From NCBI GenBank assembly GCA_963812605.1, contig CAWEWF010000001.1, positions 627,378 through 691,377 on the forward strand: 64,000 bases of DNA, written 5' to 3'. The stretch is from an uncultured Verrucomicrobiae bacterium (GTDB taxonomy: Bacteria; Verrucomicrobiota; Verrucomicrobiia; Palsa-1439). The notes beneath the pieces were generated by a model. The model did no database searches. It was not told where the DNA came from and worked only from the letters and a program-made list of their open reading frames with translations. Within the stretch, counting starts at the first letter, position 1, and each line of letters opens with the position of its first letter. Positions 1 through 64,000 of the stretch are shown here, one piece after another. A program made the position numbers and the translations under genes.

Positions 1-37
1 GTTTGGGGAAAACGAACCCATTTTGGAGGGAGCAGAA

Positions 38-60
38 CGGCGGTCATAGACCGCCGCTAC
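38..60 (-). repeat. REP-like palindrome (GTAG cap + CGGCGGTC-TAT-GACCGCCG hairpin)
   Basis: Minus strand reads GTAG CGGCGGTC TAT GACCGCCG: perfect 8-bp stem preceded by the GTAG tetranucleotide typical of RAYT-associated REPs. Only one copy seen in the window. Confidence 0.55.
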
Positions 61-89
61 AAGGGCAGGTGACCGGTTGGAGTCGCGAT

Positions 90-101
90 GGTAACGTTGC
101 T
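90..101. promoter_or_regulatory. candidate LacI-family operator GGTAACGTTGCT
   Basis: Imperfect palindrome with central CG upstream of the LacI-family gene. Confidence 0.3.
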
Positions 102-204
102 CCCACGTTCCGGAGGGAATTGAAGGGTTTCCTTGTGAAAATCAAGCTTGACGCGGGGCGGGCTGTTGCAAATTTGGCTCGCAATCGACCGTGGCGGGGG
201 CAGA

Positions 205-1278
205 ATGGGGAACGTGGCGCGACCGGGCACTTCCATCGTCCGTCTCAAGGACATTGCGCGGAGGCTCAACATCTCGGTGTCGACTGTTTCCCGGGCTTTG
301 GGCAAGGACACGTGCGAGATGGTCGCGCCGGAGTTGCGGAAGAAAATCCTCGAATTGGCCGAGCAGGCCAACTATGTGCCGGACCCGGCCGCGCAGTTGA
401 TGCGCAAACCGAAGGTCCACCTCATCACGGTGTTGTTGCCGCGGGAGACGCGCACTTTCATGAGCGAGTACTACGGCGTGGTCTTGTCCGGTATCATTTC
501 CGCCGCACGCGATCGGGGAACGGAAACACGCATCGCGTTGATCGATCCCGGCGGCGACGATATCCTGGAGCAGATGCAGCGGGTGGCGATCGGCGCGGGC
601 GGGCTGCTCTACATGGCGCTGCCGTTGACCGCGCGGCAATTGGTGAAGCTCGAGGAGTTTGCCCGACCCATGGTGGTGATGGGCGGGAGCCTGCCGCCAC
701 GAGTCGATCTCTCGAGCAGCCGCGTCAATACGGTCGCGGTGGACAATTTCGCGGCGACGCGCGAGTTGACGACCCGCTTGTTGGAACTGGGCCATCGCCA
801 GATCGGATTGATCGGCGGCCCCACAACGGTGCGCGACGCGTGGGAGCGCGAGCAGGGGTTTCTCGAGGCGATGAAGGAAGGCCGGGGGGTAATCGATCCG
901 CAGGCGATCATTCACGCTGAATTCACCGTGGAAGCCGGGGTGCAAGGCTGGCAGCAGTTGGAGAAATGCGAGCCGCGCCCGACCGCGGTGGTTTGCGGGA
1001 ATGACGAGATAGCCTTTGGCGTGCTGGAAACCCTGGCGAACCGGAAGATCCATTGTCCCGTGGAAATCTCGGTCGTGGGCTTCGACGATTCGCGAGGGGC
1101 GACACGGATCTCGCCGCCGCTGACGACGGCGCGACAACCGATGGCGCAACTGGGTCAAACTGCTGCCGAATTGCTCGTGGACCGATTGCAAGACGCAGGC
1201 GAGCCAAAAGTCGAACACCGCCTGTTTCCAGTCGAGATTATCGAGCGGCAGTCTGTGGCCGCACCTGCCCGATTGTGA
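205..1278 (+). CDS. LacI-family transcriptional regulator
   Basis: N-terminal HTH LKDIARRLNISVSTVSRAL, hinge NYVPDPAAQLM, sugar-binding domain ending ISVVGFDD...PPLTTARQP. ATG 205 preferred to TTG 148. Confidence 0.93.
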   Translation: MGNVARPGTSIVRLKDIARRLNISVSTVSRALGKDTCEMVAPELRKKILELAEQANYVPDPAAQLMRKPKVHLITVLLPRETRTFMSEYYGVVLSGIISAARDRGTETRIALIDPGGDDILEQMQRVAIGAGGLLYMALPLTARQLVKLEEFARPMVVMGGSLPPRVDLSSSRVNTVAVDNFAATRELTTRLLELGHRQIGLIGGPTTVRDAWEREQGFLEAMKEGRGVIDPQAIIHAEFTVEAGVQGWQQLEKCEPRPTAVVCGNDEIAFGVLETLANRKIHCPVEISVVGFDDSRGATRISPPLTTARQPMAQLGQTAAELLVDRLQDAGEPKVEHRLFPVEIIERQSVAAPARL

Positions 1279-1388
1279 TTTACAATTGACCGCGCGCGAA
1301 AGCCTGTGCAACGTGCCGCGTGCTGAGGAGGATGGTTTGTCGAACTGACGGCAAGCGGAGACCGGATAATTTGCAGTTGCTTTAAGAG

Positions 1389-3026
1389 ATGACTTCCGAC
1401 ATACCCAATACGAATCGTGCGTCCCCGCCCACCGGCAGTCGATGGCGTTTCCCTTTATCGGTTAGCCTGGTCTTTCTGGTCTGTTGCGTGTGGGTCAATG
1501 GCAAAAAGCCGTTTTGGGCTGACGAGTTGACCTGCGTCTATTTGATCCAGGACCACTCGCTGGGACACATGCTGCGCGCCCTGGCGGGAGGCGCGGACGT
1601 TGTTCCCCCTCTTTACTATCTGTCGGCGTGGACCTGGGCGCGGGTGGCAGGCGTATCGCAGTTGTCCCTGCGCCTGCATTCCTGGCTCTGGATCAGCATT
1701 GCCTTCGCGTTGATTTGGGCGGTGCTTCGCCGCCGGTACGGTTACTGGCCGGCGTCGGCAGGTTGCGCCGCGGCATTTTGTTTATCGAGGCTGGTGATCT
1801 TTCACAACACCGAGACGCGATTTTACGGATTTTTCCTGGGAGTGGTGGCTTTTGCGGTGTGGGTATTTGACCGCGTCCACGAATCGGACCGTCTCCGCGC
1901 GGGCCAGATGGCGCTGATTGCGGTGGCCCATGCGTGCATGGTTTACGCCCATGTGTTCGGGGTGTTGTACAGCGGCAGCATCCTGCTGGCCTGGATAGTG
2001 ACCGATGCCTGGCAACATCGTTGGCGGCCGGCGGTGTATGCATCGGTGGTGATTGGCTGGCTGGCTTTCCTGCCCTGGCTCCCGATTTTCCGCCAACAGA
2101 CAGCAATCTTTCAGCATGGTTCCTGGATCCCGATACCCACAGTCACGGACCTGCTGGAGGCGGCCGGGCTTAAGATCAACCTTCCGCTGGCCTTGATATT
2201 CATTATCGGATTTGTGCTGGTAAACCAGCGGCAGCGACCAGGCAGGACGCTGCGGCCACAAACCTCCGCGCAGGAAGCCCTGCTCGTGCTGAGCATCCTC
2301 TTCATTGTGCTGGTGCCGCTGGCGCTGTGGGTCTTCTCGCAGATATCTCGATCGGTTTTTTGGGACCGGTAGATGATTGCGAGCACGCTTGGTTGGGCGA
2401 TTCTCTTGAGTTTCCTCTGCGAGGAACTCGGGGTGGGAGCAACTGAAGACGGGAAATTGGACGCACGAACATGGTCTACTGGACGGTCCGAGCAGGGATC
2501 GTTTAGCCCAGTGTGGCTATTGGCTTTATTTCTCGCGTTTCCGCTGTTCCATGCGCTGACGCATCCCCGTATTCCGCAGCCGAATGCCGAGCGGCTGCCA
2601 GCCAGTTTGGAAGGGTTGCCCGTCGCGCTGCAAACACCGCATGCCTTTCTGCCGCGCATGTATTACCTCGGCACCAACAATAATTACTATTACGTCTTCG
2701 ATTGGGACGCATCCATCGATCCTCGAAGCAAGCCCGGCGCGAGTGTCTACGATAAGACCATTGATGGCCTCCGCCGTTTCTACCCGTTGGCGCATGTCGT
2801 CAATACCCCGGATTTTCTTTCACAGCACCCGCGGTTCCTCTATTTCGATCAGCACGAGACGGCCTGGTTTGATCTGCGCGTGCGGCAGAGTGGTCAATAC
2901 AAACTGACTTTCATCCCGCGGGACGCCCCGGGGATGTTTCTGGTCAATAGTGATGACACAGATGTCTGGTTGGTCGAACGGATTGGTGATACGAAGGCAC
3001 CAACTGATTCGGCGCGGCATCTTTGA
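1389..3026 (+). CDS. GT-C/family 39-like (PMT/ArnT-like) membrane glycosyltransferase, interrupted by in-frame TAG at 2370-2372
   Basis: FWADE, PPLYY, SLRL and ETRFY motifs and many TM helices. The 1389-2372 and 2373-3026 ORFs are in the same frame (FWDR*MIAS). Confidence 0.7.
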
Positions 3027-3079
3027 CGTTCGGCAGTGACAGCGTAATAATGTCCCAATTCCACAGGCAGCGCCTTGCC

Positions 3080-3107
3080 TCAGGGTTTTTCCTAGAGTAC
3101 GACCAGC
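3080..3107 (-). promoter_or_regulatory. composite TAGGA-N5-TCCTA-type site
   Basis: Minus strand GCTGG TCGTA CTCTA GGA AAAAC CCTGA, about 65 bp upstream of ATG 3173. Confidence 0.5.
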
Positions 3108-3172
3108 AAAAAAGTGCGCCGTGCCGGCTTGTGGTTCGATTTATCGGATGCCAGATTGCGTCTGTGCATTCG

Positions 3173-5179
3173 ATGAAAGATCGAACTGGTTCCACTCGTT
3201 TCGCGGTTGTTGCCGTACTTTCCCTCGCCTTCGGTTTTCAGATCGCGTCGTCGCGCGCGCAGATGACGGACGTTCTGACTTATCACAACGACAACGCGCG
3301 GACGGGACAGGCCCTGCACGAGGAAGTGTTGAGGCCGGCCAATGTCAACACTAACCATTTCGGCAAGCTGTGGGTTCTTCCCACCGATGGCCTGGTGGAT
3401 GCCCAACCGCTGTACGCGGCCGGTGTTTTGATTCCGGGCAAGGGAATGCACAACGTGTTGGTCGTAGCCACCGAGCACGACAGCGTGTATGCGTTCGATG
3501 CGGACTGCACGAACATCCTCTGGCAGGTTTCGCTGCTGGGCGGCGGCGAAACCACTTCCGATGACCACGGCTGTGGCCAGGTAACACCGGAGATCGGCAT
3601 CACCGACACGCCGGTAATTGACCGGCAGCTTGGGACCAATGGCACGATCTTCGTCGTGGCGATGAGCAAGAGCGGGTCGAGCGCATATTTTCAGCGGATA
3701 CACGCGTTGGACCTCGCCACCGGGGCCGACCGTATTCCCGCCGTCACCGTCACCGCCAGTTACCCGGCACCGGCGACAATAGCAGTGGCGGCAATGTCAT
3801 CTTTGATCCCGCCAAATACAAAGAACGGCCCGGCCTGTTGCTGTTGAATGGCGTGATCTACACGGCATGGGCGTCGCATTGCGACGCCCGGCCCTACACG
3901 GGCTGGATCATGGGGTACGCTGAACAAACGCTGGCGCAAACCAGTGTGCTGAACGTCACCCCGAATGGCAATGAAGGCGCGATCTGGATGGCCGGCGACG
4001 GTTTGGCCGCCGATGCCAATGCCAACATTTATTTTCTGGATGCCAACGGCCTCTTAGACACAAGTTTCAACGCGAGCGGTTTCCCCACCAATGGCGATTA
4101 CGGCAACGCATTTATGAAGCTCTCCACGACCAGCAATGCGCTGGCGGTGGCTGATTATTTTGACATGTCCAACACCGTCGCGGAAAATAGTACGGACGAG
4201 GATCTGGGTTCCGGTGGCGAATTCTGTTGCCGGACATGCTCGACGCGCAAAATAATACGCGCCAGCTCGCGGTCGGAGCCGGCAAGGACCAGATCATCTA
4301 CCTTGTCGACCGGATGAATATGGGGAAGTTCAGTCCCAGCACGAACGCCATTTACCAGCAGGTCAACGGTGTGCTCGCTGGCAAGCAGTATTCTACGCCC
4401 GCCTACTTCGACGGCATCCTTTATTATGGCGCTGTCGGCGACCACATCAAAGCGCTCCCGTTCCAAAATGCCCGACTGGCGGCCGTATCATCGCAAACGC
4501 CCGGTACCTTCGCTTTCCCAGGCGCGACGCCGAGTATTTCGGCCAACGGCACATCCAACGGCATCGTGTGGGCCACGGAGAACAATACCACGGCGGTCTT
4601 GCACGCGTATAATGCGACCAATCTCGCCAACGAACTCTATAACAGCAGCCAGGCCGCCGGTAATCGCGATAACTTTGGCGTCGGCAACAAATTCATCACC
4701 CCAACGATCGCCAGCGCCCGCGTCTATGTCGGCACGACGAATGGTGTCGGCGTCTTCGGCCTGCTCGATCAGTCCACATTGACCCCGCTACAAACGTGGC
4801 GCAATAACCACTTTGGCAATCCGTCGAACGTCGGCGCGGGCGCCGACACCGCCAGCCCGGCGGAGACGGCGTGCCGAACCTGATCAAATACGCCCTCGGG
4901 TTGGATCCGTATACGCCCGCGGCCACCAGCCAGTTGCCGAGCGGAAGCATCCAGCCGGACGGTGGCCAGAACTATCTCACGCTGACAGCCAACTATGTCG
5001 CGCAGGCGCCGGATGTCACCTACGCAGTCGAGGTCTCCGGCGATCTCCGAAGCTGGACGTTCGGCCCGCCATTTACCGTGACCCTCACCAACACCGCGAC
5101 GCAGCTTACCGTGCGCGACAACGTACCCTTTGGCAGCGCGCCCATGCGCTTCATTCACCTACGGATCTCGGATCCGTAG
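3173..5179 (+). CDS. secreted PQQ-like beta-propeller protein with C-terminal Verrucomicrobia-type domain (frameshifts near 3765, 4220, 4862)
   Basis: Signal peptide then DVLTYHNDNARTG, VDAQPLY, DSVYAFDAD, PEIGITDTPVID, GAIWMAG, DEDLGSGG, KFITPTIA. Four overlapping ORFs join into one continuous protein. Confidence 0.75.
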
Positions 5180-5224
5180 CGGGATCGGCGCCGTCTTGAT
5201 TGAAGAACAGTTCGCCCCTGTAGG

Positions 5225-6319
5225 CTATTTCACCGGCTTGTCGCTCAAGAACACCGCGATGAACTTGAGCTCCGGAACATATTTGGCGATCACCGCCAGG
5301 CAGGCGGTCAACGGTGTCGCCAGCAACAGGCCGATCGGCCCCCATAGCCACGCCCAGAAGGCAATGGAGATGAGCATGGCCAGTTTCGAAATCCCAATGG
5401 TGCGGCCAAAAAAAATGGGTTCCAGGATCATTCCTACCAACGGCTCGAACACAACAAATATCCCGATAATAGCCAGGGGCTGTGTCCAGTTCGGTGACGT
5501 GGCCAAACTGACCGAGAGCGGAAGCGTCGCGGCAATCCAAATGCCGATGTAGGGAATGAACCGCAAGATCGCAATCGAGAAACCCCACAGCAACGCATAC
5601 GGCACGCCGAGGAAGAACAAACTCACCCCAATCGTTGTCGCCACACAAGCGTTGACGACTGATTGCGCGACGAGATACTGCCCGACGAGCTGGCCCGCTT
5701 CATCCAGCGCCTTGCTCGCCGAACTTCCTCGTTTGTCGCCCATCGACTGAATCATGCGAGCATGGAACTCGTCCCGTTCCAAGAGCATAAAAACCACCAG
5801 GACGATTACCAGCAGGATGTTAAAGAGCGATCCCAACACAGGTGAAACGATGGACAACAAGGAATGTGCCGTGTCATTTTGCACGGTCACCGGCACCGGT
5901 TGAGCACCTGATTTCTTGGGGGGCGTGTTGGTGGTTACGTCTCCAATCACTTCCTCCACCGTATCACGGGCCTTGGCCAGGGCCGTGCCTTTGCCGTCCC
6001 AGCGCAGGTCTTCGACCCGCTTCTTGATGTTTCCCTTGTAGGTCGGCAGTTTGTCGGCAAATTCTTTTACTTGTCCCGTGATCCCCCAGGCAATGACAAC
6101 GATCAGTGAAAGGGCCAGGAACATCACCAACACGACCGATAGGCTTCGCGGTAAACCAACTCGCTGAAAAGCCTTATCCACGGGAGCCAGGAGAAACGTG
6201 ATTAATACGGCCAGGGCAATCGGCACCGCGACCTCACGGGCCAGCGAGAGACAAACAACCACCAGCACCAGGGCGGCCAGAATGATGAGGGAAGATAGTT
6301 TTCGGGAAACGATTTGCAT
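5225..6319 (-). CDS. AI-2E family transporter
   Basis: PIALAVLITFLLAP, GVPYALLWG...LRFIPYIG, LEPIFFG, FWAWLWGPIGLLLATPLT signatures. Confidence 0.92.
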   Translation of the reverse strand: MQIVSRKLSSLIILAALVLVVVCLSLAREVAVPIALAVLITFLLAPVDKAFQRVGLPRSLSVVLVMFLALSLIVVIAWGITGQVKEFADKLPTYKGNIKKRVEDLRWDGKGTALAKARDTVEEVIGDVTTNTPPKKSGAQPVPVTVQNDTAHSLLSIVSPVLGSLFNILLVIVLVVFMLLERDEFHARMIQSMGDKRGSSASKALDEAGQLVGQYLVAQSVVNACVATTIGVSLFFLGVPYALLWGFSIAILRFIPYIGIWIAATLPLSVSLATSPNWTQPLAIIGIFVVFEPLVGMILEPIFFGRTIGISKLAMLISIAFWAWLWGPIGLLLATPLTACLAVIAKYVPELKFIAVFLSDKPVK

Positions 6320-6399
6320 TAGACGCTATTTCCGGGATTGCTCTTCTCCATATATTTCAATCTTCCACATTTTCTTATGGTAAAACAATTGGGCACACT

Positions 6400-8130
<1,731 letters not shown>

Positions 8131-8135
8131 CTCCT

Positions 8136-8226
8136 TAGGAAAACTGACTAGGCTGTGGCCAGCACTGTTCTGAGGGCGCAATCAGGTTGGCTGCCAATTG
8201 TTGCACCACAAGCGTTGTGTCACGAT
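8136..8226 (+). promoter_or_regulatory. TAGGA AAACT GACTA site plus sigma70-like promoter (TTGTTG-17-CACGAT)
   Basis: Motif at 8136-8150 (composite extension to 8163 on the minus strand); -35 at 8198, -10 at 8221, upstream of the BON gene. Confidence 0.55.
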
Positions 8227-8276
8227 ACACCCACACAGCAATGCGGAAAATCGACGGAAGAAGAAAGGAAATCAGC

Positions 8277-8855
8277 ATGAAGGCAATTGTCCTAAGCTCA
8301 TTGATCGGAATTACCGGCTGCGCCATCGCGATAACAGTAACGGGGTGCGCCAGTACGCCGACCCACGAAAGCACCGGCGAGGTCATTGATGACAGTACGA
8401 TCACGGCAAAAATCAAGGCGAAATACGCTACGGACAAGGACGTCAGCGCAATGCAGGTGGGTGTTGAAACGTACAAGGGGGTCGTTCAATTGAGCGGCTT
8501 CGTTGACAACGATTACGCCAAGAAGAGAGCCGGTCAGTTGGCCAAGCAGGTGGCTGGAGTGACCCGTGTTGAAAACAATCTCATCATCAAGCCATTGTCC
8601 GGCAATGAGACGGTTCTTTCCGGAACCAATTCCGTTTCCGAGTACGAAGGCGAAGTGACCGCGGTTGATCCGACCAACAACACGATCACCGTCAAGAAGA
8701 TGCTCATCAGCCACACCTTCCAGAATGCCACCGGACTGGACCGTCTCGGGGTGCATGTCGGCGACCAGGTTAAAGTTTCCTATCAGGATAAAGACGGGCA
8801 GAATAGTGTTGTCCGTATCGATGAAGTGAAGCCGAAGGACGCTCCCGCACAATAA
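8277..8855 (+). CDS. BON-domain (OsmY-like) lipoprotein with C-terminal OB-fold (DUF5666-like) domain
   Basis: Lipobox VTGC, STGEVIDDSTITAKIK, VETYKGVVQLSGFV, VAGVTRVENNL. C-terminal GEVTAVD...VGDQVKVSY. RBS AAGGA. Confidence 0.88.
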   Translation: MKAIVLSSLIGITGCAIAITVTGCASTPTHESTGEVIDDSTITAKIKAKYATDKDVSAMQVGVETYKGVVQLSGFVDNDYAKKRAGQLAKQVAGVTRVENNLIIKPLSGNETVLSGTNSVSEYEGEVTAVDPTNNTITVKKMLISHTFQNATGLDRLGVHVGDQVKVSYQDKDGQNSVVRIDEVKPKDAPAQ

Positions 8856-8952
8856 AGAAGACTTCATGGAGCGCCATCGCCCAACCCATGTCGATGACAT
8901 CATGAAACGACGCGCTTTTCGGCCATCAGACCTTTTGTGATACACTTCTCAC

Positions 8953-11900
8953 GTGGTCTGGGAAACAGTTCAACAAGCATTCCGATTCTGGAACCCGCGC
9001 GGGGCCGCGCGGATTCCAGATCGGGGTGAGCGATCCAGCAAACCTGCCGATCCTCCCTTGCGGGCCGAACTCTTTAATCTCGACCAGCTTCGAGCCCATG
9101 CCAGCGAATTGGCGGGTCGCCATCAGATCGTTGAAAGTCATGGGCCCAGTAAGCTGCACCGCCGGCTGGCTGAGAACGAGGCCGTCCTGGTCGATGCCTA
9201 CGAAGTGGCGGCGGCAGCCGTGGCGGGCGGTCGCCGTGTCAACCTCGCAGTGGAATGGCTGCTGGACAACTTCTATCTCATCAAGGAGCAAATCACCATG
9301 GCGCGCCGGCATCTGCCACGCGCCTACAGCCGGCAATTGCCCCGATTGCAAAACGGGCCGCGGGCCGGCTATCCACGCGTGTACGACATCGCCCTGGAGT
9401 TGATTACCCACACGGATGGTCGCGTCGATGAGGAAAACCTGGCCACATTTGTCTCCGCCTACCAGAGTGTGGCGCCGCTGCGGCTCGGTGAATTGTGGGC
9501 GGTACCGATCATGCTTCGGCTGGCGTTGATTGAGAATATCCAGTGGGTGGCAGCCCACTTGGCCGGTCGGCGCCGCCAGCGTGAACTGGCGGGCGATTGG
9601 GCGGACCGTATGCTGGCTGTCGCCGAACGCGATCCCCGGCGTTTACCGGACCTTCTTGCCGACATGGCGCGGTCGGATCCTCCCTTTACAAGCCCGTTCG
9701 TCCAGGAATTCTGTGGCAAGCTGCAAGGGCAAAGTTCCGCGCTGGCGTTTGTGCTGGGATGGGTGGAGCACCGTCTCAGCGAAGAGGGCCTGAGTATGGA
9801 GCATCTGCTCCGTGCCGACAGCCAGTCATTAGCGGCCGACCAGGTTTCCATTGGTAACAGCATTGCGAGCCTGCGTTTCCTGGGAGCCATGGAATGGCGG
9901 GTGTTCATCGAGAAGATGAGCCTCACCGAACAGGTGCTGCGCCGTGACCCCGCCGGCGTCTATGCCAACATGACCTTCGAAACGCGCGATCGTTACCGTC
10001 ACTGCATTGAAGAGTTGGCCCACCATTCCCGCTCTACAGAACAGGAAGTCGCGAGCGCGGCCATTCAAATTGCCACGACAGCGGCTGACCGTGAGGGACC
10101 AACATCGCGAACGGCCCACGTGGGGTTCTATTTGGTCGATAAAGGTCGGCCGACCCTGGAACGCGCGATCCAGGCGCGGCAATCGGTCAAACAATTCATC
10201 GCGCGCTTCGCCCGCCGGTTCCCGTTATTCTGCTATCTGACGCCCATCCTGTTTCTCACCGTGGGAACAACTGCCTGGGTGATGATGTGTGTCTCGCGGT
10301 TCGAATTGAGCCCCTGGAGTTTTTGGTTTCTGACGGCTTTTACCTTCGTGGCGGTTTCGCAGACGGCGATTTCCGTGGTCAACTTGCTGGCAACATTTTT
10401 GATACCTCCCCATTCCCTGCCGCAATTGGATTTTTCTCGGGGCATACCGACGGAACAGAAGACGATGGTCGTTGTGCCAACGCTGTTAACCAGCGAGGAA
10501 GCGGTAGCACAACTGATTGAAGATCTTGAGGTCCGTTATCTCGGCAATCGCGATCCGAACCTGCTATTCGCATTGCTCACGGACTTCGCCGATGCCCCGG
10601 AAGAAAACCAGCCCACGGATGCGGAATTACTCGAGCTGGTCCGACACGGTATTCGCACGCTCAACGAAAAATACGCCGCGGAGAAGACAGCCGTTTTCCA
10701 CCTGTTCCATCGCCCCCGGGTCTACAACCCCCACGAACGCATCTGGATGGGCTACGAGCGCAAACGCGGCAAGCTCGAGCAGTTTAATACCCTTCTGCGC
10801 AGTGGTTCCCGCGAGCCGTTCTCCGAGATCATCGGTGATCTTTCGATACTTCCAACGATCCGCTACGTGATCACACTGGACACGGACACCCAGCTTCCTC
10901 GAGATACCGCCTATAAACTTGTCGGAACCATGGCGCATCCCTTGAACCGGCCGCAGATTGACCCGCAAACGGGCCGGGTCTTCGAGGGCTACGCGATCCT
11001 GCAACCTCGGGCGGTCGTCGGGCTGCTGGCCGCGAGCCGTTCCCATTTCTCGCGCCTGAGCGTGGGCGACGCGGGGATCGATCCTTATACCCATGAAGTA
11101 TCCGACGTCTACCAGGATATTTTCGGTGAGGGCTCCTATGTGGGCAAGGGGATTTATGACGTGGAAGCCTTTCACCGTTCCGTCGGCGGACGTTTTCCGG
11201 AAAACCTGATTCTCAGCCACGATCTGGTGGAGAGCGGTTACGCGCGCTCCGCGTTGCTCGGCAGCGTGGAATTGTTCGAGGACCATCCGTCGAGTTATCT
11301 GGTTGACGTTAGCCGGCGTCATCGCTGGATTCGCGGAGACTGGCAAATTGCCGGCTGGCTTCGTTCGCGCGCGCCGGCGGCTGATGGCAAGCGTCAGCCC
11401 AACGCGCTGACCCGGTTGGCGCGATGGAAGATCTTCGATAATCTGCGGCGGAGCCTCGTGCCGCCGGCGACGTTGCTGTTGCTATTTGTCGGTTGGGTGG
11501 TCGCGCCGCAACCGCGCGGATTTTGGACCTTGCTTGTCGTGGCGTTGACCGCCTTTCCCATGGTGGTGTCGGCACTTCTGGAAGGTCTGCGCAAACCTCC
11601 GGAACGGACGTGGCGAATTCACCTGGATGTCACTGCAAAATCCACAGCCCGGCAATTGGCGCTGGTGGGATTGGCGCTGGCCATGCTGCCCTATCGTGCC
11701 TTCATCAATTTTGACGCGATTCTCTGCTCCGGCGTGCGCATGTGGTTTACGCGACGCGGCCTGCTGCTCTGGCATACTCGTGATAACGCCCGCCGCAATG
11801 CGCGAGAGACGCTGGCGGAGTTTCACCAGGAAATCTGGATCACGCCAGCGTTGGGCTTGGCGGCGCTGGCGCTGTTTTGGACGACGCATCCGGAGGAGTT

Positions 11901-14900
11901 ACTCATCAGCGGGCCCTTATTACTCTCCTGGTTGCTGGCGCCCGCGGCGGCATGGTGGATCAGCCAACCGATTGCCCTTACAACGAGTGTCTTGACGGAA
12001 GATCAACGCGCATTTCTTCGGTTCACCGCACGCCAGACCTGGCGCTACTTTGAAGTGTTCGTCGGGCCGGAGGAGAACTGGCTGCCACCGGATAATTTTC
12101 AGGAGATTCCGGTTCCGACCGTCACTTCCCGCACATCCCCGACGAATATCGGCATGGCATTGCTGGCCAATTTGGCTGCGTACGATTTTGGGTATATCAC
12201 GGTTGGGCAGTTACTGGATCGAACTGACGAGACAATCTCCGCGATGGAAAAACTGGAACATTACCGCGGCCATTTATACAACTGGTATGACACCCGCGCG
12301 ATGAAAGCGCTGCATCCCTATTACGTGTCGAGTGTCGATAGCGGCAACCTGGCCGGCGCCCTGTTTGCTTTGCGGGCCGGTCTTTGGGAACTCAAATCCC
12401 AGCCGGTTTTCTCAACGCGTACTTTCGACGGTCTCGCGGATACCCTGGCCATCTTGTCGTCCTTGCCGGGTTCGTCCGCTCCTTGGGAACGGTTGCGTGA
12501 GAAGCTTCCATCATCAATCCCAACCCTCGCCGCTTCCCGGGATCTGCTACAGGAGCTCGAGCCGGGATGCGGCTGAATTGATCGCCGCTCTCCCGGAAAA
12601 GGGGATGCGCAATACAAATGGTGGGCACAGGCTTTCGAGGAACAATGTCGTGAAGCCGCGGCGAATTTTTCCCTGGTTGGACCCGAGATTCAGCACTTCA
12701 AAAACATCCCCACGTTGGCGGAGGCGGCGAAACTTTCCGACGGCAGCGGTCCCGCGGTTGCCTGTCTTAAGCGAATCGAAAGCCTGGCCGAGCGTTGCAG
12801 CGAACAGGCGGAAATGGATTTCTCCTTTCTGTATGATAACTCACGCGGTCTTCTTTCGATTGGCTATAACATCACCGACCGCCGATTGGATCCCTCGTAC
12901 TACGATCTCCTCGCCTCGGAAGCGCGGCTGGCAAGTTTCATCCTTATCGCCCAGGACCAGGTGCCGCAGGACCACTGGTTTGCCTTGGGCCGAAAGCTTA
13001 CCAGCGTCGATGGTAGCATGGCGCTTTTGTCCTGGAGCGGGTCGATGTTCGAGTATCTCATGCCCGTCCTGCTGATGCCCACTTACGAGAATACACTGCT
13101 TGATCAAACCTACCGCGTGGTTGTGGACCGCCAGATCGAGTATGGAGGTCAGCGGGACGTGCCCTGGGGTATTTCTGAATCCTGCTACAACGCAACCGAT
13201 GCCAGCAGCGTCTATCAATATCGCTCCTTCGGAGTTCCGGGCCTGGGATTCAAGCGCGGCCTTGGCGAAGACCTGGTCATTGCGCCTTACGCTTCGGCGC
13301 TGGCGCTCATGGTCGCGCCGCGGGAAGCCTGTCGCAATTTGGAACTCCTGGCAAAGGATGGTTTCCGCGGCGCGTACGGATTCTATGAGGCCATTGATTT
13401 TACGCCGGCCCGGTTGCCGCTGGGCAAAACCAGCGTCGCAGTCCGCAATTTCATGGTACATCACCAGGGGATGGCATTGCTCTCCGTGGCGCACGTTTTA
13501 TTGAACCGTCCCATGCAGCGACGATTCATGTCCGATCCCTATTTCAAGGCGACCGATCTCTTGTTGCATGAGCGCCTCCCCGACTCGGCGGCGATGCTGC
13601 AGCCACATGCCCCGGAAGTCAGCGCCACGCGCAAACCTTACGACGAGCAGGAAACCGCCATGCGCGTGTTCACGACGCCCGATACGCCGCTGCCGCAACC
13701 TCACCTGCTTTCCAATGGTCGGTATCATGTTATGGCCACCAACGCGGGGGGGGGATATAGCCGATGGAAAGGGCTGGCAATCACCCGTTGGCGCGAGGAT
13801 GCCACGCGCGATTGCTGGGGCACTTTTTGTTATTTGCGCGATGCTGCCAGCGGACGCTTCTGGTCCACCGCCTATCAACCAACGCTGCGTCCTTCGAAAA
13901 GTTACGAGGCGATTTTTGTTCCCGGCCGCGCCGAATACCGTCGCCGGGATGAGGGGATCGACACCCACACCGAAATCAGCGTCTCGCCGGAAGATGATGT
14001 CGAGGTGCGGCGCGTGACGGTCACCAATTTCTCGCCGAACAGGCGCACGATTGAATTGACCAGTTACGCGGAAGTCGTTATCGCCCCGCAAAATACCGAC
14101 CTGGCCCACCCGGCGTTCAGCAATTTGTTCGTGCAAACCGAAATCCTTCGCGATCGAAACGCGGTGCTGTGCACCCGCCGTCCGCGTTCGCCCGCCGAAA
14201 CGCCACCGTGGATGTTTCATTTGCTGACTACACAAGGCTCGCCGGCGGGCAACGCGTCCTTCGAGACCGACCGGGCGAAATTTATCGGACGCGGCCGAAC
14301 GGCGGCCAATCCCCGGGCTTTTGACAAAATTGCGCCCCTGTCGGATAGCGCCGGTGCGGTACTCGATCCCATCGTCGCGATTCGACAAGCGGTGATCATT
14401 GATCCGGACACTTCCGCCAACGTACACATCATTTCCGGCATGGCAGAAACCCGGGACACCGCCCTGGCATTGATTGATAAATATCGCGATCCCAGTTTCG
14501 CGGCGCGCGCCTTCGAGATGGCCTGGTCGCACAGCCAGGTCGTGTTGCGAAATCTGCGGGCGACGGAAGCGGATGCGCAGCTCTTTGGCCAATTGGCGGC
14601 TTCGGTGCTTTTTGCCAACCAGCTCCATCGGGCCAACGCCAGCATCCTGGCGCGCAACCAGCGCGGGCAATCCGGCCTGTGGGGATTCGGCATCTCGGGG
14701 GATTTGCCCATCGTGCTGCTGCGAATTGGGGATTTGAACCGCGCCGATTTTGTCAGGCAGGTTCTCCAGGCCCATTCCTACTGGCGCGCCAAAGGACTGG
14801 AAGTTGACCTGGTGATCCTGAACGAGGATTTTTCCGGCTACCGCCAGGCGTTACAGGACCGTCTGATGAGCCTGATTGCGGCGGCGACCGAGGCGCATCT

Positions 14901-17526
14901 GCTGGACAAGCCTGGCGGGATCTTCTTGCGACGCAGCGAACAGTTGTCAGAGGAAGACCGCGTCCTGTTGCAAACAGTGGCGCGGGTTGTTTTGACCGAT
15001 AGCTCCGAGACATTGGCCGAACAAGTGGAGCGGCGCGCGCCGGCAGAGCGGAAAATCCCCCGCTTTTCCGTGACGAGATCAATCGTCGCCGAAAGTCCCC
15101 GGCCACTGCAGCAACGTGAGGCCGTATTCTTCAATGGGTTCGGTGGTTTTACTCCCGACGGGCGCGAATACGTCATTACCCTGGCACCGGGCCAGGTCAC
15201 GCCCGCTCCCTGGGCGAACGTGCTGGCCAGCGCACAGATTGGCACGGTGATTTCCGAGAGCGGTGGCGCCTACACGTGGGTGGATAACGCCCACGAGTTT
15301 CGGCTCACTCCCTGGCACAATGATCCGCTCTGCGACACCAGCGGCGAGGCGTTTTACATCCGTGATGAAGAGACGGGGCAGTTTTGGTCGCCGACACCGT
15401 TGCCCGCGCGCGCCAGTGGCTCCTATGTCTGCCGACATGGTTTTGGATACAGCATCTTCGAGTGCGCGGAGGGCGGCATCGAATCAGAATTCTGCGTGAC
15501 CGTGGCCATGGATGCCCCCGTGAAATTGATGACCGTTAAACTGCGTAATCGCTCAGGTCGCAAGCGACGGGTATCGGTCACCGGCTATTGGGAATTGGTG
15601 CTCGGGGAATCGCGGCAGTCGAATTTGATGCACGTGGTCACCGATTTGGACCCGAGCACCGGCGCTCTCTGCGCCCGCAACGCTTACAACCGTGAGTTTG
15701 CGGAAAAGGTCGTTTTTGTGAGCGTCAGCGAGGCCGGACGCACGGTTACCGGGAGCCGCCGTGAGTTTCTGGGTCGCAATGGCACGCTGGGCAACCCCGC
15801 AGCGATGCGACTTTCGCAACTTTCTGGCCGGACGGGCGCAGGTCTCGATCCCTGCGCGGCCCTGCAAGTACCCTTTGATCTGGCGGCAGGTGAAGAACGC
15901 GAGGTGGTGTTTGTGCTCGGCGCCGGTCGCAATACCGAAGAGGCGCAGCAACTGGCGCGGCGATTCAGCAATGTGGCCAGCGCCCACCGGGCGTTGAACG
16001 GCGTGTGGGAATTCTGGAAACGAACGCTCGGTGTCATGTACGTCGAGACGCCCGACGCGGGTTTGAACATCCTGGTGAACGGTTGGTTGGAGTATCAAAC
16101 GCTGGCTTGTCGTTACGGTGGAAGGAGCGGCTACTATCAATCCGGCGGCGCATACGGTTTCCGCGATCAACTTCAGGACACCGTGGCGCTGATCCACGCC
16201 GCTCCCTGGTCGACACGAGAGCAACTGGTGCGTTGCGCCGGCCGTCAATTTCGCGAGGGCGATGTCCAACATTGGTGGCATCCGCCGACCGGTCGCGGCG
16301 TCCGCACTCACTTCTCAGATGATTACCTTTGGCTGCCCTACGCGGCCTGCGAGTATGTGGCGGCAACGGGCGATACCGGGGTACTGGAGGAGCGCATTCC
16401 GTTTCTGGAAGGCCGGTTGGTGAATCCCGACGAGGAATCGTATTATGATCTGCCGCAACGATCGGAGGAATCCGCTACTTTGTATGAGCATTGCGTCCGG
16501 GCGGTCAAGTACGGGTTGAGATTTGGCGAGCATGGTCTGCCGCTCATGGGGTGCGGTGATTGGAATGATGGCATGAATCTCGTCGGCCATCAGGGCAAGG
16601 GGGAAAGCGTCTGGCTGGCTTTCTTTCTCCACCATGTGTTGCAACAGTTCGCGAAATTGGCGCAACGCAAAGGCGAGGGGACATTCGCCGATCAATGCGT
16701 TTTGGAAGCCGACCGCCTGCGCCAGAACATCGAACGAAATGCGTGGGATGGAAACTGGTATCGGCGCGCTTATTTCGACGATGGCACGCCGCTGGGTTCA
16801 GCCACGAATGATGAATGCCAGATTGATTCCATTGCGCAAAGCTGGGCGGTGCTTTCTTCCGCCGCCGACCCGCAACGGGCGCGCTCGGCCATGGAAGCCG
16901 TAAACCAGCGTCTCGTTCACCGCGAAAACAAGCTGATTCAACTACTCGATCCGCCGTTCGACAAGTCTGCCCTCCAGCCCGGTTACATTAAAGGCTACGT
17001 TCCTGGCGTGCGCGAGAACGGCGGCCAGTACACGCATGGCGCCATCTGGGCTGTCATCGCTTTCGCCGAACTGGGAGACATCGAGCGGGCGTGGGAATTA
17101 TTCTCGATGCTGAACCCAATTCGTCACGCAACCAATCCAAGCGAGGTCGATGTTTACAAAGTCGAACCTTACGTTGTCGCCGCGGATGTGTATGCCCAGG
17201 CGCCGCACGCCGGCCGTGGCGGTTGGACCTGGTATACGGGTTCGGCGGGCTGGATGTTTCGGTTGATCGTGGAAACATTGCTCGGATTGCGATTGGAAGT
17301 GGATAAACTGCATATGAATCCGCGCCTGCCCCGTGCCTGGGAGTCTTTCAAAATCCATTACCGTTACCGCGAGACGTTCTATCACATCACGGTGAAAAAG
17401 GTGAAATCAGAGACGACGCCAGCGATTCGCCTAACCGTGGATGGCGCGGTGCGAGTCGACGCCACGATCCCGCTGATCGATGACCGACGGGAACACCAGG
17501 TTGAAGTCCTGGTTGCCGGGGAATAG
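8953..17526 (+). CDS. ndvB: cyclic beta-1,2-glucan synthase (GT84 + glucoamylase-like + GH94), frameshifted at ~12558-12605
   Basis: WLLDNFYLI, WMGYERKRGKL, VITLDTDT, GKGIYDV, LSHDL, RRHRWIRGDWQ, SWSGSMFEYLMP, QSGGAYGFRDQLQD, GDWNDGMN, RENGGQYTH. Joined length about 2,850 aa fits Cgs/NdvB. Confidence 0.93.
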
Positions 17527-17531
17527 CCTGC

Positions 17532-18107
17532 TTAAAGCGACGAGAGCAACTGCATTACGTTCTTGGAATGTTGGTCGCACTGTTTTGAGAACTCGCGAAG
17601 AAAGGATTCTCTCTCTTTGTTGTCGTCCTGATTCTCCAGCACGCCGGCGAGATGAGAAGCATAATTCAGCGCCTGAGCTTGGGTCAGCAAAAGTCGCAAC
17701 TCGAGCTCCTTTCCCGTGGAAAAGAGCAGGTTTTTGGTAGTCGTCGCCTGAATCGAATCACGAGTTTTCTCTTCGAGGGCCGGCAGATGCTTGGTTTGGA
17801 AATTGAGGCTGCCATCCTGGCGCGCGAAGGCGTCGAGTTGTTCTTGCGCCTGGCGAAATGTTTGCGCGATCTCCTTGATCTCGTTCGCAGTCCTGGCGCT
17901 GACGCGTTTCAGGATCAGGATTTTATCCACATCCCGCTGCTTTGTCGTGAGTTCGTAGAGGAGGCTAAAGCCCTCGTTGCGGCTCCGGTACCGGGCGCCC
18001 ACAAACGGGATTTTCTCCTGCACCGAAGCGCAACCAGCACAGGCCAGAACGCCGATAGCAACCACCATTGCAGTGGAAGCGACCCCGCTATACCTGGCCA
18101 AATTCAC
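17532..18107 (-). CDS. putative lipoprotein, helical-bundle hypothetical
   Basis: Hydrophobic N-terminus with CAGC lipobox; amphipathic helical body; downstream of YtxH on the same strand. Confidence 0.6.
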   Translation of the reverse strand: MNLARYSGVASTAMVVAIGVLACAGCASVQEKIPFVGARYRSRNEGFSLLYELTTKQRDVDKILILKRVSARTANEIKEIAQTFRQAQEQLDAFARQDGSLNFQTKHLPALEEKTRDSIQATTTKNLLFSTGKELELRLLLTQAQALNYASHLAGVLENQDDNKERESFLREFSKQCDQHSKNVMQLLSSL

Positions 18108-18189
18108 TTAGGTTCATGCAAGAGCCTCTCCCCTGACGTGGCGGCCCCGCCGCCGATCAAGTTTCGGTCGAGGCCGCCGTGGGCCCTGT

Positions 18190-18480
18190 TTACCCGTGCT
18201 TGGAATGCTTCGCGTGCGCGCCGTGCAGGGCTTCCTTACCCGTCTCCAGGGCGCCTGCGATCTCTTCTTTCGCGTGTTGGATTGTTTCCTTCGCGTCCTC
18301 AACGATGTCGGCGGCCCTGTTCTTCAGTTGACCGGCGCGACGCTTCAGGAGTTTGCGCGTCTCTTTGCCGGAACAGGGCGCATAGAGTAACGCGATTCCA
18401 GCGCCTACCAGCGCACCGATGGCCACAGCGGTCAAATAGCCTCCGACCGGAGATGCATTGTTGCCGTTATCTTCTGACAT
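18190..18480 (-). CDS. YtxH domain general stress protein
   Basis: IGALVGAGIALLYAPCSGKETRK signature. Confidence 0.9.
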   Translation of the reverse strand: MSEDNGNNASPVGGYLTAVAIGALVGAGIALLYAPCSGKETRKLLKRRAGQLKNRAADIVEDAKETIQHAKEEIAGALETGKEALHGAHAKHSKHG

Positions 18481-18516
18481 AATTTGGCTCCCCTCTTTTA
18501 TTATAGGTGGTTCGTT

Positions 18517-18939
18517 TCATTGTACGCTTTGTTTTGATTCATTGCGGCGGGAGAAATGGAGCAACGCGTGCAGAAACCCGGTCACTCCGGTGCGCAGCAG
18601 GCTCATGTTTCTCACGATGGTGAAAACAGGCGGCTCGACAACCGATCCCACTTCGTGCAGGAAATGGTCCGCGTGTTCTGTCCACTCGCGCACGGTCGCA
18701 ACCACCTGATCCACTTCATCCAATTGCTTGCTGGCCCGTTTTGAAAGTTCCGTGACGTTGCGCATCAATTCCTGACTATGCTCGACGAGGGTGCGCATGT
18801 CGGCCTTCGATTCTTTCGCTGCGCACACCAGGCTATCCAGGCCCGAGCGCATTCGAAACGCCAGAGGAACCAGGCAGACAACCAGCACGATGATCGCCAG
18901 TGATGCGAGAAATAGAGCAACCTGTAAAGTGATCGACAT
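18517..18939 (-). CDS. DUF948 (YoxC-like) membrane-anchored coiled-coil protein
   Basis: N-terminal TM helix then heptad coiled coil; canonical neighbour of YtxH; RBS GGGAGG. Confidence 0.7.
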   Translation of the reverse strand: MSITLQVALFLASLAIIVLVVCLVPLAFRMRSGLDSLVCAAKESKADMRTLVEHSQELMRNVTELSKRASKQLDEVDQVVATVREWTEHADHFLHEVGSVVEPPVFTIVRNMSLLRTGVTGFLHALLHFSRRNESKQSVQ

Positions 18940-19000
18940 ATCAGTTTTCAACCTCCCTTGAAGTTTACTGTCTACCCGCACCGGCGCAAGATGGCGGCTG

Positions 19001-19028
19001 GCTGATTGCGACCTCGGCTGTATTCCTA
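19001..19028 (+). promoter_or_regulatory. composite site GCTGA TTGCG ACCTC GGC TGTAT TCCTA
   Basis: Lies between the divergent DUF948 and Dps genes. Confidence 0.55.
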
Positions 19029-19128
19029 GGCCCCCCAATAAATTGCCCTAACCAACAACCAGATGGTGTGCGGATTGAAGGATCCCAGAAAATGGAGCAC
19101 GCTTCCGGCAGACTGGAGGAGCTAGTTT

Positions 19129-19716
19129 ATGAAGCTTGCAGACCTACGGCCTTTTGGTCACAGAGGGGAAGTCAAACCCATGATCCATGCCTGTCGTCAC
19201 CTGGACGCAGATTATTATCCGCAGGCTCATCCCCGGGTATTGACCGGCCTTTCCCCGGAACTTGCGGAAGGTGTAATCCAGATCCTCAATCGACTACTGG
19301 CTGATGAGATTTTTCTATATGCCAAAACCCGCGACTATCACTGGAACCTCGCCGGTCCACAATCCCGCAATTTGCGCGAATTGTTTGGGTCCCAATACGA
19401 AGAACTCGCCAGGGTGGGCGACAGTGTTGCAGAACGGGCCCGCAAGGCGCACAGTTCCCTGGAGGAGGCGCGGGATCACTCGCAGTTCAAAGACACTCTT
19501 GAACACGACCTGCCCGCCGAGGTGATGATCGAGAACCTGGTGGTGGACCACGAAGCGATCATTCGCCGGCTGCGGGAGGACATCGAAACCTGCGCCGACA
19601 AGTTCCATGACACGGATACCAACAACTTTCTCACCGACCTGATGGAACAACATGAAACATTCGCGTGGATGTTGCGGGCTTGCCTTGGGCAACGCGAAAG
19701 CCCTGATCCCGCGTGA
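19129..19716 (+). CDS. dps: Dps-family ferritin-like protein
   Basis: LNRLLADE...LYAKTRDYHWN, D..AER, MIENLVVDHE, DTDTNNFLTDLMEQHETFAWMLR. Confidence 0.85.
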   Translation: MKLADLRPFGHRGEVKPMIHACRHLDADYYPQAHPRVLTGLSPELAEGVIQILNRLLADEIFLYAKTRDYHWNLAGPQSRNLRELFGSQYEELARVGDSVAERARKAHSSLEEARDHSQFKDTLEHDLPAEVMIENLVVDHEAIIRRLREDIETCADKFHDTDTNNFLTDLMEQHETFAWMLRACLGQRESPDPA

Positions 19717-19797
19717 TTGATCCTCGAGACGGCGAACTTTTTCACGCGCTATCCCCGCCGTTTGCGAAGCACCGGTGGGAGTCGGCAGCCGATTTGC

Positions 19798-20202
19798 ATG
19801 AGTGACAAGGTTTCACAATCCCGGGGACACACGAGCGTTCCCGCTGAGAAACGAGCCACTGAATACCTGGCCAACGAACGCACGTTTCTGGCCTGGATCA
19901 GGACCAGCATTGCGGTTATTAGCGCCGGAATTGTGATCAGCCGCCTGGCGATATGGCTTCGTTATCTCTCGCCAGTTAAAAAGGGAACTCCCCCGCAGAA
20001 TAGTTTCTCGTTCATCGTGGGTTTCTCCATGATTGTATTGGGTGGGGTCGTTTCGCTCCTGGCGGTCTGGCGTTATCATGTCGTCAATCGCGCAATCGAC
20101 GAAGGTCGCGTCAAACCCGATCGGGGCCTGGTGATTCTGGTGACCTTTCTGGTCGTGCTATTGGTGGCGGGAGTTATTGGCTTTATGTTGTGGAGCGACT
20201 AA
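19798..20202 (+). CDS. DUF202 (YidH) inner membrane protein
   Basis: EYLANERTFLAWIRTS signature and three TM helices. Confidence 0.9.
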   Translation: MSDKVSQSRGHTSVPAEKRATEYLANERTFLAWIRTSIAVISAGIVISRLAIWLRYLSPVKKGTPPQNSFSFIVGFSMIVLGGVVSLLAVWRYHVVNRAIDEGRVKPDRGLVILVTFLVVLLVAGVIGFMLWSD

Positions 20203-20257
20203 GGCCTCTCTTGGCGGCGAATCCACACGGCGATTTTAGGCCCGTGGGTATAGCGCG

Positions 20258-20824
20258 TTAGAATCCGAAGCTGACCCCACCGCGCACCAAGGTATAGTTC
20301 GCGGTCTTATCGGGAAAAACTTCGCGCGCATCGGCGAATATGCCCAGATTGCGGCTGAACTTGTATTCCAGTCCGCCGCCACCGTGCCACGTAAACTGCG
20401 GGATATCCTTGAATTCTCGACCGCCGCCGCCAAATCCGTACACGGCCAGCTTGGAGAATTGTTCGGGGAGTGGAAGCCGCAAAATGGCGCTGCCATTGAT
20501 GCGATACGGCCATTTCCACTCTTCGATATAAGTATCCGCCCCGATGCCCACGTAACGCAGGAAGAAGTACGTTAGCCCGAGGCCGCCGCCACCTTGATCA
20601 GCACGGAAGCCTTCGCGGTCCCGCGTGGCATAGGTGCCAAAAGCTTGCAGGCTCAGTTGATTGGCCGGAAAGGGTTCATAGGAAGTATCGAACCGCTCCG
20701 TTGTTGTCACCCGCGTGGTTTCGGTGGTTTGTACTGGAACTGTGTTATCATCCGCCATCGCGCGGGTCTGCGCGGCAACAGTGCCCAGTATAACGCCAAC
20801 CACAACCCATTTTCTTGTATTCAT
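20258..20824 (-). CDS. small outer-membrane beta-barrel protein
   Basis: Signal peptide, alternating amphipathic strands (GGGLGLTYFF, GGGGLEYKF), terminal Phe (GVSFGF). Confidence 0.8.
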   Translation of the reverse strand: MNTRKWVVVGVILGTVAAQTRAMADDNTVPVQTTETTRVTTTERFDTSYEPFPANQLSLQAFGTYATRDREGFRADQGGGGLGLTYFFLRYVGIGADTYIEEWKWPYRINGSAILRLPLPEQFSKLAVYGFGGGGREFKDIPQFTWHGGGGLEYKFSRNLGIFADAREVFPDKTANYTLVRGGVSFGF

Positions 20825-20928
20825 CTCGCGCCTCCTGGCTTGGTTATTTGAGCTCATTCGTCTTACCTGTATGCTTTCTGAATGAGACCATTGTATCCAC
20901 CGGAGGCAGCAAATCTATCGGCGGGCAG

Positions 20929-20956
20929 GCTGGTTATCTTCTAGGAGAATGGCCTA
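20929..20956 (+). promoter_or_regulatory. composite site GCTGG TTATC TTCTA GGA GAATG GCCTA
   Basis: Upstream of the beta-barrel gene. Confidence 0.65.
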
Positions 20957-20980
20957 CCCACTGCATCCTCGGCGGCCAAC

Positions 20981-23470
20981 TCAAGATAGAATGTTCAGGT
21001 TCGACTGTTTCGCGTGTGGCGTTTGCGAGTGAGAGGACAAGGACCATTGCGCAGCGGGAAACGAACAGGTGACCATGGCACCGCCATCGGGGCTGTTCCG
21101 GACTTCCAAAGTTCCACCAATCATTCGGGCGCGGTACTGCATGATTTGCAATCCCATTCCCTTTCGTTGGTTTACGCCTCCAGACGGAAGACCAATCCCG
21201 TCGTCCATAATCGAAAGGACGATATCGCCATTGGCGGCGGCCAAACGGACGGTGATTTGTTTCGCTCGGGCATGCTTGATGGCATTGTGCACGGCCTCCT
21301 GGGCAATGCGGAAAAGTTGAATCACCGACGCATCCTTGCGGTCAATACCAAAGGATTCGTCCGATTGCAGAATGCAATGCACGCCGAAGATTTGTTCGGT
21401 GGTGCGGGCCATTTCTTCCAGGGCGGATAGCAGCCCGTTCCGTTCGAGTTCGACCGGATAAAACCCCTTGGCGAGGCGCCGGACCTGCTCGACGCTTTCC
21501 AGGATCAGCTTTTCCAGCTTCTCGGCGTCCCGCGCGAGAGGCGCCGAGACACCCTCCAATTTCGTTTGCAGGGCGTTCATCATATAACTGATCCCCGCCA
21601 ACTTCTGGCCGAGGCCGTCATGCAATTCCTGGCCGAGCCGGAGCTGTTCACGCTCGATCACGCGCGCCATCTCGGCCTCGAGACGTTTGCGCTCCTCGAT
21701 TTGAGCCTGGAGTTGCTTGTGCGCCACCACCAACTCAATCGTGCGCTCCTCGACCCGCGACTCCAGTTGGCGCTGCCAGGCTTCCAATTCGGCTTCCGTG
21801 CGCTTGCGCTCGGTGATGTCCCTCGTAATCCTGGAGGCGCCAATGACCCGGCCCTCACTGTCCTTGATCGGGGAGATCGTCACGGATACATCAATCCGCC
21901 GGCCATCCTTGGCGATGTGGACCGTTTCGTGACGCTGGATTTGCTGTCCGCGCGCCAGTTTTGCCAAAACCCGGGGCTCTTCATCGCGGTGATTGGGCGG
22001 CAGCAAAATGGAAACGGACTGGCCGATGGCCTCTTGCGCGGTATATCCGTAAAGCTTTTCAGAAGCCGCGTTCCAATTCGTGATGATTCCTTTCAAATCT
22101 TTTCCGAGGATGGCGTCTTCCGAGGATTCAACAATGGCCGCCAGGCGCGCCTGTGCCTCCTCCGCCCGCTTGCGTTCGGTAATATCCACATTCACGCCGA
22201 GCATGCGCACTGGCTGCCCGTCGGGGCCATAGAAGAGCCGCGCCCGGGCAAAGAGCCAATGCACGCTGCCGTCCGGCCAGAGGATCCGAAAATCCTGCGA
22301 ATACTCTCCGCCGCGAAGCGCCCGGGTTATTTCCTGGTCGACCCGTTCGTAATCCTCCGGGTGAAGGCGTTTGTGCCAGGCTTCGTAGGTTCCCTCAAAA
22401 TCGCCGGGCCGCAATCCGAAGAGCGCTTCGAGCTCCGGCGACCAGTAATTTCTACCCGTGACGTAGCTATAATCGAAAATTCCCCAGCGGGTCACCTGTT
22501 GGGCGATTTGGGTTCGTTCCTGGTTCTCGCGCAAGGCGTCTTCGGCCAGCCGGCGCTCGGAAATGGCGGCGCCAAGCACGAGATTGGTCAGGGTGAGCGT
22601 GCTGATGTAGACTTGCAGCAGCACCAGCGATCCGTTGGTATCTTCGGAAACGAAGGGGCCAAAGTGGTGCAATGTTCCCCAGATCGCGATGCCCGAGACC
22701 ACGATCGTGGCGGAAATGGCTCCGTGGCGGCCAAAGCGGTACGCCGCCCACAAGGCCGCGGGATACAATAAAAACCGCGGATATCGGTTCAAAGATGCGG
22801 TCAATGGCTCGCCGAATCCGATCACAGTAATCGCGACGAGAACGCCGAAGACCAGTATGGCCTCAGAAAGCCGCCAATAGTTCCACCGGCCAAAACGGGT
22901 CGTGCTCCAAATCATAATCAGTGGGGTTATGGTCAGGGCGCTGACGACGTCGCCGAGCCACCATGTGGTCCAGATGGCCGGATAATCGTTCCACGGGGCA
23001 AACCCGCCCAGTGCCAGACTGGTCACGCCAACCGTGGCGCATACCATCGTGCTCGGGATGGCAGCCAGCAGGGCGAAGCGGAAAATATCGCGGGCCCGTT
23101 CAAAGGCGTATCGTCCATTGGCGAAGTAGTGAACGAGCCAGGCCCCTCCCACGGCTTCCAACGTATTTCCTCCCGCAATGCAAACCGTGGTCGCAAACGA
23201 GCCTGTGGTCGTTATATTGACGAGGAAAGCTCCCAGCCAGATACCGGGCCAGACGCGATACCCCAGAAGCAATACCGCTGCGAGGGCGATTCCGGTTGGA
23301 GGCCACACGGCGGAGGCGCTTTGGTTGAGAAACGCGAGCTTGAGGCCCAGTTTCCCCGAGACAAAATACACCAGGGCGAGCGCCGTGATTTTTGTGAGTT
23401 CAGAAACGTTCCGATGGCTCATCCGCCACGCAAGAGATGCGGTGCTGACGCGTCTGGCGTCTTCGTGCAT
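20981..23470 (-). CDS. sensor histidine kinase MASE1-PAS-PAS-HisKA_3-HATPase
   Basis: MASE1 (AVWPPTGIALA, WWLGD), two PAS/PAC domains (DITERK), H-box EREQLRLGQELHDGLGQ, FRIAQEAVHNAIKH, DDGIG. Confidence 0.93.
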   Translation of the reverse strand: MHEDARRVSTASLAWRMSHRNVSELTKITALALVYFVSGKLGLKLAFLNQSASAVWPPTGIALAAVLLLGYRVWPGIWLGAFLVNITTTGSFATTVCIAGGNTLEAVGGAWLVHYFANGRYAFERARDIFRFALLAAIPSTMVCATVGVTSLALGGFAPWNDYPAIWTTWWLGDVVSALTITPLIMIWSTTRFGRWNYWRLSEAILVFGVLVAITVIGFGEPLTASLNRYPRFLLYPAALWAAYRFGRHGAISATIVVSGIAIWGTLHHFGPFVSEDTNGSLVLLQVYISTLTLTNLVLGAAISERRLAEDALRENQERTQIAQQVTRWGIFDYSYVTGRNYWSPELEALFGLRPGDFEGTYEAWHKRLHPEDYERVDQEITRALRGGEYSQDFRILWPDGSVHWLFARARLFYGPDGQPVRMLGVNVDITERKRAEEAQARLAAIVESSEDAILGKDLKGIITNWNAASEKLYGYTAQEAIGQSVSILLPPNHRDEEPRVLAKLARGQQIQRHETVHIAKDGRRIDVSVTISPIKDSEGRVIGASRITRDITERKRTEAELEAWQRQLESRVEERTIELVVAHKQLQAQIEERKRLEAEMARVIEREQLRLGQELHDGLGQKLAGISYMMNALQTKLEGVSAPLARDAEKLEKLILESVEQVRRLAKGFYPVELERNGLLSALEEMARTTEQIFGVHCILQSDESFGIDRKDASVIQLFRIAQEAVHNAIKHARAKQITVRLAAANGDIVLSIMDDGIGLPSGGVNQRKGMGLQIMQYRARMIGGTLEVRNSPDGGAMVTCSFPAAQWSLSSHSQTPHAKQSNLNILS

Positions 23471-23561
23471 AATCTAAAACCACCCCGCAGACAACCCGTG
23501 TCTGGATTCTGCCCATCAACACACTATCATAAAAGCGTGGCCGTTGCTGCTCAGCGTACTT

Positions 23562-23701
23562 GCTGAATATGTCCTAGGATGAATTCCTAGCTACGGCTTA
23601 CGCCGAATCAGTGGCTTGGCGAATATATTGTTAACCAGAAGGTTTCCTAGAAACAAATCAGTTTCCGCACCCATTGAACCACGAAGGATTCGCGGTAAAA
23701 T
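23562..23701. promoter_or_regulatory. two oppositely oriented composite sites (perfect TAGGA TGAAT TCCTA at 23575) plus sigma70-like TTGAAC-16-TAAAAT
   Basis: GCTGA ATATG TCCTA GGA TGAAT TCCTA at 23562-23589; minus ACTGA TTTGT TTCTA GGA AACCT TCTGG at 23635-23662; -35 at 23674, -10 at 23696. Confidence 0.72.
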
Positions 23702-23726
23702 TGGCGACGAAAGGATGGGAATCATT

Positions 23727-24155
23727 ATGAAAAGGAGCAAATGCAGTTGTTGGTTGGGAATGAGCCTGGCGGCGGCAGCTTTGCTGCTGGTCGCGCCGGC
23801 GTGGGCTGACAATGACACAGGCGCCGCGGCCACTACACCGGCACAGTCAGGTCAGACGGACACCAGCAGCGATCAACGGGTCCGGCAAGTGAGCGGACGG
23901 ATCACGGCGATCGATGCCTCGGCGCAAACCATCACGGTGAAAGCCACATTACTCAGCAAAGTCATCAAGGTCGGTTCCGACGCGCAAATTGCGACTGAGG
24001 ACAATTCGTCGGCCGCACTGAGTGACCTCAAGGTGGGGGACCGCGTTGAGGTGAGCTATCGCGTGGACGGCGATACGTTGGCTGCGCAACGCATCACCCG
24101 CAAGAGTTCACAATCGAGTGAATCCAGTGGCAGATCTTCCCCCAGTACCTATTGA
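23727..24155 (+). CDS. secreted small OB-fold protein (DUF5666/CusF-like fold)
   Basis: Signal peptide (PAWA); SGRITAIDASAQTITVK...LSDLKVGDRVEVSY...AQRI. Confidence 0.75.
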   Translation: MKRSKCSCWLGMSLAAAALLLVAPAWADNDTGAAATTPAQSGQTDTSSDQRVRQVSGRITAIDASAQTITVKATLLSKVIKVGSDAQIATEDNSSAALSDLKVGDRVEVSYRVDGDTLAAQRITRKSSQSSESSGRSSPSTY

Positions 24156-24212
24156 GGGGAAACGGCCAGGCGGTATTCCCTGCTGGCGGATAGTGAGAGG
24201 AGATTCAACAAG

Positions 24213-24626
24213 ATGAACAGGAAGCAAGCAGCCAGAGCACTGGCAATCAGCATCGCATTCGCCCTGACCGCCGGCATCAGTCGCGGCGACGTGGACGAAC
24301 CCTCGCCGGAAAAACCGAAAGCCGAGGTTTTCGCCGGCACCATACGGGCGGTTGACGCGGAAAAGCGTATTATAACAGTCGAAGCGACTCCCTTAAATAA
24401 GACTTTCGGCATCGCCTCGGACTGTGAAGTCACAACGAAAGACAAACCCAAAGCTTCCCTGGAAGACCTGAAAGTCGGGGATGTCGTGCACGTCACCTAC
24501 GAGGCGGCCAATGACATGCTCGTTGCCCACCGCATCGAGCAACAGGGGCCTCCGCAAGAGACGGACCGGGCAACTGCGTTCGTCCGCTATCATCTGCGGT
24601 ACGTGCTCTTCGAAAAAGTACAATGA
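24213..24626 (+). CDS. secreted small OB-fold protein (DUF5666/CusF-like fold)
   Basis: Signal peptide; AGTIRAVDAEKRIITV...LEDLKVGDVVHVTY...AHRI; RBS GAGGAG. Confidence 0.75.
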   Translation: MNRKQAARALAISIAFALTAGISRGDVDEPSPEKPKAEVFAGTIRAVDAEKRIITVEATPLNKTFGIASDCEVTTKDKPKASLEDLKVGDVVHVTYEAANDMLVAHRIEQQGPPQETDRATAFVRYHLRYVLFEKVQ

Positions 24627-24645
24627 CCAGACGACGAAGCTCCGG

Positions 24646-25347
24646 TCATCTGATCGAGGTCGTGGCTGCCCAATGTACGGCATGGCGGACCAGTTCGGCG
24701 GCGTTTTTGAGGCCGAGTTTTCCCCGGATATTCTGCTGATAGCAGGAAACGGTTTTCTTGCTGAGATGCAGTAGTTCGGCGATTTCGCTGGTGCCGTGAC
24801 CTTCACTTACCAGCTCGAATACCTCGAGTTCACGATCGCTCAATGATTCGATCAGCGGTCGTTTGGCCGGTTCGCCGTGTTTGGCGAATGAACCCATGAC
24901 GCGCGTGGTCATTTGCTCGCTCAGGTGGATTCCGCCGTCCAGTATTTTGCGCAGGGCTTCGATGACCATTTTCATCGACTCCTGTTTCATGACGTAGCCG
25001 CGGGCGCCGGCGTGAAGCACGCGCTCGGCATAAAGCGTCTCGTCATGCATGGAAAGCGCCAGGACGGGTATTTTTCCGGAATAACGGGCGCGGATATCCT
25101 TGATCAACTCCATGCCGTTGCTGTTGTGCAGGCTGATATCGACCAGCACGGCGGCGGGTTGCAGGCGCGCGATTTCGGCCATGGCCTTCGGCGCGCTCTC
25201 GGCTTCTCCGCAGACCATCAGATCCTCGGTCTGGTTGATGGCGCTGCTCAGGCCTTCACGGATGGCGGGATGATCGTCCACCAGTAAAATTGCACTGCGT
25301 TTTGTTACAGGCTTTTTCTGTGGCTTGGACTCTTGTTTCTTTTTCAT
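24646..25347 (-). CDS. NarL/FixJ-family response regulator (REC + LuxR HTH)
   Basis: LLVDDHP, VDISL, ALSMHDE, GYVMK, LSDRELEVF...EIAELLHLSKKTV. Confidence 0.94.
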   Translation of the reverse strand: MKKKQESKPQKKPVTKRSAILLVDDHPAIREGLSSAINQTEDLMVCGEAESAPKAMAEIARLQPAAVLVDISLHNSNGMELIKDIRARYSGKIPVLALSMHDETLYAERVLHAGARGYVMKQESMKMVIEALRKILDGGIHLSEQMTTRVMGSFAKHGEPAKRPLIESLSDRELEVFELVSEGHGTSEIAELLHLSKKTVSCYQQNIRGKLGLKNAAELVRHAVHWAATTSIR

Positions 25348-25430
25348 GTAAGCCTTCAACGCAAGCTTATCATTCCCTCGCAGTTCCCACAATAGCCGAT
25401 CCTGGTTATCGCATAAAGCAAAAACTGACC

Positions 25431-25528
25431 TAGGAACTGTTCCTAGGTCACCACCCGCACAAAAGTTATCGCTATTGCGCCGGCGCGGAGCGAAGCTTTC
25501 ACGGATTCCTTCCTAGGCCACAATCGTG
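25431..25528. promoter_or_regulatory. perfect TAGGA ACTGT TCCTA (25431) and ACGGA TTCCT TCCTA (25501)
   Basis: Lies between the divergent response regulator and ACT genes. The first site extends to the palindrome TGACCTAGGAAC-T-GTTCCTAGGTCA. Confidence 0.72.
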
Positions 25529-25613
25529 TGGTCGTCCGATTGCGGAACCTTGGCGGGCTGTGTTACATGGTCTGTAGATTTTGAATAATTGAACAGTTAC
25601 CAGAGAGGATGCC

Positions 25614-26105
25614 ATGGCTATTACACGTCGAGAGATTGAACTGACAGTCCGAATTGGCCACGAACCGACCGAGATGAGCGCCGTGGGAATCATCGCCTGG
25701 CACCCCGATATCGAAGTGATGGCGATGCGTTCGTACTGTGACCATGACGGAGTCGTACTGCTTTTGGTAACCACGAACCCACGCAAGGCATCTCACGTCC
25801 TGGAAGCGTCCGGATTTCGTTGCAAGAGCAATCCGGTTCTATTGGTCGGTCCGCTTCACCGGCCCGTATTGGCGGCTGTGATCGGGGCCGAATTAGCCGG
25901 CTTGGGGATCGAGGTCCTGTACTCCTACGCTTCGCACATCGGGAATGACCGCCAATACCTGGTTTTCAAAACCACAGCCGATGACCGGGCGATGGAGGCT
26001 TTGACGATCAGCGCCAGCATTCGTGATGTGACGCCGGCGAAATCATGGCAGGACCAGAGCGCGGTTTCCGAGGCCGGATCCAACTGGCAACAGGCAGCGG
26101 CTTGA
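25614..26105 (+). CDS. tandem ACT-domain protein
   Basis: REIELTVRI, LLLVTTNPRKASHVLEASGF, ELAGLGIEVLYSYAS, YLVFKTTADDRA; RBS GAGGA. Confidence 0.7.
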   Translation: MAITRREIELTVRIGHEPTEMSAVGIIAWHPDIEVMAMRSYCDHDGVVLLLVTTNPRKASHVLEASGFRCKSNPVLLVGPLHRPVLAAVIGAELAGLGIEVLYSYASHIGNDRQYLVFKTTADDRAMEALTISASIRDVTPAKSWQDQSAVSEAGSNWQQAAA

Positions 26106-26318
26106 CATTCCTTCGCCGATAAACGGCGGGTAACAGGAAAGACTGCGCTCGCAGGGCGGGCGCGGGGAGGTTGTGTTTTGCTGGCAAACGTAAATCGGAT
26201 ATCTCGGCTCCCCGGACCACCTGCCGTCCGCATGTCTTTTGATTTGTATAAAGCGCTCCCGCGCCCTATGTTTACTCCGAAAGAAGGCGCAGGCGTGGCA
26301 AAGAATTCTAGACGGAAC

Positions 26319-29300
26319 ATGGGAAAAGCATTTCCGATTGTCGGTATCGGCGCATCGGCAGGGGGGCTGGAAGCGTTTCGCCAGATGCTGGAGAAACTGC
26401 CGGTGGATACCGGCATGGGCTTCGTATTGGTGCAGCACCTTGACCCGACCCACCAAAGCCAGCTCACGGAACTGTTATCGCGCGCGACCAGGTTGCCGGT
26501 GATCGAAGCGCGGAATCATATGGTGGTGAAGCCCAACCATATCTATGTCATCCCGCCCAACACGAGCATGGGCATCATCGGCCACACGCTGAAAGTCACT
26601 CCCCGCGCCCCGGGGCGGAGCCACAACCTGCCCATCGACGCTTTCTTGGAATCATTGGCGAAGCAATGCGGCCGGCGCGCCATCGGCGTGATCCTGTCCG
26701 GCACAGCCACCGACGGGGCCGAGGGAATGAAGGCGATCCGGGCCGAAGGCGGCATCACGTTTGCGCAGGATGAGAAGTCGGCGAAGTATGACGGCATGCC
26801 GCGCGCTGCGGCGGCGACCGGTTGCGTGGATTTCGTGGCGTCGCCCGGTGCGATCGCGAAGGAATTGGCGCAAATCAGCCGCCATCCCTACGTCAACCAC
26901 GCCCGTCCCGAAAAAACGGTTGAGGCGCCGCAGGAGCCGGGGGAAGATTTGGAACAGATTTTCCGGTTGCTGCGGTCGGCCACGGGAGTGGACTTCACCC
27001 ATTACAAGCCGAACACGATTCGGCGACGCATCCAGCGGCGCATGGCTGTGCGCCGCCTGCACGACCTGAAGCAATATACGCGCTACCTGAAGGACCACCC
27101 GGACGAAGCGGAGGTCCTGTACGAGGATTTGCTCATCAGCGTCACGAGCTTCTTTCGCGATGCCGGTTCCTTCGGCGCGTTGAAGAAGAAGGTCTTTCCG
27201 AGAATCGTCAATGGACTGCGCAGCGACAGCGCGATCCGCGTCTGGGTGCCGGGCTGCGCGACCGGTGAGGAAGTGTATTCGTTGGCGATCCTGTTATTGG
27301 AATATCTCGGAGAGAGGGCCGGCCATGTGCCGATCCAGTTTTTTGCCACGGATATCAGTGAACGGGCGCTGGCCAAGGCGCGTTTGGGCCTGTTTCAGGG
27401 GAACATCGCGGCGGATGTGTCGCCGGCGCGGTTGCGCCGTTTCTTCACCAAAGTGACGGGCGGATACCAGGTCAATAAAGCCGTTCGGGAACTGTGTATT
27501 TTCGCCAAACAAAACGTCGCCAAGGACCCGCCTTTTTCGAGTCTCGACCTGATCAGTTGCCGCAATGTCCTGATTTATCTCAATCCCGTGCTGCAAAAGC
27601 GGGTCATGCCGATCTTTCACTATGCGCTGAAACCGAACGGGTTCCTGCTCCTGGGCGGGTCGGAGACGACCAGCGGATTCGAGAACCTCTTTGGGCCTTT
27701 CGACCGAAAACACCGGATCTACGCGAAACAGGCCGCGGCGGCGCGGCCAGTGGTTGACTTTTCAGTCAGCGATTATCCCGCCGGCGAGCCGGAAGCGCCG
27801 CGCCAATCAGTCGTGCCGGAACGACCGGCGTTTGACATCCAACGGGAGGCGGATCGGATGTTATTGGGACGCTTCGCGCCCGCCTCGGTGCTGATCAACG
27901 AACACATGGAGATTTTGCAGTTTCGCGGGCACACCGGTCCGTATTTGGAGGCGGCTTCCGGCTCGGCCAGCCTCAACCTGCTCAAGATGGCGCGGGAGGG
28001 ATTGTTGATGGAATTGCGCTCGGCCATCCACAAGGCCCGGAAAAAGGGCGTGCCGATTCGTCACGAGGGGCTGCGCATCAAATCGAACGGCGAGACCCGC
28101 TCGGTCAACCTCGAGGTGGTGCCGATTAAGTCCGGCATGCGGGAGCGCCACTTTCTCGTGCTGTTCCAGGAAACAGACCAGCCCGCGCCGAGCGAGGCGG
28201 TGGTCACCAAGGTGCGCCCGATCAAGACCCGAAACCTGGAGAAGACAACGGCGCGGCTCGAGCAGGAGTTGACCGCCACCAAGGATTACATGCAATCGGT
28301 GGTCGAGGATTTGGAAGACGCCAATGAGGAACTCAAGGCCGCGAACGAAGAAATCCAGTCGAGCAACGAGGAACTGCAGTCCACCAACGAGGAATTGGAA
28401 ACCGCCAAGGAAGAGTTGCAGTCCACCAACGAAGAGCTGACCACGGTCAACGAGGAATTGCAAAACCGCAACGTCGAGTTGGGCCAACTCAACAACGACC
28501 TGGTCAACGTGCTGGTCAGCGTCAACCTGCCGATTCTCATCCTCGGCCCGGACCTGCGGGTGCGGCGGATGACGCCGGCCGCGGAGAAAGTGTTGCACTT
28601 GCAGCCCGGGGATATCGGCCGGTTGGTGACGGATTTGCGGCTGCCCATGGATGTGCCGGACCTGGAGGAAATGATTGCCGATTCGATGGACTCGCTCAGC
28701 GTCAAAGCCCGCGAGGTGCGGACCCGCGATGGCCACTGGTATCTGCTGCGCATTCGTCCCTACCGGACGACTGACAACAAGATTGATGGCGCGGTGATCA
28801 AATTGCTGGATATCGACGAGCTCAAGCGCACGCTCCAGGAAACGGAGAATGCTCGTGATTTCGCGCAGGCCATCGTGGAAACCGTGCGCGAACCGTTGCT
28901 GGTGCTGAACCGCCAATTGCGCGTCCAGACGGCGAACCGGACGTTTCAGCGGGTCTTTCACGTCACGAAAGAGGAAACCGAGGGAAAATTCATTTACCAT
29001 CTTGGCGACAAACAATGGAACATCCCGGCCTTGCGCGAACTGCTGGAAAACATCCTTCCCCGGAACTCGCAATTCACGGATTTCGAGGTGGACCACGTGT
29101 TCCCGAAGATTGGGCGGCGGATTATGGTGTTGAACGCGCGGCGACTGCAACGGGACGGGAGTGACGCGCACATGATTTTGCTGGCGATCGAAGACGTCAC
29201 GGAACGCAAAAAACTGGAGAAGGCGGTGCTGGACATCAGTGAAGCGGAACAACAGCGCATCGGGCGCGATCTGCACGACGGCCTGGGACAGCATCTCACG

Positions 29301-29924
29301 GGCATCGGCTTCATGAGCGAATCCCTGGAAGATCGCCTCGCAGCCAAAGCGTTGCCCGAAGCGACGGCGCTGGCGGCAAAGGTCACCAAGCGCATCAAGG
29401 AAGCCGTCACACAAACGCGGGACCTGGCCAAAGGGCTGTTCCCCGTTGAATTGAAGACCCACGGCATCGCACCCGCTTTACAGAAGCTGGCGATCAATAC
29501 CGAAAAATTGTTCCGGATTACCTGTTCATTCAAGGGTGAAGCGTCCCTGCGGATTCGCAACGAGAGCGTGTCGCGCCATCTCTACCGGATTGCCCAGGAA
29601 GCCGTCTTCAACGCGGTGAAACACAGCCATGGAAAACACATCCGGATCCATCTTGACGAGGAGCGCGGTGCCATTCGGTTGACGATCGAGGACGATGGGG
29701 TCGGCATCGACACCCGCAAGGTGGGCGAGAGCGACATGGGGTTGGATATCATGCGCTACCGTGCCGGCGTGATCGACGCCAAATTGGACATTCGCCGGGG
29801 CCCGCAGGGCGGGACCACCGTGACGTGCATTGTTGAAAATGCCAATGGGAAAAAAGGGACTCATGAAAAGTTCAATCAAGCCAACAAAGGACAAAGGAAA
29901 ACAACGCGTCCTCATCGTCGATGA
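26319..29924 (+). CDS. CheB/CheR fusion with coiled coil, PAS domains and HisKA_3 histidine kinase
   Basis: CheB triad motifs GIGASAGG, VQHL, SGTATDG; CheR VWVPGCATGEE, ISCRNVLIY; NEELQSTNEEL repeats; H-box EQQRIGRDLHDGLGQ. Confidence 0.93.
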   Translation: MGKAFPIVGIGASAGGLEAFRQMLEKLPVDTGMGFVLVQHLDPTHQSQLTELLSRATRLPVIEARNHMVVKPNHIYVIPPNTSMGIIGHTLKVTPRAPGRSHNLPIDAFLESLAKQCGRRAIGVILSGTATDGAEGMKAIRAEGGITFAQDEKSAKYDGMPRAAAATGCVDFVASPGAIAKELAQISRHPYVNHARPEKTVEAPQEPGEDLEQIFRLLRSATGVDFTHYKPNTIRRRIQRRMAVRRLHDLKQYTRYLKDHPDEAEVLYEDLLISVTSFFRDAGSFGALKKKVFPRIVNGLRSDSAIRVWVPGCATGEEVYSLAILLLEYLGERAGHVPIQFFATDISERALAKARLGLFQGNIAADVSPARLRRFFTKVTGGYQVNKAVRELCIFAKQNVAKDPPFSSLDLISCRNVLIYLNPVLQKRVMPIFHYALKPNGFLLLGGSETTSGFENLFGPFDRKHRIYAKQAAAARPVVDFSVSDYPAGEPEAPRQSVVPERPAFDIQREADRMLLGRFAPASVLINEHMEILQFRGHTGPYLEAASGSASLNLLKMAREGLLMELRSAIHKARKKGVPIRHEGLRIKSNGETRSVNLEVVPIKSGMRERHFLVLFQETDQPAPSEAVVTKVRPIKTRNLEKTTARLEQELTATKDYMQSVVEDLEDANEELKAANEEIQSSNEELQSTNEELETAKEELQSTNEELTTVNEELQNRNVELGQLNNDLVNVLVSVNLPILILGPDLRVRRMTPAAEKVLHLQPGDIGRLVTDLRLPMDVPDLEEMIADSMDSLSVKAREVRTRDGHWYLLRIRPYRTTDNKIDGAVIKLLDIDELKRTLQETENARDFAQAIVETVREPLLVLNRQLRVQTANRTFQRVFHVTKEETEGKFIYHLGDKQWNIPALRELLENILPRNSQFTDFEVDHVFPKIGRRIMVLNARRLQRDGSDAHMILLAIEDVTERKKLEKAVLDISEAEQQRIGRDLHDGLGQHLTGIGFMSESLEDRLAAKALPEATALAAKVTKRIKEAVTQTRDLAKGLFPVELKTHGIAPALQKLAINTEKLFRITCSFKGEASLRIRNESVSRHLYRIAQEAVFNAVKHSHGKHIRIHLDEERGAIRLTIEDDGVGIDTRKVGESDMGLDIMRYRAGVIDAKLDIRRGPQGGTTVTCIVENANGKKGTHEKFNQANKGQRKTTRPHRR

Positions 29925-30552
29925 CCACGCGGTGCTGCGCGAAGGACTGGCGCTGGTGATCAATGCCCAGCCCGACCTGCAGGTATGTGGGGAAGCCGCC
30001 ACCGTGAGCGGCGGGTTGCAAGCCGTGGCCACAGCGCGGCCGGACATTGCGCTCATCGATCTTTCGTTGATGGGCGGCAGCGGGCTGGAGCTGGTCAAGG
30101 ACCTGAAGGCGCAACATCCCAACCTGCCCACGCTGGTGCTGTCGCTGCACGACGAGGCGCTCTACGCGGAACGCGTGCTGCGCGCTGGGGCCCGAGGGTA
30201 CATCATGAAGCGGGCGGCGACGACCGACCTGCTGCTGGCAATCCGCAAGATCCTGGATGGCGAGATTTATCTGAGCGAAACGATGGGGTCGGTGGTTGTC
30301 CGCCAGGCGCTCGGGGATCGGGAATCTCCAACCGGTGGCGGTCCGCTGGAACAGCTCAGCGATCGGGAACTGGAAGTGTTCCAACTTCTCGGGGAGGGGC
30401 ACAGTACGCGCGAGATTGCCGGGCAACTCAAGTTGAGCATAAAAACCATTTCGTGTTACCGGCAGAATATCCAGACCAAGCTGGAACTAAAAGATGCCGC
30501 GGCGCTGGTGCAGCGCGCCGTCCACTGGGCCGCGACCCTGCGGGCCGACTGA
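29863..30552 (+). CDS. NarL/FixJ-family response regulator
   Basis: LIVDDH, IDLSL, LSLHDE, LSDRELEVFQLL...SIKTISCYRQNI; overlaps the kinase 3' end. Confidence 0.94.
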   Translation: MKSSIKPTKDKGKQRVLIVDDHAVLREGLALVINAQPDLQVCGEAATVSGGLQAVATARPDIALIDLSLMGGSGLELVKDLKAQHPNLPTLVLSLHDEALYAERVLRAGARGYIMKRAATTDLLLAIRKILDGEIYLSETMGSVVVRQALGDRESPTGGGPLEQLSDRELEVFQLLGEGHSTREIAGQLKLSIKTISCYRQNIQTKLELKDAAALVQRAVHWAATLRAD

Positions 30553-30563
30553 GCTTTGCGCAG

Positions 30564-30643
30564 CGGCAGTGGGGCCTAGGTTTTTCTCTCAGGGTGAATT
30601 AGGAATTCTTACCCATTGAAGTTCCCCGTTTGCGCCATATATT
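30564..30643 (+). promoter_or_regulatory. degenerate motif copies (TAGGT at 30577, TAGGA at 30600) plus sigma70-like TTGAAG-16-TATATT
   Basis: Upstream of the OB-fold gene at 30668; -35 at 30616, -10 at 30638. Confidence 0.5.
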
Positions 30644-30667
30644 TTTCCTCGGAGAGAGGAGTGTATC

Positions 30668-31144
30668 ATGAAAAGATTTTTAGGAACCGCGGCAGCTCTG
30701 GCCGGGATGATGACCGCTGTGATTTGTAGGGCAAGCGGCCCGCTTGCCGTCGTTCATCGACGTGGCAGGCGGGGCCGCCTGCCCTACAATGCAGAAGCGT
30801 CTCGGCTTAAACTGATACACTACCTTCTGGCCGGGATGATAGCCGCCGGCGTGATTTTCAGCGCCTCCGGACAGGATCCAGCGCCGTCAGGGAAACTTTT
30901 CATTTTTAGCGGCGTCCTGCGCTCCATGGATAAGCAGGCCCGGACCGTTACCGTGGAGGCTTCGGCTTCCGCCGTCAGCCAGAAGTTTATTGTTCCAACC
31001 GATGCCGAGATTATCGTGAAGGACAAACCGAAGGGCGAACTCTCGGACCTAATGATTGGCGACGGAGTCCAGGTAAAATACACGGAAGACGACGGCGCTC
31101 CTGTGGCGCATCAGATCTCGATTCTCGGGCTGAAGAACCCGTAA
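30668..31144 (+). CDS. secreted/membrane small OB-fold protein (DUF5666/CusF-like fold)
   Basis: SGVLRSMDKQARTVTV...LSDLMIGDGVQVKY...AHQI; strong RBS GAGGAG. Confidence 0.72.
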   Translation: MKRFLGTAAALAGMMTAVICRASGPLAVVHRRGRRGRLPYNAEASRLKLIHYLLAGMIAAGVIFSASGQDPAPSGKLFIFSGVLRSMDKQARTVTVEASASAVSQKFIVPTDAEIIVKDKPKGELSDLMIGDGVQVKYTEDDGAPVAHQISILGLKNP

Positions 31145-31158
31145 TCGCTTGCGCGTGG

Positions 31159-31650
31159 TTACGCTGCCTCTTTGGCCGTACCCGCCTCCGCCAGTTCCTT
31201 CGTAGCCGATTCCCGCCAACTCCTGGCGGCCGCTAGGTCATGGATCAGGGCTTCCACTTCCAGGATATAGATGGCGCGGTTGTCATCGGTGGTCTTGAAA
31301 ACCACATAACTCAACTCGCGGTCGGAACGGAACGAGTAGCTATAAAGAATATTGATGCCCGCCTTGGCCAGTTTGTCATTGAGGAACTCGGGTAGCCCGG
31401 GTTTATCAGGTGTTTCCACCAGCACGACGGGATTGGACCGGCAGGAAAACCCCGCGGCTTGGAGGGCGCGCGTCGTGCGAAAGGCATCCTCGGTGACGAG
31501 TTTCACCACGGCATCCCCGCCGTCCCAATAAGAACTGGCGGCCAGGACCTCGGCCCCGCAGGAAACGGTGATGGCGATCAGTTTGCTCAGGAGTGACGGT
31601 TGGCTGGTTGTACGGACCGTGATTTCGATTTGTCGAGTGGCGCCGATCAT
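31159..31650 (-). CDS. tandem ACT-domain protein
   Basis: RQIEITVRT, KLVTED..RALQAAGF, DKPG...KLAKAGINILYSYS, YVVFKTTDDNRA; RBS AAGGAG. Confidence 0.78.
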   Translation of the reverse strand: MIGATRQIEITVRTTSQPSLLSKLIAITVSCGAEVLAASSYWDGGDAVVKLVTEDAFRTTRALQAAGFSCRSNPVVLVETPDKPGLPEFLNDKLAKAGINILYSYSFRSDRELSYVVFKTTDDNRAIYILEVEALIHDLAAARSWRESATKELAEAGTAKEAA

Positions 31651-31741
31651 GACAACTCCTTTTGTTATTGGCTATTCAATCACCTCAACGATCTGCGGGC
31701 AGTTTACGGCAAGGCGAGGGTCCGATGCAATCAGGTGACAG

Positions 31742-31826
31742 GCTGGTATTCAGGTAAGAAAACCACCCATTCTTCGGCTAGGAGTTTTCGGTAGCGACAG
31801 TGCGGGAAACATAGGATATCGTCCGA
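31742..31826 (+). promoter_or_regulatory. three motif copies (GCTGG..TAAGA AAACC ACCCA; TAGGA GTTTT CGGTA; TAGGA TATCG TCCGA)
   Basis: At 31742-31769, 31779-31793 and 31812-31826, between the divergent ACT and DUF2934 genes. Confidence 0.6.
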
Positions 31827-31912
31827 TGCAAGATTCGGGTCTTGCCCGACTGGTAACCGAAAGAGGTGTCCGCTATTCTTGCCGATGTTTGGAGATTGGA
31901 GGGAGAGTTATT

Positions 31913-32176
31913 ATGACGACAATCAACCGCCCGAGCGAAGAGCAGGTGCGAGTGCGCGCCTACCAAATCTACCTGGAACGCGGTGGCCAACACGGACATG
32001 ACGCCGACGATTGGCTGCAAGCCGAGTACGAGTTGATGCAATTGCCCATCCAGAAGATTGCCAAACTCAATACAGCCCGGCCAAAAGGAAAAGACAACCG
32101 GAAGCTGGCGCTTGTCAACCTGGTCCAAGCGGCCCTGCTCCTGGGCGCCGAAGCTCTCCCGCATTTCAAGGCATGA
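31913..32176 (+). CDS. DUF2934 domain protein
   Basis: EQVRVRAYQIYLERGGQHGHDADDWLQAEYEL signature. Confidence 0.88.
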   Translation: MTTINRPSEEQVRVRAYQIYLERGGQHGHDADDWLQAEYELMQLPIQKIAKLNTARPKGKDNRKLALVNLVQAALLLGAEALPHFKA

Positions 32177-32216
32177 GTTTGGGCGCTTTTCTGCTGACGG
32201 AAAGCCACCGCCGCGG

Positions 32217-32441
32217 TTAGACCCGCTTGGCTGATGTGACCAACAGCAGGACCCCGCCGATCACACAGACCGCGCCCACCACCGGTGGAAAATAGGCTTT
32301 GTGGGTCTTGTCCGCAGTGACCTGAATCGGGCCGGCGTCGATGACTTTGTCGCGGGTGCGATAAGTAACGACTCCCGCGTATGAAAATAGCAGGATGCCG
32401 ATGACGAGTAGAAGAATACCGAGGCTGCGTGATTGATTCAT
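32217..32441 (-). CDS. DUF3185-like small membrane protein
   Basis: TM - VTYRTRDKVIDAGPIQVTAD - FPPVVGAVCVIGG TM. Confidence 0.75.
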   Translation of the reverse strand: MNQSRSLGILLLVIGILLFSYAGVVTYRTRDKVIDAGPIQVTADKTHKAYFPPVVGAVCVIGGVLLLVTSAKRV

Positions 32442-32562
32442 GATTGGATCTCCCTTTTGAGTTTGCCTGCATTTGCCAACCCTACGGTCATTTGCTCTTG
32501 CACCTCTATTTATCTTTCACGTGGAGCTTATCACCGCTGGAACGCCTAACAATCGGGTGAAG

Positions 32563-32665
32563 GCTGGGCTTCTTCTAGGAGGTTCCCCTAAGAGGCTTAT
32601 GACATCGCCCTAGAGTAATACCGGTGTTCCCCCCAATTGTCATACAGCCGGGTGAGGTCTATCCT
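32563..32665. promoter_or_regulatory. composite site GCTGG GCTTC TTCTA GGA GGTTC CCCTA, second copy TATGA CATCG CCCTA, sigma70-like TTGTCA-17-TATCCT
   Basis: Sites at 32563-32590 and 32598-32612; -35 at 32637, -10 at 32660, upstream of csbD. Confidence 0.68.
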
Positions 32666-32690
32666 GAAACACAACAAAGGAGACCACGTC

Positions 32691-32909
32691 ATGAACGAAG
32701 ATCAAATCAAGGGAAACTGGAAGCAGTTCAAGGGCAAGGTGAAGGAAAAGTGGGGCAAGCTGACCGACGACGATCTCGAGGTCATCGAGGGTCGGGCGGA
32801 CCAGTTGGTCGGCAAACTGCAGGAGCGCTATGGAATTGCCAGGCAAGAGGCGGAAAAGCAATACCGGGAATTCATTGCTTCCTGCGACGAACACCGTAAG
32901 GCAGCGTAA
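32691..32909 (+). CDS. csbD: CsbD/YjbJ family general stress protein
   Basis: MNEDQIKGNWKQFKGKVKEKWGKLTDDDL...LVGKLQERYG; RBS AAGGAG. Confidence 0.93.
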   Translation: MNEDQIKGNWKQFKGKVKEKWGKLTDDDLEVIEGRADQLVGKLQERYGIARQEAEKQYREFIASCDEHRKAA

Positions 32910-32936
32910 CGAGGCGGGGAATTGGGAGAAATATTT

Positions 32937-33089
32937 ATGAGAACCATACTCTTGGTAATCCTCGTATTGTTGTTGATTGGCGCGTTACCCACGTGGCCGT
33001 ACAGCAGCGGCTGGGGCTATTATCCATCTGGTGGCCTCGGATTGCTGCTGGTGATATTGCTGGTACTGGCCGTGGCCGGAGCCGTTTGA
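32937..33089 (+). CDS. DUF3309 family small membrane protein (50 aa, absent from ORF track)
   Basis: Translated by hand: MRTILLVILVLLLIGALPTWPYSSGWGYYPSGGLGLLLVILLVLAVAGAV; RBS GGGAG. Confidence 0.9.
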   Translation: MRTILLVILVLLLIGALPTWPYSSGWGYYPSGGLGLLLVILLVLAVAGAV

Positions 33090-33113
33090 CCATTGTCCTG
33101 GGGCGCAAAATAC

Positions 33114-33159
33114 CGCACCATCCGCCGTGGTTTTGCGACGGGTGGTGCGAAGTTGTTTT
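33114..33159. terminator. hairpin between convergent genes (probable intrinsic terminator)
   Basis: CGCACCATCCG...CGGGTGGTGCG stem, flanked by AAAA and TTGTTTT. Confidence 0.55.
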
Positions 33160-33202
33160 ATGGCCCAGTTACGCGTGGGAATAATGAATTTGGCTGGATG
33201 CG

Positions 33203-33424
33203 TTATCGCTGCGGCTTGGCGGTGGGAGGCTGTCCACTCGAGCCCTTGGCATGGGCTGGCTTGCCGGCCATGAAGCGATTGCATCCGCTGTTGCCGGATA
33301 CGCGCAATTTGTAGGGGAACAGCTTTTCATCAATGCACAATCCCATCGTGGTGTTTTTGACAGAAGCTTTCGGCTCGATCTGCCACCATTTGCAGTCCTT
33401 GCACAATCCCCATTCGTTACTCAT
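33203..33424 (-). CDS. small four-cysteine protein (HiPIP-like Cys spacing)
   Basis: CKDCKWW...GLC...VSGNSGCNRF; RBS GGAGG; overlaps the stop of the upstream ACT gene. Confidence 0.72.
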   Translation of the reverse strand: MSNEWGLCKDCKWWQIEPKASVKNTTMGLCIDEKLFPYKLRVSGNSGCNRFMAGKPAHAKGSSGQPPTAKPQR

Positions 33425-33890
33425 GGTTTTCCTCCGGTTGATTGGTGTCGCCCGCCGGAACCAGTTCGCGGCGTGACCCCGGCGGGAGGTCCATCGCCTC
33501 GAGCACGGTGACTGCTTGCGAACTGTCGGTGGTTTTCAAAACCAGTACGGTGCCCTTGTCGGGCGAACAACAGGTATAGGCATCCAGCATCTCGACGCCG
33601 TTGGCGCGCAACTCGGTACACAGGCGGACGGCTGACACGCAGCGGTGCTTTTCTTCCATCACCACCACCCGATTCGCCTCGCACTCGAAGCCGGCCGCTT
33701 GCAAAATACGGATGATGCCACTGTCCTTTCCCGTCACGAGGAGCACCGCCGCGCGCTCGTGGTCACTATAGAAACGCCAGGCGCCGACGGCGGAAGACTG
33801 CGCCGCCAAAACCGCGAAGAGTTTCGCCAGTACTTCCAAATCGTTGGCGATATGCAACATCACCTCATTTCGCTCTTGAATCTCTCGCAT
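33417..33890 (-). CDS. tandem ACT-domain protein (divergent third paralogue)
   Basis: VLLVTG..IRILQAAGFEC, ELRANGVEMLDAYT, VLVLKTTDSSQA; RBS AAGGAG. Confidence 0.65.
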   Translation of the reverse strand: MREIQERNEVMLHIANDLEVLAKLFAVLAAQSSAVGAWRFYSDHERAAVLLVTGKDSGIIRILQAAGFECEANRVVVMEEKHRCVSAVRLCTELRANGVEMLDAYTCCSPDKGTVLVLKTTDSSQAVTVLEAMDLPPGSRRELVPAGDTNQPEENHE

Positions 33891-33992
33891 GTGATTTTCT
33901 CCTTCCGGCGTTTTGCGGTTGCTGGTCCATAAAAAGATCTCTTATGCTTGGAAGCGTATCCTTTACCCCGCTTTCCGACAATTGGCGCGGGG

Positions 33993-34204
33993 GCTGATTG
34001 CGATCTAGGAGCTTCTCCCATGAGGATGTTTGCTCAGTCGGACTTCACCAATGGGCTGTTGGTGTCCTTCCGGCCGCTTTTCAGTTCCTTGCGGGCTTTG
34101 CCCGGTCCGTTCTAGGATATTCTCCGAGTGGAACTGGGGGTTACATCCCAGACCGAAACTAGCACGCTGCCCAATTGCGGAGTTCGCAAAACCGGGGCTT
34201 AATT
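33993..34204. promoter_or_regulatory. two composite sites (TAGGA GCTTC TCCCA at 34006; TAGGA TATTC TCCGA at 34113) and a TTGCGG..TTAATT promoter-like pair
   Basis: GCTGA TTGCG ATCTA GGA at 33993; GCCCG GTCCG TTCTA GGA at 34100; CCAATTG at 34171. Confidence 0.6.
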
Positions 34205-34230
34205 GGCTGGTAATTGAAAGGCGGATTCTA

Positions 34231-34455
34231 ATGACAACGAACGAGACATTACGTGAAGTCAGCCAAAAGAGCCGGTATCGAGGCAGAAACGTCCTTCTGC
34301 GCGGGCGAAGACGTGGACCGCATGATCAATGGCTTCCCGAAGCCAGCCTGGCAACGATCTGGCCGGTGGAGGACCAGGCGCGGTGCATTCCCATACGCTG
34401 GGTGCCTTCCCAGGCGCGCGTTGTCCCCGTGAGCCAGAAGGAGGGTGGACATTGA
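34231..34455 (+). CDS. small basic hypothetical protein (74 aa)
   Basis: ATG with GAAAGG RBS just downstream of the promoter-like elements; no recognisable family. Confidence 0.4.
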   Translation: MTTNETLREVSQKSRYRGRNVLLRGRRRGPHDQWLPEASLATIWPVEDQARCIPIRWVPSQARVVPVSQKEGGH

Positions 34456-34684
34456 TAACAAGTGCCGGCTCTCGGTGGCGTCCGCGGTTGCGAATGTCCG
34501 TTAAGACCTCGGACATTCTCCGAGATTCGGCTGCGGTCGTGTCCGAGAGTGAAATAGGCGAGGTTGCCCCATTGTTTCATCCCCATGGATGCGGGATATT
34601 TACAGCGGCAGCAGGAAATACCTCGGTATTCGGAGAGTATGCGTGCGTCAGCACAAACATCAGGAGTGCAGAACAAAGGGATGC

Positions 34685-35122
34685 ATGTATTTGAAGGATG
34701 TCATGAAGAAAAGAATCGAGGTTGTGGGTCCCGATACTCTTTTGCGAGAAGCCGCCCGCAGAATGAACGCGGACGGAATTTCTTTGTTTCCCGTGTGTGA
34801 GGGTCTGACGATGGTCGGGGTGCTTACCACGCGTGACATCACCGTGAGGGCGACGGCGCAGGGCTGTGATCCTCGGGTTACCCGCGTGCGCGCGGTAATG
34901 ATGGCCCCAACGATTTATGGCCAGGAAAACCAGAACCTTGATGAAGCGGCTGATCTTATGGAGAGATGGTCGCTCTACCGACTACCCGTATTGAATCAAA
35001 AGATGGAGTTGGTGGGAATCATTTCCTTGCGGGATTTGTCTGGAAACGCCCCACCGACGGCACGGCATTCCCCAGTTCACCGACGGAAGCGGATTTTGAA
35101 GGAGCACCGCTTGATCAAATAA
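34685..35122 (+). CDS. CBS domain protein
   Basis: [33 protein letters not shown]...[15 protein letters not shown]. Confidence 0.88.
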
Positions 35123-35147
35123 CACGCCAACGAAAGGAGATCAGAAT

Positions 35148-35309
35148 ATGTTGTATTGGGCCCTGGTATTTTTCATCATTGCCCTGGTAGCCGGAGTCCT
35201 CGGTTTTGGCGGGATCGCGGCGGCGGCGACGGACATGGCCAGGATTCTGTTTTTCATCTTTCTGGTCATATTTCTCGTGACGCTGATGTTCGGATTGGTG
35301 CGGCGTTAA
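35148..35309 (+). CDS. DUF1328 (YtjA) small membrane protein (53 aa, absent from ORF track)
   Basis: [53 protein letters not shown]; RBS AAGGAG. Confidence 0.92.
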
Positions 35310-35345
35310 CGCCGATTGTGATTTCAACTCCCGTGCTCCGCGCTT

Positions 35346-35373
35346 TCGCAATGTGTCCTAGGATATGTTCCTG
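35346..35373 (+). promoter_or_regulatory. composite site TCGCA ATGTG TCCTA GGA TATGT TCCTG
   Basis: Upstream of the PAS-GAF kinase/response regulator pair. Confidence 0.65.
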
Positions 35374-35458
35374 TGGCAGAATAGGAGCACCTTGGAGACG
35401 CACAAACTTGCAAATCCACGAGCCGTGATTAGGCTTGGTGTGTGCTGGGAGCACTCTC

Positions 35459-37247
35459 ATGACCGGGCGAGTGATTCAACTTAACGAAAAAGAGCAATTC
35501 GTATTCATGACGACTCCGAAATCGAAGTTCTCCGCTTTCGCTTCCATGGGTGGAGAGCGGCGGAACGGAGACCGGCGTGAGGAAGGAGTGGGATTCCGGT
35601 GGATCCGTGAAGCTCTTCGCCGGACCCCGGAGGCGCTGGAGCCATTGCGGGATGGGAAAGGACTGCACCACTTGCTTTTCGAAAAGGTGCCGCACCCGCG
35701 CTTTGTCTGCGATGCCCGGACACTGCGGATCCTCGTCGTAAATGAGGCCGCCATCCATCGTTATGGGTATTCACGCGAGGAATTCCTTCGCATGAAGATT
35801 ACGGACGTTGGCGCGCCGGAATGTTTTGCTGCTTTCAAAGAATACTGCCGAACAATTCCGTCGTCTCGCTTCGTTGCCGCCGGGCCCGAAGACAGCGTCT
35901 TTCGCCATCGGAAGAAGGACGGCAAATTGATGGACATCGCGGTGGACGCGGCGTTGATTCCCCTGGGCCACCGCCGCATGTTCCTGCTGTTGGCGCAGGA
36001 CATCACCCGGCAACGGCGTGCGATGCAGCGTCTTCGCACGCAAGAGGCCACCACCCGCGCGTTGGCCGAGTCTTCCACACTGGCCGAGGCCGGTCCGAAA
36101 GTTTTCCACGCCATTTGCGAGAACCTGGGTTGTGACTGGGGCGAGTTGTGGAGAGTGGATTCCACGGCCCAGCGCATGCGTTGTACCCAGACCTGGAATC
36201 CGCAAGGTGGAGCGTTGCCGGGAATGCAACAATCCATTCGGAATGCGCTCTTTGCCCGGGGTGAGGGAATTGCCGGCGCGATTTGGGCCCGCAACAAGCC
36301 GCTCTGGATTGCAGACATCGATCAACATCCGGAACAGTTCCGTGCCGCGATCATGAAAAAATGCGGATTGCGGACCGTCTGCGCGTTCCCGATCCGGCTA
36401 AACAAGGAAGTATTGGGAGTGATCAGCATTTTTAAGCGTCAGGTATTGCCTCCCGATAAATATGTACTGAAGATGTTGAAGGACATTTGCAGCCAGATTG
36501 GGCAGGTAATGGGTCGGCGCCGCGCCGAACGCCGTTTGTTGCAGGTCACCGAGGACGAACAGCAGCGGATCGGGCAGGATCTACATGACGGCTTGTGCCA
36601 GCAACTGGCCGGCATTGCCTACATCGCGAGCACCTTGGAAAACGAGCTTGTCCAGGAATCTCCCACCCGAGCTGTGACGGCGGCGCGAATTGCCGAATTG
36701 TCCCGGGAAACCGCGATCCAGGCGCGCCAAATTGCGCGCGGGCTCAACCCGGTGAACCTGGGCACGACGGGCCTGATGGCGGCATTAAAGGAATTGGCCG
36801 GTTCCATACGGTCCTTGTTCTCCATTTCCTGCCCGGTTCGAATGTCCTCGTCGGGTCCTTGTGCCGGATCATGAAACGGCCGTGCATCTTTATCGGATTA
36901 CGCAAGAAGCGATTCACAACGGGATTGCTCATGGCAAGGCAACCGAGATCGTTGTCTCTCTGCGGCGGGAGCCCGGCAAGATCGTCCTCCGGGTTACGGA
37001 CAACGGCCGCGGCCTTCCCAGGACGACGACGAACAGTGACGGAATGGGTTTCGAGAACATGAACTATCGCGCACGAGCCATTGGCGCGCGCCTGCATTTC
37101 CAGGCCCGCCCGCGGGGCGGGACGGTCATGCTTTGTGAAGTGCCAAACCAAATGGGAGGTCAAGATGAAGAGCGAACGCGTAAAACAGCCAGAGGTCGGA
37201 GCCAAGCAGCAAATTCTCCTGGTGGACGATCACCCGGTGGTTTGTGA
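35459..37247 (+). CDS. cytoplasmic PAS-GAF-HisKA_3 histidine kinase (frameshift ~36832)
   Basis: PAS VNEAAIHRYGYSREEFL, GAF WGELW..GEGIAGAIW..AFPI, H-box EQQRIGQDLHDGLCQ; continues ISCRFECPRRVLVPDHETAVHLYRITQEA in the shifted frame. Start codon uncertain. Confidence 0.88.
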
Positions 37248-37956
37248 AGGGTTGATGCAACGGATCAACGCCGAACCGGACCTGGAGGTTTGTGGCCGGG
37301 CGCACGACGGTCATTCCGCGCTGGATGCCATTGAGAAACTGCGTCCGAATATCGCCGTGGTCGACATCGCCCTGGGTGCCGGCAGCGGTGTAGAATTGAT
37401 CAAGGACATCAAGGTGCGTTATCCGCATCTGCCGGCCCTCGTGCTCTCGATGCACGCCGAGGAACTTTACGCCGAACGGAGCCTGCACGCGGGCGCCAAG
37501 GGTTATGTCATGAAACAGGAAGAGACTTCTGTTCTCCTGCGAGCGATTCGCCAGGTACTGCGCGGCGAGGTCTATCTCAGCGAGAAGGTCAAAGACGGGA
37601 TCGTCAGGCGGCTCGGGGGCATTGTTCCGGATGGTCAGGTGATCTCGCTCATCAAACAATTGAGCGATCGTGAATTGGAAGTCTTCCAGTTGATCGGGGA
37701 TGGTTTTGCCACCCATGAAATCGCGGTCCGTCTCCACATCAGCATGAAGACCATTGCTTCGCATCGCGAGAACATCAAGCGCAAGCTGAATCTACGCGAC
37801 GGTGAACAACTGGCTCGCTTTGCGATTCACTGGTTGCGGTACCGCGATGCCGGTCCGAACGCCGCGGCTTCGGTCGTCGCGCCGCCGCTGCAACCGAAAC
37901 CGATCTCCCGCGTGAAATCGACCGCGCATCGCAAAACTGTTTCCGCAGGCCGGTAA
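37165..37956 (+). CDS. NarL/FixJ-family response regulator
   Basis: LLVDDHP, VDIAL, LSMHAE, LSDRELEVFQLI...SMKTIASHRENIKRKL. Confidence 0.94.
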   Translation: MKSERVKQPEVGAKQQILLVDDHPVVCEGLMQRINAEPDLEVCGRAHDGHSALDAIEKLRPNIAVVDIALGAGSGVELIKDIKVRYPHLPALVLSMHAEELYAERSLHAGAKGYVMKQEETSVLLRAIRQVLRGEVYLSEKVKDGIVRRLGGIVPDGQVISLIKQLSDRELEVFQLIGDGFATHEIAVRLHISMKTIASHRENIKRKLNLRDGEQLARFAIHWLRYRDAGPNAAASVVAPPLQPKPISRVKSTAHRKTVSAGR

Positions 37957-38409
37957 GAGCCGACTCGCAACGCGTTTTTCCAAAGAAGGAATGCCACATC
38001 CCTCGGCCGGGAAAGGCGAGGGAGTGCATCGGCCGACAGCCATGCTTGAAGGCACAATGCTTTTCGAGAAGCCGGGAGGTGAGGTTCCCGGGTTGTTTGG
38101 GGGGTGGGGTGCATTGTCGCGGTCAAGGGTGAGGAGGACTGCCGCCGATGCCACTGCGAGGGGAACAGTCTGGCGCGAGAAGTTGGAGGCGTTGCCGCCA
38201 TCCGGCTGCCGCAACGTTCCGGAGTCACCCCGTTGGTACAACCCCTTCCCCAGCACACTACAGCGCGAACCTTCTCGCGCCAGACTGGCTTAATTATTTC
38301 GCCACGAGAAACGCCATCTGAAAATATATTCATTCGATTACTGATCGCGATCCTCTCTGCGATGTCGCCAGTCTGCGACAGAAGCCCGCTTCCGGCAATT
38401 GGGCGCAAG

Positions 38410-38437
38410 ACCGATTCTCGGGTAGGAAAAGCTCCTG
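38410..38437 (+). promoter_or_regulatory. composite site ACCGA TTCTC GGGTA GGA AAAGC TCCTG
   Basis: Within the 0.9-kb gap 37957-38913; further TCCTA half-sites at 38513 and 38641. Confidence 0.55.
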
Positions 38438-38913
38438 CCAATGCGACGCAGAATCTGGTAAACGAAGGTCGGGCTATCCCCATCGCGGCATCGAAACCAT
38501 CAGCTGTTTACCTCCTACCGGCTGGCGCCGCGAAGGAATGCGTCTCACAACGGCCTTCCGAAGATCATTGGGAACGCACACTCGCGCCTCTCAGAGGCAT
38601 TTCTCTCCGTTTTCCTGGAGAAATCGCTGACCATTGAGCTTCCTATCAAGCAGTGTTAGCGTATATTCCAGATGCTACGATAGAGTATTATGAGATGCGA
38701 ATTAATGCGTGGAAAGATCATCACGGCTTTGTTGAGCGTGTGCTGTTTCGCCGGCGCCAATGAACTGAATCAAGGGATCCACGCGACGGTTTACCACCAT
38801 CCACCCTTTTTTGGGAAAACCATTGGTCACAAGAGTGGCCTGGGCTAGCGGGAATCAGATTGGCGGTGAGGAGTATGCCTCTGGAGCGCTCCTCGTCAAT
38901 CGAATTGGCGATT

Positions 38914-39937
38914 ATGAGGTTAATCCAAGCTCTTGAGCAGCGATCGCGACAGTTTTTTGTGCTCGCGTGCCTGGGTGTTCTGACGCTGGTCGGATTGGTC
39001 GATTACCTGACTGGATTTGAAGTTTCTTTTTCTGTTTTCTATCTGTTGGGAATCGGATTGGCTGTCTGGTTTGTCAGCAAGGGGTTTGGTTTGTTGCTGT
39101 CCATCCTGAGCGTGGCCGTTTGGCTGGTAGGCGACATTGCGGCTGGCGCACATTATTCCAGTCCATTTATTCCTGTCTGGAACGTAGCAGTTGTAACAGC
39201 CTTTTACTTCATCGTAGTCTGGCTTCTGGCCAGATTGCGTTCGCTTCAGAAGGAACTGGAGAATCGAGTTCAGCAGCGAACAATTGCTCTGACTCAGGAG
39301 ATGACCGAGCGGGAACGTTTGGAAAAGGAGATCCTCAATGTCGTGGAACGCGAACAACAGCGGATCGGGCACGATTTGCACGACAGCCTGGGTCAGCATC
39401 TTACCGCGGCGGCATTGGCCGGCAAGGTATTGTCGGATCAACTGGCGGACCAACCGGTTCCTGCGGCGGCGGCCCGTCGGGTCGTGGCGCTTGTCGAAGA
39501 CGGCATTGCGCTCACGCGCACCCTGGCACGTGGGCTGACCCCTGTGGAGTTGGCGGCGGATGGGCTAATGGAAGCCTTTGAGGAATTATCAGACAGCACT
39601 TCCGAGCGGTTTCGTGTCGAGTGCCGATTTGAGTGCGACGTGCCGGTGCTGATTCCCGAAGCGGTGACGGCGACACACCTCTACCGCATTGCGCAGGAGG
39701 CGATCAACAACGCCATCAAGCATGGTCAATCCAAACACATCATCATGCAGCTCGCCAAGACCGAAGCCGGCGCGGTGTTGGAGATACTCGACGACGGCGC
39801 GGGCCTGCCAGACCCGTTGCCCGCGCAACACGGAATGGGGTTGCGGATCATGGCCCATCGCGCCACCATGATCGGCGGGGCTCTCACGGTGCGCCGGGGC
39901 CGGGGGCGGCACGGTTGTCACCTGCACGGTGCCATGA
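38914..39937 (+). CDS. membrane HisKA_3 sensor kinase (frameshift in GC run ~39900)
   Basis: About four TM helices (VDYLTGFEVSFSVFYL), H-box EREQQRIGHDLHDSLGQ; the alternative frame gives the normal end GGTVVTCTVP-TGA. Confidence 0.87.
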
Positions 39938-40590
39938 ACCAGAAACGCGTCTTTCTTGTGGATGATCACCCATTGGTGCGGGAGTGGTTGACGACTCACT
40001 TGCGCCAGCAGAGCGATCTCGCCGTTTGCGGAGAAGCCGAAGATGCGCCGCGTGCGCTCCAAGGAATTCTCGCACTGAAACCTGACGTGGTGATTCTGGA
40101 CATTTCCATGTCGGGCCGGTCTGGCATCGACTTGATCAAGGACCTGAAACGGTTGCAGCCGAACGCGGGGGTGATTGTGCTGTCAATGCATGATGAAATG
40201 ACACACGCGGAACGGGCTCTCCGCGCCGGTGCCCGCGCCTACATCATGAAGCGGGAGGCGACCGACAAAATCGTCACCGCCATCCGCCAGGTGCTGGCCG
40301 GGAAACTATACGTCAGCGAACGCGTCCAAGCGCGGCTCGCGGAGAAGTTTGTTGGCGCCATGCCACCCGCCAGCCAGTCGCCGGTAAACCTTCTTAGCGA
40401 CCGCGAGTTGGAAGTGTTCCAGCTCCTTGGTCAGGGCCGCGACACCAAACAGATCGCGGAGGAATTACAGGTCAGCTTCAAGACCGTTCACGCCTTCTGC
40501 GCCCGCATCAAAGAGAAGCTCGGTCTCACCAAAGCCACCGAACTGCTTCGCGAGGCCGTTCGCTGGGAAGAACAGCGCGAACGCATGTAG
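39934..40590 (+). CDS. NarL/FixJ-family response regulator
   Basis: MNQKRVFLVDDHP, LDISM, LSMHDE, LSDRELEVF; ATGA overlap with the corrected kinase stop. Confidence 0.92.
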   Translation: MNQKRVFLVDDHPLVREWLTTHLRQQSDLAVCGEAEDAPRALQGILALKPDVVILDISMSGRSGIDLIKDLKRLQPNAGVIVLSMHDEMTHAERALRAGARAYIMKREATDKIVTAIRQVLAGKLYVSERVQARLAEKFVGAMPPASQSPVNLLSDRELEVFQLLGQGRDTKQIAEELQVSFKTVHAFCARIKEKLGLTKATELLREAVRWEEQRERM

Positions 40591-40625
40591 GATTGGTTCG
40601 TACAGAAGTCCTGGAACGCGTCCTA
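40588..40625. promoter_or_regulatory. two motif copies TAGGA TTGGT TCGTA and CTGGA ACGCG TCCTA
   Basis: In the 70-bp gap before the TolC-family gene. Confidence 0.55.
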
Positions 40626-40659
40626 CAGACAAGCAGCCGAGGCACGCCTACGCTCATGC

Positions 40660-41958
40660 GTGGTGAAAACCCCGGTTGCGATACTTCTTTTGCTAACAAC
40701 CATCGCGCGTGCCGATACCAACACGCTGACTCTCGCCGAAGCCAAGCGGCTCGCCATCGAGCGCAACTGGGATTTGCTGGCAGCCAAGAGTGGTATTAAC
40801 GCCGCGTTAGCGCAGCTAATCGTCGCCAAGGAGTTCCCCAACCCCACCACTTCACTGTCCACAGCAAAAATAGGCACACACGATACGGCCACATCCCTGG
40901 GCAACGGCCTTTGGGAACGCAATTACGATACGATTGTCGCCATCAGCCAACTCATTGAGATTGGCGGCAAACGCAGTGACCGCCAGGAGGCGGGTCGGGT
41001 TGGGGTGATGGGATCACGGGCCCGTTTCCTTGATGCGAAGCGTACGTTGGATCAAGGCATCACCAAGGCCTACGCGGCGGCATTGCTTGCCAACGAGAAC
41101 GCACAAATACTCAACGATTCCGCCGGCTACATGCGTCGCGAGGCGGAAATCGGGATGGCCAGGTTCAAGGCGGGCGACCTTTCTGAGGCGGACTTTAAAC
41201 AGATTCTCATTGCCGTCGAGCAATTCGAATTGCAGGCCAAAGCGGCTGAGGCGACGGCGGTTCAAGCCCGGATTTCAGTTGAGATTCTCATGGGCATAAA
41301 TCAGCCGAAGGGTGTCTGGACTCCTGCGGATAACCTTGAACAGATGGGCGTGGTTTCTCCACCGGCAACCGAAGCGAAGCCGGGCGCAGAGCGTCCGGAT
41401 GTGTTGGCGGCTGGCACAGACCTTCGGGCGGCCCAGGCACAACTCAAATTGCAAAAGGCCATGCGGATTCCAGACCCGACCTTTTCGGTGGGATACGAAC
41501 ACGAGCCTCCCGGCGGCGGGCCTCCTGTGGATACGTTCAACATCGGCGTTTCGTTTCCGCTGCCTCTCTGGAATCGAAACGGCGGCAATATCAAAGCGGC
41601 GGCGGCGGCGGTGGACCAGTCAGCGCTGGCGGTCGCCAAGATCAAGGCGCAGGCGGTTTCCGATCTTGCCAACGCTGAAGTCGCTTACCAGGAGGCTTCC
41701 AAACGATTGGAGCGTTACCAGGACGAGATTCGTCCACAGTCCGCGAAGGTTCGCGAGTCGGTGGCCTTTGCGTTCGAAAAGGGCGGGGCCAGTTTGGTGG
41801 ATTTGCTGGAGGCCGAACGCACGGACAACGACGTTCGGATCGCCACCGCGCAAGCCATGTCGGACACGGCCAGTGCGGTGGCCGATCTGATCGCGGCGCG
41901 GAATGTCATATCCGAAAATACGTTCGCCGACGAGGAACCGGGAAGGAAGAAACCATGA
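40660..41958 (+). CDS. czcC: TolC/CzcC-family outer membrane efflux protein
   Basis: LTLAEA..AIERN.DL, SQLIEIGGKR, IPD.T, GVSFPLPLWNRNGG, GGASLVDLLEA. Confidence 0.88.
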   Translation: MVKTPVAILLLLTTIARADTNTLTLAEAKRLAIERNWDLLAAKSGINAALAQLIVAKEFPNPTTSLSTAKIGTHDTATSLGNGLWERNYDTIVAISQLIEIGGKRSDRQEAGRVGVMGSRARFLDAKRTLDQGITKAYAAALLANENAQILNDSAGYMRREAEIGMARFKAGDLSEADFKQILIAVEQFELQAKAAEATAVQARISVEILMGINQPKGVWTPADNLEQMGVVSPPATEAKPGAERPDVLAAGTDLRAAQAQLKLQKAMRIPDPTFSVGYEHEPPGGGPPVDTFNIGVSFPLPLWNRNGGNIKAAAAAVDQSALAVAKIKAQAVSDLANAEVAYQEASKRLERYQDEIRPQSAKVRESVAFAFEKGGASLVDLLEAERTDNDVRIATAQAMSDTASAVADLIAARNVISENTFADEEPGRKKP

Positions 41959-43061
41959 AGATAACGACCGCGCTTGTTTTGGTGGTGTTGATCTTTGACG
42001 GCTGTCGCAAGGCGCAAGAATCTACCGAGCCGCTCTCTCCCGTCGTGGAACATGAGGACGTCAGCCTTATTAAAGTGGACCACCCGGAACAGTTCCCGGT
42101 CGCTACCGCTGTGGAACACAAGGCGGAAAGAACTTTGACCGTGACCGGAGTGGTGGCCCCCGACGTGGCGCGAACGGTGCCGGTGATCTCACTGGCCTCC
42201 GGCCGAGTGGTGGAAATTCGCGCGCGGTTGGGGGATGAAGTCAAGAAGGGCCAACTGTTGTTGAGGATTCAGAGCAGCGATGTTTCAGGAGCGTTTTCAG
42301 GGTACCGAAAGGCCGTCAATGACGAACGGTTGGCTCGGACACAGTTAGAGCGGGCGCAGGCCCTCTATGAACACAGTGCCCTCGCCCAAAAAGACCTCCA
42401 AACTGCGGAAAACGCGGAACAGGATGCCCAGGTCGACTTGGACACCACGACCGAGCAATTGCGGTTGCTCGGCGTGGACAAGGAACATCCGACAGGAATC
42501 GTTGATGTCGTTGCTCCGATAACCGGCATCATTACCGATCAACAAATTGTCAACGCGGGCGGCGTCCAGGGCTTGTCTGGTCCCAACACTTTCACGATCT
42601 CTGACCTTTCCCAAGTCTGGATTGTCTGCAACGTCTACGAGAACGATTTGCCTGCCGTTCACGTGGGCCAACGGGCCGACATTCATCTGAATGCCTATCC
42701 GAAGGAAGCGCTCCAGGGCAAAATCGGCGACATCGAACCCATACTCGACCCCAATCTCCGAACAACAAAGGTGCGGATCGAGGTAACAAACCCGGGATTC
42801 TTGCGTATCGGCATGTTTGTCACCGCAACGTTCCATGGCGAGGAACAGGAAACCCACGCCGCCCTACCGGCCACGGCGGTGCTGCATCTCCACGACCGTG
42901 ACTGGGTATATGTGTCGGTGGGCGGCGGGCGGTTCCGTCGCACAGAAGTCGTTGGGGGAGAAATGCTGCCCGGCAATCTGCAGGAAATCGTCTCCGGCAT
43001 ACAACCGGGTCAGGCCGTCGCGTCCAATGCGCTGGAATTGCAAAACACCGCGGAGCAATAA
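41955..43061 (+). CDS. czcB: RND periplasmic adaptor (CzcB-like)
   Basis: GRVVEI...GDEVKKGQLL, APITGII, FTISDLSQVW, DP..RT.KVRI, LRIGMFV. Confidence 0.88.
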   Translation: MKITTALVLVVLIFDGCRKAQESTEPLSPVVEHEDVSLIKVDHPEQFPVATAVEHKAERTLTVTGVVAPDVARTVPVISLASGRVVEIRARLGDEVKKGQLLLRIQSSDVSGAFSGYRKAVNDERLARTQLERAQALYEHSALAQKDLQTAENAEQDAQVDLDTTTEQLRLLGVDKEHPTGIVDVVAPITGIITDQQIVNAGGVQGLSGPNTFTISDLSQVWIVCNVYENDLPAVHVGQRADIHLNAYPKEALQGKIGDIEPILDPNLRTTKVRIEVTNPGFLRIGMFVTATFHGEEQETHAALPATAVLHLHDRDWVYVSVGGGRFRRTEVVGGEMLPGNLQEIVSGIQPGQAVASNALELQNTAEQ

Positions 43062-46000
43062 ATGATTCGTCGCGTCGTTGATTTTGCCCTGAACAAACCC
43101 CTGTTCATAGTGGCTTTTGCGGTTCTACTTGTGGCGTGGGGTGTCGTCGCATTCCACGTTCTTCCCATCGATGCCTATCCCGACGTGGCTGACGATTACG
43201 TGGAGATCATCACGCAATGGCCAGGCATCTCAGCCGAACAAATCGAACAACAGGTGACGATTCCACTGGAAAACGCGATGAACGGCATCCCGCACGTGGT
43301 CCACCTGCGTTCGTTCTCGCTCTTCGGACTGTCCGATTTGAAGCTGATTTTCGACGACGAATCCGACAACAATTGGAACCGAGAGCGAGTCCTCGAACGA
43401 CTTGGACAGGTGACTCTGCCGTCCGGTGTGGTGCCACAGATGGGCACGGATTGGAGTCCGGCCGGCCAGATCTACTTCTTCACCCTCTACAATTCGAATC
43501 CAAATTATGACGCCATGGAATTGAAGTCTCTGGAAGACTGGGTCGTCGAAAAAAATTTCAAGGCGGTAGCGGATGTCGTGGACATTGCCAGTTTCGGTGG
43601 CCCGACGCGGGAATACCAGGTGCGCGTAGATCCGGACAAACTGGTTTCCTACGGTCTGAGTCTGAGCCAAGTCGAACAACAATTGGCCAACAATAATGCG
43701 AACGCGGGCGGCAGCTTCATCCAGGCAGGTCTGCAGCAGATCAATATTCGCGAAGTCGGCCTGGTCAGGAACGTGCAGGACATCGAAAACACGGTCATTC
43801 TGACCAAGAATGGCACGCCGCTCCACGTGAAGGACATTGCGGTGGTCTCGCAAGGTCCCAGGATTAGGCTGGGCAAGTTTGCCAGAGCCATCCGTCGCGA
43901 GGACGGGAAAATTATCGACAATGACGATGTAATTTCGGCGTGGGTGCCAATGCGGAAAGGCGCCGACGCGGAGACGGTTCTCAAAGGCATCCATAAGAAA
44001 GTGGAGGAACTGAACAATCATATTTTGCCGCCCGGGGTGAAGGTCGTTCCGTTCATTGACCGCAGCGATCTCATCCGATTTACAACCCACACTGTCCTGC
44101 ACAACCTCACCGAAGGCTTCATTCTGGTAACAATCGTTCTGCTCCTCTTTCTGGGTAACATCCGGGGCGCCCTCATCGTCGCCGTGACCATTCCCTTCTC
44201 CCTGTTGTTTGCCTCAATCTTCTTAAACGTGTGTCACATCCCCGCCAACCTTCTCTCACTCGGGGCCCTCGATTTCGGCATGGTTGTGGACGGGGCCGTT
44301 GTGATGGTGGAGAATATTGTTCGCCACATTGGCCACGACCACGCGAAAAAGTCAGTGGCGCAGAAAATCCGGGCGGCTGCGCACGAGGTCCAGAGGCCGG
44401 TGTTTTATGCCATTACAATCATTATCACCGCCTATCTCCCGATCTTCACGCTGCAGCGAGTAGAGGGCCGTCTCTTTCGTCCGATGGCCTGGACGGTGAC
44501 GTTCGCTCTCTTGGGCGCGGTGGTCTTCTCGATGACGCTGGCGCCGGTCCTGGCCGGCCTGCTGTTCCGCAAGGAGATCCGCGAGCGGCACAATCCCGTG
44601 CTCGGCTGGTTGACGGAACGCTATCGGCGGAACTTGACGTGGTCGATCCATCACCGGGGGGTGATGGTGGGCATTGCGCTTCTGGCCATCTGTGTGGCTG
44701 GGTTTCTGGTGTTGTCCGGTGTCATCGGATCAGAGTTCTTGCCGCATCTGGATGAAGGTTCGCTCTGGGTGCGCGGCACACTGGCACCAAGCACCGGGCC
44801 GGACGAAGGCGTCCGGGTATCCAATCAGGCGCGAATCGTTCTGGCCTCCTTTCCCGAGGCGACCGTGGTGACCAGTCAGGTGGGACGCCCAGACGACGGG
44901 ACCGACACAACAGGCTTCTTCGACACGGAGTATTTCGTGGATTTGAAACCCAAGGCGCAATGGCGTCCTGTCTTTCATCAAAGCAAGGATGCCCTGATCG
45001 CCGCGATGACCCGCGAGTTGGAGAGAATACCCGGGGGTAGACTGGGGCTTCTCTCAACCCATTGCCGACAACATGGAAGAAGCCGTTAGTGGCGTCAAGG
45101 GGGAGCTTGCCGCGAAATTGTACGGCGACGACTTGAAGCTTCTGGAAGAAAAGAGCGATCAAATCGTCAACACCATGCGTCAGATCAAGGGCATCGAGGA
45201 CCTGGCAGTGTTTCGGGTGCTCGGCCAGCCCAACCTGAACGTGACGGTGGACCGTGATCAGGCCGCCCGTTACCAAATCAACGTCGCGGACGTGCAGGAT
45301 GCGATTCAGGCCGCCATTGGCGGCAACGCCCTGACACAGGTGCTCCAGGGCGAAGCGCGCTACGATCTCGTGATGCGCTATCTCCCACAGTACCGAGACA
45401 CCAGAGAAGCGATTGAGAAGATTCGCCTGTTATCACCCAGTGGAGAGCGCGTCTCGCTCGCCCAGCTCTGCAAGATCACCGTGACCGACGGTGCTTCCGA
45501 AATTTACCGCGAAGGGAACCAACGCTACATCGCCATCAAGTATAGCGTTCGAGGCCGTGACCTCGGCGGCACCGTGAAGGAAGCGATCCAGAAGGTCAAC
45601 GAACAGGTCAAATTGCCGCAGGGTTACCGTATCGATTGGGAGGGCGAATATGAGAGTCAGAAACGATCCGCAGCACGACTCCTGGTTGTTGTGCCGTTGA
45701 CGGCGTTCCTGATCTTCATGATTATTTACGGAGCCTTCGGCTCCGCCAAGTGGGCCTGCCTCAACCTGGTCAACGTGGCGGTGGCTTCCCTCGGAGGCCT
45801 TTTGGCATTGCTCGTAACGGGCACGCATTTCAGCGTGTCGTCCGGAGTGGGGCTACTGGCACTCTTCGGCACCTCGGTCCAGATCGGGGTCATTATGGTG
45901 GAGTATATCAATCAGTTACGGGCCAGGGGAATGTCGGTCACCGAGGCTGCCATTGAAGGAGCGACACGCCGGCTCCGGCCGATCATGATGACCATGTTGG

Positions 46001-46203
46001 TCGCGACGCTGGGCCTGTTGCCGGCCGCCACATCCCACGCCATCGGATCCGATTCGCAGCGGCCGCTGGCCATCGTGGTTGTAGGGGGACTGGTCGTGGC
46101 CCTGCTGATGAGCATTTTTCTACTGCCCACTTTTTACGTTTGGTGGGCGAGACCGACCGACCGCCTGCCCAAGCCCGAGGAGGCCAAGAGCGTGTACGAA
46201 TGA
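43062..46203 (+). CDS. czcA: CusA/CzcA-family RND transporter (frameshift in G run ~45035)
   Basis: LPIDAYPDV, RSFSLFGLS, ANLLSLGALDFGMVVDGAVVMVEN, GSEFLPHLDEG, RLRPIMMT, IGSDSQRPLAIVVVGG. Confidence 0.92.
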
Positions 46204-46237
46204 ATAGGCCCGCTCTCTTATCGACTGTGACTGCTGG

Positions 46238-46354
46238 CGGCCGTTTGCGGTGGTGATCATCGGCGGCCTGGTGACGGCGACGTTACTGACGCTGTTCATC
46301 CTGCCGATTTGTTATCCATGGTTCGAAACCGAAAAAGAGGAATACCAACCGTGA
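46238..46354 (+). pseudogene. orphan 3' end of a second czcA-like gene
   Basis: Translates to RPFAVVIIGGLVTATLLTLFILPICYPWFETEKEEYQP*, i.e. the last RND helix, with no start codon. Confidence 0.75.
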
Positions 46355-46381
46355 AATATCTGCTCGCTATGGCAAAGGCGT

Positions 46382-47733
46382 CTAATGAACAAGCCGCAAG
46401 ATGATATCGGCGGCAACCTGTTGAAATACTTCCGAGAGGTTTTGTCCGCCGGTGACCAAGAAGGCCGCGCCGACCGGTTGCGACGGATCGAACTGCGGAC
46501 TGGCCGGATCATTGGCCATTTGTTGTAGCGTCTCGAGGGTCGGAGGAGCAAAGGCGTTGGCATCACCCGCTAACCCGACCGCATAGACATAGTTGCTGGA
46601 AGCCCGCATCTGGTTGGCAGTCAGAACGCAGCGGTTTGTAGCGTCCTCTGTGACATGCGATGCGCAAAAAAACTCTGCTTTCCCCATCGCATTGGTCCAC
46701 ACTTGAGTTGCTGTGATATTTGTGCCCCCACCGACAGAACAAACAGGGAGAATATCACCACAGTCGAATAGACACTGCACGAAGCACTCCCGTTCGTGAG
46801 CCAAAAATTAACGCCGGGATCCGGAAACGGAGGGCAGCCAGCTTGGATCGGGTCGTTTCCCCCGAAGCTGAGAGTTATCCCGCCAGGTGGGGTCGTAGGG
46901 AATTTGTACATGGTCGTGTTGGCCCGACCGTCGGTAAAAAATACCACAACCTTGATTGCATTCGCGGGGGCGCCGGAACTGTTCTGGATGACCTGCGCAT
47001 TGAGTAGACCGGCAATCGAACAGGTGCTACCTTGCCACGTCATGGTGTTCACTATGTTGATGATATTGTTCTTGAACGGGGTGCCCTTGGCGGCCATGGG
47101 AACATTATTTACCGCCGACACCGAGAAAGTAACGAGCGCTGCCCGGTCAAGGGTTTCATCGAAGATAGTGATAAACTGCGAAACCGCACCCGGTAAATAA
47201 CGGCCGCCTTGAGTTCCATTTTGGCAGGAGCCTATGTTTGCATTAGGATCCATGAACCCGGTACGATCCAGCACCAGCGTCATGACGACCGGGGCACGGC
47301 TAGCCACCGCTGTGTCACCGACGGTCAACGTGCGCCATTGGGGAAACAACCGAATGAAGTACGTATTGATCGTGGCTGAAACCGTGTTCGAGTAGATAAG
47401 ATCGCCGTTGGCGTCCGTACTGAAAGTGCCAACCGGGGTCACTTTTCCTATCCCGCGTCCACTCACGCCGTTGGTGGCGTAATTGGCCCAAAACGTATTC
47501 TCCGCGATGAGGTTCGCGGCCGCGCCTTTGTCGGCCCCCGAGTAGTTGCTGACGGCTGCCAGGGTGGCGGCATCCATCGCCTTTGACAACTGCGCTTTGG
47601 TAACGTAGGCGAAACCCAGATCAATCCCCAACCCAACAAACAAGATCAACACGATGGAAAAGAGGGCAAACAACATCAGCACCTGGCCATCCTCGCGGGC
47701 CTGTCGCAGGGTTCGGTTGTGGGATGATTTCAT
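46382..47733 (-). CDS. tadG: TadG-like minor pilin with vWA domain (frameshift ~46775)
   Basis: EDGQVLMLFAL..GLGIDLG..QLSKAMDAATLAA, LVLDRTGFM, VVFFTDG, C-terminal VYAVGL...LSEVFQQVA. Confidence 0.8.
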
Positions 47734-47748
47734 GCTGGGTGCTCGCTC

Positions 47749-48343
47749 CTAAAGTGCCGAAAAATAGGCGGCATCGTAAAATTGAGTTGGTAAGACGGCC
47801 TTGATAAAATTGCCCACCGGGGTAATCGGGACAAATTTATAATAGATCTCGGCCACGTAAACAGTGCGATTCGCCGGCAGGTACGTACCGCCCGTGGTTG
47901 GCAGCGTCGCCTTGTTGCCAACGTTTGTGCTTGATCCTATCCGGCTCGATGGCGCCCGCCAGTGAACCCGCCGTATATTGTTGGCTGATGGTATATTGCG
48001 CCGTGCCTTTACTGTTAAAGTTGGTGACGGCCGTGACGATGACCATCCCCGTGCTGGAGTTCAAGGCCAGGGGCAGGGCTTCGGTAATCGCGGCATTCAG
48101 GGCGTTGGTCATGATATCCATTGTGGTTGTGCCCGAACCGCGCGCTTCCAAATTGGCGGTTTCGCGGCTCAAGTTCACCAACACCTGCCGCAGGTAGATC
48201 GCGCGGCAAAAATCAATCACCCCGAAGATCAGGACGATCAACATGACAGACGCGACAGCGAATTCGATTAACGCCTGGCCGCTCTCCCCACGCCAGGAAA
48301 TTCGCGCAACAGTTTGTTTTGTTTTCTGAAAAATATGGTTCAT
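47749..48343 (-). CDS. TadE/TadF-like minor pilin (frameshift ~47950)
   Basis: SGQALIEFA..LIFGVIDF..SRE.A; the shifted frame ends VYVAEIYYKFVPITPVG...DAAYFSAL*. Confidence 0.8.
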
Positions 48344-48349
48344 GATTCC

Positions 48350-48841
48350 TCAGTCGGTCTGGTTATAGGGGAACCGTTCATTGCGGAAGGTGACGCTCTC
48401 GGAGAAAGTGTCGACATCGTTTGTTCCGTAATAGTGGCCCATTAAATTCGTGAAGAGCGTCAGATGCGTCGTCAGCGAGATGGTCACGTTTTCGCCCGGC
48501 AGGCCGCCCGAGTCGGCATTGCCGACCCCTCCTGTCGAACTGTTTCCGGAGCTGCTGATAATAATCTTCGTGAGATCCAAGCCCGGTGCCGCATTCTGGG
48601 CGATTGCTTCAATGGAGGCCACGCGCGTCAGGCCCGGCATCTTCTGACCGGTGACCGCATAACGGCCCGCCTGGCGCACCGCATTTTCGAGAGTGACCTG
48701 TACGAAGTAAAGGTGACCCATATCGATAATCCCAAACATCAACAGGAAGAACAGAGGCAGAACGACCGCGAACTCAACGAGTCCCTCTCCCCGGGTAACT
48801 TTTGCTCTTCGCCGTACTTTAGTATGACGGTTAACGTTCAT
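48350..48841 (-). CDS. tadE: TadE family minor pilin
   Basis: RGEGLVEFAVVLPLFFLLMFGIIDMG...AVRQAGRYA; C-terminal FRNE. Confidence 0.88.
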   Translation of the reverse strand: MNVNRHTKVRRRAKVTRGEGLVEFAVVLPLFFLLMFGIIDMGHLYFVQVTLENAVRQAGRYAVTGQKMPGLTRVASIEAIAQNAAPGLDLTKIIISSSGNSSTGGVGNADSGGLPGENVTISLTTHLTLFTNLMGHYYGTNDVDTFSESVTFRNERFPYNQTD

Positions 48842-49715
48842 CCATACACCTTGGCTTGAAAGTAGGTAGCGACGTTGAAACAACTCCGACAGCGCGCACC
48901 TATAAACCGGCGATATGACGGCACAGCCACTCTTCAGCGTGGCCTGTTCTCACGTGCTACTCGCCTATCCACAACCGCGCTACACCAACGGGCTCAAACA
49001 AACTCTATCAACCAACGGACATCGATATCCGATAGCAGGCCGTTCGGCGACTGCCGCCCTAGACGCATTTCGCCCTGCGTACCCCGAATATTAAGGCTTT
49101 GCCGGAAGTGAAGTCAAACACAATCGAACGATTACGTATCATGATATTTGGCGGGTCTCAAATTACATCGATACCTGCGACGCTTACTCCACGATCGAGT
49201 GTTCAGCCAACCTTACATACTGGATGTAAGCACCCGGTAATGCTTGGGCACATGCACAAGGAACACTGGCCGCTATTATCCGCCAACGCCCGAGAAACAG
49301 TTACTGTGGCCGTATCGCTGCCAGAGGACCATCCATCGGTTCTGACTGACTTTGGGGTGGTAACCTTTTAGCCAAACTGGACATAAAGTGTCCAGCGTGT
49401 CAGGCCCGGTGGACACTCCACCGTCGGCATTTTGACCGCAAATCGCCGCGCCGGTAGAAACCTGTTCGTTACACAACTCCATAACATGCATATTGGCTGC
49501 TACTTACACCGACGCAGCGCCATCGCCGTGGAAACCTTATTTTTGCTGGCGTTTTTGGCATAGATGTGGCTATCCTGAGGGCGTCTGGGAGAAGTGTGCC
49601 GTTGACCTGCGGGTTGCGCGCGGGTCACGTGCAACCTATTTCGGCTCGTGCGTGTCGTGCCGGTTACATCGTCTGTGAGAGCAGTGGAACAGAATAATTA
49701 CAGGTAGCATTTTTT

Positions 49716-52700
49716 ATGACTAAAGCATGTTTCACCTTCCTTTCCGTAGCGGCGATTGCTCTGGTCACCGCCAGTTCCGCGCTCGCAAATGCCAGTGTTA
49801 CCACCCTCGCCAGCGCCTCGATCTCTGCTGACACCGTTGGCGGGGTCTACAGCAACCTGACCGGCCCGGTACTCACGGAGGGAGCTACTGCTGACATTGG
49901 CGTTGGCACGATTATTCTGGCTGCGCCTGTGGGGTTCGAGTTCAATCCGGCCGCTACCGTTAACGTAGTCACCTCGCGGACGGGCACCGGAACCAGCCCC
50001 TTGCTCCAGTTGGCCACGGAAACGGCCACGGTCACGTCCAGCAACATCACCGTTACCTCGGTCGCCCCGGACGGGGGTAGCGCAAGGACGGTTCTGACAT
50101 GGTCGGGCATCCAGGTGCGGGCCAGCGCCGGATCGCCGCTGGCGACGAATAGCATGGTGCTCTCTACGGCCAGCACGGTCATTATCAACGGGATCACCAA
50201 AGGCGTAACGAATTTTGGCACGCTCAGCGAAGTTGCTGGCACAGCGGGCACGAAACTGGGCTTCACGACGACGCCAGCTGCGACGAACGCGGCCGGAGTC
50301 GCGATGGCTAACGTCGTCGTGCAGGTCGAGGGCGCGACCGGGAATAATGTTGCCTCCAACAACGTGGCGATCACTGTGGCGTTGAATACCGGTGCCTTTG
50401 CCAGCGGCAGCACGAACGCCACCACCGGGGTGGGAGGGTCGGCCACGTTCAGCAATTTGGTCATTGATACGCAGGGGAGCTATACCCTGACCGCTTCCGC
50501 TCCGGCGACGGGTCTCTCCAATTCGCCCGCCGCTCCATTTGTGGTTGTCGCCGGTGCGCCGAGCACTTTCCAGTTCCTGCAAGATGCGCCTTCGTCAATC
50601 CTCGCCGGAACGACCTTCCCCTCCGCGGTCACAGTCCAACTCAGCGACGCGTTTGGCAACTTGATCAGCAACAAAACGGTGACGCTGAGCCTTCTTGGCG
50701 GCGGTACCCTCAGTGGCACGACATCGCAACCAACCGCGGGATCGGGCGTGGCGACGTTTGGCGGTTTGAGTGTTGCCCAGGCCGGAACCAACAAAGCCCT
50801 CATGGCGAGCATTAGCAGCCCATCGATGTCCATTACAGGGGCTACGTTCACCGTGCTGGCGGGATCGGCCACCAAACTCGGCTACACCACCGCACCGGCG
50901 GCATCGACCCCCGCCGGCGTAACGATGGCCGGTATCGTGGTGCAGATTCAGGATGCGGCGGGCAACAGTATTCCGTCCAACGGCGTGCCGATCACGGTGG
51001 CGTTGAACGCGGGCGGCTTTACCAGCGGCACCACGACGATCCTGACCGCACCGAATGGTTCGGCCACATTCACCGACTTGGTCATCAACACGTCCGGCAA
51101 CTACACTCTCACGGCCTCCGCCGCCGGGAACATTTTCACCGCGACAGCACCGGCTCCGTTCACAATAGCCGCAGCGACGCCCAGCGTTATCCAAATCACG
51201 CAGGATGCTCCCGCCTTGAACACTGCCGGGACGATATTCTCGCCCGCGGTCACTGTCCGGGTAACGGACTCGCTGAGCAACCCAGCCACGAACACCCTGG
51301 TAACGCTGAGCCTTCTTGGCGGCGGATCCCTCAGTGGGACCGTCGCGCACGTGACCGACGTCACGGGTGTCGCGACGTTCAACAACCTGAGCATCAGTCT
51401 CGCGGGGACCAACTACGCGCTTGTTGCCAACTCCGTCAATTCCTTGTCCGTAACCGGCAATACTTTCGTTGTGACGACAGGTGCCGCCACCAAATTGGTT
51501 TATACCACCGGCCCGGTTGCGACCAACACGGCGGGCGTGACCATGCCGACCTTCGTCGTGCAGGTTGAAGATCAGTTTGGGAACTTTATTCCGACCAACG
51601 GCGTGCCGATCGCGATGGCGCTGAACACCGGCACCTTCGCCAGCGGCACCACGCCGGTGAATACCGGGGCGGGTGGATCGGCCAGCTTCGGTGACCTGGT
51701 CATTACCAACGCCGGAAACAATACCCTGACGGCATCCGCGACGGGCCTGACTTCGGCCGCCAGCGCGCTCACCATTCTCCCGGCCCCGTACGCGATTACC
51801 TTCCAGCAGGATGCGCCATCGGTGACCAATGCCGGGGCCGTATTCACGCCCGCGGTCGCCGTGAAGATCGCCGATGCGTTCAACAACGTGCTCAGCAACC
51901 GAACGGTCACGCTGTCCCTCTTGAACGGTGGCGACCCTTAACGGCACGCTGTCGCGCACGACAACCAACAACGGTGTGGCGACATTCAACAACCTGAGCA
52001 TCAATGTTGCCGGGACCAACTATGCACTCCTTGCTTCTTCCACCAATTCCTTGTCCGTCACCGGCAACACCTTTACCGTGACGTCGGCGGCCGCCTCCAA
52101 ACTGATCTACCCCGTGCTGCCGCCTGCCTCCAGCGTCGCGGGCGCAACGTTGACCCCGTTCACCATTCAGATTGCAGATCAATTTAACAACAGTGTCGCC
52201 ACCAACGGCGTGCTGATCTCAATGAGCCTGACGAACGGCGCCTTTGCCAGCGGGACGACCTCGAGCAACTCCGACGTAAATGGCACGGCCTCCTTCAGCG
52301 ACCTTGTTATCACCAACGCCGGGCAACAATATCCTTATCGCCTCGGCCAGCGGCCTGACTTCGACCAACCGGGCCCTTGTCATCTCCCCGGCGAACCTTG
52401 CCCTCACACTTCAGCACGACGCGCCTGCCGTGACCAACGCCGGGGCCACGTTCACGCCTGCGGTCGCCGTCAGACTTGCCGACCAGTACAACAATATCGT
52501 CAGCAACCGGACGGTCACTCTGTCGCTGCTGAATGGCGGCGGCCCTCTCAACGGCACGCTATCGCAGTCGACCACCACCAACGGCGTGGCGACATTTAAC
52601 AACCTGTCGATCAATGTCCCCGGGACCAATTATGCCCTCGTCGCCACCTCCACCAATTCGTTGTCCGTCACCGGTCAAACCTTCACGGTGACCGTTGGCG

Positions 52701-55700
52701 TACCCGCGAAACTGATGTACACCACCCTGCCGCCTTCGACTGCCGCAGCGGGTAGCACGTTGTCGACCTTCGTCGTGCAGGTTGAGGATCAGTTTAATAA
52801 CTTTATCCCGACCAATGGCCTGCCGGTCACACTCGCCTTGAACACCGGCGGATTCGCCAGCGGCACGACGAATACGGTCACAGTCTCGGATGGTTCAGTC
52901 GACCTTCTTTGATATAGTTATCAACGCCGCCGGTACGTACACGATGACGGCGAACTCGCCGGGATTGACGGCCGCGGGACGGCTGGTCACGATTGTGCCG
53001 GCCGCAGCGAGCAGTCTCACATTCGTTCAACAGCCGCCCGCCATGACCAATGCCGGGGCGGTGTTCACACCCGCCGTGACGGTGAAAGTCGCCGACCAGT
53101 TTGGCAACGCGATTAGCAACATGCCCGTCATCGTCAGCCTCACGGGCGCCGGCACCCTGAATGGCACGCTCTCCCGGACGACGGCCACCAACGGTGTCGC
53201 CACGTTCAACAACTTGAGCGTCAATCTCCCCGGCACCGGCGATTTCCTGACGGCCAGCACCACCAACCCGGTCCTGTCGGTCAACAGCGCCACCTTCACC
53301 GTGAACGTTGGTCCGCTGGATCACTATTTGGTCTCCGCCACGACACCGCAAACGCGCGGGGCCCCGTTCACCGTCACCGTCACGGCGCAGGACGCGGCCA
53401 GCAATACCATCAACAATAGTTCCACCGTCGTCACCATGAGCGGCAGCACAGCCAATGTGCAGTTTGACAGCAACGGCGACAGCATCTTTGGCGAGAATGG
53501 CGACAACATGCAGGTATTGTCGAACGGGACGTTCACCATCAGCACCGAGGACAATAATCCCGAAACCATGACCATCACCGCGACGGACGGGAATGGTAAG
53601 ACGGGCACGAGTCCGTCCATTGCCGTCAACGCCGCCGCCGGTGATTATCGCAGCGCCGCCACTGGCAACTGGAATGCCACAGCCACCTGGCAAACCTGGA
53701 ATGGCTCGGCATGGGTCGCGGCCAGCGTACCGCCCGCAGGCGGAGCCGGCACTAATATCACCATTCTAAGCACCCATACGGTGACAGACAATACGGCCGT
53801 GGGGCTGACCGGCACGCTCATTACCCAGGGATCCTTGACCTTCAACGCGGGATCGATCGCCGTCGGGTCCGGTGGCCTTGTGCAGAACGCCGGAACTATC
53901 AGCAGCACCGCGGCCACCCTGATCTTCAACTCGGGCGCAAAGTACCAGCACAATCCCGCAACACCCCCCGGTACAATTCCGACTGCGGCTTGGAATACGG
54001 GCTCAACCTGCGAAATCGTCGGCTTCATCAGTGGCACCATCACTCTCGGCACTGGAACAGGCTGGAACCAGAGTTTCCAGAATGTGACATGGAACTGCCC
54101 CACGTTCACAGGCACCTGCAATCTGAACCCCTCTGGCGGCGCCACGGATAATATGACCAATATCCTTGGGAACCTTACCGTTATCGCGGGCTCCGGTACG
54201 TTGGTTTTCAATTCTCACGGATCGACCCTTGTTCCACTCACTGTTGGTGGCGATTTCATTATGCAGTCGGGCGACTTTAACCTGGGCTCAGACACCAGCG
54301 CCAATCCATGGATCCTGCGAGGGAATTATCTCCAGAATGGAGGTACGGTTAACAATTCTGGCAGCGGTGGTGGTAACATCAACTTCACCGGGGCCAACAA
54401 GACATTTACACTAAACAGCGGCACCATCGCGGGTGGCAATTACAACTTCATCGTCACTAACAACGCGTCGCTGACTTTAAATAATGGGATCACCGTTGGC
54501 ACCGGCGCGGGCGTTACCGTGCTTAACTCCGGCACGCTGAACTGCGGCACCAACGTCGTCAGCGGCACCGGCAGTTTCGTGCTGAATTCGGGCGGTGCGT
54601 TGGGTATCGGCTCCACGGGCGGCATCACATTGTCGGGCGCGGCAGGGAACGTCCAAACCACCACCCGTACTTTCAACACGGGCGGCGTGTACATTTACAA
54701 TGGTTCCGCCTCCCAGGCCACGGGCAGCGGCTTGCCCGCGACCGCCAGCAGCTTGATCGTCTCCAACACGGGAGGGATCGTCACGCTAGGCGCCAATGTG
54801 AGCATCACCAGCAACCTGACGGTTTCCGTCGGGACGTTTGATTTGGGGAGCTTTACCGCGAACCGTGCGACCAGCGGAGGTACGCTAACGCTCGCGAATG
54901 GCGCGGCCTTGAATATTGGCGGCGCGAATTCGTTCCCGTCCAATTATGCCACCCTCAATCTCGGAGCAAACAGCACGGTTGTGTACGAGGGATCAGCCCA
55001 GAACGTGTCAGCGCTGGCCTATGGCAATCTCACCACCAGCGGAAGCGGTACCAAGACACTTCTGGCAGGCGCGACTTCCCTCGCGGGAGACTTGAAGATC
55101 GGTCCCGGCATGACCTTCAACGCCGTCACCAACAGTTTCAGTATCACCGGCAACTTGACCAACAATGGCACGGCTTTCGCGTTTAGCGGCCCGCAGACCG
55201 TTACGTTCACCGGCTCCGGCACACAAAATGTCTCCGGCGCGTCTTCGGCAGCGTTTAACACATTCGCGATTGGCAGCAACTCCGTGATCAATCTGGACAA
55301 TAACGATAGCGCCCTTCAGTTTACCATCGCGGGGCTGTCCCAAAACGGTGGCACATGGGGATCGACGGCCTCCGGCGCGGCCAACCCCGACGACGCCAAT
55401 TTCCTGGGGAATGGAACATTGAACGTCACCCCACCGACGTTTGGCATTAGCTTCCTGCAGGATGCACCTGCCGTGACCAACGCCGGTGCCGTATTCTCGC
55501 CGCCCGTGATGGTTCAGTTGACCAGTTCAGCGACGAACTTGATCATCAACAAGATGGTCACGCTCACCCTCAATGGTGGTGGATTCCTCAACGGGATAAC
55601 ATCGCAACTGACAGGCACCAACGGTGTGGCGACATTCACCAACTTGACCATCAATGTGGCCGGGACCAACTACTCCCTGACGGCGACCGTCACCACTCCT

Positions 55701-58700
55701 TCCTTGTCCGTGACTGGCGCCACCTTCGTCGTGACCACGGCCTCCGCTTCCAAACTCGTATACACCAGCGTTCCCGCCATTACTAATACGGCTGGCGGAA
55801 CCTTGTCTGCCTTCACCGTGCAGATTCAGGATCAATTCAACAACAATGTTCCATCCAGCGGCGTACCGATCACCATGAGCCTGGCCACCGGCACTTTTGC
55901 CAGCGGCACCACGCCAATCAACTCCGATGTAAACGGCACGGCCACCTTCAGCGACCTGATTATCACCAACGCGGGCAACAACACTCTGACGGCATCGTCG
56001 CCAGGGCTGGCTTCGGCGAATCAGTCGCTGGTCATTCTCCCGGGGACGTATGCCATTACCTTCCAGCAGGATGCGCCTTCCCCGGCCACCGCTGGCGTGA
56101 CTTTCGCGCCCCCGGTTGCCGTGCGAATCTCCGATCCGTTTAACAACGTGCTCAGCAATCGGACGGTCACACTGTCCCTCCTGAATGGCGGTACCCTGAA
56201 CGGGACGCTGTCGCGGACGACAGCCAATAATGGCGTGGCGACGTTCACCAATCTGACGATCAATGTCGTTGGTACCAACTATTCCCTGGTAGCCACCTCC
56301 ACCAATTCCCTGTCCGTGACCGGCATTACATTCGCCGTCAATGCGGCCCCCGCCTCCAAACTGATTTACGGCACCGTACCCGTCACAACGAATACCGCCG
56401 GCCAGACGCTGCCCGCCTTCGTCGTGCAGATTACGGATCCGTTTAACAACAATATTCTGACCAACGGCGTGCCGATCACGATGTCGCTAAATACCGGCAC
56501 ATTTGCCAGCGGTACCACGCCGGTCAACACCTCGTCGAACGGGTCGGCGACTTTCAGTGACCTGGTCATTACCAATGCCGGGAACGATACGCTCACGGCA
56601 TCCGCAGCGGGTCTGACTTCGACCAACAAGGTGCTGGTCATACTCCCGGCCCCGTACGCCATTACCTTCCAGCAGAATGCGCCGTCGGTGACCAATGCCG
56701 GGGCCATCTTCACGCCCGCGGTCGCCGTGAGGATTGCCGATACCTTCAACAACGTGCTCAGCAACCAGACGGTCACGCTGTCCCTCCTGAACGGCGGTAC
56801 CCTGAACGGCACGCTGTCGCACGCGACCGCCAACAACGGTGTGGCGACGTTCAACAACCTGAGCATCAATGTGCCCGGGACCAACTACGCCCTCGTCGCC
56901 TCTTCCACCAATTCGTTGTCCGTCACCGGTAACACCTTTACCGTGACCACGGCTGCCGCCAGCAAACTGGTTTACACGACTCCACCCGCGGCGACGAACA
57001 CCGCCGGCCAGACGCTCCCCACCTTCGTGGTGCAAGTTGAGGATCAGTTTAATAACACGATTGCTACCAACGGCGTGCCGATCACGATGTCGCTGAGTAG
57101 CGGCGCCTTCGCCAGTGGTACGACCAATACGCCTACGGACTCGGACGGCTCATCGACCTTCTTTGATCTGGTCATTACCAACGCCGGGAACAATATCCTG
57201 ACGGCTTCGGCCCCGGGCCTGACTTCGACCAACAAGGCGATCACAATCCTGAACACGGCAATTAGCAGCATCGCCTTCATTCAGGATGCGCCCTCTGCGA
57301 CCAACGACGGGGCCGTATTCACGCCGTCCGTCACGGTAATAGTAGCCGACACATTGAACAATGGGGTCTCCAACGCCACGGTCACCCTGAGCCTCAATGG
57401 CGGTGGAACCTTGAACGGAACGCTCACGCACGCCACTGCCGGCAACGGTGTGGCCACGTTTAACAACTTGAGCATCAATCAAACCGGCAACGCCTACTCC
57501 CTCACGGCCAGCACCACCAATTCCCTGTCGGTTACCGGGCATACGTTCGCCATCACTGTGGGACCGATTGCCCGCTACGTGGTGAGCGCCACAACGCCGC
57601 AAACACGCGGGGTCCCCTTCGGCGTAACGGTCACAGCCCAGGACGTGTTCAGCAACACGGTGCCCGATAGCTCCACGGTGGTGACGATGAGCGGCAGCTC
57701 GGCCAATGTGCAGTTTGACGGCAACGGGAACAGCATTTTTGGCGAGAACGGCGACAACATGCAGGTGTTGTCGAACGGGACGTTTACCATCAGCACCGAG
57801 GACACGATTGCCGAGACCATTACCGTCACTGCCACCGATGGGACCGGAAAGACCGGCACCAGCCCCTCTGTTGTCGTCAACGCGGCCAGCGGCGACTTCC
57901 GGAGCGCTACCAACGGCAACTGGAACGCCATAGCCACCTGGCAAACCTGGAATGGCTCGGCGTGGGTCGCGGCCAGCACCACGCCCGCGGGCGGCGCCGG
58001 CACCAACATCACCATTCAAAGCACCCACACGGTGACGGATAATGTGGCCGTGGGCCTGACCGGCACATTGATTGCCCAGGGAACGGCCAGCTTCTCCGCC
58101 GGCGGATCGATCAGCGTCGGGTCCGGTGGTCTGGTACAAAACTCGGGAACCATCAATGGTTCCGCGGCCACCCTGATCTTCCAATCGGGCGGCGCCTACC
58201 AGCACAACTTCACGACAGTACCGGGCAACATCCCGATCTCGACATGGAACGCCGGCTCAACCGTCGAATTCATTGGCTTCACCAGCGGTACCATTAGTAT
58301 CGTCGACGGTACCGGTTGGAACCAGGTTTTCCAGAATGTGATATGGAATTGCCCCAACATGTCGGGCTCTTGCAACATTAATCCCAGCGGCGTTACGGAT
58401 AGCATGACGAATATCCTTGGTAATCTTACTGTGATTACCACGGGCACCGGTACGCTGCGTTTCGATTCTCACTCTTCGACCGTCGTTCCGCTCATAATCG
58501 GCGGCGATTTCGTCCTTCAATCAGGCACTTTTGACCTGGGCTCTGACAGCGGCGCCAATCAGTGGATCCTACGCGGAAATTATCTCCAAAACGGCGGTAC
58601 CGTTCAGAACTCAGGCAGCGCTGGTGGAACCGTTACCTTTGCCGGGGCCAACAAGACATTCACACGAAACAGTGGCACCCTCGTTGGGGGCAATTACAAC

Positions 58701-61460
58701 TTCATCGTCACCAACAACGCGTCGCTGACAATGAACAGTGGAATCACCGTTGCGGGCGTCACCGTGTTCAATACCGGCACGCTGAACTGCGGCACCAACG
58801 TCGTCAGCGGCACCGGCAGTTTCGTGCTGAACTCGGGCGGTGCGTTGGGTATCGGCTCCACGGGCGGCATCGCGTTGTCGGGCGCAACGGGCAATGTCCA
58901 AACCACCACCCGTAGTTTCAACACGGGTGGCATCTACATCTACAACGGCTCCGTCTCCCAGGCGGCCGGCAGCGGCTTGCCTGCGACCGTTAGCGCCTTG
59001 ATCGTCACCAATACCGGAGGAACCGTCTCGCTGGGCGCTACTGTGAGCGTCACCAGTAATTTGACGGTGTCCGCCGGAACGTTTGATTTGGGTAGTTTCA
59101 CCGCGAACCGAGCGACCAGCGGGGGCACGCTGACGGTAGCCAACGGCGCGGCCTTGAATATCGGTGGCACGAATCCGTTCCCATCCAATTATGCCACCCT
59201 CAATCTCGGGACGAACAGCACGGTTGTGTACGAGGGATCGGCCCAGAACGTATCGGCGCTGCCCTACGGCAATCTCACGACCAGCGGAAGCGGCATCAAG
59301 ACGCTTCAGCCCGGCGCGACAACCATCGCTGAGGAGCTGACCATCGGTTCGGGCACGACCTTTGCCGCCGGCACGAACAACTTCAACATCGCCGGTGATT
59401 GGGACAACAACGGCGGCTTCACGTCCAGTGGCTCGCAGACCGTTACCTTTAACGGCTCCAGCCCACAGAACGTCGATGAGGGTACGTCTTTGACGACCTT
59501 CAACAACGTCACGATCAACAGCAACTCCGTGCTGAACCTCGCATTCACCGGTTCAGACAACGTCCAATTCCTGGTAATCGGGGGCGTAACCGAGCCTACG
59601 GGCACCTGGGGCGCGACCGGCTCCGGCGCAGCCAACACCGACAACGTTCACTTCCAGGGTACAACCGGGACGCTGAACGTCCTTGCCTCGCTCACGGTCC
59701 CATCGAGCACGGCGTTGATTAGTTCCGCCAATCCGCAGACATACGGCCAGCCAGTTACCTTTACCGCGACTGTTACGGGAACCGGACCGGTACCGACGGG
59801 CACCATCACGTTTATGGACGGCACGAACACCATGGGCACCGGAGGGCTGAATGCAGGCCAGGGACTCTTCGTCACCAATACGCTGCCGGCGGGTCTGCAT
59901 TTGGTCACGGCGATCTACGGTGGCGACGGTAACTTCAATGGCAGCGCCTCCGGCGTCTTGTCGCAGCAGATTACCCAGGCTGGCCTGACGGTCACCGGAA
60001 TTACGGCCAACGACAAGACTTACGACGGCGGCACAAACGCCACCCTTAACACTGGTGGCGCGGCGCTCGTCGGCGTGATTGGTTCGGACAACGTGACGCT
60101 CAACACGGGCGCCGCGACAGGCTTCTTCACCGATAAGAACGTGGGCTTGGGCAAGACGGTAAATGTGAGCGGGCTGACGATCGGCGGTACGGCCTCGGGC
60201 AACTATTCCCTGACGCAACCCACCACCAATGCGAGCATTTTCGCGCTCTCCATCTCGGTGACGGCAGCGGCAAACAGCAAGACCTATGACGGCACGAACA
60301 CTGCCGCGGCTTCGCCGACGATCACGACCGGTAGCCTGCAGGGCACTGACATCGCCGGCTTCTCGGAAATCTACGACAACAAGAACGTAGGCACAAGCAA
60401 GACGCTCACGCCGAGTGGCAGTGTTATCGACGGCAATGGCGGTAATAACTACACCATCGCGTTCTTCACCGCCAACACGGGCAGCATCAGCACACGTTCT
60501 ATCACTGTCACGGCAGCCGCAAACACCAAGACGTATGACCAGACGACGAGCGCGGCGGCCTTGCCGACGATCACCACTGGCAGCTTGCAAGGCACGGATA
60601 CCGCCGGCTTCTCGGAGACCTACAGCAACAAGATCGTGGCCACAGGTAAGACGCTCACGCCTGCTGGCAGCGTCAATGACGGCAATAGCGGTAATGACTA
60701 CGCGGTCACTTTCGTCCCGGTCAACACGGGCGTCATCAATACGCTCTCGCTTACGGTGAGCGCCACGGGCGTGGACAAGGTGTACGACGGCACGACAAAC
60801 GCCACCGTCACGCTCACTGACAATCGTCTCTCCGGTGACAGCTTCAGCGACACCTACACGATGGCCAGCTTTGCTGACGCGAATGTGGGCAGCAACAAGA
60901 CGGTGAGCGTCAGCGGCATCGCCATCTCCGGGATCGACGCGACCAATTACACGGCCAATACCACGGCCAGCACCACGGCCAACATCACGGCGGGATCCCT
61001 GACGATCAGTGCCGACAACAAGAGTAAGACGGCCGGTCTGTCCAATCCGCCACTGACGGCCAGCTACGTCGGCTTTGTCGGCGGCGATGACACCAACTCG
61101 CTGACGACGCAGGCGACCTTGAGCACGACAGCAACCACCAATAGTCCTGTCGGCATGTACCCGATCACCGCCAGCGGCGCGGCATCGCCGAATTACACGA
61201 TCAGCTACAACAGCGGCACGCTCACGGTGTTTGCGGTGCCGCAGTTGACCGCTCTCGGTATCAGCGGAAACCAGTTCATCTTCAGCTTCCCCACGCTCTC
61301 GAATCAGTTGTACCAGGTGGAGTTCAAAGATGATATGTCGGCGCCGATCTGGAATGATTTGGGCGGCCCGCTCAATGGCACCGGTGGTTCCATCACAATC
61401 ACCAATACGATTTCTGGTTCGAAGCGCTTCTTCCAGGTGGGAGTCATGCCAGGGCAATAG
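49716..61460 (+). CDS. giant repetitive surface protein/adhesin, ~3,900 aa (frameshifts ~51930, ~52321, ~52897)
   Basis: Signal peptide; about 17 alternating ~100-aa Ig-like repeats; a duplicated ~700-aa beta-rich module; Big_3-like (YGQPVTFTATV), YDG (DKTYDG) and MBG (NPPLTASYVGFVGGD) domains; repeats run in register across all four ORF pieces. Confidence 0.88.
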
Positions 61461-61681
61461 GGGATTTTGGGAATTACCGATGCCCTGAGGGTCCTGCGCT
61501 TTTTGATCGATGATCGAATTGTGCGAGTGCTTGAAGGGGAAGGGGAGTTTGGTGCGCCGCATCGTGGTCAACTCGAACTTGCCAGAACCTGGTGTCTTGT
61601 AATCACTTGTGAAAATGGCAGTGGAACCAGTTTTATCTGTCCAACGCGGGCGTGGGTCGCTCAAGCGCGTGGTTCGACGCC

Positions 61682-62164
61682 TTACTCAAAATTGAGCCGG
61701 TACCGGCGTCGGTATCGTGCGCCCCGAGCATACATCTCATGCTTCTTGGGTATCCGGACCGTTTCGATCCACTGCGCTCCAAGAATCTCGCATGTTCTTT
61801 GGGAGGGGATGTTCTTCGGGTCCACCGTCAGCCACACGGCCTTCAGACCGTGAGCGCGAGCAAGGGGTAGCAGCAGCCAACAACTCCTGGCGGCGTACCG
61901 ATGACCACGGAATCTCCGCTTCACTGCGTATCCAATGTGACCGGGGTAGCGCAGGGCGAGCGCAGAACCGATACGCAGCCGAATACTTCCCATCGCGACA
62001 GCCCTGCCGGGACGGCGCATCTCAAATTCGTATCCGGGAGAATAGCGTTTGACCGGGTCTGCTGGTGTTGTGCGCACCAACACCAACTGCAAGTCTCCGT
62101 CGATGAGCCTTCCCGGTTTAAGAAATCTGAATGGCGTCTTCACAGCCTGTCTGTCGCTCTTCAT
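61682..62164 (-). CDS. GNAT family acetyltransferase
   Basis: GSIRLRIG..GHIGYAV..RFRGHRYAA, VWLTVDPKNIPSQRTCEILGA. Confidence 0.82.
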   Translation of the reverse strand: MKSDRQAVKTPFRFLKPGRLIDGDLQLVLVRTTPADPVKRYSPGYEFEMRRPGRAVAMGSIRLRIGSALALRYPGHIGYAVKRRFRGHRYAARSCWLLLPLARAHGLKAVWLTVDPKNIPSQRTCEILGAQWIETVRIPKKHEMYARGARYRRRYRLNFE

Positions 62165-62180
62165 GAGTCGGGTTTTGATG

Positions 62181-62776
62181 GCTACGCCTGCTTTGTATCT
62201 GACTGATTTCGACTTTGGTAAGTGTAAAAAAAGTCCGCTAAGGTGGGGGAACGCAAAAACTGCCGGGCCTCGAGCCGGATTTGGGAATTCAAACCACTGC
62301 AAATGGGGAAACACTTTGGTATTTTGCAGCTCTGCATATTCTCTACGCCGTCGCTCGTAGGTGGTCACGACCCACAAGAGAATGGAGTCTCGATTAAAGA
62401 ACGCTTTTCGAAAATTTTCCTTGTTGCCTGAGTACAGTTCTTCGCCCGACATTGCGCGACGAAATGTTCGGCGAAACGCTCTGGCAAGCACAGTCAAGAA
62501 TCCGTAATTGAGCCACATAATGCAGGTGGCTCTCGACCAAATCAGGTTCCTCGCGGTTCCATAGTTGCCGTCAACAATCCAGCGGTCCGCGGAAATAGCG
62601 GCGGTGACCAGCGCGGTAAACTCGTCCTCAGATTTTGCGACCCAATTCGGCTTCCAGTACAGTGCATCGAGTTCGATATGAGGGTGTCGCAAGATCGCCG
62701 CGAGTTGCCGGGAGTATGAAGTTTTGCCGCAACAGCTTGTTCCGACGACGACAACCCTTTCAAGACCAGAAATCAT
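62181..62776 (-). CDS. adenylate kinase-like / topology modulation (FlaR-like) P-loop protein (probable frameshift ~62272)
   Basis: RVVVVGTSCCGKT, IELDALYW, WIVDGNY; the alternative frame gives EARQFLRS...*. Confidence 0.78.
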
Positions 62777-62866
62777 GGAACGCGACTCCCCAGGATGGTC
62801 GGCCCAACCGCGAAAGCGGAACGGACGGCGCAACCGGCATTGGCTCCGGTGCGGTGTTGGGCCGCA

Positions 62867-63205
62867 TCATAGCAATTTTCTGAAATATGTCGCCGACTCG
62901 TCATAGCCAAGATTGCGGTAAAATGATGCGGCTCGTCGAGTAGCCAAACCGACCAGCTTGGACTGACGACTTCTGGCCCACTGCTCGAAACTCTCGATCA
63001 ACTGCCGACCTACGCCACGGCGACGTAAGTTCTCTGCCACCACGATTTCCTCAACCCATGAGACGCGACCGTTCGCATAAAAGGTGTGGTGGTCGAAGCC
63101 CAACAAATATCCAATTACCTGCTCGCCGTCTGATGCGACGGCGACAAACGCATCGGGTGGCTTCGCGCTCATTACGCGGGGCGCGTGAAAACGCCTAGCG
63201 GCCAT
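62867..63205 (-). CDS. GNAT family acetyltransferase (possibly N-terminally truncated)
   Basis: WVEEIVV...RRRGVGRQL, AASFYRNLGY. Confidence 0.8.
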   Translation of the reverse strand: MAARRFHAPRVMSAKPPDAFVAVASDGEQVIGYLLGFDHHTFYANGRVSWVEEIVVAENLRRRGVGRQLIESFEQWARSRQSKLVGLATRRAASFYRNLGYDESATYFRKLL

Positions 63206-63468
63206 TTGCCGAGCGCTTGCTGAATCAAGAGATTGAAACTCTTGCCGGTGCGACAGTGTTCGGCTGCCACGAACTTGAGGCGATTTGCGTAATTTAGGTT
63301 GTTGCGTCGAAGCTCTTTGTTCTCGCCAAAGTACCTGAGCGTCGAATTGAACGTCTCCTCCCGGTCCTTCAGCGAGAAATGATGGAGGGTCGAGAGTTGC
63401 TGCTGCGACATTCCGGCTCTCCTAAGATAACGTGCATCCTCAACCAACTGCTCGCAGATGTGGCTCAT
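63172..63468 (-). CDS. hypothetical protein
   Basis: ATG with GGGAG RBS and protein-like composition; no family recognised. Confidence 0.4.
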   Translation of the reverse strand: MSHICEQLVEDARYLRRAGMSQQQLSTLHHFSLKDREETFNSTLRYFGENKELRRNNLNYANRLKFVAAEHCRTGKSFNLLIQQALGKWPLGVFTRPA

Positions 63469-63638
63469 AAACGCTCCCGGTGATACGCATAATGGGCGAA
63501 CCCCATTTAATCCCCGCTCGACCCGCAAGGAAAGCACAAAACAGGCATCGCGATAGAGGTGAGCATCTCAGTGACCTCTCTGCCGAAAAGGGTGCGGCGG
63601 GCGGAAACAGTCGGAGAGTCACCGATATCTGCACAAGG

Positions 63639-64000
63639 TCATCCGATTCCGAATCTCATAGCGATGTTCAAACTGCTTGTTTTCCCTGCCGTTTCAACCC
63701 GTCCGCAAACTGTCGTCACATTTGACTGGCTTTTGTAAACCTGTATCCCCACCATATTCCCCTCGTTGGGCATAACCTGGGCAAGACCGATCTGTGGGTG
63801 ATCGCCATCGAGCCCAAGTAGAGCGAGGTACAACAGAAACGTTCACATCTCTGAACTCCAACATCCTTATGAATATTCCCCTTCACCATGTCGTCCGGCC
63901 AGGCATAGTCCATTTCATGGCCTTTCCGGCCACGATGAAGGGCGAAGGGCCAATTCTTGAGACCTGTCACCAGATTCTGGCGGACGATTTTTTCGAAGAG
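63639..64000 (-). CDS. partial hypothetical protein running off the window (probably frameshifted ~63835)
   Basis: Two overlapping minus-strand ORFs with protein-like composition. Confidence 0.3.

Follow-up and report, generated by a model that had tools for sequence, protein, structure and literature searches.

The palindrome TAGGA-N5-TCCTA, which recurs in the window (the whole 64,000-nucleotide stretch of an uncultured Verrucomicrobiae genome analysed here), is probably the high-affinity site of a dimeric NarL/FixJ-type regulator that is encoded within the same island and acts at activator-type promoters. This regulator most likely belongs to the clade of two of the island's response regulators, RR1 and RR2, with the recognition helix KT[VI]SCY[QR]QNI. 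Judged from sequence, this is a sound regulon prediction of a familiar kind, with a NarL/FixJ-type site that most likely lies beside the genes of its regulators, and the regulator-site reading of the original prediction is supported, as is a predicted target regulon. What is new here is that the palindrome stands at a fixed distance from the promoter, with a half-site-like element that begins exactly 23 bp downstream of its own start; this architecture, as well as a second island on another contig, is absent from the original prediction.

The palindrome is an inverted repeat of T-N-R-G-A-type half-sites and falls within the 14-20 bp class of NarL/FixJ sites (PWM). Both copies described as perfect (23575 and 25431) are indeed exact, while 0.02 exact copies are expected in the window. 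With at most one mismatch, we find 10 copies (20942, 23575, 25431, 31812, 32576, 34006, 34113, 35359, 38423, and 40588) versus 0.33 expected and a maximum of 3 in 100 shuffles. Eight of the ten sites listed as close copies are thus confirmed at this level, while 8136 and 40611 have two mismatches. Across the whole genome (4.17 Mb), 44 of the 46 copies with at most one mismatch are intergenic by a first, crude set of gene calls, in agreement with the claim that the sites are non-coding, and copies inside genes are near absent (2/46). A second set of gene calls gives 39 such intergenic copies, whereas simulated intergenic DNA contains 6.3 ± 2.5 (order-1 Markov) or 7.2 ± 2.3 (order-3), with a maximum of 13 (25 simulations each). 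The enrichment is therefore approximately 5-6-fold over dinucleotide- and tetranucleotide-matched intergenic backgrounds, and the original prediction stands on this comparison (39 versus 6-7 copies). About six of the genome-wide matches are tRNA T-arms (TAGGTTCGAnTCCTA).

The enrichment is specific to the five-base spacer, for which we count 43 (3 + 40) intergenic matches, compared to 3-14 for the other spacers within N0-N20. Tandem arrangements give further peaks, with 32 matches for a direct repeat with N18 and 17 for an everted repeat with N8. The tetranucleotide CTAG is as rare as had been stated, with 1507 occurrences in the genome versus 15405 expected from base composition (ratio of 0.098). 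The extent of the island differs from the original prediction: rather than 3-40.6 kb, its dense part spans ~20.9-40.6 kb, plus an outlier at 8.1 kb. No PWM match of at least 8 bits is found in the window past 40602, and thus the Tad/adhesin part has none, as had been noted.

A gap of 19-20 nt separates the palindrome from a downstream CCRA directly joined to TTGnnn (-35), which is followed after 16-17 nt by nAnnnT (-10). Among 112 site-orientations, CCRATTG occurs at offsets 19-20 in 10 exact cases (17 with at most one mismatch) and at other offsets in 0-2, except for 3 exact cases at 42-43, where the palindrome stands another 23 bp upstream. Of 20 palindromes from other species, selected for perfection alone, 13 have CCRATTG at 19-20 nt. 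The nAnnnT peak at 16-17 nt after TTGnnn comprises 19 counts for 21 promoters here and 9 for 13 promoters from relatives, with 3 and 2 counts, respectively, at 19 nt and 0-3 at the remaining spacers; an independent sigma-70 scan returns TTGAAC-16-TAAAAT at 23674 and TTGTCA-17-TATCCT at 32637. Conservation within the core hexamers is limited to TTG in the -35 and A2/T6 in the -10. Of 34 promoters, 17 have a half-site-like T[AC][GA]G that begins exactly 23 bp from the start of the palindrome, and none has one at the other shifts from 16 to 33. Where the spacer is 20 nt, the right half of this proximal site is one base out of register. By our own reading of 17 promoters oriented by their -35, 9 have a perfect proximal half of the palindrome and 7 a perfect distal half, so that both halves matter. 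With every transcription start placed by hexamer spacing, the predicted layout pairs a strong distal site, centred near -66, with a weak proximal one directly against the -35, and we estimate that the genome has ~20-25 promoters of this composite type.

Several sites in the window have this kind of layout. At the BON gene, TAGGAAAACTGACTA (2 mismatches) at 8136 heads a plus-strand array (8136..8226) with weak units at +23 and +46, followed by CCAA joined to TTGTTG (-35, 8198-8203) and CACGAT (-10, 8221-8226); 8136 is supported as a working site by the correctly spaced promoter that lies 46 bp downstream of it. The minus-strand operator TAGGAGAATGGCCTA (20942..20956; 1 mismatch, 16.7 bits) is the distal site for a 181-aa gene of no known function (20258-20803, minus strand), with a predicted -35 at 20917-20912 and -10 TACAAT at 20895-20890. 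On the plus strand, TAGGATATCGTCCGA (31812..31826) precedes CCGA joined to CTGGTA (31850-31855), -10 TATTCT (31874-31879), and a DUF2934 gene (31913-32176). The distal site TAGGAGGTTCCCCTA (32576..32590, minus strand) belongs to a leftward promoter (-35 32552-32547, -10 TAAGCT 32530-32525) of a small gene (32217-32441, minus strand) and also lies 22 bp upstream of 32598, the site of the rightward CsbD promoter. Two further minus-strand operators are 34006..34020 (reverse complement TGGGAGAAGCTCCTA; -35 TTGTCG 33981-33976, -10 TACGCT 33958-33953), which is conserved in G006 and faces a 157-aa gene of no known function (33417-33890, minus strand), and 38423..38437 (reverse complement CAGGAGCTTTTCCTA; -35 TTGCCG 38398-38393, -10 CAGACT 38375-38370), whose promoter points into a conserved stretch (38066-38365, minus strand) that does not look protein-coding. 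Two plus-strand sites were read by eye: TAGGATATTCTCCGA (34113..34127), 46 bp upstream of the proximal TAGCACGCTGCCCAA joined to TTG (34159-34177) and with a 74-codon ORF (34232-34456) downstream, and the variant TCGGACATTCTCCGA (34509..34523; 13.6 bits), upstream of TAGGCGAGGTTGCCCCA joined to TTG, which is probably the promoter site of the CBS (34685-35122) and DUF1328 (35148-35309) genes.

Ten weaker copies, with 2-3 mismatches, had also been proposed, and four of these are borne out by a correctly spaced -35/-10 downstream. The plus-strand CCAGAAGGTTTCCTA (23635..23649) has 3 mismatches and an intact right half, and lies 20 nt from its -35, the same distance as strong palindromes elsewhere; its core is CCCA joined to TTGAAC (-35, 23674-23679), 16 nt, and TAAAAT (-10, 23696-23701), ahead of DUF5666/CusF-like genes (23760-24155 and 24213-24626). 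In ACGGATTCCTTCCTA (25501..25515, plus strand), 20 nt separate the operator from CCGA joined to TTGCGG (-35, 25540-25545), and no clean -10 is seen under the spacing rule applied; the target is a 163-aa gene of no known function (25614-26105), and the CheB-CheR-PAS kinase and RR2 genes downstream are possibly served as well. A paralogue of this 163-aa gene (31159-31650, minus strand) is the target of 31755..31769 (minus strand; reverse complement TGGGTGGTTTTCTTA; -35 TTGCAT 31730-31725, -10 TAAACT 31706-31701), while TATGACATCGCCCTA (32598..32612, plus strand) precedes CCAA joined to TTGTCA (-35, 32637-32642), 17 nt, TATCCT (-10, 32660-32665), and the CsbD gene (to 32909). The copies at 6400, 6437, 30600, and 31779 score 1-5 bits each and lack support, 19014 is uncertain, and 3080 (10.2 bits) is placed within an ORF by our home-made gene calls, which makes it an exception to the non-coding claim.

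A smaller set of strong sites (23575, 25431, 35359, and 40588/40611) has no standard -35 at 19-20 nt, and these may act differently, either over a long distance or in repression or autoregulation. The perfect operator TAGGATGAATTCCTA (23575..23589), between a MASE1-PAS kinase gene (minus strand) and a DUF5666 gene (plus strand), has no correctly spaced -35 on either flank, and 5 further species of the genus have the identical 15-mer. The other perfect operator, TAGGAACTGTTCCTA (25431..25445), is part of a larger palindrome of 25 nt, lies 39 nt ahead of the longest RR1 ORF (minus strand), and is probably the autoregulation site of RR1. On the plus strand, TAGGATATGTTCCTG (35359..35373) lies 62 nt upstream of a PAS-GAF-HisKA_3 kinase gene (35435-36874) with a second TAGGA 23 bp downstream and no core promoter identified. 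Finally, the pair TAGGATTGGTTCGTA and CTGGAACGCGTCCTA (40588..40625, plus strand), 23 bp apart, lies between the hybrid kinase-RR4 gene and an outer-membrane efflux gene (40660-41958), 34 nt from the efflux ORF, with no assignable promoter.

All four co-located NarL-type regulators of the original prediction are found in the island, each with a receiver and a GerE domain: RR1 (24646..25392, minus strand; recognition helix KTVSCYQQNI), RR2 (29830..30552, plus; KTISCYRQNI), RR3 (37081..37956, plus; KTIASHRENI), and RR4 (38860..40590, plus; KTVHAFCARI), the last fused to a hybrid HisKA_3 kinase. By Pfam, these GerE domains are the only DNA-binding domains in the island. The separate histidine kinases are a MASE1-PAS-PAS-HisKA_3 protein (20981..23470, minus), a CheB-CheR-PAS-PAS-HisKA_3 protein (26178..29924, plus), and the PAS-GAF-HisKA_3 protein (35435..36874, plus), in whose ORF no ATPase domain is detected and which is followed by RR3. 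A fragment of RR1 (residues 9-63) aligns to RcsB 150-204, and the Lys-Thr at the place of RcsB K180 is invariant in all six paralogues; the relationship is only distant (E of 1e-15), with RcsB ranked behind VraR, NarL, DevR, and EvgA.

The palindrome is confined neither to the island nor to this genome but is patchy across a family. Within the genus, perfect palindromes occur in 8 genomes (G000, G006, G014, G007, G013, G015, G009, and G011), which are exactly those with RR2-clade, SCY-class regulators, whereas the best regulator match in G012 is ASH-class and the composite is seen in 0 of the 12 non-tRNA sites examined there. In another genus, G047 has two SCY-class regulators flanked by palindromes, plus a composite match. 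The palindrome thus tracks one recognition-helix class, that of the RR1/RR2 clade, with one counter-example: G040, also of another genus, has 4 composite matches and a neighbouring regulator with the helix KTIETHRANI. These related genomes are not independent samples, and because the RR3 subclade (KT[VI]ASHRENI) co-occurs with the palindrome in the same 8 genomes, the phyletic evidence cannot separate RR3 from RR2.

A second island with the palindrome lies on another contig (C6), and the targets in the two islands include CsbD, BON, YtxH, DUF948, DUF892, Ku, LigD, MscS, and kinases, which suggests a general-stress, osmotic, and DNA-repair gene set as the output of the regulon. No universal stress protein gene is seen among the targets examined, and several predicted promoters have no gene called downstream by our home-made calls. 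Outside these islands, a palindrome without a composite promoter precedes an ECF sigma gene (C1:504670) and is retained in G012, where the regulon is missing.

In the mechanism that we favor, several HisKA_3 kinases (MASE1-PAS, CheB/CheR-PAS, PAS-GAF, and hybrid) would feed in signals, and the regulator, once phosphorylated, would occupy the strong distal site first and then the weak proximal site on one helix face. The degenerate proximal site would have T[AC][GA]G as its left half and a right half merged into CCRA, which places it directly against the -35. The bound regulator could then recruit RNA polymerase to intrinsically poor promoters, as described for BvgA at Pfha and Pptx, while the operators before kinase and regulator genes would provide autoregulation. 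What the original prediction calls an operator is probably a site for activation from upstream and not for repression. We consider it unlikely on balance that the palindrome is a repressor or dual-use operator, at which the regulator, perhaps unphosphorylated, blocks or loops promoters until stress relieves it. Such a role would suit 25431 and 40588/40611, which lie 39 and 34 nt from the RR1 and efflux ORFs, respectively, and the strong sites without a correctly spaced -35, and RcsB boxes can raise or lower transcription according to a published account (PMC7913699). At the 34 composite promoters, however, the palindrome is entirely upstream of the -35 and overlaps neither the -10 nor the start in any case, the hexamers of the core promoter are weak, as is typical of activator-dependent promoters, and the architecture fits an activator, BvgA.

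It is decidedly unlikely that an alternative sigma factor reads CCRATTG as an extended -35 together with nAnnnT, with the palindrome an accessory bound by a possibly non-island protein. The conservation of CCRA directly before TTG is compatible with this, as is the lack of intergenic enrichment of CCRATTG alone (density ratio of 1.17), which means that it is not a general housekeeping element, and one palindrome does precede the ECF sigma gene. Yet TTGnnn-16/17-nAnnnT is ordinary sigma-70 geometry, the enrichment belongs to the palindrome, both halves of which are conserved though needless for a sigma factor, neither island has a sigma gene, and the palindrome before the ECF gene has no composite and is kept in the regulon-less G012. 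Binding by another dimeric transcription factor, whether an island protein (the 163-aa pair or the 157-aa protein) or one encoded elsewhere, is very doubtful: at least 7 island proteins have no Pfam match, the tie to any given regulator is correlative only, and G040 is a counter-example, but the half-sites are identical to those of two NarL-family sites that have been solved or footprinted, a phasing of 23 bp is characteristic of this family, no further DNA-binding domain is detected, and the proteins without Pfam matches are themselves targets. That the palindrome is no protein site at all, but an RNA hairpin or terminator, a mobile-element end (MITE/REP), a by-product of CTAG avoidance, or chance, is extremely improbable. 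CTAG is scarce, and 25431 lies within a stem of 11 bp that has a T run behind it and was flagged as terminator-like, but no minus-strand gene ends at 25450, the stem is just 5 bp at the other sites, and the repeats around the sites end within ~30 nt. Together with the restriction to N5, the simulated backgrounds, and the position of the sites upstream of the predicted starts, where they would not be transcribed, this largely refutes these explanations.

The preferred reading, an activator site for a NarL/FixJ-type regulator, has its closest parallel in BvgA of Bordetella, a member of the same family. One account (PMC7250471) gives TAAGAAATTTCCTA as the BvgA primary site and describes head-to-head dimers 22 bp apart on one helical face, with the strongest site furthest upstream and, at Pfha and Pptx, weaker sites downstream, the last of which abuts a poor -35. 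The half-site is nearly identical to ours, and the order of a strong upstream site, a half-site-like unit, and a last unit abutting the -35 is the same; the promoters described here likewise have approximately two-turn phasing, the strongest site upstream, and the last site abutting the -35. The BvgA sites differ in having a 4-base spacer (14-bp site), a 22-bp period, and three to six units, whereas ours have a 5-base spacer (15 bp), a 23-bp period, and mostly two units, with three at the BON, CsbD, and 34113 promoters. BvgA also controls a virulence regulon in another phylum, whereas the binding predicted here concerns a stress regulon.

The likeness to the RcsAB box (TAAGAATATTCCTA) that had been pointed out holds, since the half-sites are the same with one extra central base. 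The RcsB box of Enterobacteriaceae is given as TN(G/A)GA-N4-TC(T/C)NA in PMC7913699, with GA read by K180 of the recognition helix, and its half-sites (TNRGA/TCYNA) and its stress and envelope regulon resemble what we observe. An RcsB box proper is rejected, as its N4 spacer is at background level (10 intergenic matches versus 43 for N5). RcsB further differs in its auxiliary partners (RcsA, GadE, and BglJ), none of which is evident here, and in having boxes at many positions, also inside genes, rather than at a fixed distance to the -35.

The DosR/DevR-DosS/DosT system of Mycobacterium combines a NarL-type regulator, GAF/PAS-HisKA_3 kinases, and a palindromic Dev box. It shares with the present case a stress/dormancy gene set, a palindromic box at activator positions, and autoregulation, but the DosR/PVC stress box is a G/C-rich dyad, unlike TAGGA/TCCTA with its odd 15-bp length and extra distal site. 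Membership of our palindrome in the DosR/PVC box is rejected, as the dyad ATGGGGT-N4-ACCCCAT has no copy in the window or the C6 island. This dyad does occur at 10 intergenic sites elsewhere in the genome and, by our own reading, is followed at several promoters by a -10-like hexamer 22 nt beyond its end, so that it occupies the place of CCRAT in the TAGGA-N5-TCCTA promoters.

The palindrome TAGGA-N5-TCCTA (15 bp) is a genuine cis-regulatory element, and very probably it is the predicted operator of the NarL-type response regulators of its own island, which would act from it as upstream activators of a stress regulon. Within the window, the exact sequence TAGGANNNNNTCCTA occurs twice (23575 and 25431), where 0.02 copies are expected; when one mismatch is allowed, the count rises to ten, where 0.33 are expected and 100 dinucleotide shuffles reach three at most. 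Across the source genome (G000; 4.17 Mb in 15 contigs, about 58% G+C), 46 matches differ from the motif at one position or none, and 44 of them are intergenic by a crude first set of gene calls, in agreement with the non-coding placement described in the original prediction. Gene calls were home-made, from long ORFs scored by codon usage; with a second set, 39 intergenic copies compare with 6.3 ± 2.5 and 7.2 ± 2.3 in order-1 and order-3 Markov simulations from the intergenic DNA of this genome (25 runs per order; maximum 13), and the enrichment over a matched intergenic background that had been named as a test is thus borne out. When the half-sites were held fixed and the spacer varied in intergenic DNA, N5 returned 3 exact and 40 one-mismatch matches, against 3–14 for every other spacer from N0 to N20; about six of the N5 matches are tRNA T-arms (TAGGTTCGAnTCCTA). 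Together, the spacer control, the intergenic bias and the enrichment over background argue that the motif is real, spacing-specific and non-coding. CTAG, which had been said to be generally rare in GC-rich bacteria, is indeed depleted in this genome (1507 observed versus 15405 expected by base composition).

A position weight matrix built on 38 intergenic seeds gave 34 intergenic and 2 coding matches at 14 bits or more. Its iterative refinement at a 12-bit threshold was abandoned because of drift from 63 to 199 matches, and the seed matrix was kept instead. Sequence similarity around the sites stops within about 30 nt, which argues for independent promoters rather than for copies of a mobile element.

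The promoters share a composite design, which was resolved with 56 non-tRNA sites of at least 12 bits (112 site-orientations). At offsets of 19–20 nt past the palindrome, CC(G/A)ATTG has 10 exact copies, or 17 if one mismatch is allowed, against 0–2 at other offsets, the exception being 3 exact copies at 42–43 nt, one 23-bp step away. By itself, CCRATTG is not enriched between genes (intergenic density ratio of 1.17) and is therefore not a general promoter element. In 21 promoters of this genome, nAnnnT follows TTGnnn with 7 and 12 counts at 16 and 17 nt, respectively, with 3 counts at 19 nt and 0–3 at the remaining spacers, which identifies TTG as the start of a sigma-70-type −35 element. Had CCRATTG instead been the −10, the palindrome would lie at −41.5; this reading is ruled out by the TAnnnT peak 16–17 nt further downstream, and the sigma-28-like, ECF-like and sigma-54-like readings considered alongside it were dropped in favor of TTG as the −35. 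An independent sigma-70 scan found two of the composite promoters, TTGAAC-16-TAAAAT at 23674 and TTGTCA-17-TATCCT at 32637. If the −10 is taken to occupy −12 to −7, the palindrome would extend from about −73 to −59 and be centered near −66 or −67.

Closer to the −35, 17 of 34 promoters carry a half-site-like element, T[AC][GA]G, exactly 23 bp past the palindrome start, and no other shift between 16 and 33 bp yields it; its partner half merges into CCRA. The genome-wide scan contains 32 direct TAGGA-N18-TAGGA and 17 everted TCCTA-N8-TAGGA matches, and both peaks correspond to 23 bp start to start. GAATCG/CGATTC was considered as a separate second operator and rejected, since the left half-site of the proximal unit, at its +23 phase, accounts for it more readily. 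The half-site variant TCCGA is also common among strong sites. In total, about 20–25 promoters of this genome have a predicted geometry at the base-pair level.

Ten promoters of composite design are predicted in the window. On the forward strand, they serve the BON gene at 8.2 kb (site 8136, −35 at 8198, −10 at 8221), the DUF5666 gene (site 23635, −35 at 23674, −10 at 23696), 25614–26105 (site 25501, −35 at 25540, no clean −10), the DUF2934 gene (site 31812, −35 at 31850, −10 at 31874) and the CsbD gene (site 32598, −35 at 32637, −10 at 32660). Those on the reverse strand serve 20258–20803 (site 20942, −35 at 20917, −10 at 20895), 31159–31650 (site 31755, −35 at 31730, −10 at 31706), 32217–32441 (site 32576, −35 at 32552, −10 at 32530) and 33417–33890 (site 34006, −35 at 33981, −10 at 33958), together with a leftward promoter that has no clear gene (site 38423, −35 at 38398, −10 at 38375). 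Several predicted promoters have no gene downstream in our home-made calls. Two further arrays, read by eye, have 34113 and 34509 as their upstream members. As to the grading of copies in the original prediction, all ten with at most one mismatch had been called perfect or close, two others graded among these (8136 and 40611) carry two mismatches, and the ten called weaker carry two or three each; four of the latter, 23635, 25501, 31755 and 32598, nonetheless gain support as predicted working sites because each lies 20 nt before a correctly spaced −35 of its own.

The sites at 23575, 25431, 35359 and 40588/40611 have no standard −35 at 19–20 nt. They precede kinase, regulator and efflux genes, and they may reflect autoregulation or another mode of action. 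The perfect copy at 25431 forms part of a longer palindrome of 25 nt, TGACCTAGGAACAGTTCCTAGGTCA (25426–25450), itself without mismatch. On the minus strand, a T-rich run comes after this longer palindrome, which was flagged as terminator-like; no minus-strand gene ends there.

Intergenic matches of at least 11 bits, counted in 20-kb bins, form two clusters, with the remainder scattered: one in the window (C1:627378–691377), at 640–680 kb of contig C1 (11 matches), and one at 100–140 kb of contig C6 (9 matches). The window island encodes YtxH, DUF948, Dps/ferritin and DUF202 proteins, a MASE1-PAS-HisKA_3 kinase with the regulator RR1 (24646–25392, −), a CheB-CheR-PAS-HisKA_3 kinase with RR2 (29830–30552, +), DUF2934, CsbD, CBS and DUF1328 proteins, a PAS-GAF-HisKA_3 kinase with RR3 (37081–37956, +), and the hybrid kinase-regulator RR4 (38860–40590, +) followed by an OEP/HlyD/AcrB efflux set; several further proteins have no Pfam match. 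Beyond 46 kb, the genes for the Tad pilin and the giant Ig-domain proteins are free of sites, as originally described. The C6 island (C6:100000–141000, loci L013–L015) encodes a PAS-HisKA_3 kinase, LigD, an AI-2E transporter, BON, DUF892, DUF748, DUF948, BrkB, Ku, YtxH, an epimerase and a further NarL-type regulator. Elsewhere in the genome, sites lie upstream of genes for MscS channels, an alpha/beta-hydrolase-cupin-MscS group, Nramp, an AhpC-like protein, a Ysc84-like protein and a 1918-aa HAMP-GAF hybrid kinase. Judged by family names alone, the target genes are those of a response to general and osmotic stress and of dormancy.

Some genes of these islands merit separate mention. The C6 island is partly paralogous to that of the window, the shared genes being those for the AI-2E transporter (69% DNA identity over about 345 bp), BON, YtxH and DUF948. 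The ORFs at 25614–26105 (+) and 31159–31650 (−) encode a pair of 163-aa paralogues, both conserved in the related genome G006 and both behind a predicted operator-dependent promoter; their ACT_8 matches are sub-threshold only, and they are candidates for small-molecule-binding stress proteins. The AcrB-type transporter at 43062–46203 is read as two ORFs covering profile positions 2–654 and 663–1019 with a 17-nt overlap, possibly because of a frameshift or sequencing error, or because the gene is really divided.

Among 30 relatives, perfect palindromes are restricted to part of the same genus and two small, lower-G+C genomes of the class, with 9 copies in G006, 7 in G014, 3 each in G007, G013 and G015, 2 each in G009 and G011, 1 in G008, and none in G001–G005, G010, G012, G016 or G017; one-mismatch counts are graded likewise. 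The sequence TAGGATGAATTCCTA has the same letters throughout in six species. From G006, G014, G013, G007 and G009, we took 20 palindromes chosen solely for being perfect, and 13 of them have CCRATTG (at most one mismatch) at 19–20 nt on one side; in these 13 promoters, nAnnnT has 9 counts at 16–17 nt. The strict signature TCCTA-N19/20-CCRATTG occurs 10 times in the source genome, 7 times in G006 and 3–4 times in G007, G009, G015, G040, G044 and G047, the last three representing three other genera of the same family, against totals of 0–2 for the reversed control in nearly all of 47 genomes (3 in G017). These counts indicate a system that is patchy across a family, the compared genomes being kin rather than independent samples. 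Around more remote homologues of RR1, from named Verrucomicrobiia, Akkermansiaceae, Lentisphaerales and Sedimentisphaerales MAGs, no sites of at least 12 bits were found except for two weak ones in a single locus (L031). The window island is syntenic with G006 over 20.2–34.0 kb, within which 31.8–33.5 kb is absent from that genome, as is 34.0–38.0 kb. A one-mismatch palindrome, TAGGATTGTCTCCTG, lies just 5′ of an ECF sigma gene in both the source genome (C1:504670, L016) and G012 (C12:35355, L091). It is kept with its flank in G012, a genome without the regulon, and is probably unrelated to the TAGGA-N5-TCCTA operator, for example as the ECF sigma's own promoter.

RR1 resembles VraR, NarL, DevR, EvgA, DesR and RcsB. 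The source genome encodes six such paralogues, with recognition helices in several classes: RR1 (KTVSCYQQNI) and RR2 (KTISCYRQNI) are of the SCY class, RR3 (KTIASHRENI) and RR5 on C14 (KTVASHREHI) are of the ASH class, and RR4 and RR6, the latter on C6, have KTVHAFCARI and KTVELYRQRI. An SCY-class protein of the RR2 clade is present in all 8 motif-bearing genomes of the genus, as is an ASH protein of the RR3 type, and the best hits in G001, G002, G005, G008, G010 and G016 belong to other helix classes, according to a quick version of the regulator tree with the G012 row left out. In G012, the best hit is an RR5-type ASH protein; the genome has 34 one-mismatch matches, and among 15 loci examined, three are tRNA and none of the other 12 carries the composite. 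G047, of another genus, encodes two SCY-class regulators on one contig with palindromes and a composite match beside them; in G040, the regulator adjoining composite matches has another helix. This distribution favors the SCY class as the candidate binder of the operator, with RR3 a possible one.

The comparison with RcsB and BvgA is instructive. The RcsB box is TN(G/A)GA-N4-TC(T/C)NA according to PMC7913699, in which K180 is the residue reading the (G/A)GA motif. The Lys-Thr at the head of the recognition helix is invariant in all six paralogues, and residues 9–63 of the RR1 query match residues 150–204 of the RcsB chain; if this 55-residue match is ungapped, the pair would fall at K180. For BvgA, the primary site of Pfha is TAAGAAATTTCCTA, head-to-head dimers are 22 bp apart, the high-affinity site is furthest upstream and the last site abuts a poor −35, as given in PMC7250471. 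Half-sites and layout are thus shared with the palindrome described here, whereas the N5 spacer and the 23-bp period differ. Because the N4 spacing of TAGGA/TCCTA is at background in this genome, the element is not strictly an RcsB box. The proposed mechanism follows a known pattern, that of BvgA and RcsB. The regulon, the N5 geometry and the host group are new, and no description of the motif turned up among the listed titles and abstract openings of an open-access library. On this reading, the BvgA-type design of a strong distal and a weak proximal site would be in use far outside Proteobacteria, and a one-base change in half-site spacing (N5 versus N4) sets this regulon apart from the classical RcsB/BvgA boxes, a difference that bears on the avoidance of cross-talk among paralogous NarL regulators.

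A second dyad, ATGGGGT-N4-ACCCCAT, is present in the source genome as 5 exact copies and 5 with one mismatch, all ten intergenic (C1:15604, 161439, 543410, 544448 and 546303; C3:101257; C5:102405 and 191329; C6:464916; C8:109415), and none, exact or one-mismatch, in the window or the C6 island. Its spacer preference is for N4 (19 copies with at most two mismatches, against 3–11 for other spacers), and several copies have a TAnnnT-like hexamer 22 nt downstream. The CAT end of this box is 22 nt before the −10, the place held by CCRAT in the TAGGA promoters, and so a dimer would sit in the same position in both classes; the distal palindrome is extra in the TAGGA class.

Taken as a whole, and quite tentatively, these observations could mean that the family runs its general stress/dormancy response via a network of paralogous NarL-type regulators that many HisKA_3 kinases feed, rather than via an alternative sigma factor, with two operator classes, TAGGA-N5-TCCTA and ATGGGGT-N4-ACCCCAT, that place a dimer at the same −35-adjacent spot. 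In that case, the TAGGA class would be a branch that expanded recently on islands, acquired a high-affinity distal site and drew NHEJ repair (Ku, LigD), osmoprotection (MscS, BON), small stress proteins and perhaps a regulated non-coding RNA at 38066–38365 (−) into the network. For uncultured Verrucomicrobia of soil and freshwater, in which the induction of stress protection is not known from experiment, the outcome here is a concrete predicted wiring diagram. It comprises a 15-bp operator, its promoters, a few candidate regulators and kinases, and targets that include many proteins of unknown function, for which it provides a link to stress.

Two stretches of the window are unusual in themselves. 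The first, 6451–8130, separates the AI-2E transporter gene from the BON promoter and consists of a run of about 42 G followed by 1636 bases with just 13 C (A 532, G 425, T 666). The rest of the source genome, G006 and G014 all lack a counterpart to it, a search for it as a C-to-T converted genomic copy found its self-match alone, and it looks like an assembly or sequencing artefact. The other, 38066–38365 (−), comprises about 300 nt on the downstream side of the predicted operator-dependent promoter at 38370–38437 and is 72% identical to G006. All of its frames are about equally conserved, several with stops, and just one stays open in both species, its composition oddly rich in R, W and C. 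A comparison of the window with Rfam at gathering scores matched no family, 37900–38900 gave none at E-values up to 1, and the fold of 38066–38363 (−) is not significant (z = −1.37). The stretch may correspond to a stress-regulated non-coding RNA or, because it runs towards the 3′ end of RR3, an antisense RNA.

Follow-up and report, generated by a model that had tools for sequence, protein, structure and literature searches.

Regulatory genes and target genes of the island

The window, by which we mean the whole 64,000-nucleotide stretch of DNA that was analysed, holds one island with four regulators of the REC plus GerE layout and three or more HisKA_3 sensors or kinases. NarL/FixJ-type response regulators with these two domains are encoded at 24646–25392(−) and 37081–37956(+), with the fourth at 29830–30552(+), and a hybrid HisKA_3 kinase with a receiver and a GerE regulator is found at 38860–40590(+); all four regulators named in a preliminary description of this DNA are present, each with REC and GerE. 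The sensors comprise a MASE1-PAS-HisKA_3 histidine kinase (20981–23470(−)), a CheB-CheR-PAS-HisKA_3 histidine kinase (26178–29924(+)) and a PAS-GAF-HisKA_3 sensor protein (35435–36874(+)). The targets of the promoters described below include CsbD, YtxH, DUF948, Dps, BON, DUF892 and MscS genes and an SDR.

Architecture of the composite promoters

Written in the direction of the gene, the composite reads TAGGA-N5-TCCTAG-N4-AAAA-yCrG-N7/8-CCrA-TTGnnn-N16-18-TAnnnT, in which the yCrG block is the opposite strand of the GCTGR word reported in the preliminary description. A TAnnnT lies 16–18 nt after TTGnnn in 16 of 34 intergenic sites of this genome, against 0–2 at any other offset, and nAnnnT is found at that spacer in 30 of the 34; in the sites of relatives the counts were 24/40 and 35/40, these bases being outside the search model. 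Genome-wide, TTGACA and TACAAT are enriched hexamers upstream of genes. We take the composite to be a sigma-70-type promoter; relative to the predicted start, the main dyad has its centre near −67, with the block at −51 to −48. Using a matrix whose first seeds were chosen by eye among block-containing sites, and gene starts from a crude purpose-made caller, we found a gene start 52–147 nt past the CAAT side in 12 of the 17 best matches, and only three with one within 150 nt of the palindrome side. Seen from the palindrome, the target genes are found beyond the block, which reverses the direction originally proposed, and the element is not limited to 28 bp as had been thought, running on through the A-tract and the CCrATTG word to the −10 box.

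A canonical composite promoter at 33953–34020(−), directed at an ACT-like paralogue (33417–33890(−)), has its dyad at 34006–34020, the block AATCAG within 33994–34001 (overlapping the reported GCTGA, 33993–33997), CCAA at 33982–33985, the −35 box TTGTCG at 33976–33981 and the −10 box TACGCT at 33953–33958. Another, at 20890–20956(−) (dyad 20942–20956, block 20930–20937, CCGA 20918–20921, −35 TAGATT 20912–20917, −10 TACAAT 20890–20895), has as target a gene with no Pfam match (20258–20857(−)). Two composites face each other: one of a type shorter by 1 nt, at 32525–32590(−) (dyad 32576–32590, block 32564–32571, CCGATTG about 32550–32556, −10 TAAGCT 32525–32530), is directed at a small membrane protein gene (32217–32441(−)), and the other, at 32598–32665(+) (dyad 32598–32612, block 32617–32624, CCAA 32633–32636, −35 TTGTCA 32637–32642, −10 TATCCT 32660–32665), at a CsbD-like gene (32691–32909(+)). 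The site reported on the minus strand as ending at 23662 belongs to a composite at 23635–23701(+) (dyad 23635–23649, block 23654–23661, CCCA 23670–23673, −35 TTGAAC 23674–23679, −10 TAAAAT 23696–23701), whose target is a DUF5666 gene (23760–24155(+)). Upstream of the DUF948 gene (18517–18939(−)), which is followed by YtxH (18190–18480(−)), lies a composite with one extra base ahead of the −35 box, for which the coordinates were read off by hand (18962–19028(−); dyad 19014–19028, TCAGC 19001–19005, TTGCGC 18984–18989, TAAACT 18962–18967).

Weaker or altered versions are also present. At 31701–31769(−) a weak dyad (31755–31769) is combined with a block at 31743–31750, CTGA at 31731–31734, the −35 box TTGCAT (31725–31730) and the −10 box TAAACT (31701–31706), the target being an ACT-like gene (31159–31650(−)); at 31812–31879(+) a weaker composite (dyad 31812–31826, block AGATTCGG 31831–31838, −10 TATTCT 31874–31879) has a DUF2934 gene (31913–32176(+)) as target. 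The composite at 38370–38437(−) (dyad 38423–38437, block AGAATCGG 38411–38418, corresponding to the reported ACCGA at 38410, CCAA 38399–38402, −35 TTGCCG 38393–38398) has a weak −10 box, CAGACT (38370–38375), and only a candidate target, an ORF with no Pfam match (37792–38256(−)). At 30577–30643(+), upstream of its target at 30836–31144(+), the distal dyad (30577–30591) is degenerate and a perfect TAGGA lies inside the block (30596–30603), followed by TTGAAG (30616–30621) and TATATT (30638–30643) as −35 and −10 boxes; this layout is kept in genome G006. Ahead of the ACT-like gene 25614–26105(+) there is a weak composite at 25501–25545(+) (dyad 25501–25515, block ACAATCGT 25520–25527, CCGATTG 25536–25542). 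A perfect extended palindrome with no second unit, ACCTAGGAACTGTTCCTAGGT (25428–25448), starts 36 nt upstream of the regulator gene start codon at 25392, its core dyad beginning at 25431, 39 nt from that codon.

Four of the reported sites fit the promoter model differently. For those at 6427(−) and 8163(−), the placement given by the model differs in strand or in register. The first falls in the promoter of an AI-2E transporter gene (5225–6319(−)) at 6360–6427(−) (CCAA 6389–6392, −35 TTGTTT 6383–6388), where the TAGGA once taken as the main one (6410–6414) lands in the proximal unit and the distal position (6413–6427) is degenerate. The second falls in the promoter of a BON-domain gene (8277–8855(+)) at 8136–8226(+), with an extra dyad at 8136–8150, block GCAATCAG at 8178–8185, CCAA at 8194–8197, the −35 box TTGTTG at 8198–8203 and a degenerate distal position (8159–8173) that contains the reported GCTGG. 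The sites at 3107(−) and 23562(+) lack CCrATTG at the usual distance and are therefore non-canonical: in our orientation they correspond to TCCTA and CCAGC at a 13-bp offset at 3080–3107(+), upstream of 3173–3847(+), and to a perfect dyad (23575–23589) with the block TCAGC (reported as GCTGA, 23562–23566) at 23562–23589(−), which points at the MASE1-PAS-HisKA_3 kinase gene. The latter site stands face to face with the 23635–23701 promoter.

Enrichment and conservation of the block

All 11 sites cited in the preliminary description match the letters given there, and GCTGR-N7-CTAGGA is matched exactly at five places in the window, where chance predicts 0.03; 0 of 100 shuffles reached five. In a palindrome set picked blind to the block (196 intergenic TAGGA-N5-TCCTA sites with ≤2 mismatches, or 392 orientations), 20 of 392 orientations have [GCA]C[TC]G[AG] beginning at offset −13, compared with 0–10 (about 5) at each of the other 40 offsets; with ≤1 mismatch, the word is at −13 in 9/86 orientations versus 0–5 elsewhere. 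Look-alikes in coding regions gave no peak at offset −13 (12/686 versus 3–22 at other offsets). The proposal that such a word lies at a fixed 13 bp from the palindrome is borne out, C-Y-G-R being there far above chance. The palindromes carrying the block are a subset, 9 of the 43 intergenic sites with ≤1 mismatch, and about five of these 43 are tRNA T-arms. After site selection with the block columns masked (33 sites of this genome and 9 of G006), the y, C, r and G of the block still hold 0.77, 0.78, 0.45 and 0.86 bits; the position of the first G in GCTGR is uninformative (−0.02 bits).

Among 40 other genomes of the family, 23 contain sites recognised by the model, and the consensus of the sites from relatives (40 sites) is TAGGAnnwTyTCCTAGgnnArAATCrGnnnTyynnCCrATTGc; since the model contains the block, the information content of these sites at the block is circular. 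When a scan was run with the second half-site left unspecified, the half-site still appeared in matches from Verrucomicrobia-titled records. The G006 promoter orthologous to that at 33953–34020(−) has TTAGG in place of TCAGC at the block.

A candidate second dyad next to the −35 box

In the 40 sites of relatives the block consensus, AATCrG, mirrors a CyGATT located 7–8 nt downstream. On these letters, the block is most readily explained as one arm, the left, of a second, weaker dyad, AATCrG-N7/8-CyGATT, centred near −43.5 and touching the −35 box. When the symmetric main-dyad matrix was slid along 42 aligned promoters, its second-best match was at +23 (mean −4.5, 60% above the background 95th percentile). 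The proximal pattern is seldom found alone, as 13 of its 17 intergenic matches have a distal dyad (≤4 mismatches) at the fixed distance; distal dyads are also found alone. Counting against this reading, the distance between centres, 23–23.5 bp, does not correspond to an integral number of helical turns.

The block consensus TCAG (C 0.82, A 0.60) is unlike TAGG, which makes it less than assured that one protein reads both units, and a tandem form of the earlier heteromer idea would have one paralogue on the TAGG-type dyad and another on the TCrG-type dyad, giving combinatorial control. RcsB, a regulator of the GerE type, can read its box as a homo- or heterodimer; its heterodimers share one box, whereas here there are two adjacent boxes, and no RcsA-like partner was identified in this analysis. 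In favour of two proteins, the proximal unit keeps its own consensus, TCAG/TCGG, rather than a scattered decay from TAGG, the island offers several regulators and sensors, and in an alignment of three of the four regulators the recognition helix differs after the conserved KT. We nonetheless consider it unlikely: the proximal pattern is nearly always accompanied by the distal dyad, TCGGA/TCCGA are also seen as variants inside main dyads, and LiaR, a single protein, is described as binding a secondary site unlike its consensus (PMC4482077).

The preliminary description had parsed the element as two 15-mers of 5-N5-5 geometry sharing a TA (TAGrn-N5-yCrGn in the gene direction), with dimers 13 bp apart. 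The distance from block to palindrome is indeed invariant, while the spacer to CCrATTG differs by 1 nt (an alignment gap in 12/40 sites of relatives and 3/24 of this genome); this rigid block and floating proximal spacer (N7 versus N8) run contrary to the expectation for a rigid second dimer site and fit the earlier coupling better. GG or GA often follows TCCTA, giving a TAGG/TAGA left arm (G 0.62–0.65 at the first position), 6401–6414 in that register reads TAGGA-N5-TCAGG, and the matrix has a secondary peak at +13 (mean −6.9; 40% of the 42 promoters exceed the 95th percentile of background, compared with 17% at −13, the mirror offset). That peak is nevertheless below the one at +23 and falls to 17% when compared with background 15-mers also starting with TA; the block arm at +13 stays at background level (5%), whereas in the opposite polarity 38% of sites exceed the 95th percentile. 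Moreover, the bases needed only by the overlapping unit, −59 to −57, hold 0.30, 0.15 and 0.01 bits, half-site centres 3 bp apart would probably make two helix-turn-helix domains clash, and the conserved A-tract and CCrA are left unexplained. Of the two-unit claim, what stands is a second, weaker element whose distance to the palindrome is fixed; the overlap by TA fits less well, and we regard it as very improbable.

CCrA is always fused to TTG and TT is common to the −35 box, hence part of the symmetry could come from that box. The A-tract, at −55 to −52, falls in the region of UP-element subsites, and a dyad over the −35 box could equally block polymerase, yet it is highly doubtful that the block and CCrA are mere polymerase contacts (an UP-like A-tract with an extended −35) or an unrelated repressor operator, given that the words are nearly confined to positions downstream of the TAGGA dyad, that yCrG contains G/C and is sequence-specific, and that CAATTG, unlike TTGACA and TACAAT, showed no enrichment in upstream regions genome-wide (1.13x), which means that the words are not general promoter elements.

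Comparison with known systems and proposed mechanism

Regulators such as DosR and LiaR are established examples of a two-part layout comparable to the second-dyad reading. UhpA at uhpT and BvgA at fha, which are NarL-family activators, use a strong, high-affinity upstream inverted repeat and weaker promoter-proximal sites reaching −35; BvgA dimers occupy three sites at a spacing of about 22 bp, and its heptads, TTTCCTA, resemble the TTTCCTA arm found here. DevR/DosR of Mycobacterium tuberculosis is, as in our island, a NarL-family regulator with HisKA_3 (GAF/PAS) kinases, and it is described as controlling stress or dormancy proteins through a conserved primary box and, next to it in tandem, a secondary box of poor conservation that adjoins −35 and is bound cooperatively (PMC3177182). 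At tgs1 the centres of its boxes lie at −63.5 and −42.5, 21 bp apart (PMC3177182), against about −67 and −43.5, 23–23.5 bp apart, here; the DevR box is of 18 bp with essential G5/C7 instead of TAGGA-N5-TCCTA, and the secondary unit described here, in another phylum, has a clear consensus of its own. LiaR of Enterococcus faecalis and VraR, also of the NarL/FixJ family, have extended sites for an activated tetramer, in which a consensus is joined by a secondary site, that of LiaR lacking sequence likeness to the consensus; the four LiaR reading heads span about 42 nt, close to the 39 nt (−74 to −36) of our four blocks, and only three bind firmly at one promoter (PMC4482077), a picture that would suit a rigid unit of three blocks and a floating fourth. 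The consensus sequences are not alike, and LiaR/VraR serve a Firmicutes envelope-stress regulon (PMC4482077) rather than a general-stress-like set.

We think it somewhat probable that the GCTGR word is part of an oriented, activator-dependent promoter of ~70 bp, in which a strong distal dyad, cTAGGA-N5-TCCTAg, and a weak proximal one are occupied by regulator dimers or a tetramer that recruits polymerase. The blocks, how they are spaced and oriented toward genes, the −35 and −10 signals, the conservation in relatives and the adjoining regulator and kinase genes are directly visible. The binding protein, the cooperativity, the activation, rather than repression, and the transcription start we infer: a phosphorylated NarL/FixJ-type regulator of the island would bind the strong distal dyad as a dimer and assist another dimer, or the remaining half of a tetramer, in occupying the weak proximal site, from which RNA polymerase would be recruited to a promoter whose −35 box is poor. 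The candidate site is best read as binding more than one dimer. The targets are genes of general-stress type, located beside four NarL-type regulators and HisKA_3 kinases, and the best reading is that, in these stress-gene promoters, a second, weaker putative regulator site occupies the interval from the palindrome to the −35 box.

The main dyad and the GCTGR word

The preliminary description had combined a palindrome, TAGGA-N5-TCCTA (here the main or distal dyad), with a neighboring word, GCTGR, and all 11 sites that it cited carry the sequences stated. Allowing two mismatches at most, we counted 20 main dyads in the window against 9.3 expected, and at least 20 were reached in none of 100 shuffles. 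With no more than one mismatch there are 46 matches genome-wide, 10 of which fall inside the 64-kb window. Our own gene caller placed 43 of these 46 in non-coding DNA, ~5 of the 43 being tRNA T-arms as judged by eye. The main dyad is therefore what an operator of the NarL/FixJ family should look like, an inverted repeat with its arms about one helical turn apart in intergenic DNA.

The window comes from the end of contig C1; the assembly (the source genome, G000) comprises 15 contigs and 4.17 Mb. A second cluster of dyads and of composite promoters, which join the main dyad to a weaker second unit, lies outside the window at ~95–138 kb of contig C6, among genes for BON, YtxH, DUF892, MscS, SDR and PAS-HisKA_3 proteins and two GerE genes. 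Distal dyads also stand alone, e.g., at 25431, 34113 and 35359. A perfect 21-bp palindrome, ACCTAGGAACTGTTCCTAGGT, is located at 25428–25448, 36 nt upstream of the minus-strand regulator gene at 24646–25392. It lacks a second unit and may function in autoregulation or as an upstream site for the plus-strand 25614 promoter ~70 bp away.

The window has five copies of the combination GCTGR-N7-CTAGGA, where 0.03 would be expected, and none of 100 shuffles had as many. We then took 196 intergenic palindromes with up to two mismatches, picked regardless of the word, and counted the pattern [GCA]C[TC]G[AG] in both orientations (392 in total) at each offset from −45 to −5. The word stood at −13 in 20 of the 392 orientations, compared with 0–10 (mean ~5) at each of the 40 other offsets; for palindromes with one mismatch at most the figures were 9 of 86 at −13 and 0–5 elsewhere. 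Among 343 look-alikes in coding DNA (686 orientations) there was no peak at −13, with 12 occurrences there and 3–22 at the other offsets. The peak in the intergenic palindromes indicates that the word is genuine and kept at a single precise distance, and that only a minority of the palindromes carry it.

Direction and extent of the promoter

The cited sites share a further block, CAATnGG, on the far side of the word at 7 nt, or in some cases 6. From 14 sites bearing CAATnGG we built a 47-column matrix, which recovered more sites genome-wide; its 17 best matches are all intergenic. Beyond the CAAT side and pointing away from it, a gene starts at 52–147 nt in 12 of the 17, at 235–280 nt in two and at >2 kb in three, while on the palindrome side only three have a gene start <150 nt away. 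Because the gene starts lie mostly beyond the CAAT side, transcription would run opposite to the orientation first proposed, and the gene arrangement around these 17 matches rules that orientation out. The extent given in the preliminary description had to be abandoned as well, as the element is longer and runs on to CCnATTG and a −10 box, reading TAGGA-N5-TCCTAG...yCrG...CCnATTG in the direction of the gene.

In 16 of 34 intergenic sites of G000 (own sites), TAnnnT follows TTGnnn after 16–18 nt, compared with 0–2 sites at each other offset from 0 to 59, and the looser nAnnnT occupies this spacing in 30 of the 34; the TAnnnT bases lay outside the search matrix. The sigma-70-type arrangement of TTGnnn, 16–18 nt and TAnnnT is thus present in the own sites, as it is in relatives. 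The hexamers enriched upstream of G000 genes are TTGACA and TACAAT/TATAAT. With 1391 copies in the genome, CAATTG is only 1.13-fold enriched there, which led us to reject it both as a repeat spread over the genome and as a promoter word of general use. Since the former hexamers are enriched but CAATTG is not, CCnA-TTGnnn is predicted to contain the weak −35 hexamer of a sigma-70-type promoter.

Other assignments were considered and rejected. A −10 box at CCnATTG would put the palindrome at −41.5, a reading that was dropped once TAnnnT turned up 16–18 nt downstream. CCGATAG resembles the sigma-28 word GCCGATAA, but the spacing of the upstream TAAA is wrong for a sigma-28 promoter and the targets are not flagellar. 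A sigma-54 promoter fails because GG and GC are not 12 nt apart in either orientation.

Positions are hereafter numbered from a predicted start, with the first T of TTG at −35; the spacer is taken as 17 nt and the start as lying 7 nt past the −10 box. On this numbering the palindrome spans −74 to −60 (center −67) and the GCTGR word −51 to −47. Conserved blocks upstream of a −35 hexamer that retains only TTG fit an activator.

In a masked rescan we hid the columns between CAATnGG and the palindrome while the genome sites were selected, and obtained 33 own intergenic sites scoring ≥15 plus nine from the syntenic island of a relative, G006. In this masked set A is preferred from −55 to −52 (0.49, 0.23, 0.85 and 0.52 bits), followed by T/C at −51 (0.77 bits), C at −50 (0.78), A/G at −49 (0.45) and G at −48 (0.86), and no base is preferred at −47 (−0.02 bits). 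The C-T-G-(A/G) part of the proposed word therefore remains informative under masking while its first G does not. A logo with no information at these positions would have refuted the preliminary description, so that, the first G aside, the observation passes that check; as a whole it is partly confirmed.

Conservation among relatives

We built a sequence-only covariance model from 24 own sites; the alignment left out C5 386814, C5 35305, C2 49165 and C14 308702, which are low-quality matrix matches, and also L153, which did not align properly. Of 40 further genomes in the family, 23 had matches to the model at E ≤0.1, and G000 had 30 matches. The 40 distinct sites from 22 other genomes have the consensus TAGGAnnwTyTCCTAGgnnArAATCrGnnnTyynnCCrATTGc. 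Within the word T reaches 0.88, C 0.82, A 0.60 with G 0.33, and G 0.97, and the preceding AA completes AATCrG; since the word is part of the model used to find these sites, the information at the word is circular. Independently of the model, TAnnnT lies at the 16–18-nt spacing in 24 of the 40 relatives' sites, against 0–2 elsewhere, and nAnnnT in 35.

We also scanned GTDB genomes with CAATNGG-N8-CYGR-N7-CTAGGA and inspected 80 loci among the matches listed, most of which are chance matches. Among the matches listed, the second half-site, which the pattern leaves unspecified, was found only in loci titled Verrucomicrobia and in one titled Nitrospirota, and the full composites came from records titled Verrucomicrobia or Udaeobacter. 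The Nitrospirota-titled locus, L067, carries a composite nearly identical to those of L042 and L066 (Verrucomicrobia/Udaeobacter records) among the matches listed, and its contig may be mis-binned. The sequencing runs listed as containing the stretch are four soil-metagenome DNA runs from one study, with no RNA run among them. These runs and the titles of the records with full composites point to a soil verrucomicrobium as the probable source organism.

The partner of the word

The preliminary description had parsed the element as a 28-bp operator of two 15-mers that overlap by TA at a 13-bp offset. When we slid the symmetric matrix of the main dyad along 42 promoters, two secondary peaks emerged, at +13 and +23. 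At +13 the mean score was −6.9 and 40% of the sites exceeded the 95th percentile of the background, compared with a mean of −4.5, a median of −2.7 and 60% of the sites at +23, to which offset +24 adds 26%. If the background is restricted to 15-mers beginning with TA, its 95th percentile is passed by only 17% of the +13 units. As an arm of the +13 unit the word scores like background (5%); read with reversed polarity, as a left arm of TAGGA type from −51, it passes the 95th percentile in 38% of the sites. The overlapping 15-mer alone requires the next three bases after TCCTA, and these hold 0.30, 0.15 and 0.01 bits.

The alternative partner lies downstream, where AATCrG is mirrored by CyGATT after 7–8 nt. 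Together they form a second dyad (the proximal unit), with its axis at about −43.5 and 23–23.5 bp, or ~2.2 helical turns, from the first. This proximal pattern has 17 intergenic matches in G000, 13 of which accompany a distal dyad (≤4 mismatches) at a fixed distance; as the proximal pattern occurs mostly with a distal dyad and distal dyads also occur alone, the weak unit appears to depend on the strong one. At 30596–30603 of the window, and likewise at the corresponding site in G006, the word reads as a perfect TAGGA and the distal dyad is degenerate. In an orthologous G006 promoter TTAGG takes the place of the window's TCAGC.

The spacing speaks for the overlapping parse. The word is fixed relative to the palindrome, with no shoulder at −12 or −14 in the offset count, and length varies only between the word and CCrATTG, where 12 of the 40 relatives' sites have an alignment gap; among the 24 own sites, three show the gap and one more seems, by eye, to be shifted. 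CCrA directly adjoins TTG in every case. A rigid word distance together with a floating CCrATTG is the opposite of what a rigid second dimer predicts, which argues for the original parse. Both sets of observations would be reconciled by a tetramer with a loosely placed fourth head, as proposed for LiaR at liaFSR. As a whole, the interpretation given in the preliminary description is partly supported.

Regulators, kinases and predicted targets

By domain match, four REC+GerE regulator genes lie beside the sites, at 24646–25392 on the minus strand and, on the plus strand, at 29830–30552 (the fourth regulator), 37081–37956 and 38860–40590, the last a hybrid. They are accompanied by three HisKA_3 sensors, one with MASE1 and PAS (20981–23470, minus), a CheB-CheR-PAS fusion (26178–29924, plus) and one with PAS and GAF (35435–36874, plus), a gene context that suits a NarL/FixJ operator. 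In an alignment of three regulators of this island, identity to the first is 45–47% and the recognition helix differs among them; GerE matches number 11 in the whole genome. The regulator gene at 29830–30552, should its TTG start at 29830 be real, overlaps the end of the kinase gene at 26178–29924 by ~95 nt in another frame.

The genes downstream of the composites encode CsbD, YtxH, DUF948, Dps/ferritin, two BON proteins, DUF892, DUF2934, an MscS-type channel, an SDR, ACT-like paralogues, an AI-2E transporter, further kinases and an ECF sigma factor, and are of general-stress type. Two facing composites at 23562–23701 point one to the kinase gene at 20981–23470 (minus) and the other to a DUF5666 gene at 23760–24155 (plus), so that the 5' ends of the two transcripts, as predicted, would overlap.

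Between the cited AI-2E and BON promoters lies a tract at 6441–8130 that begins with a run of ~45 G and continues for ~1.7 kb nearly without C (18 C in 6441–8135, none in 7200–8130). With all C read as T in both sequences, 7260–8130 matches the 3' part of the MASE1-PAS-HisKA_3 kinase orthologue of G006 (70% over 672 nt, E 4e-78), and also G000 paralogues. The tract looks like a kinase gene in which every sense-strand C is read as T, and the loss may stem from an artefact of sequencing or assembly or from strand-specific C-to-T hypermutation. Immediately beyond the BON gene promoter, on its downstream side, a region resembling cyclic-beta-1,2-glucan synthase (8953–17526) comprises a GT2-like ORF of 1207 aa followed by one of 1603 aa with GH94 domains. 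An AcrB-type transporter (43062–46203) is split by a frameshift or sequencing error into overlapping ORFs at 43062–45089 (profile positions 2–654) and 45073–46203 (663–1019).

Comparison with known systems

The closest described design, by analogy, is the DevR/DosR regulon. In the passages of PMC3177182 that treat its promoters, every promoter of the regulon has tandem boxes, occupancy of a conserved box brings about cooperative binding at neighbors that are poorly conserved, and the tgs1 Dev boxes are centered at −63.5 and −42.5. Our promoters likewise have at least two tandem units, one conserved and one weak, and their proximal center at about −43.5 from the predicted start resembles the −42.5 box by the −35 hexamer in those passages. 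The Dev boxes are ~21 bp apart, in the same helical phase, whereas the dyads described here are 23–23.5 bp apart. The operator sequence also differs, not being a Dev box as these are presented in the same passages (PMC3177182). The LiaR tetramer has, in the sections of PMC4482077 on its binding site, four reading heads that cover ~42 nt, comprising a consensus and an adjoining secondary site without discernible likeness to it. The four conserved blocks that we observed, from −74 to −36 (39 nt), resemble the four contact blocks in ~42–44 nt of the extended LiaR/VraR site as outlined there. The promoter would thus work like those of the DevR/DosR and LiaR systems, yet with a different operator. 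A literature search on general stress and response regulators in Verrucomicrobia found nothing on this system among the papers listed.

A more far-reaching reading, which we consider improbable, is that the two dyads are read by two paralogous NarL-type regulators, one TAGG-type and one TCrG-type, that the promoter is an AND gate over several HisKA_3 sensors, and that this gate, not an alternative sigma factor, is the general-stress switch of soil Verrucomicrobia.

The mechanism is ordinary for NarL-family activators; the finding is of value for annotating regulons in a phylum that is unstudied, rather than for any new mechanism. The corrected direction and extent of the operator change the predicted target genes. 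Our results yield a testable promoter grammar of a strong distal dyad, a weak proximal unit, a weak −35 hexamer and a −10 box, which ~30 sites of the source genome fit and which covers a general-stress-like regulon of uncultured soil Verrucomicrobia, organisms whose transcription control is almost unstudied.
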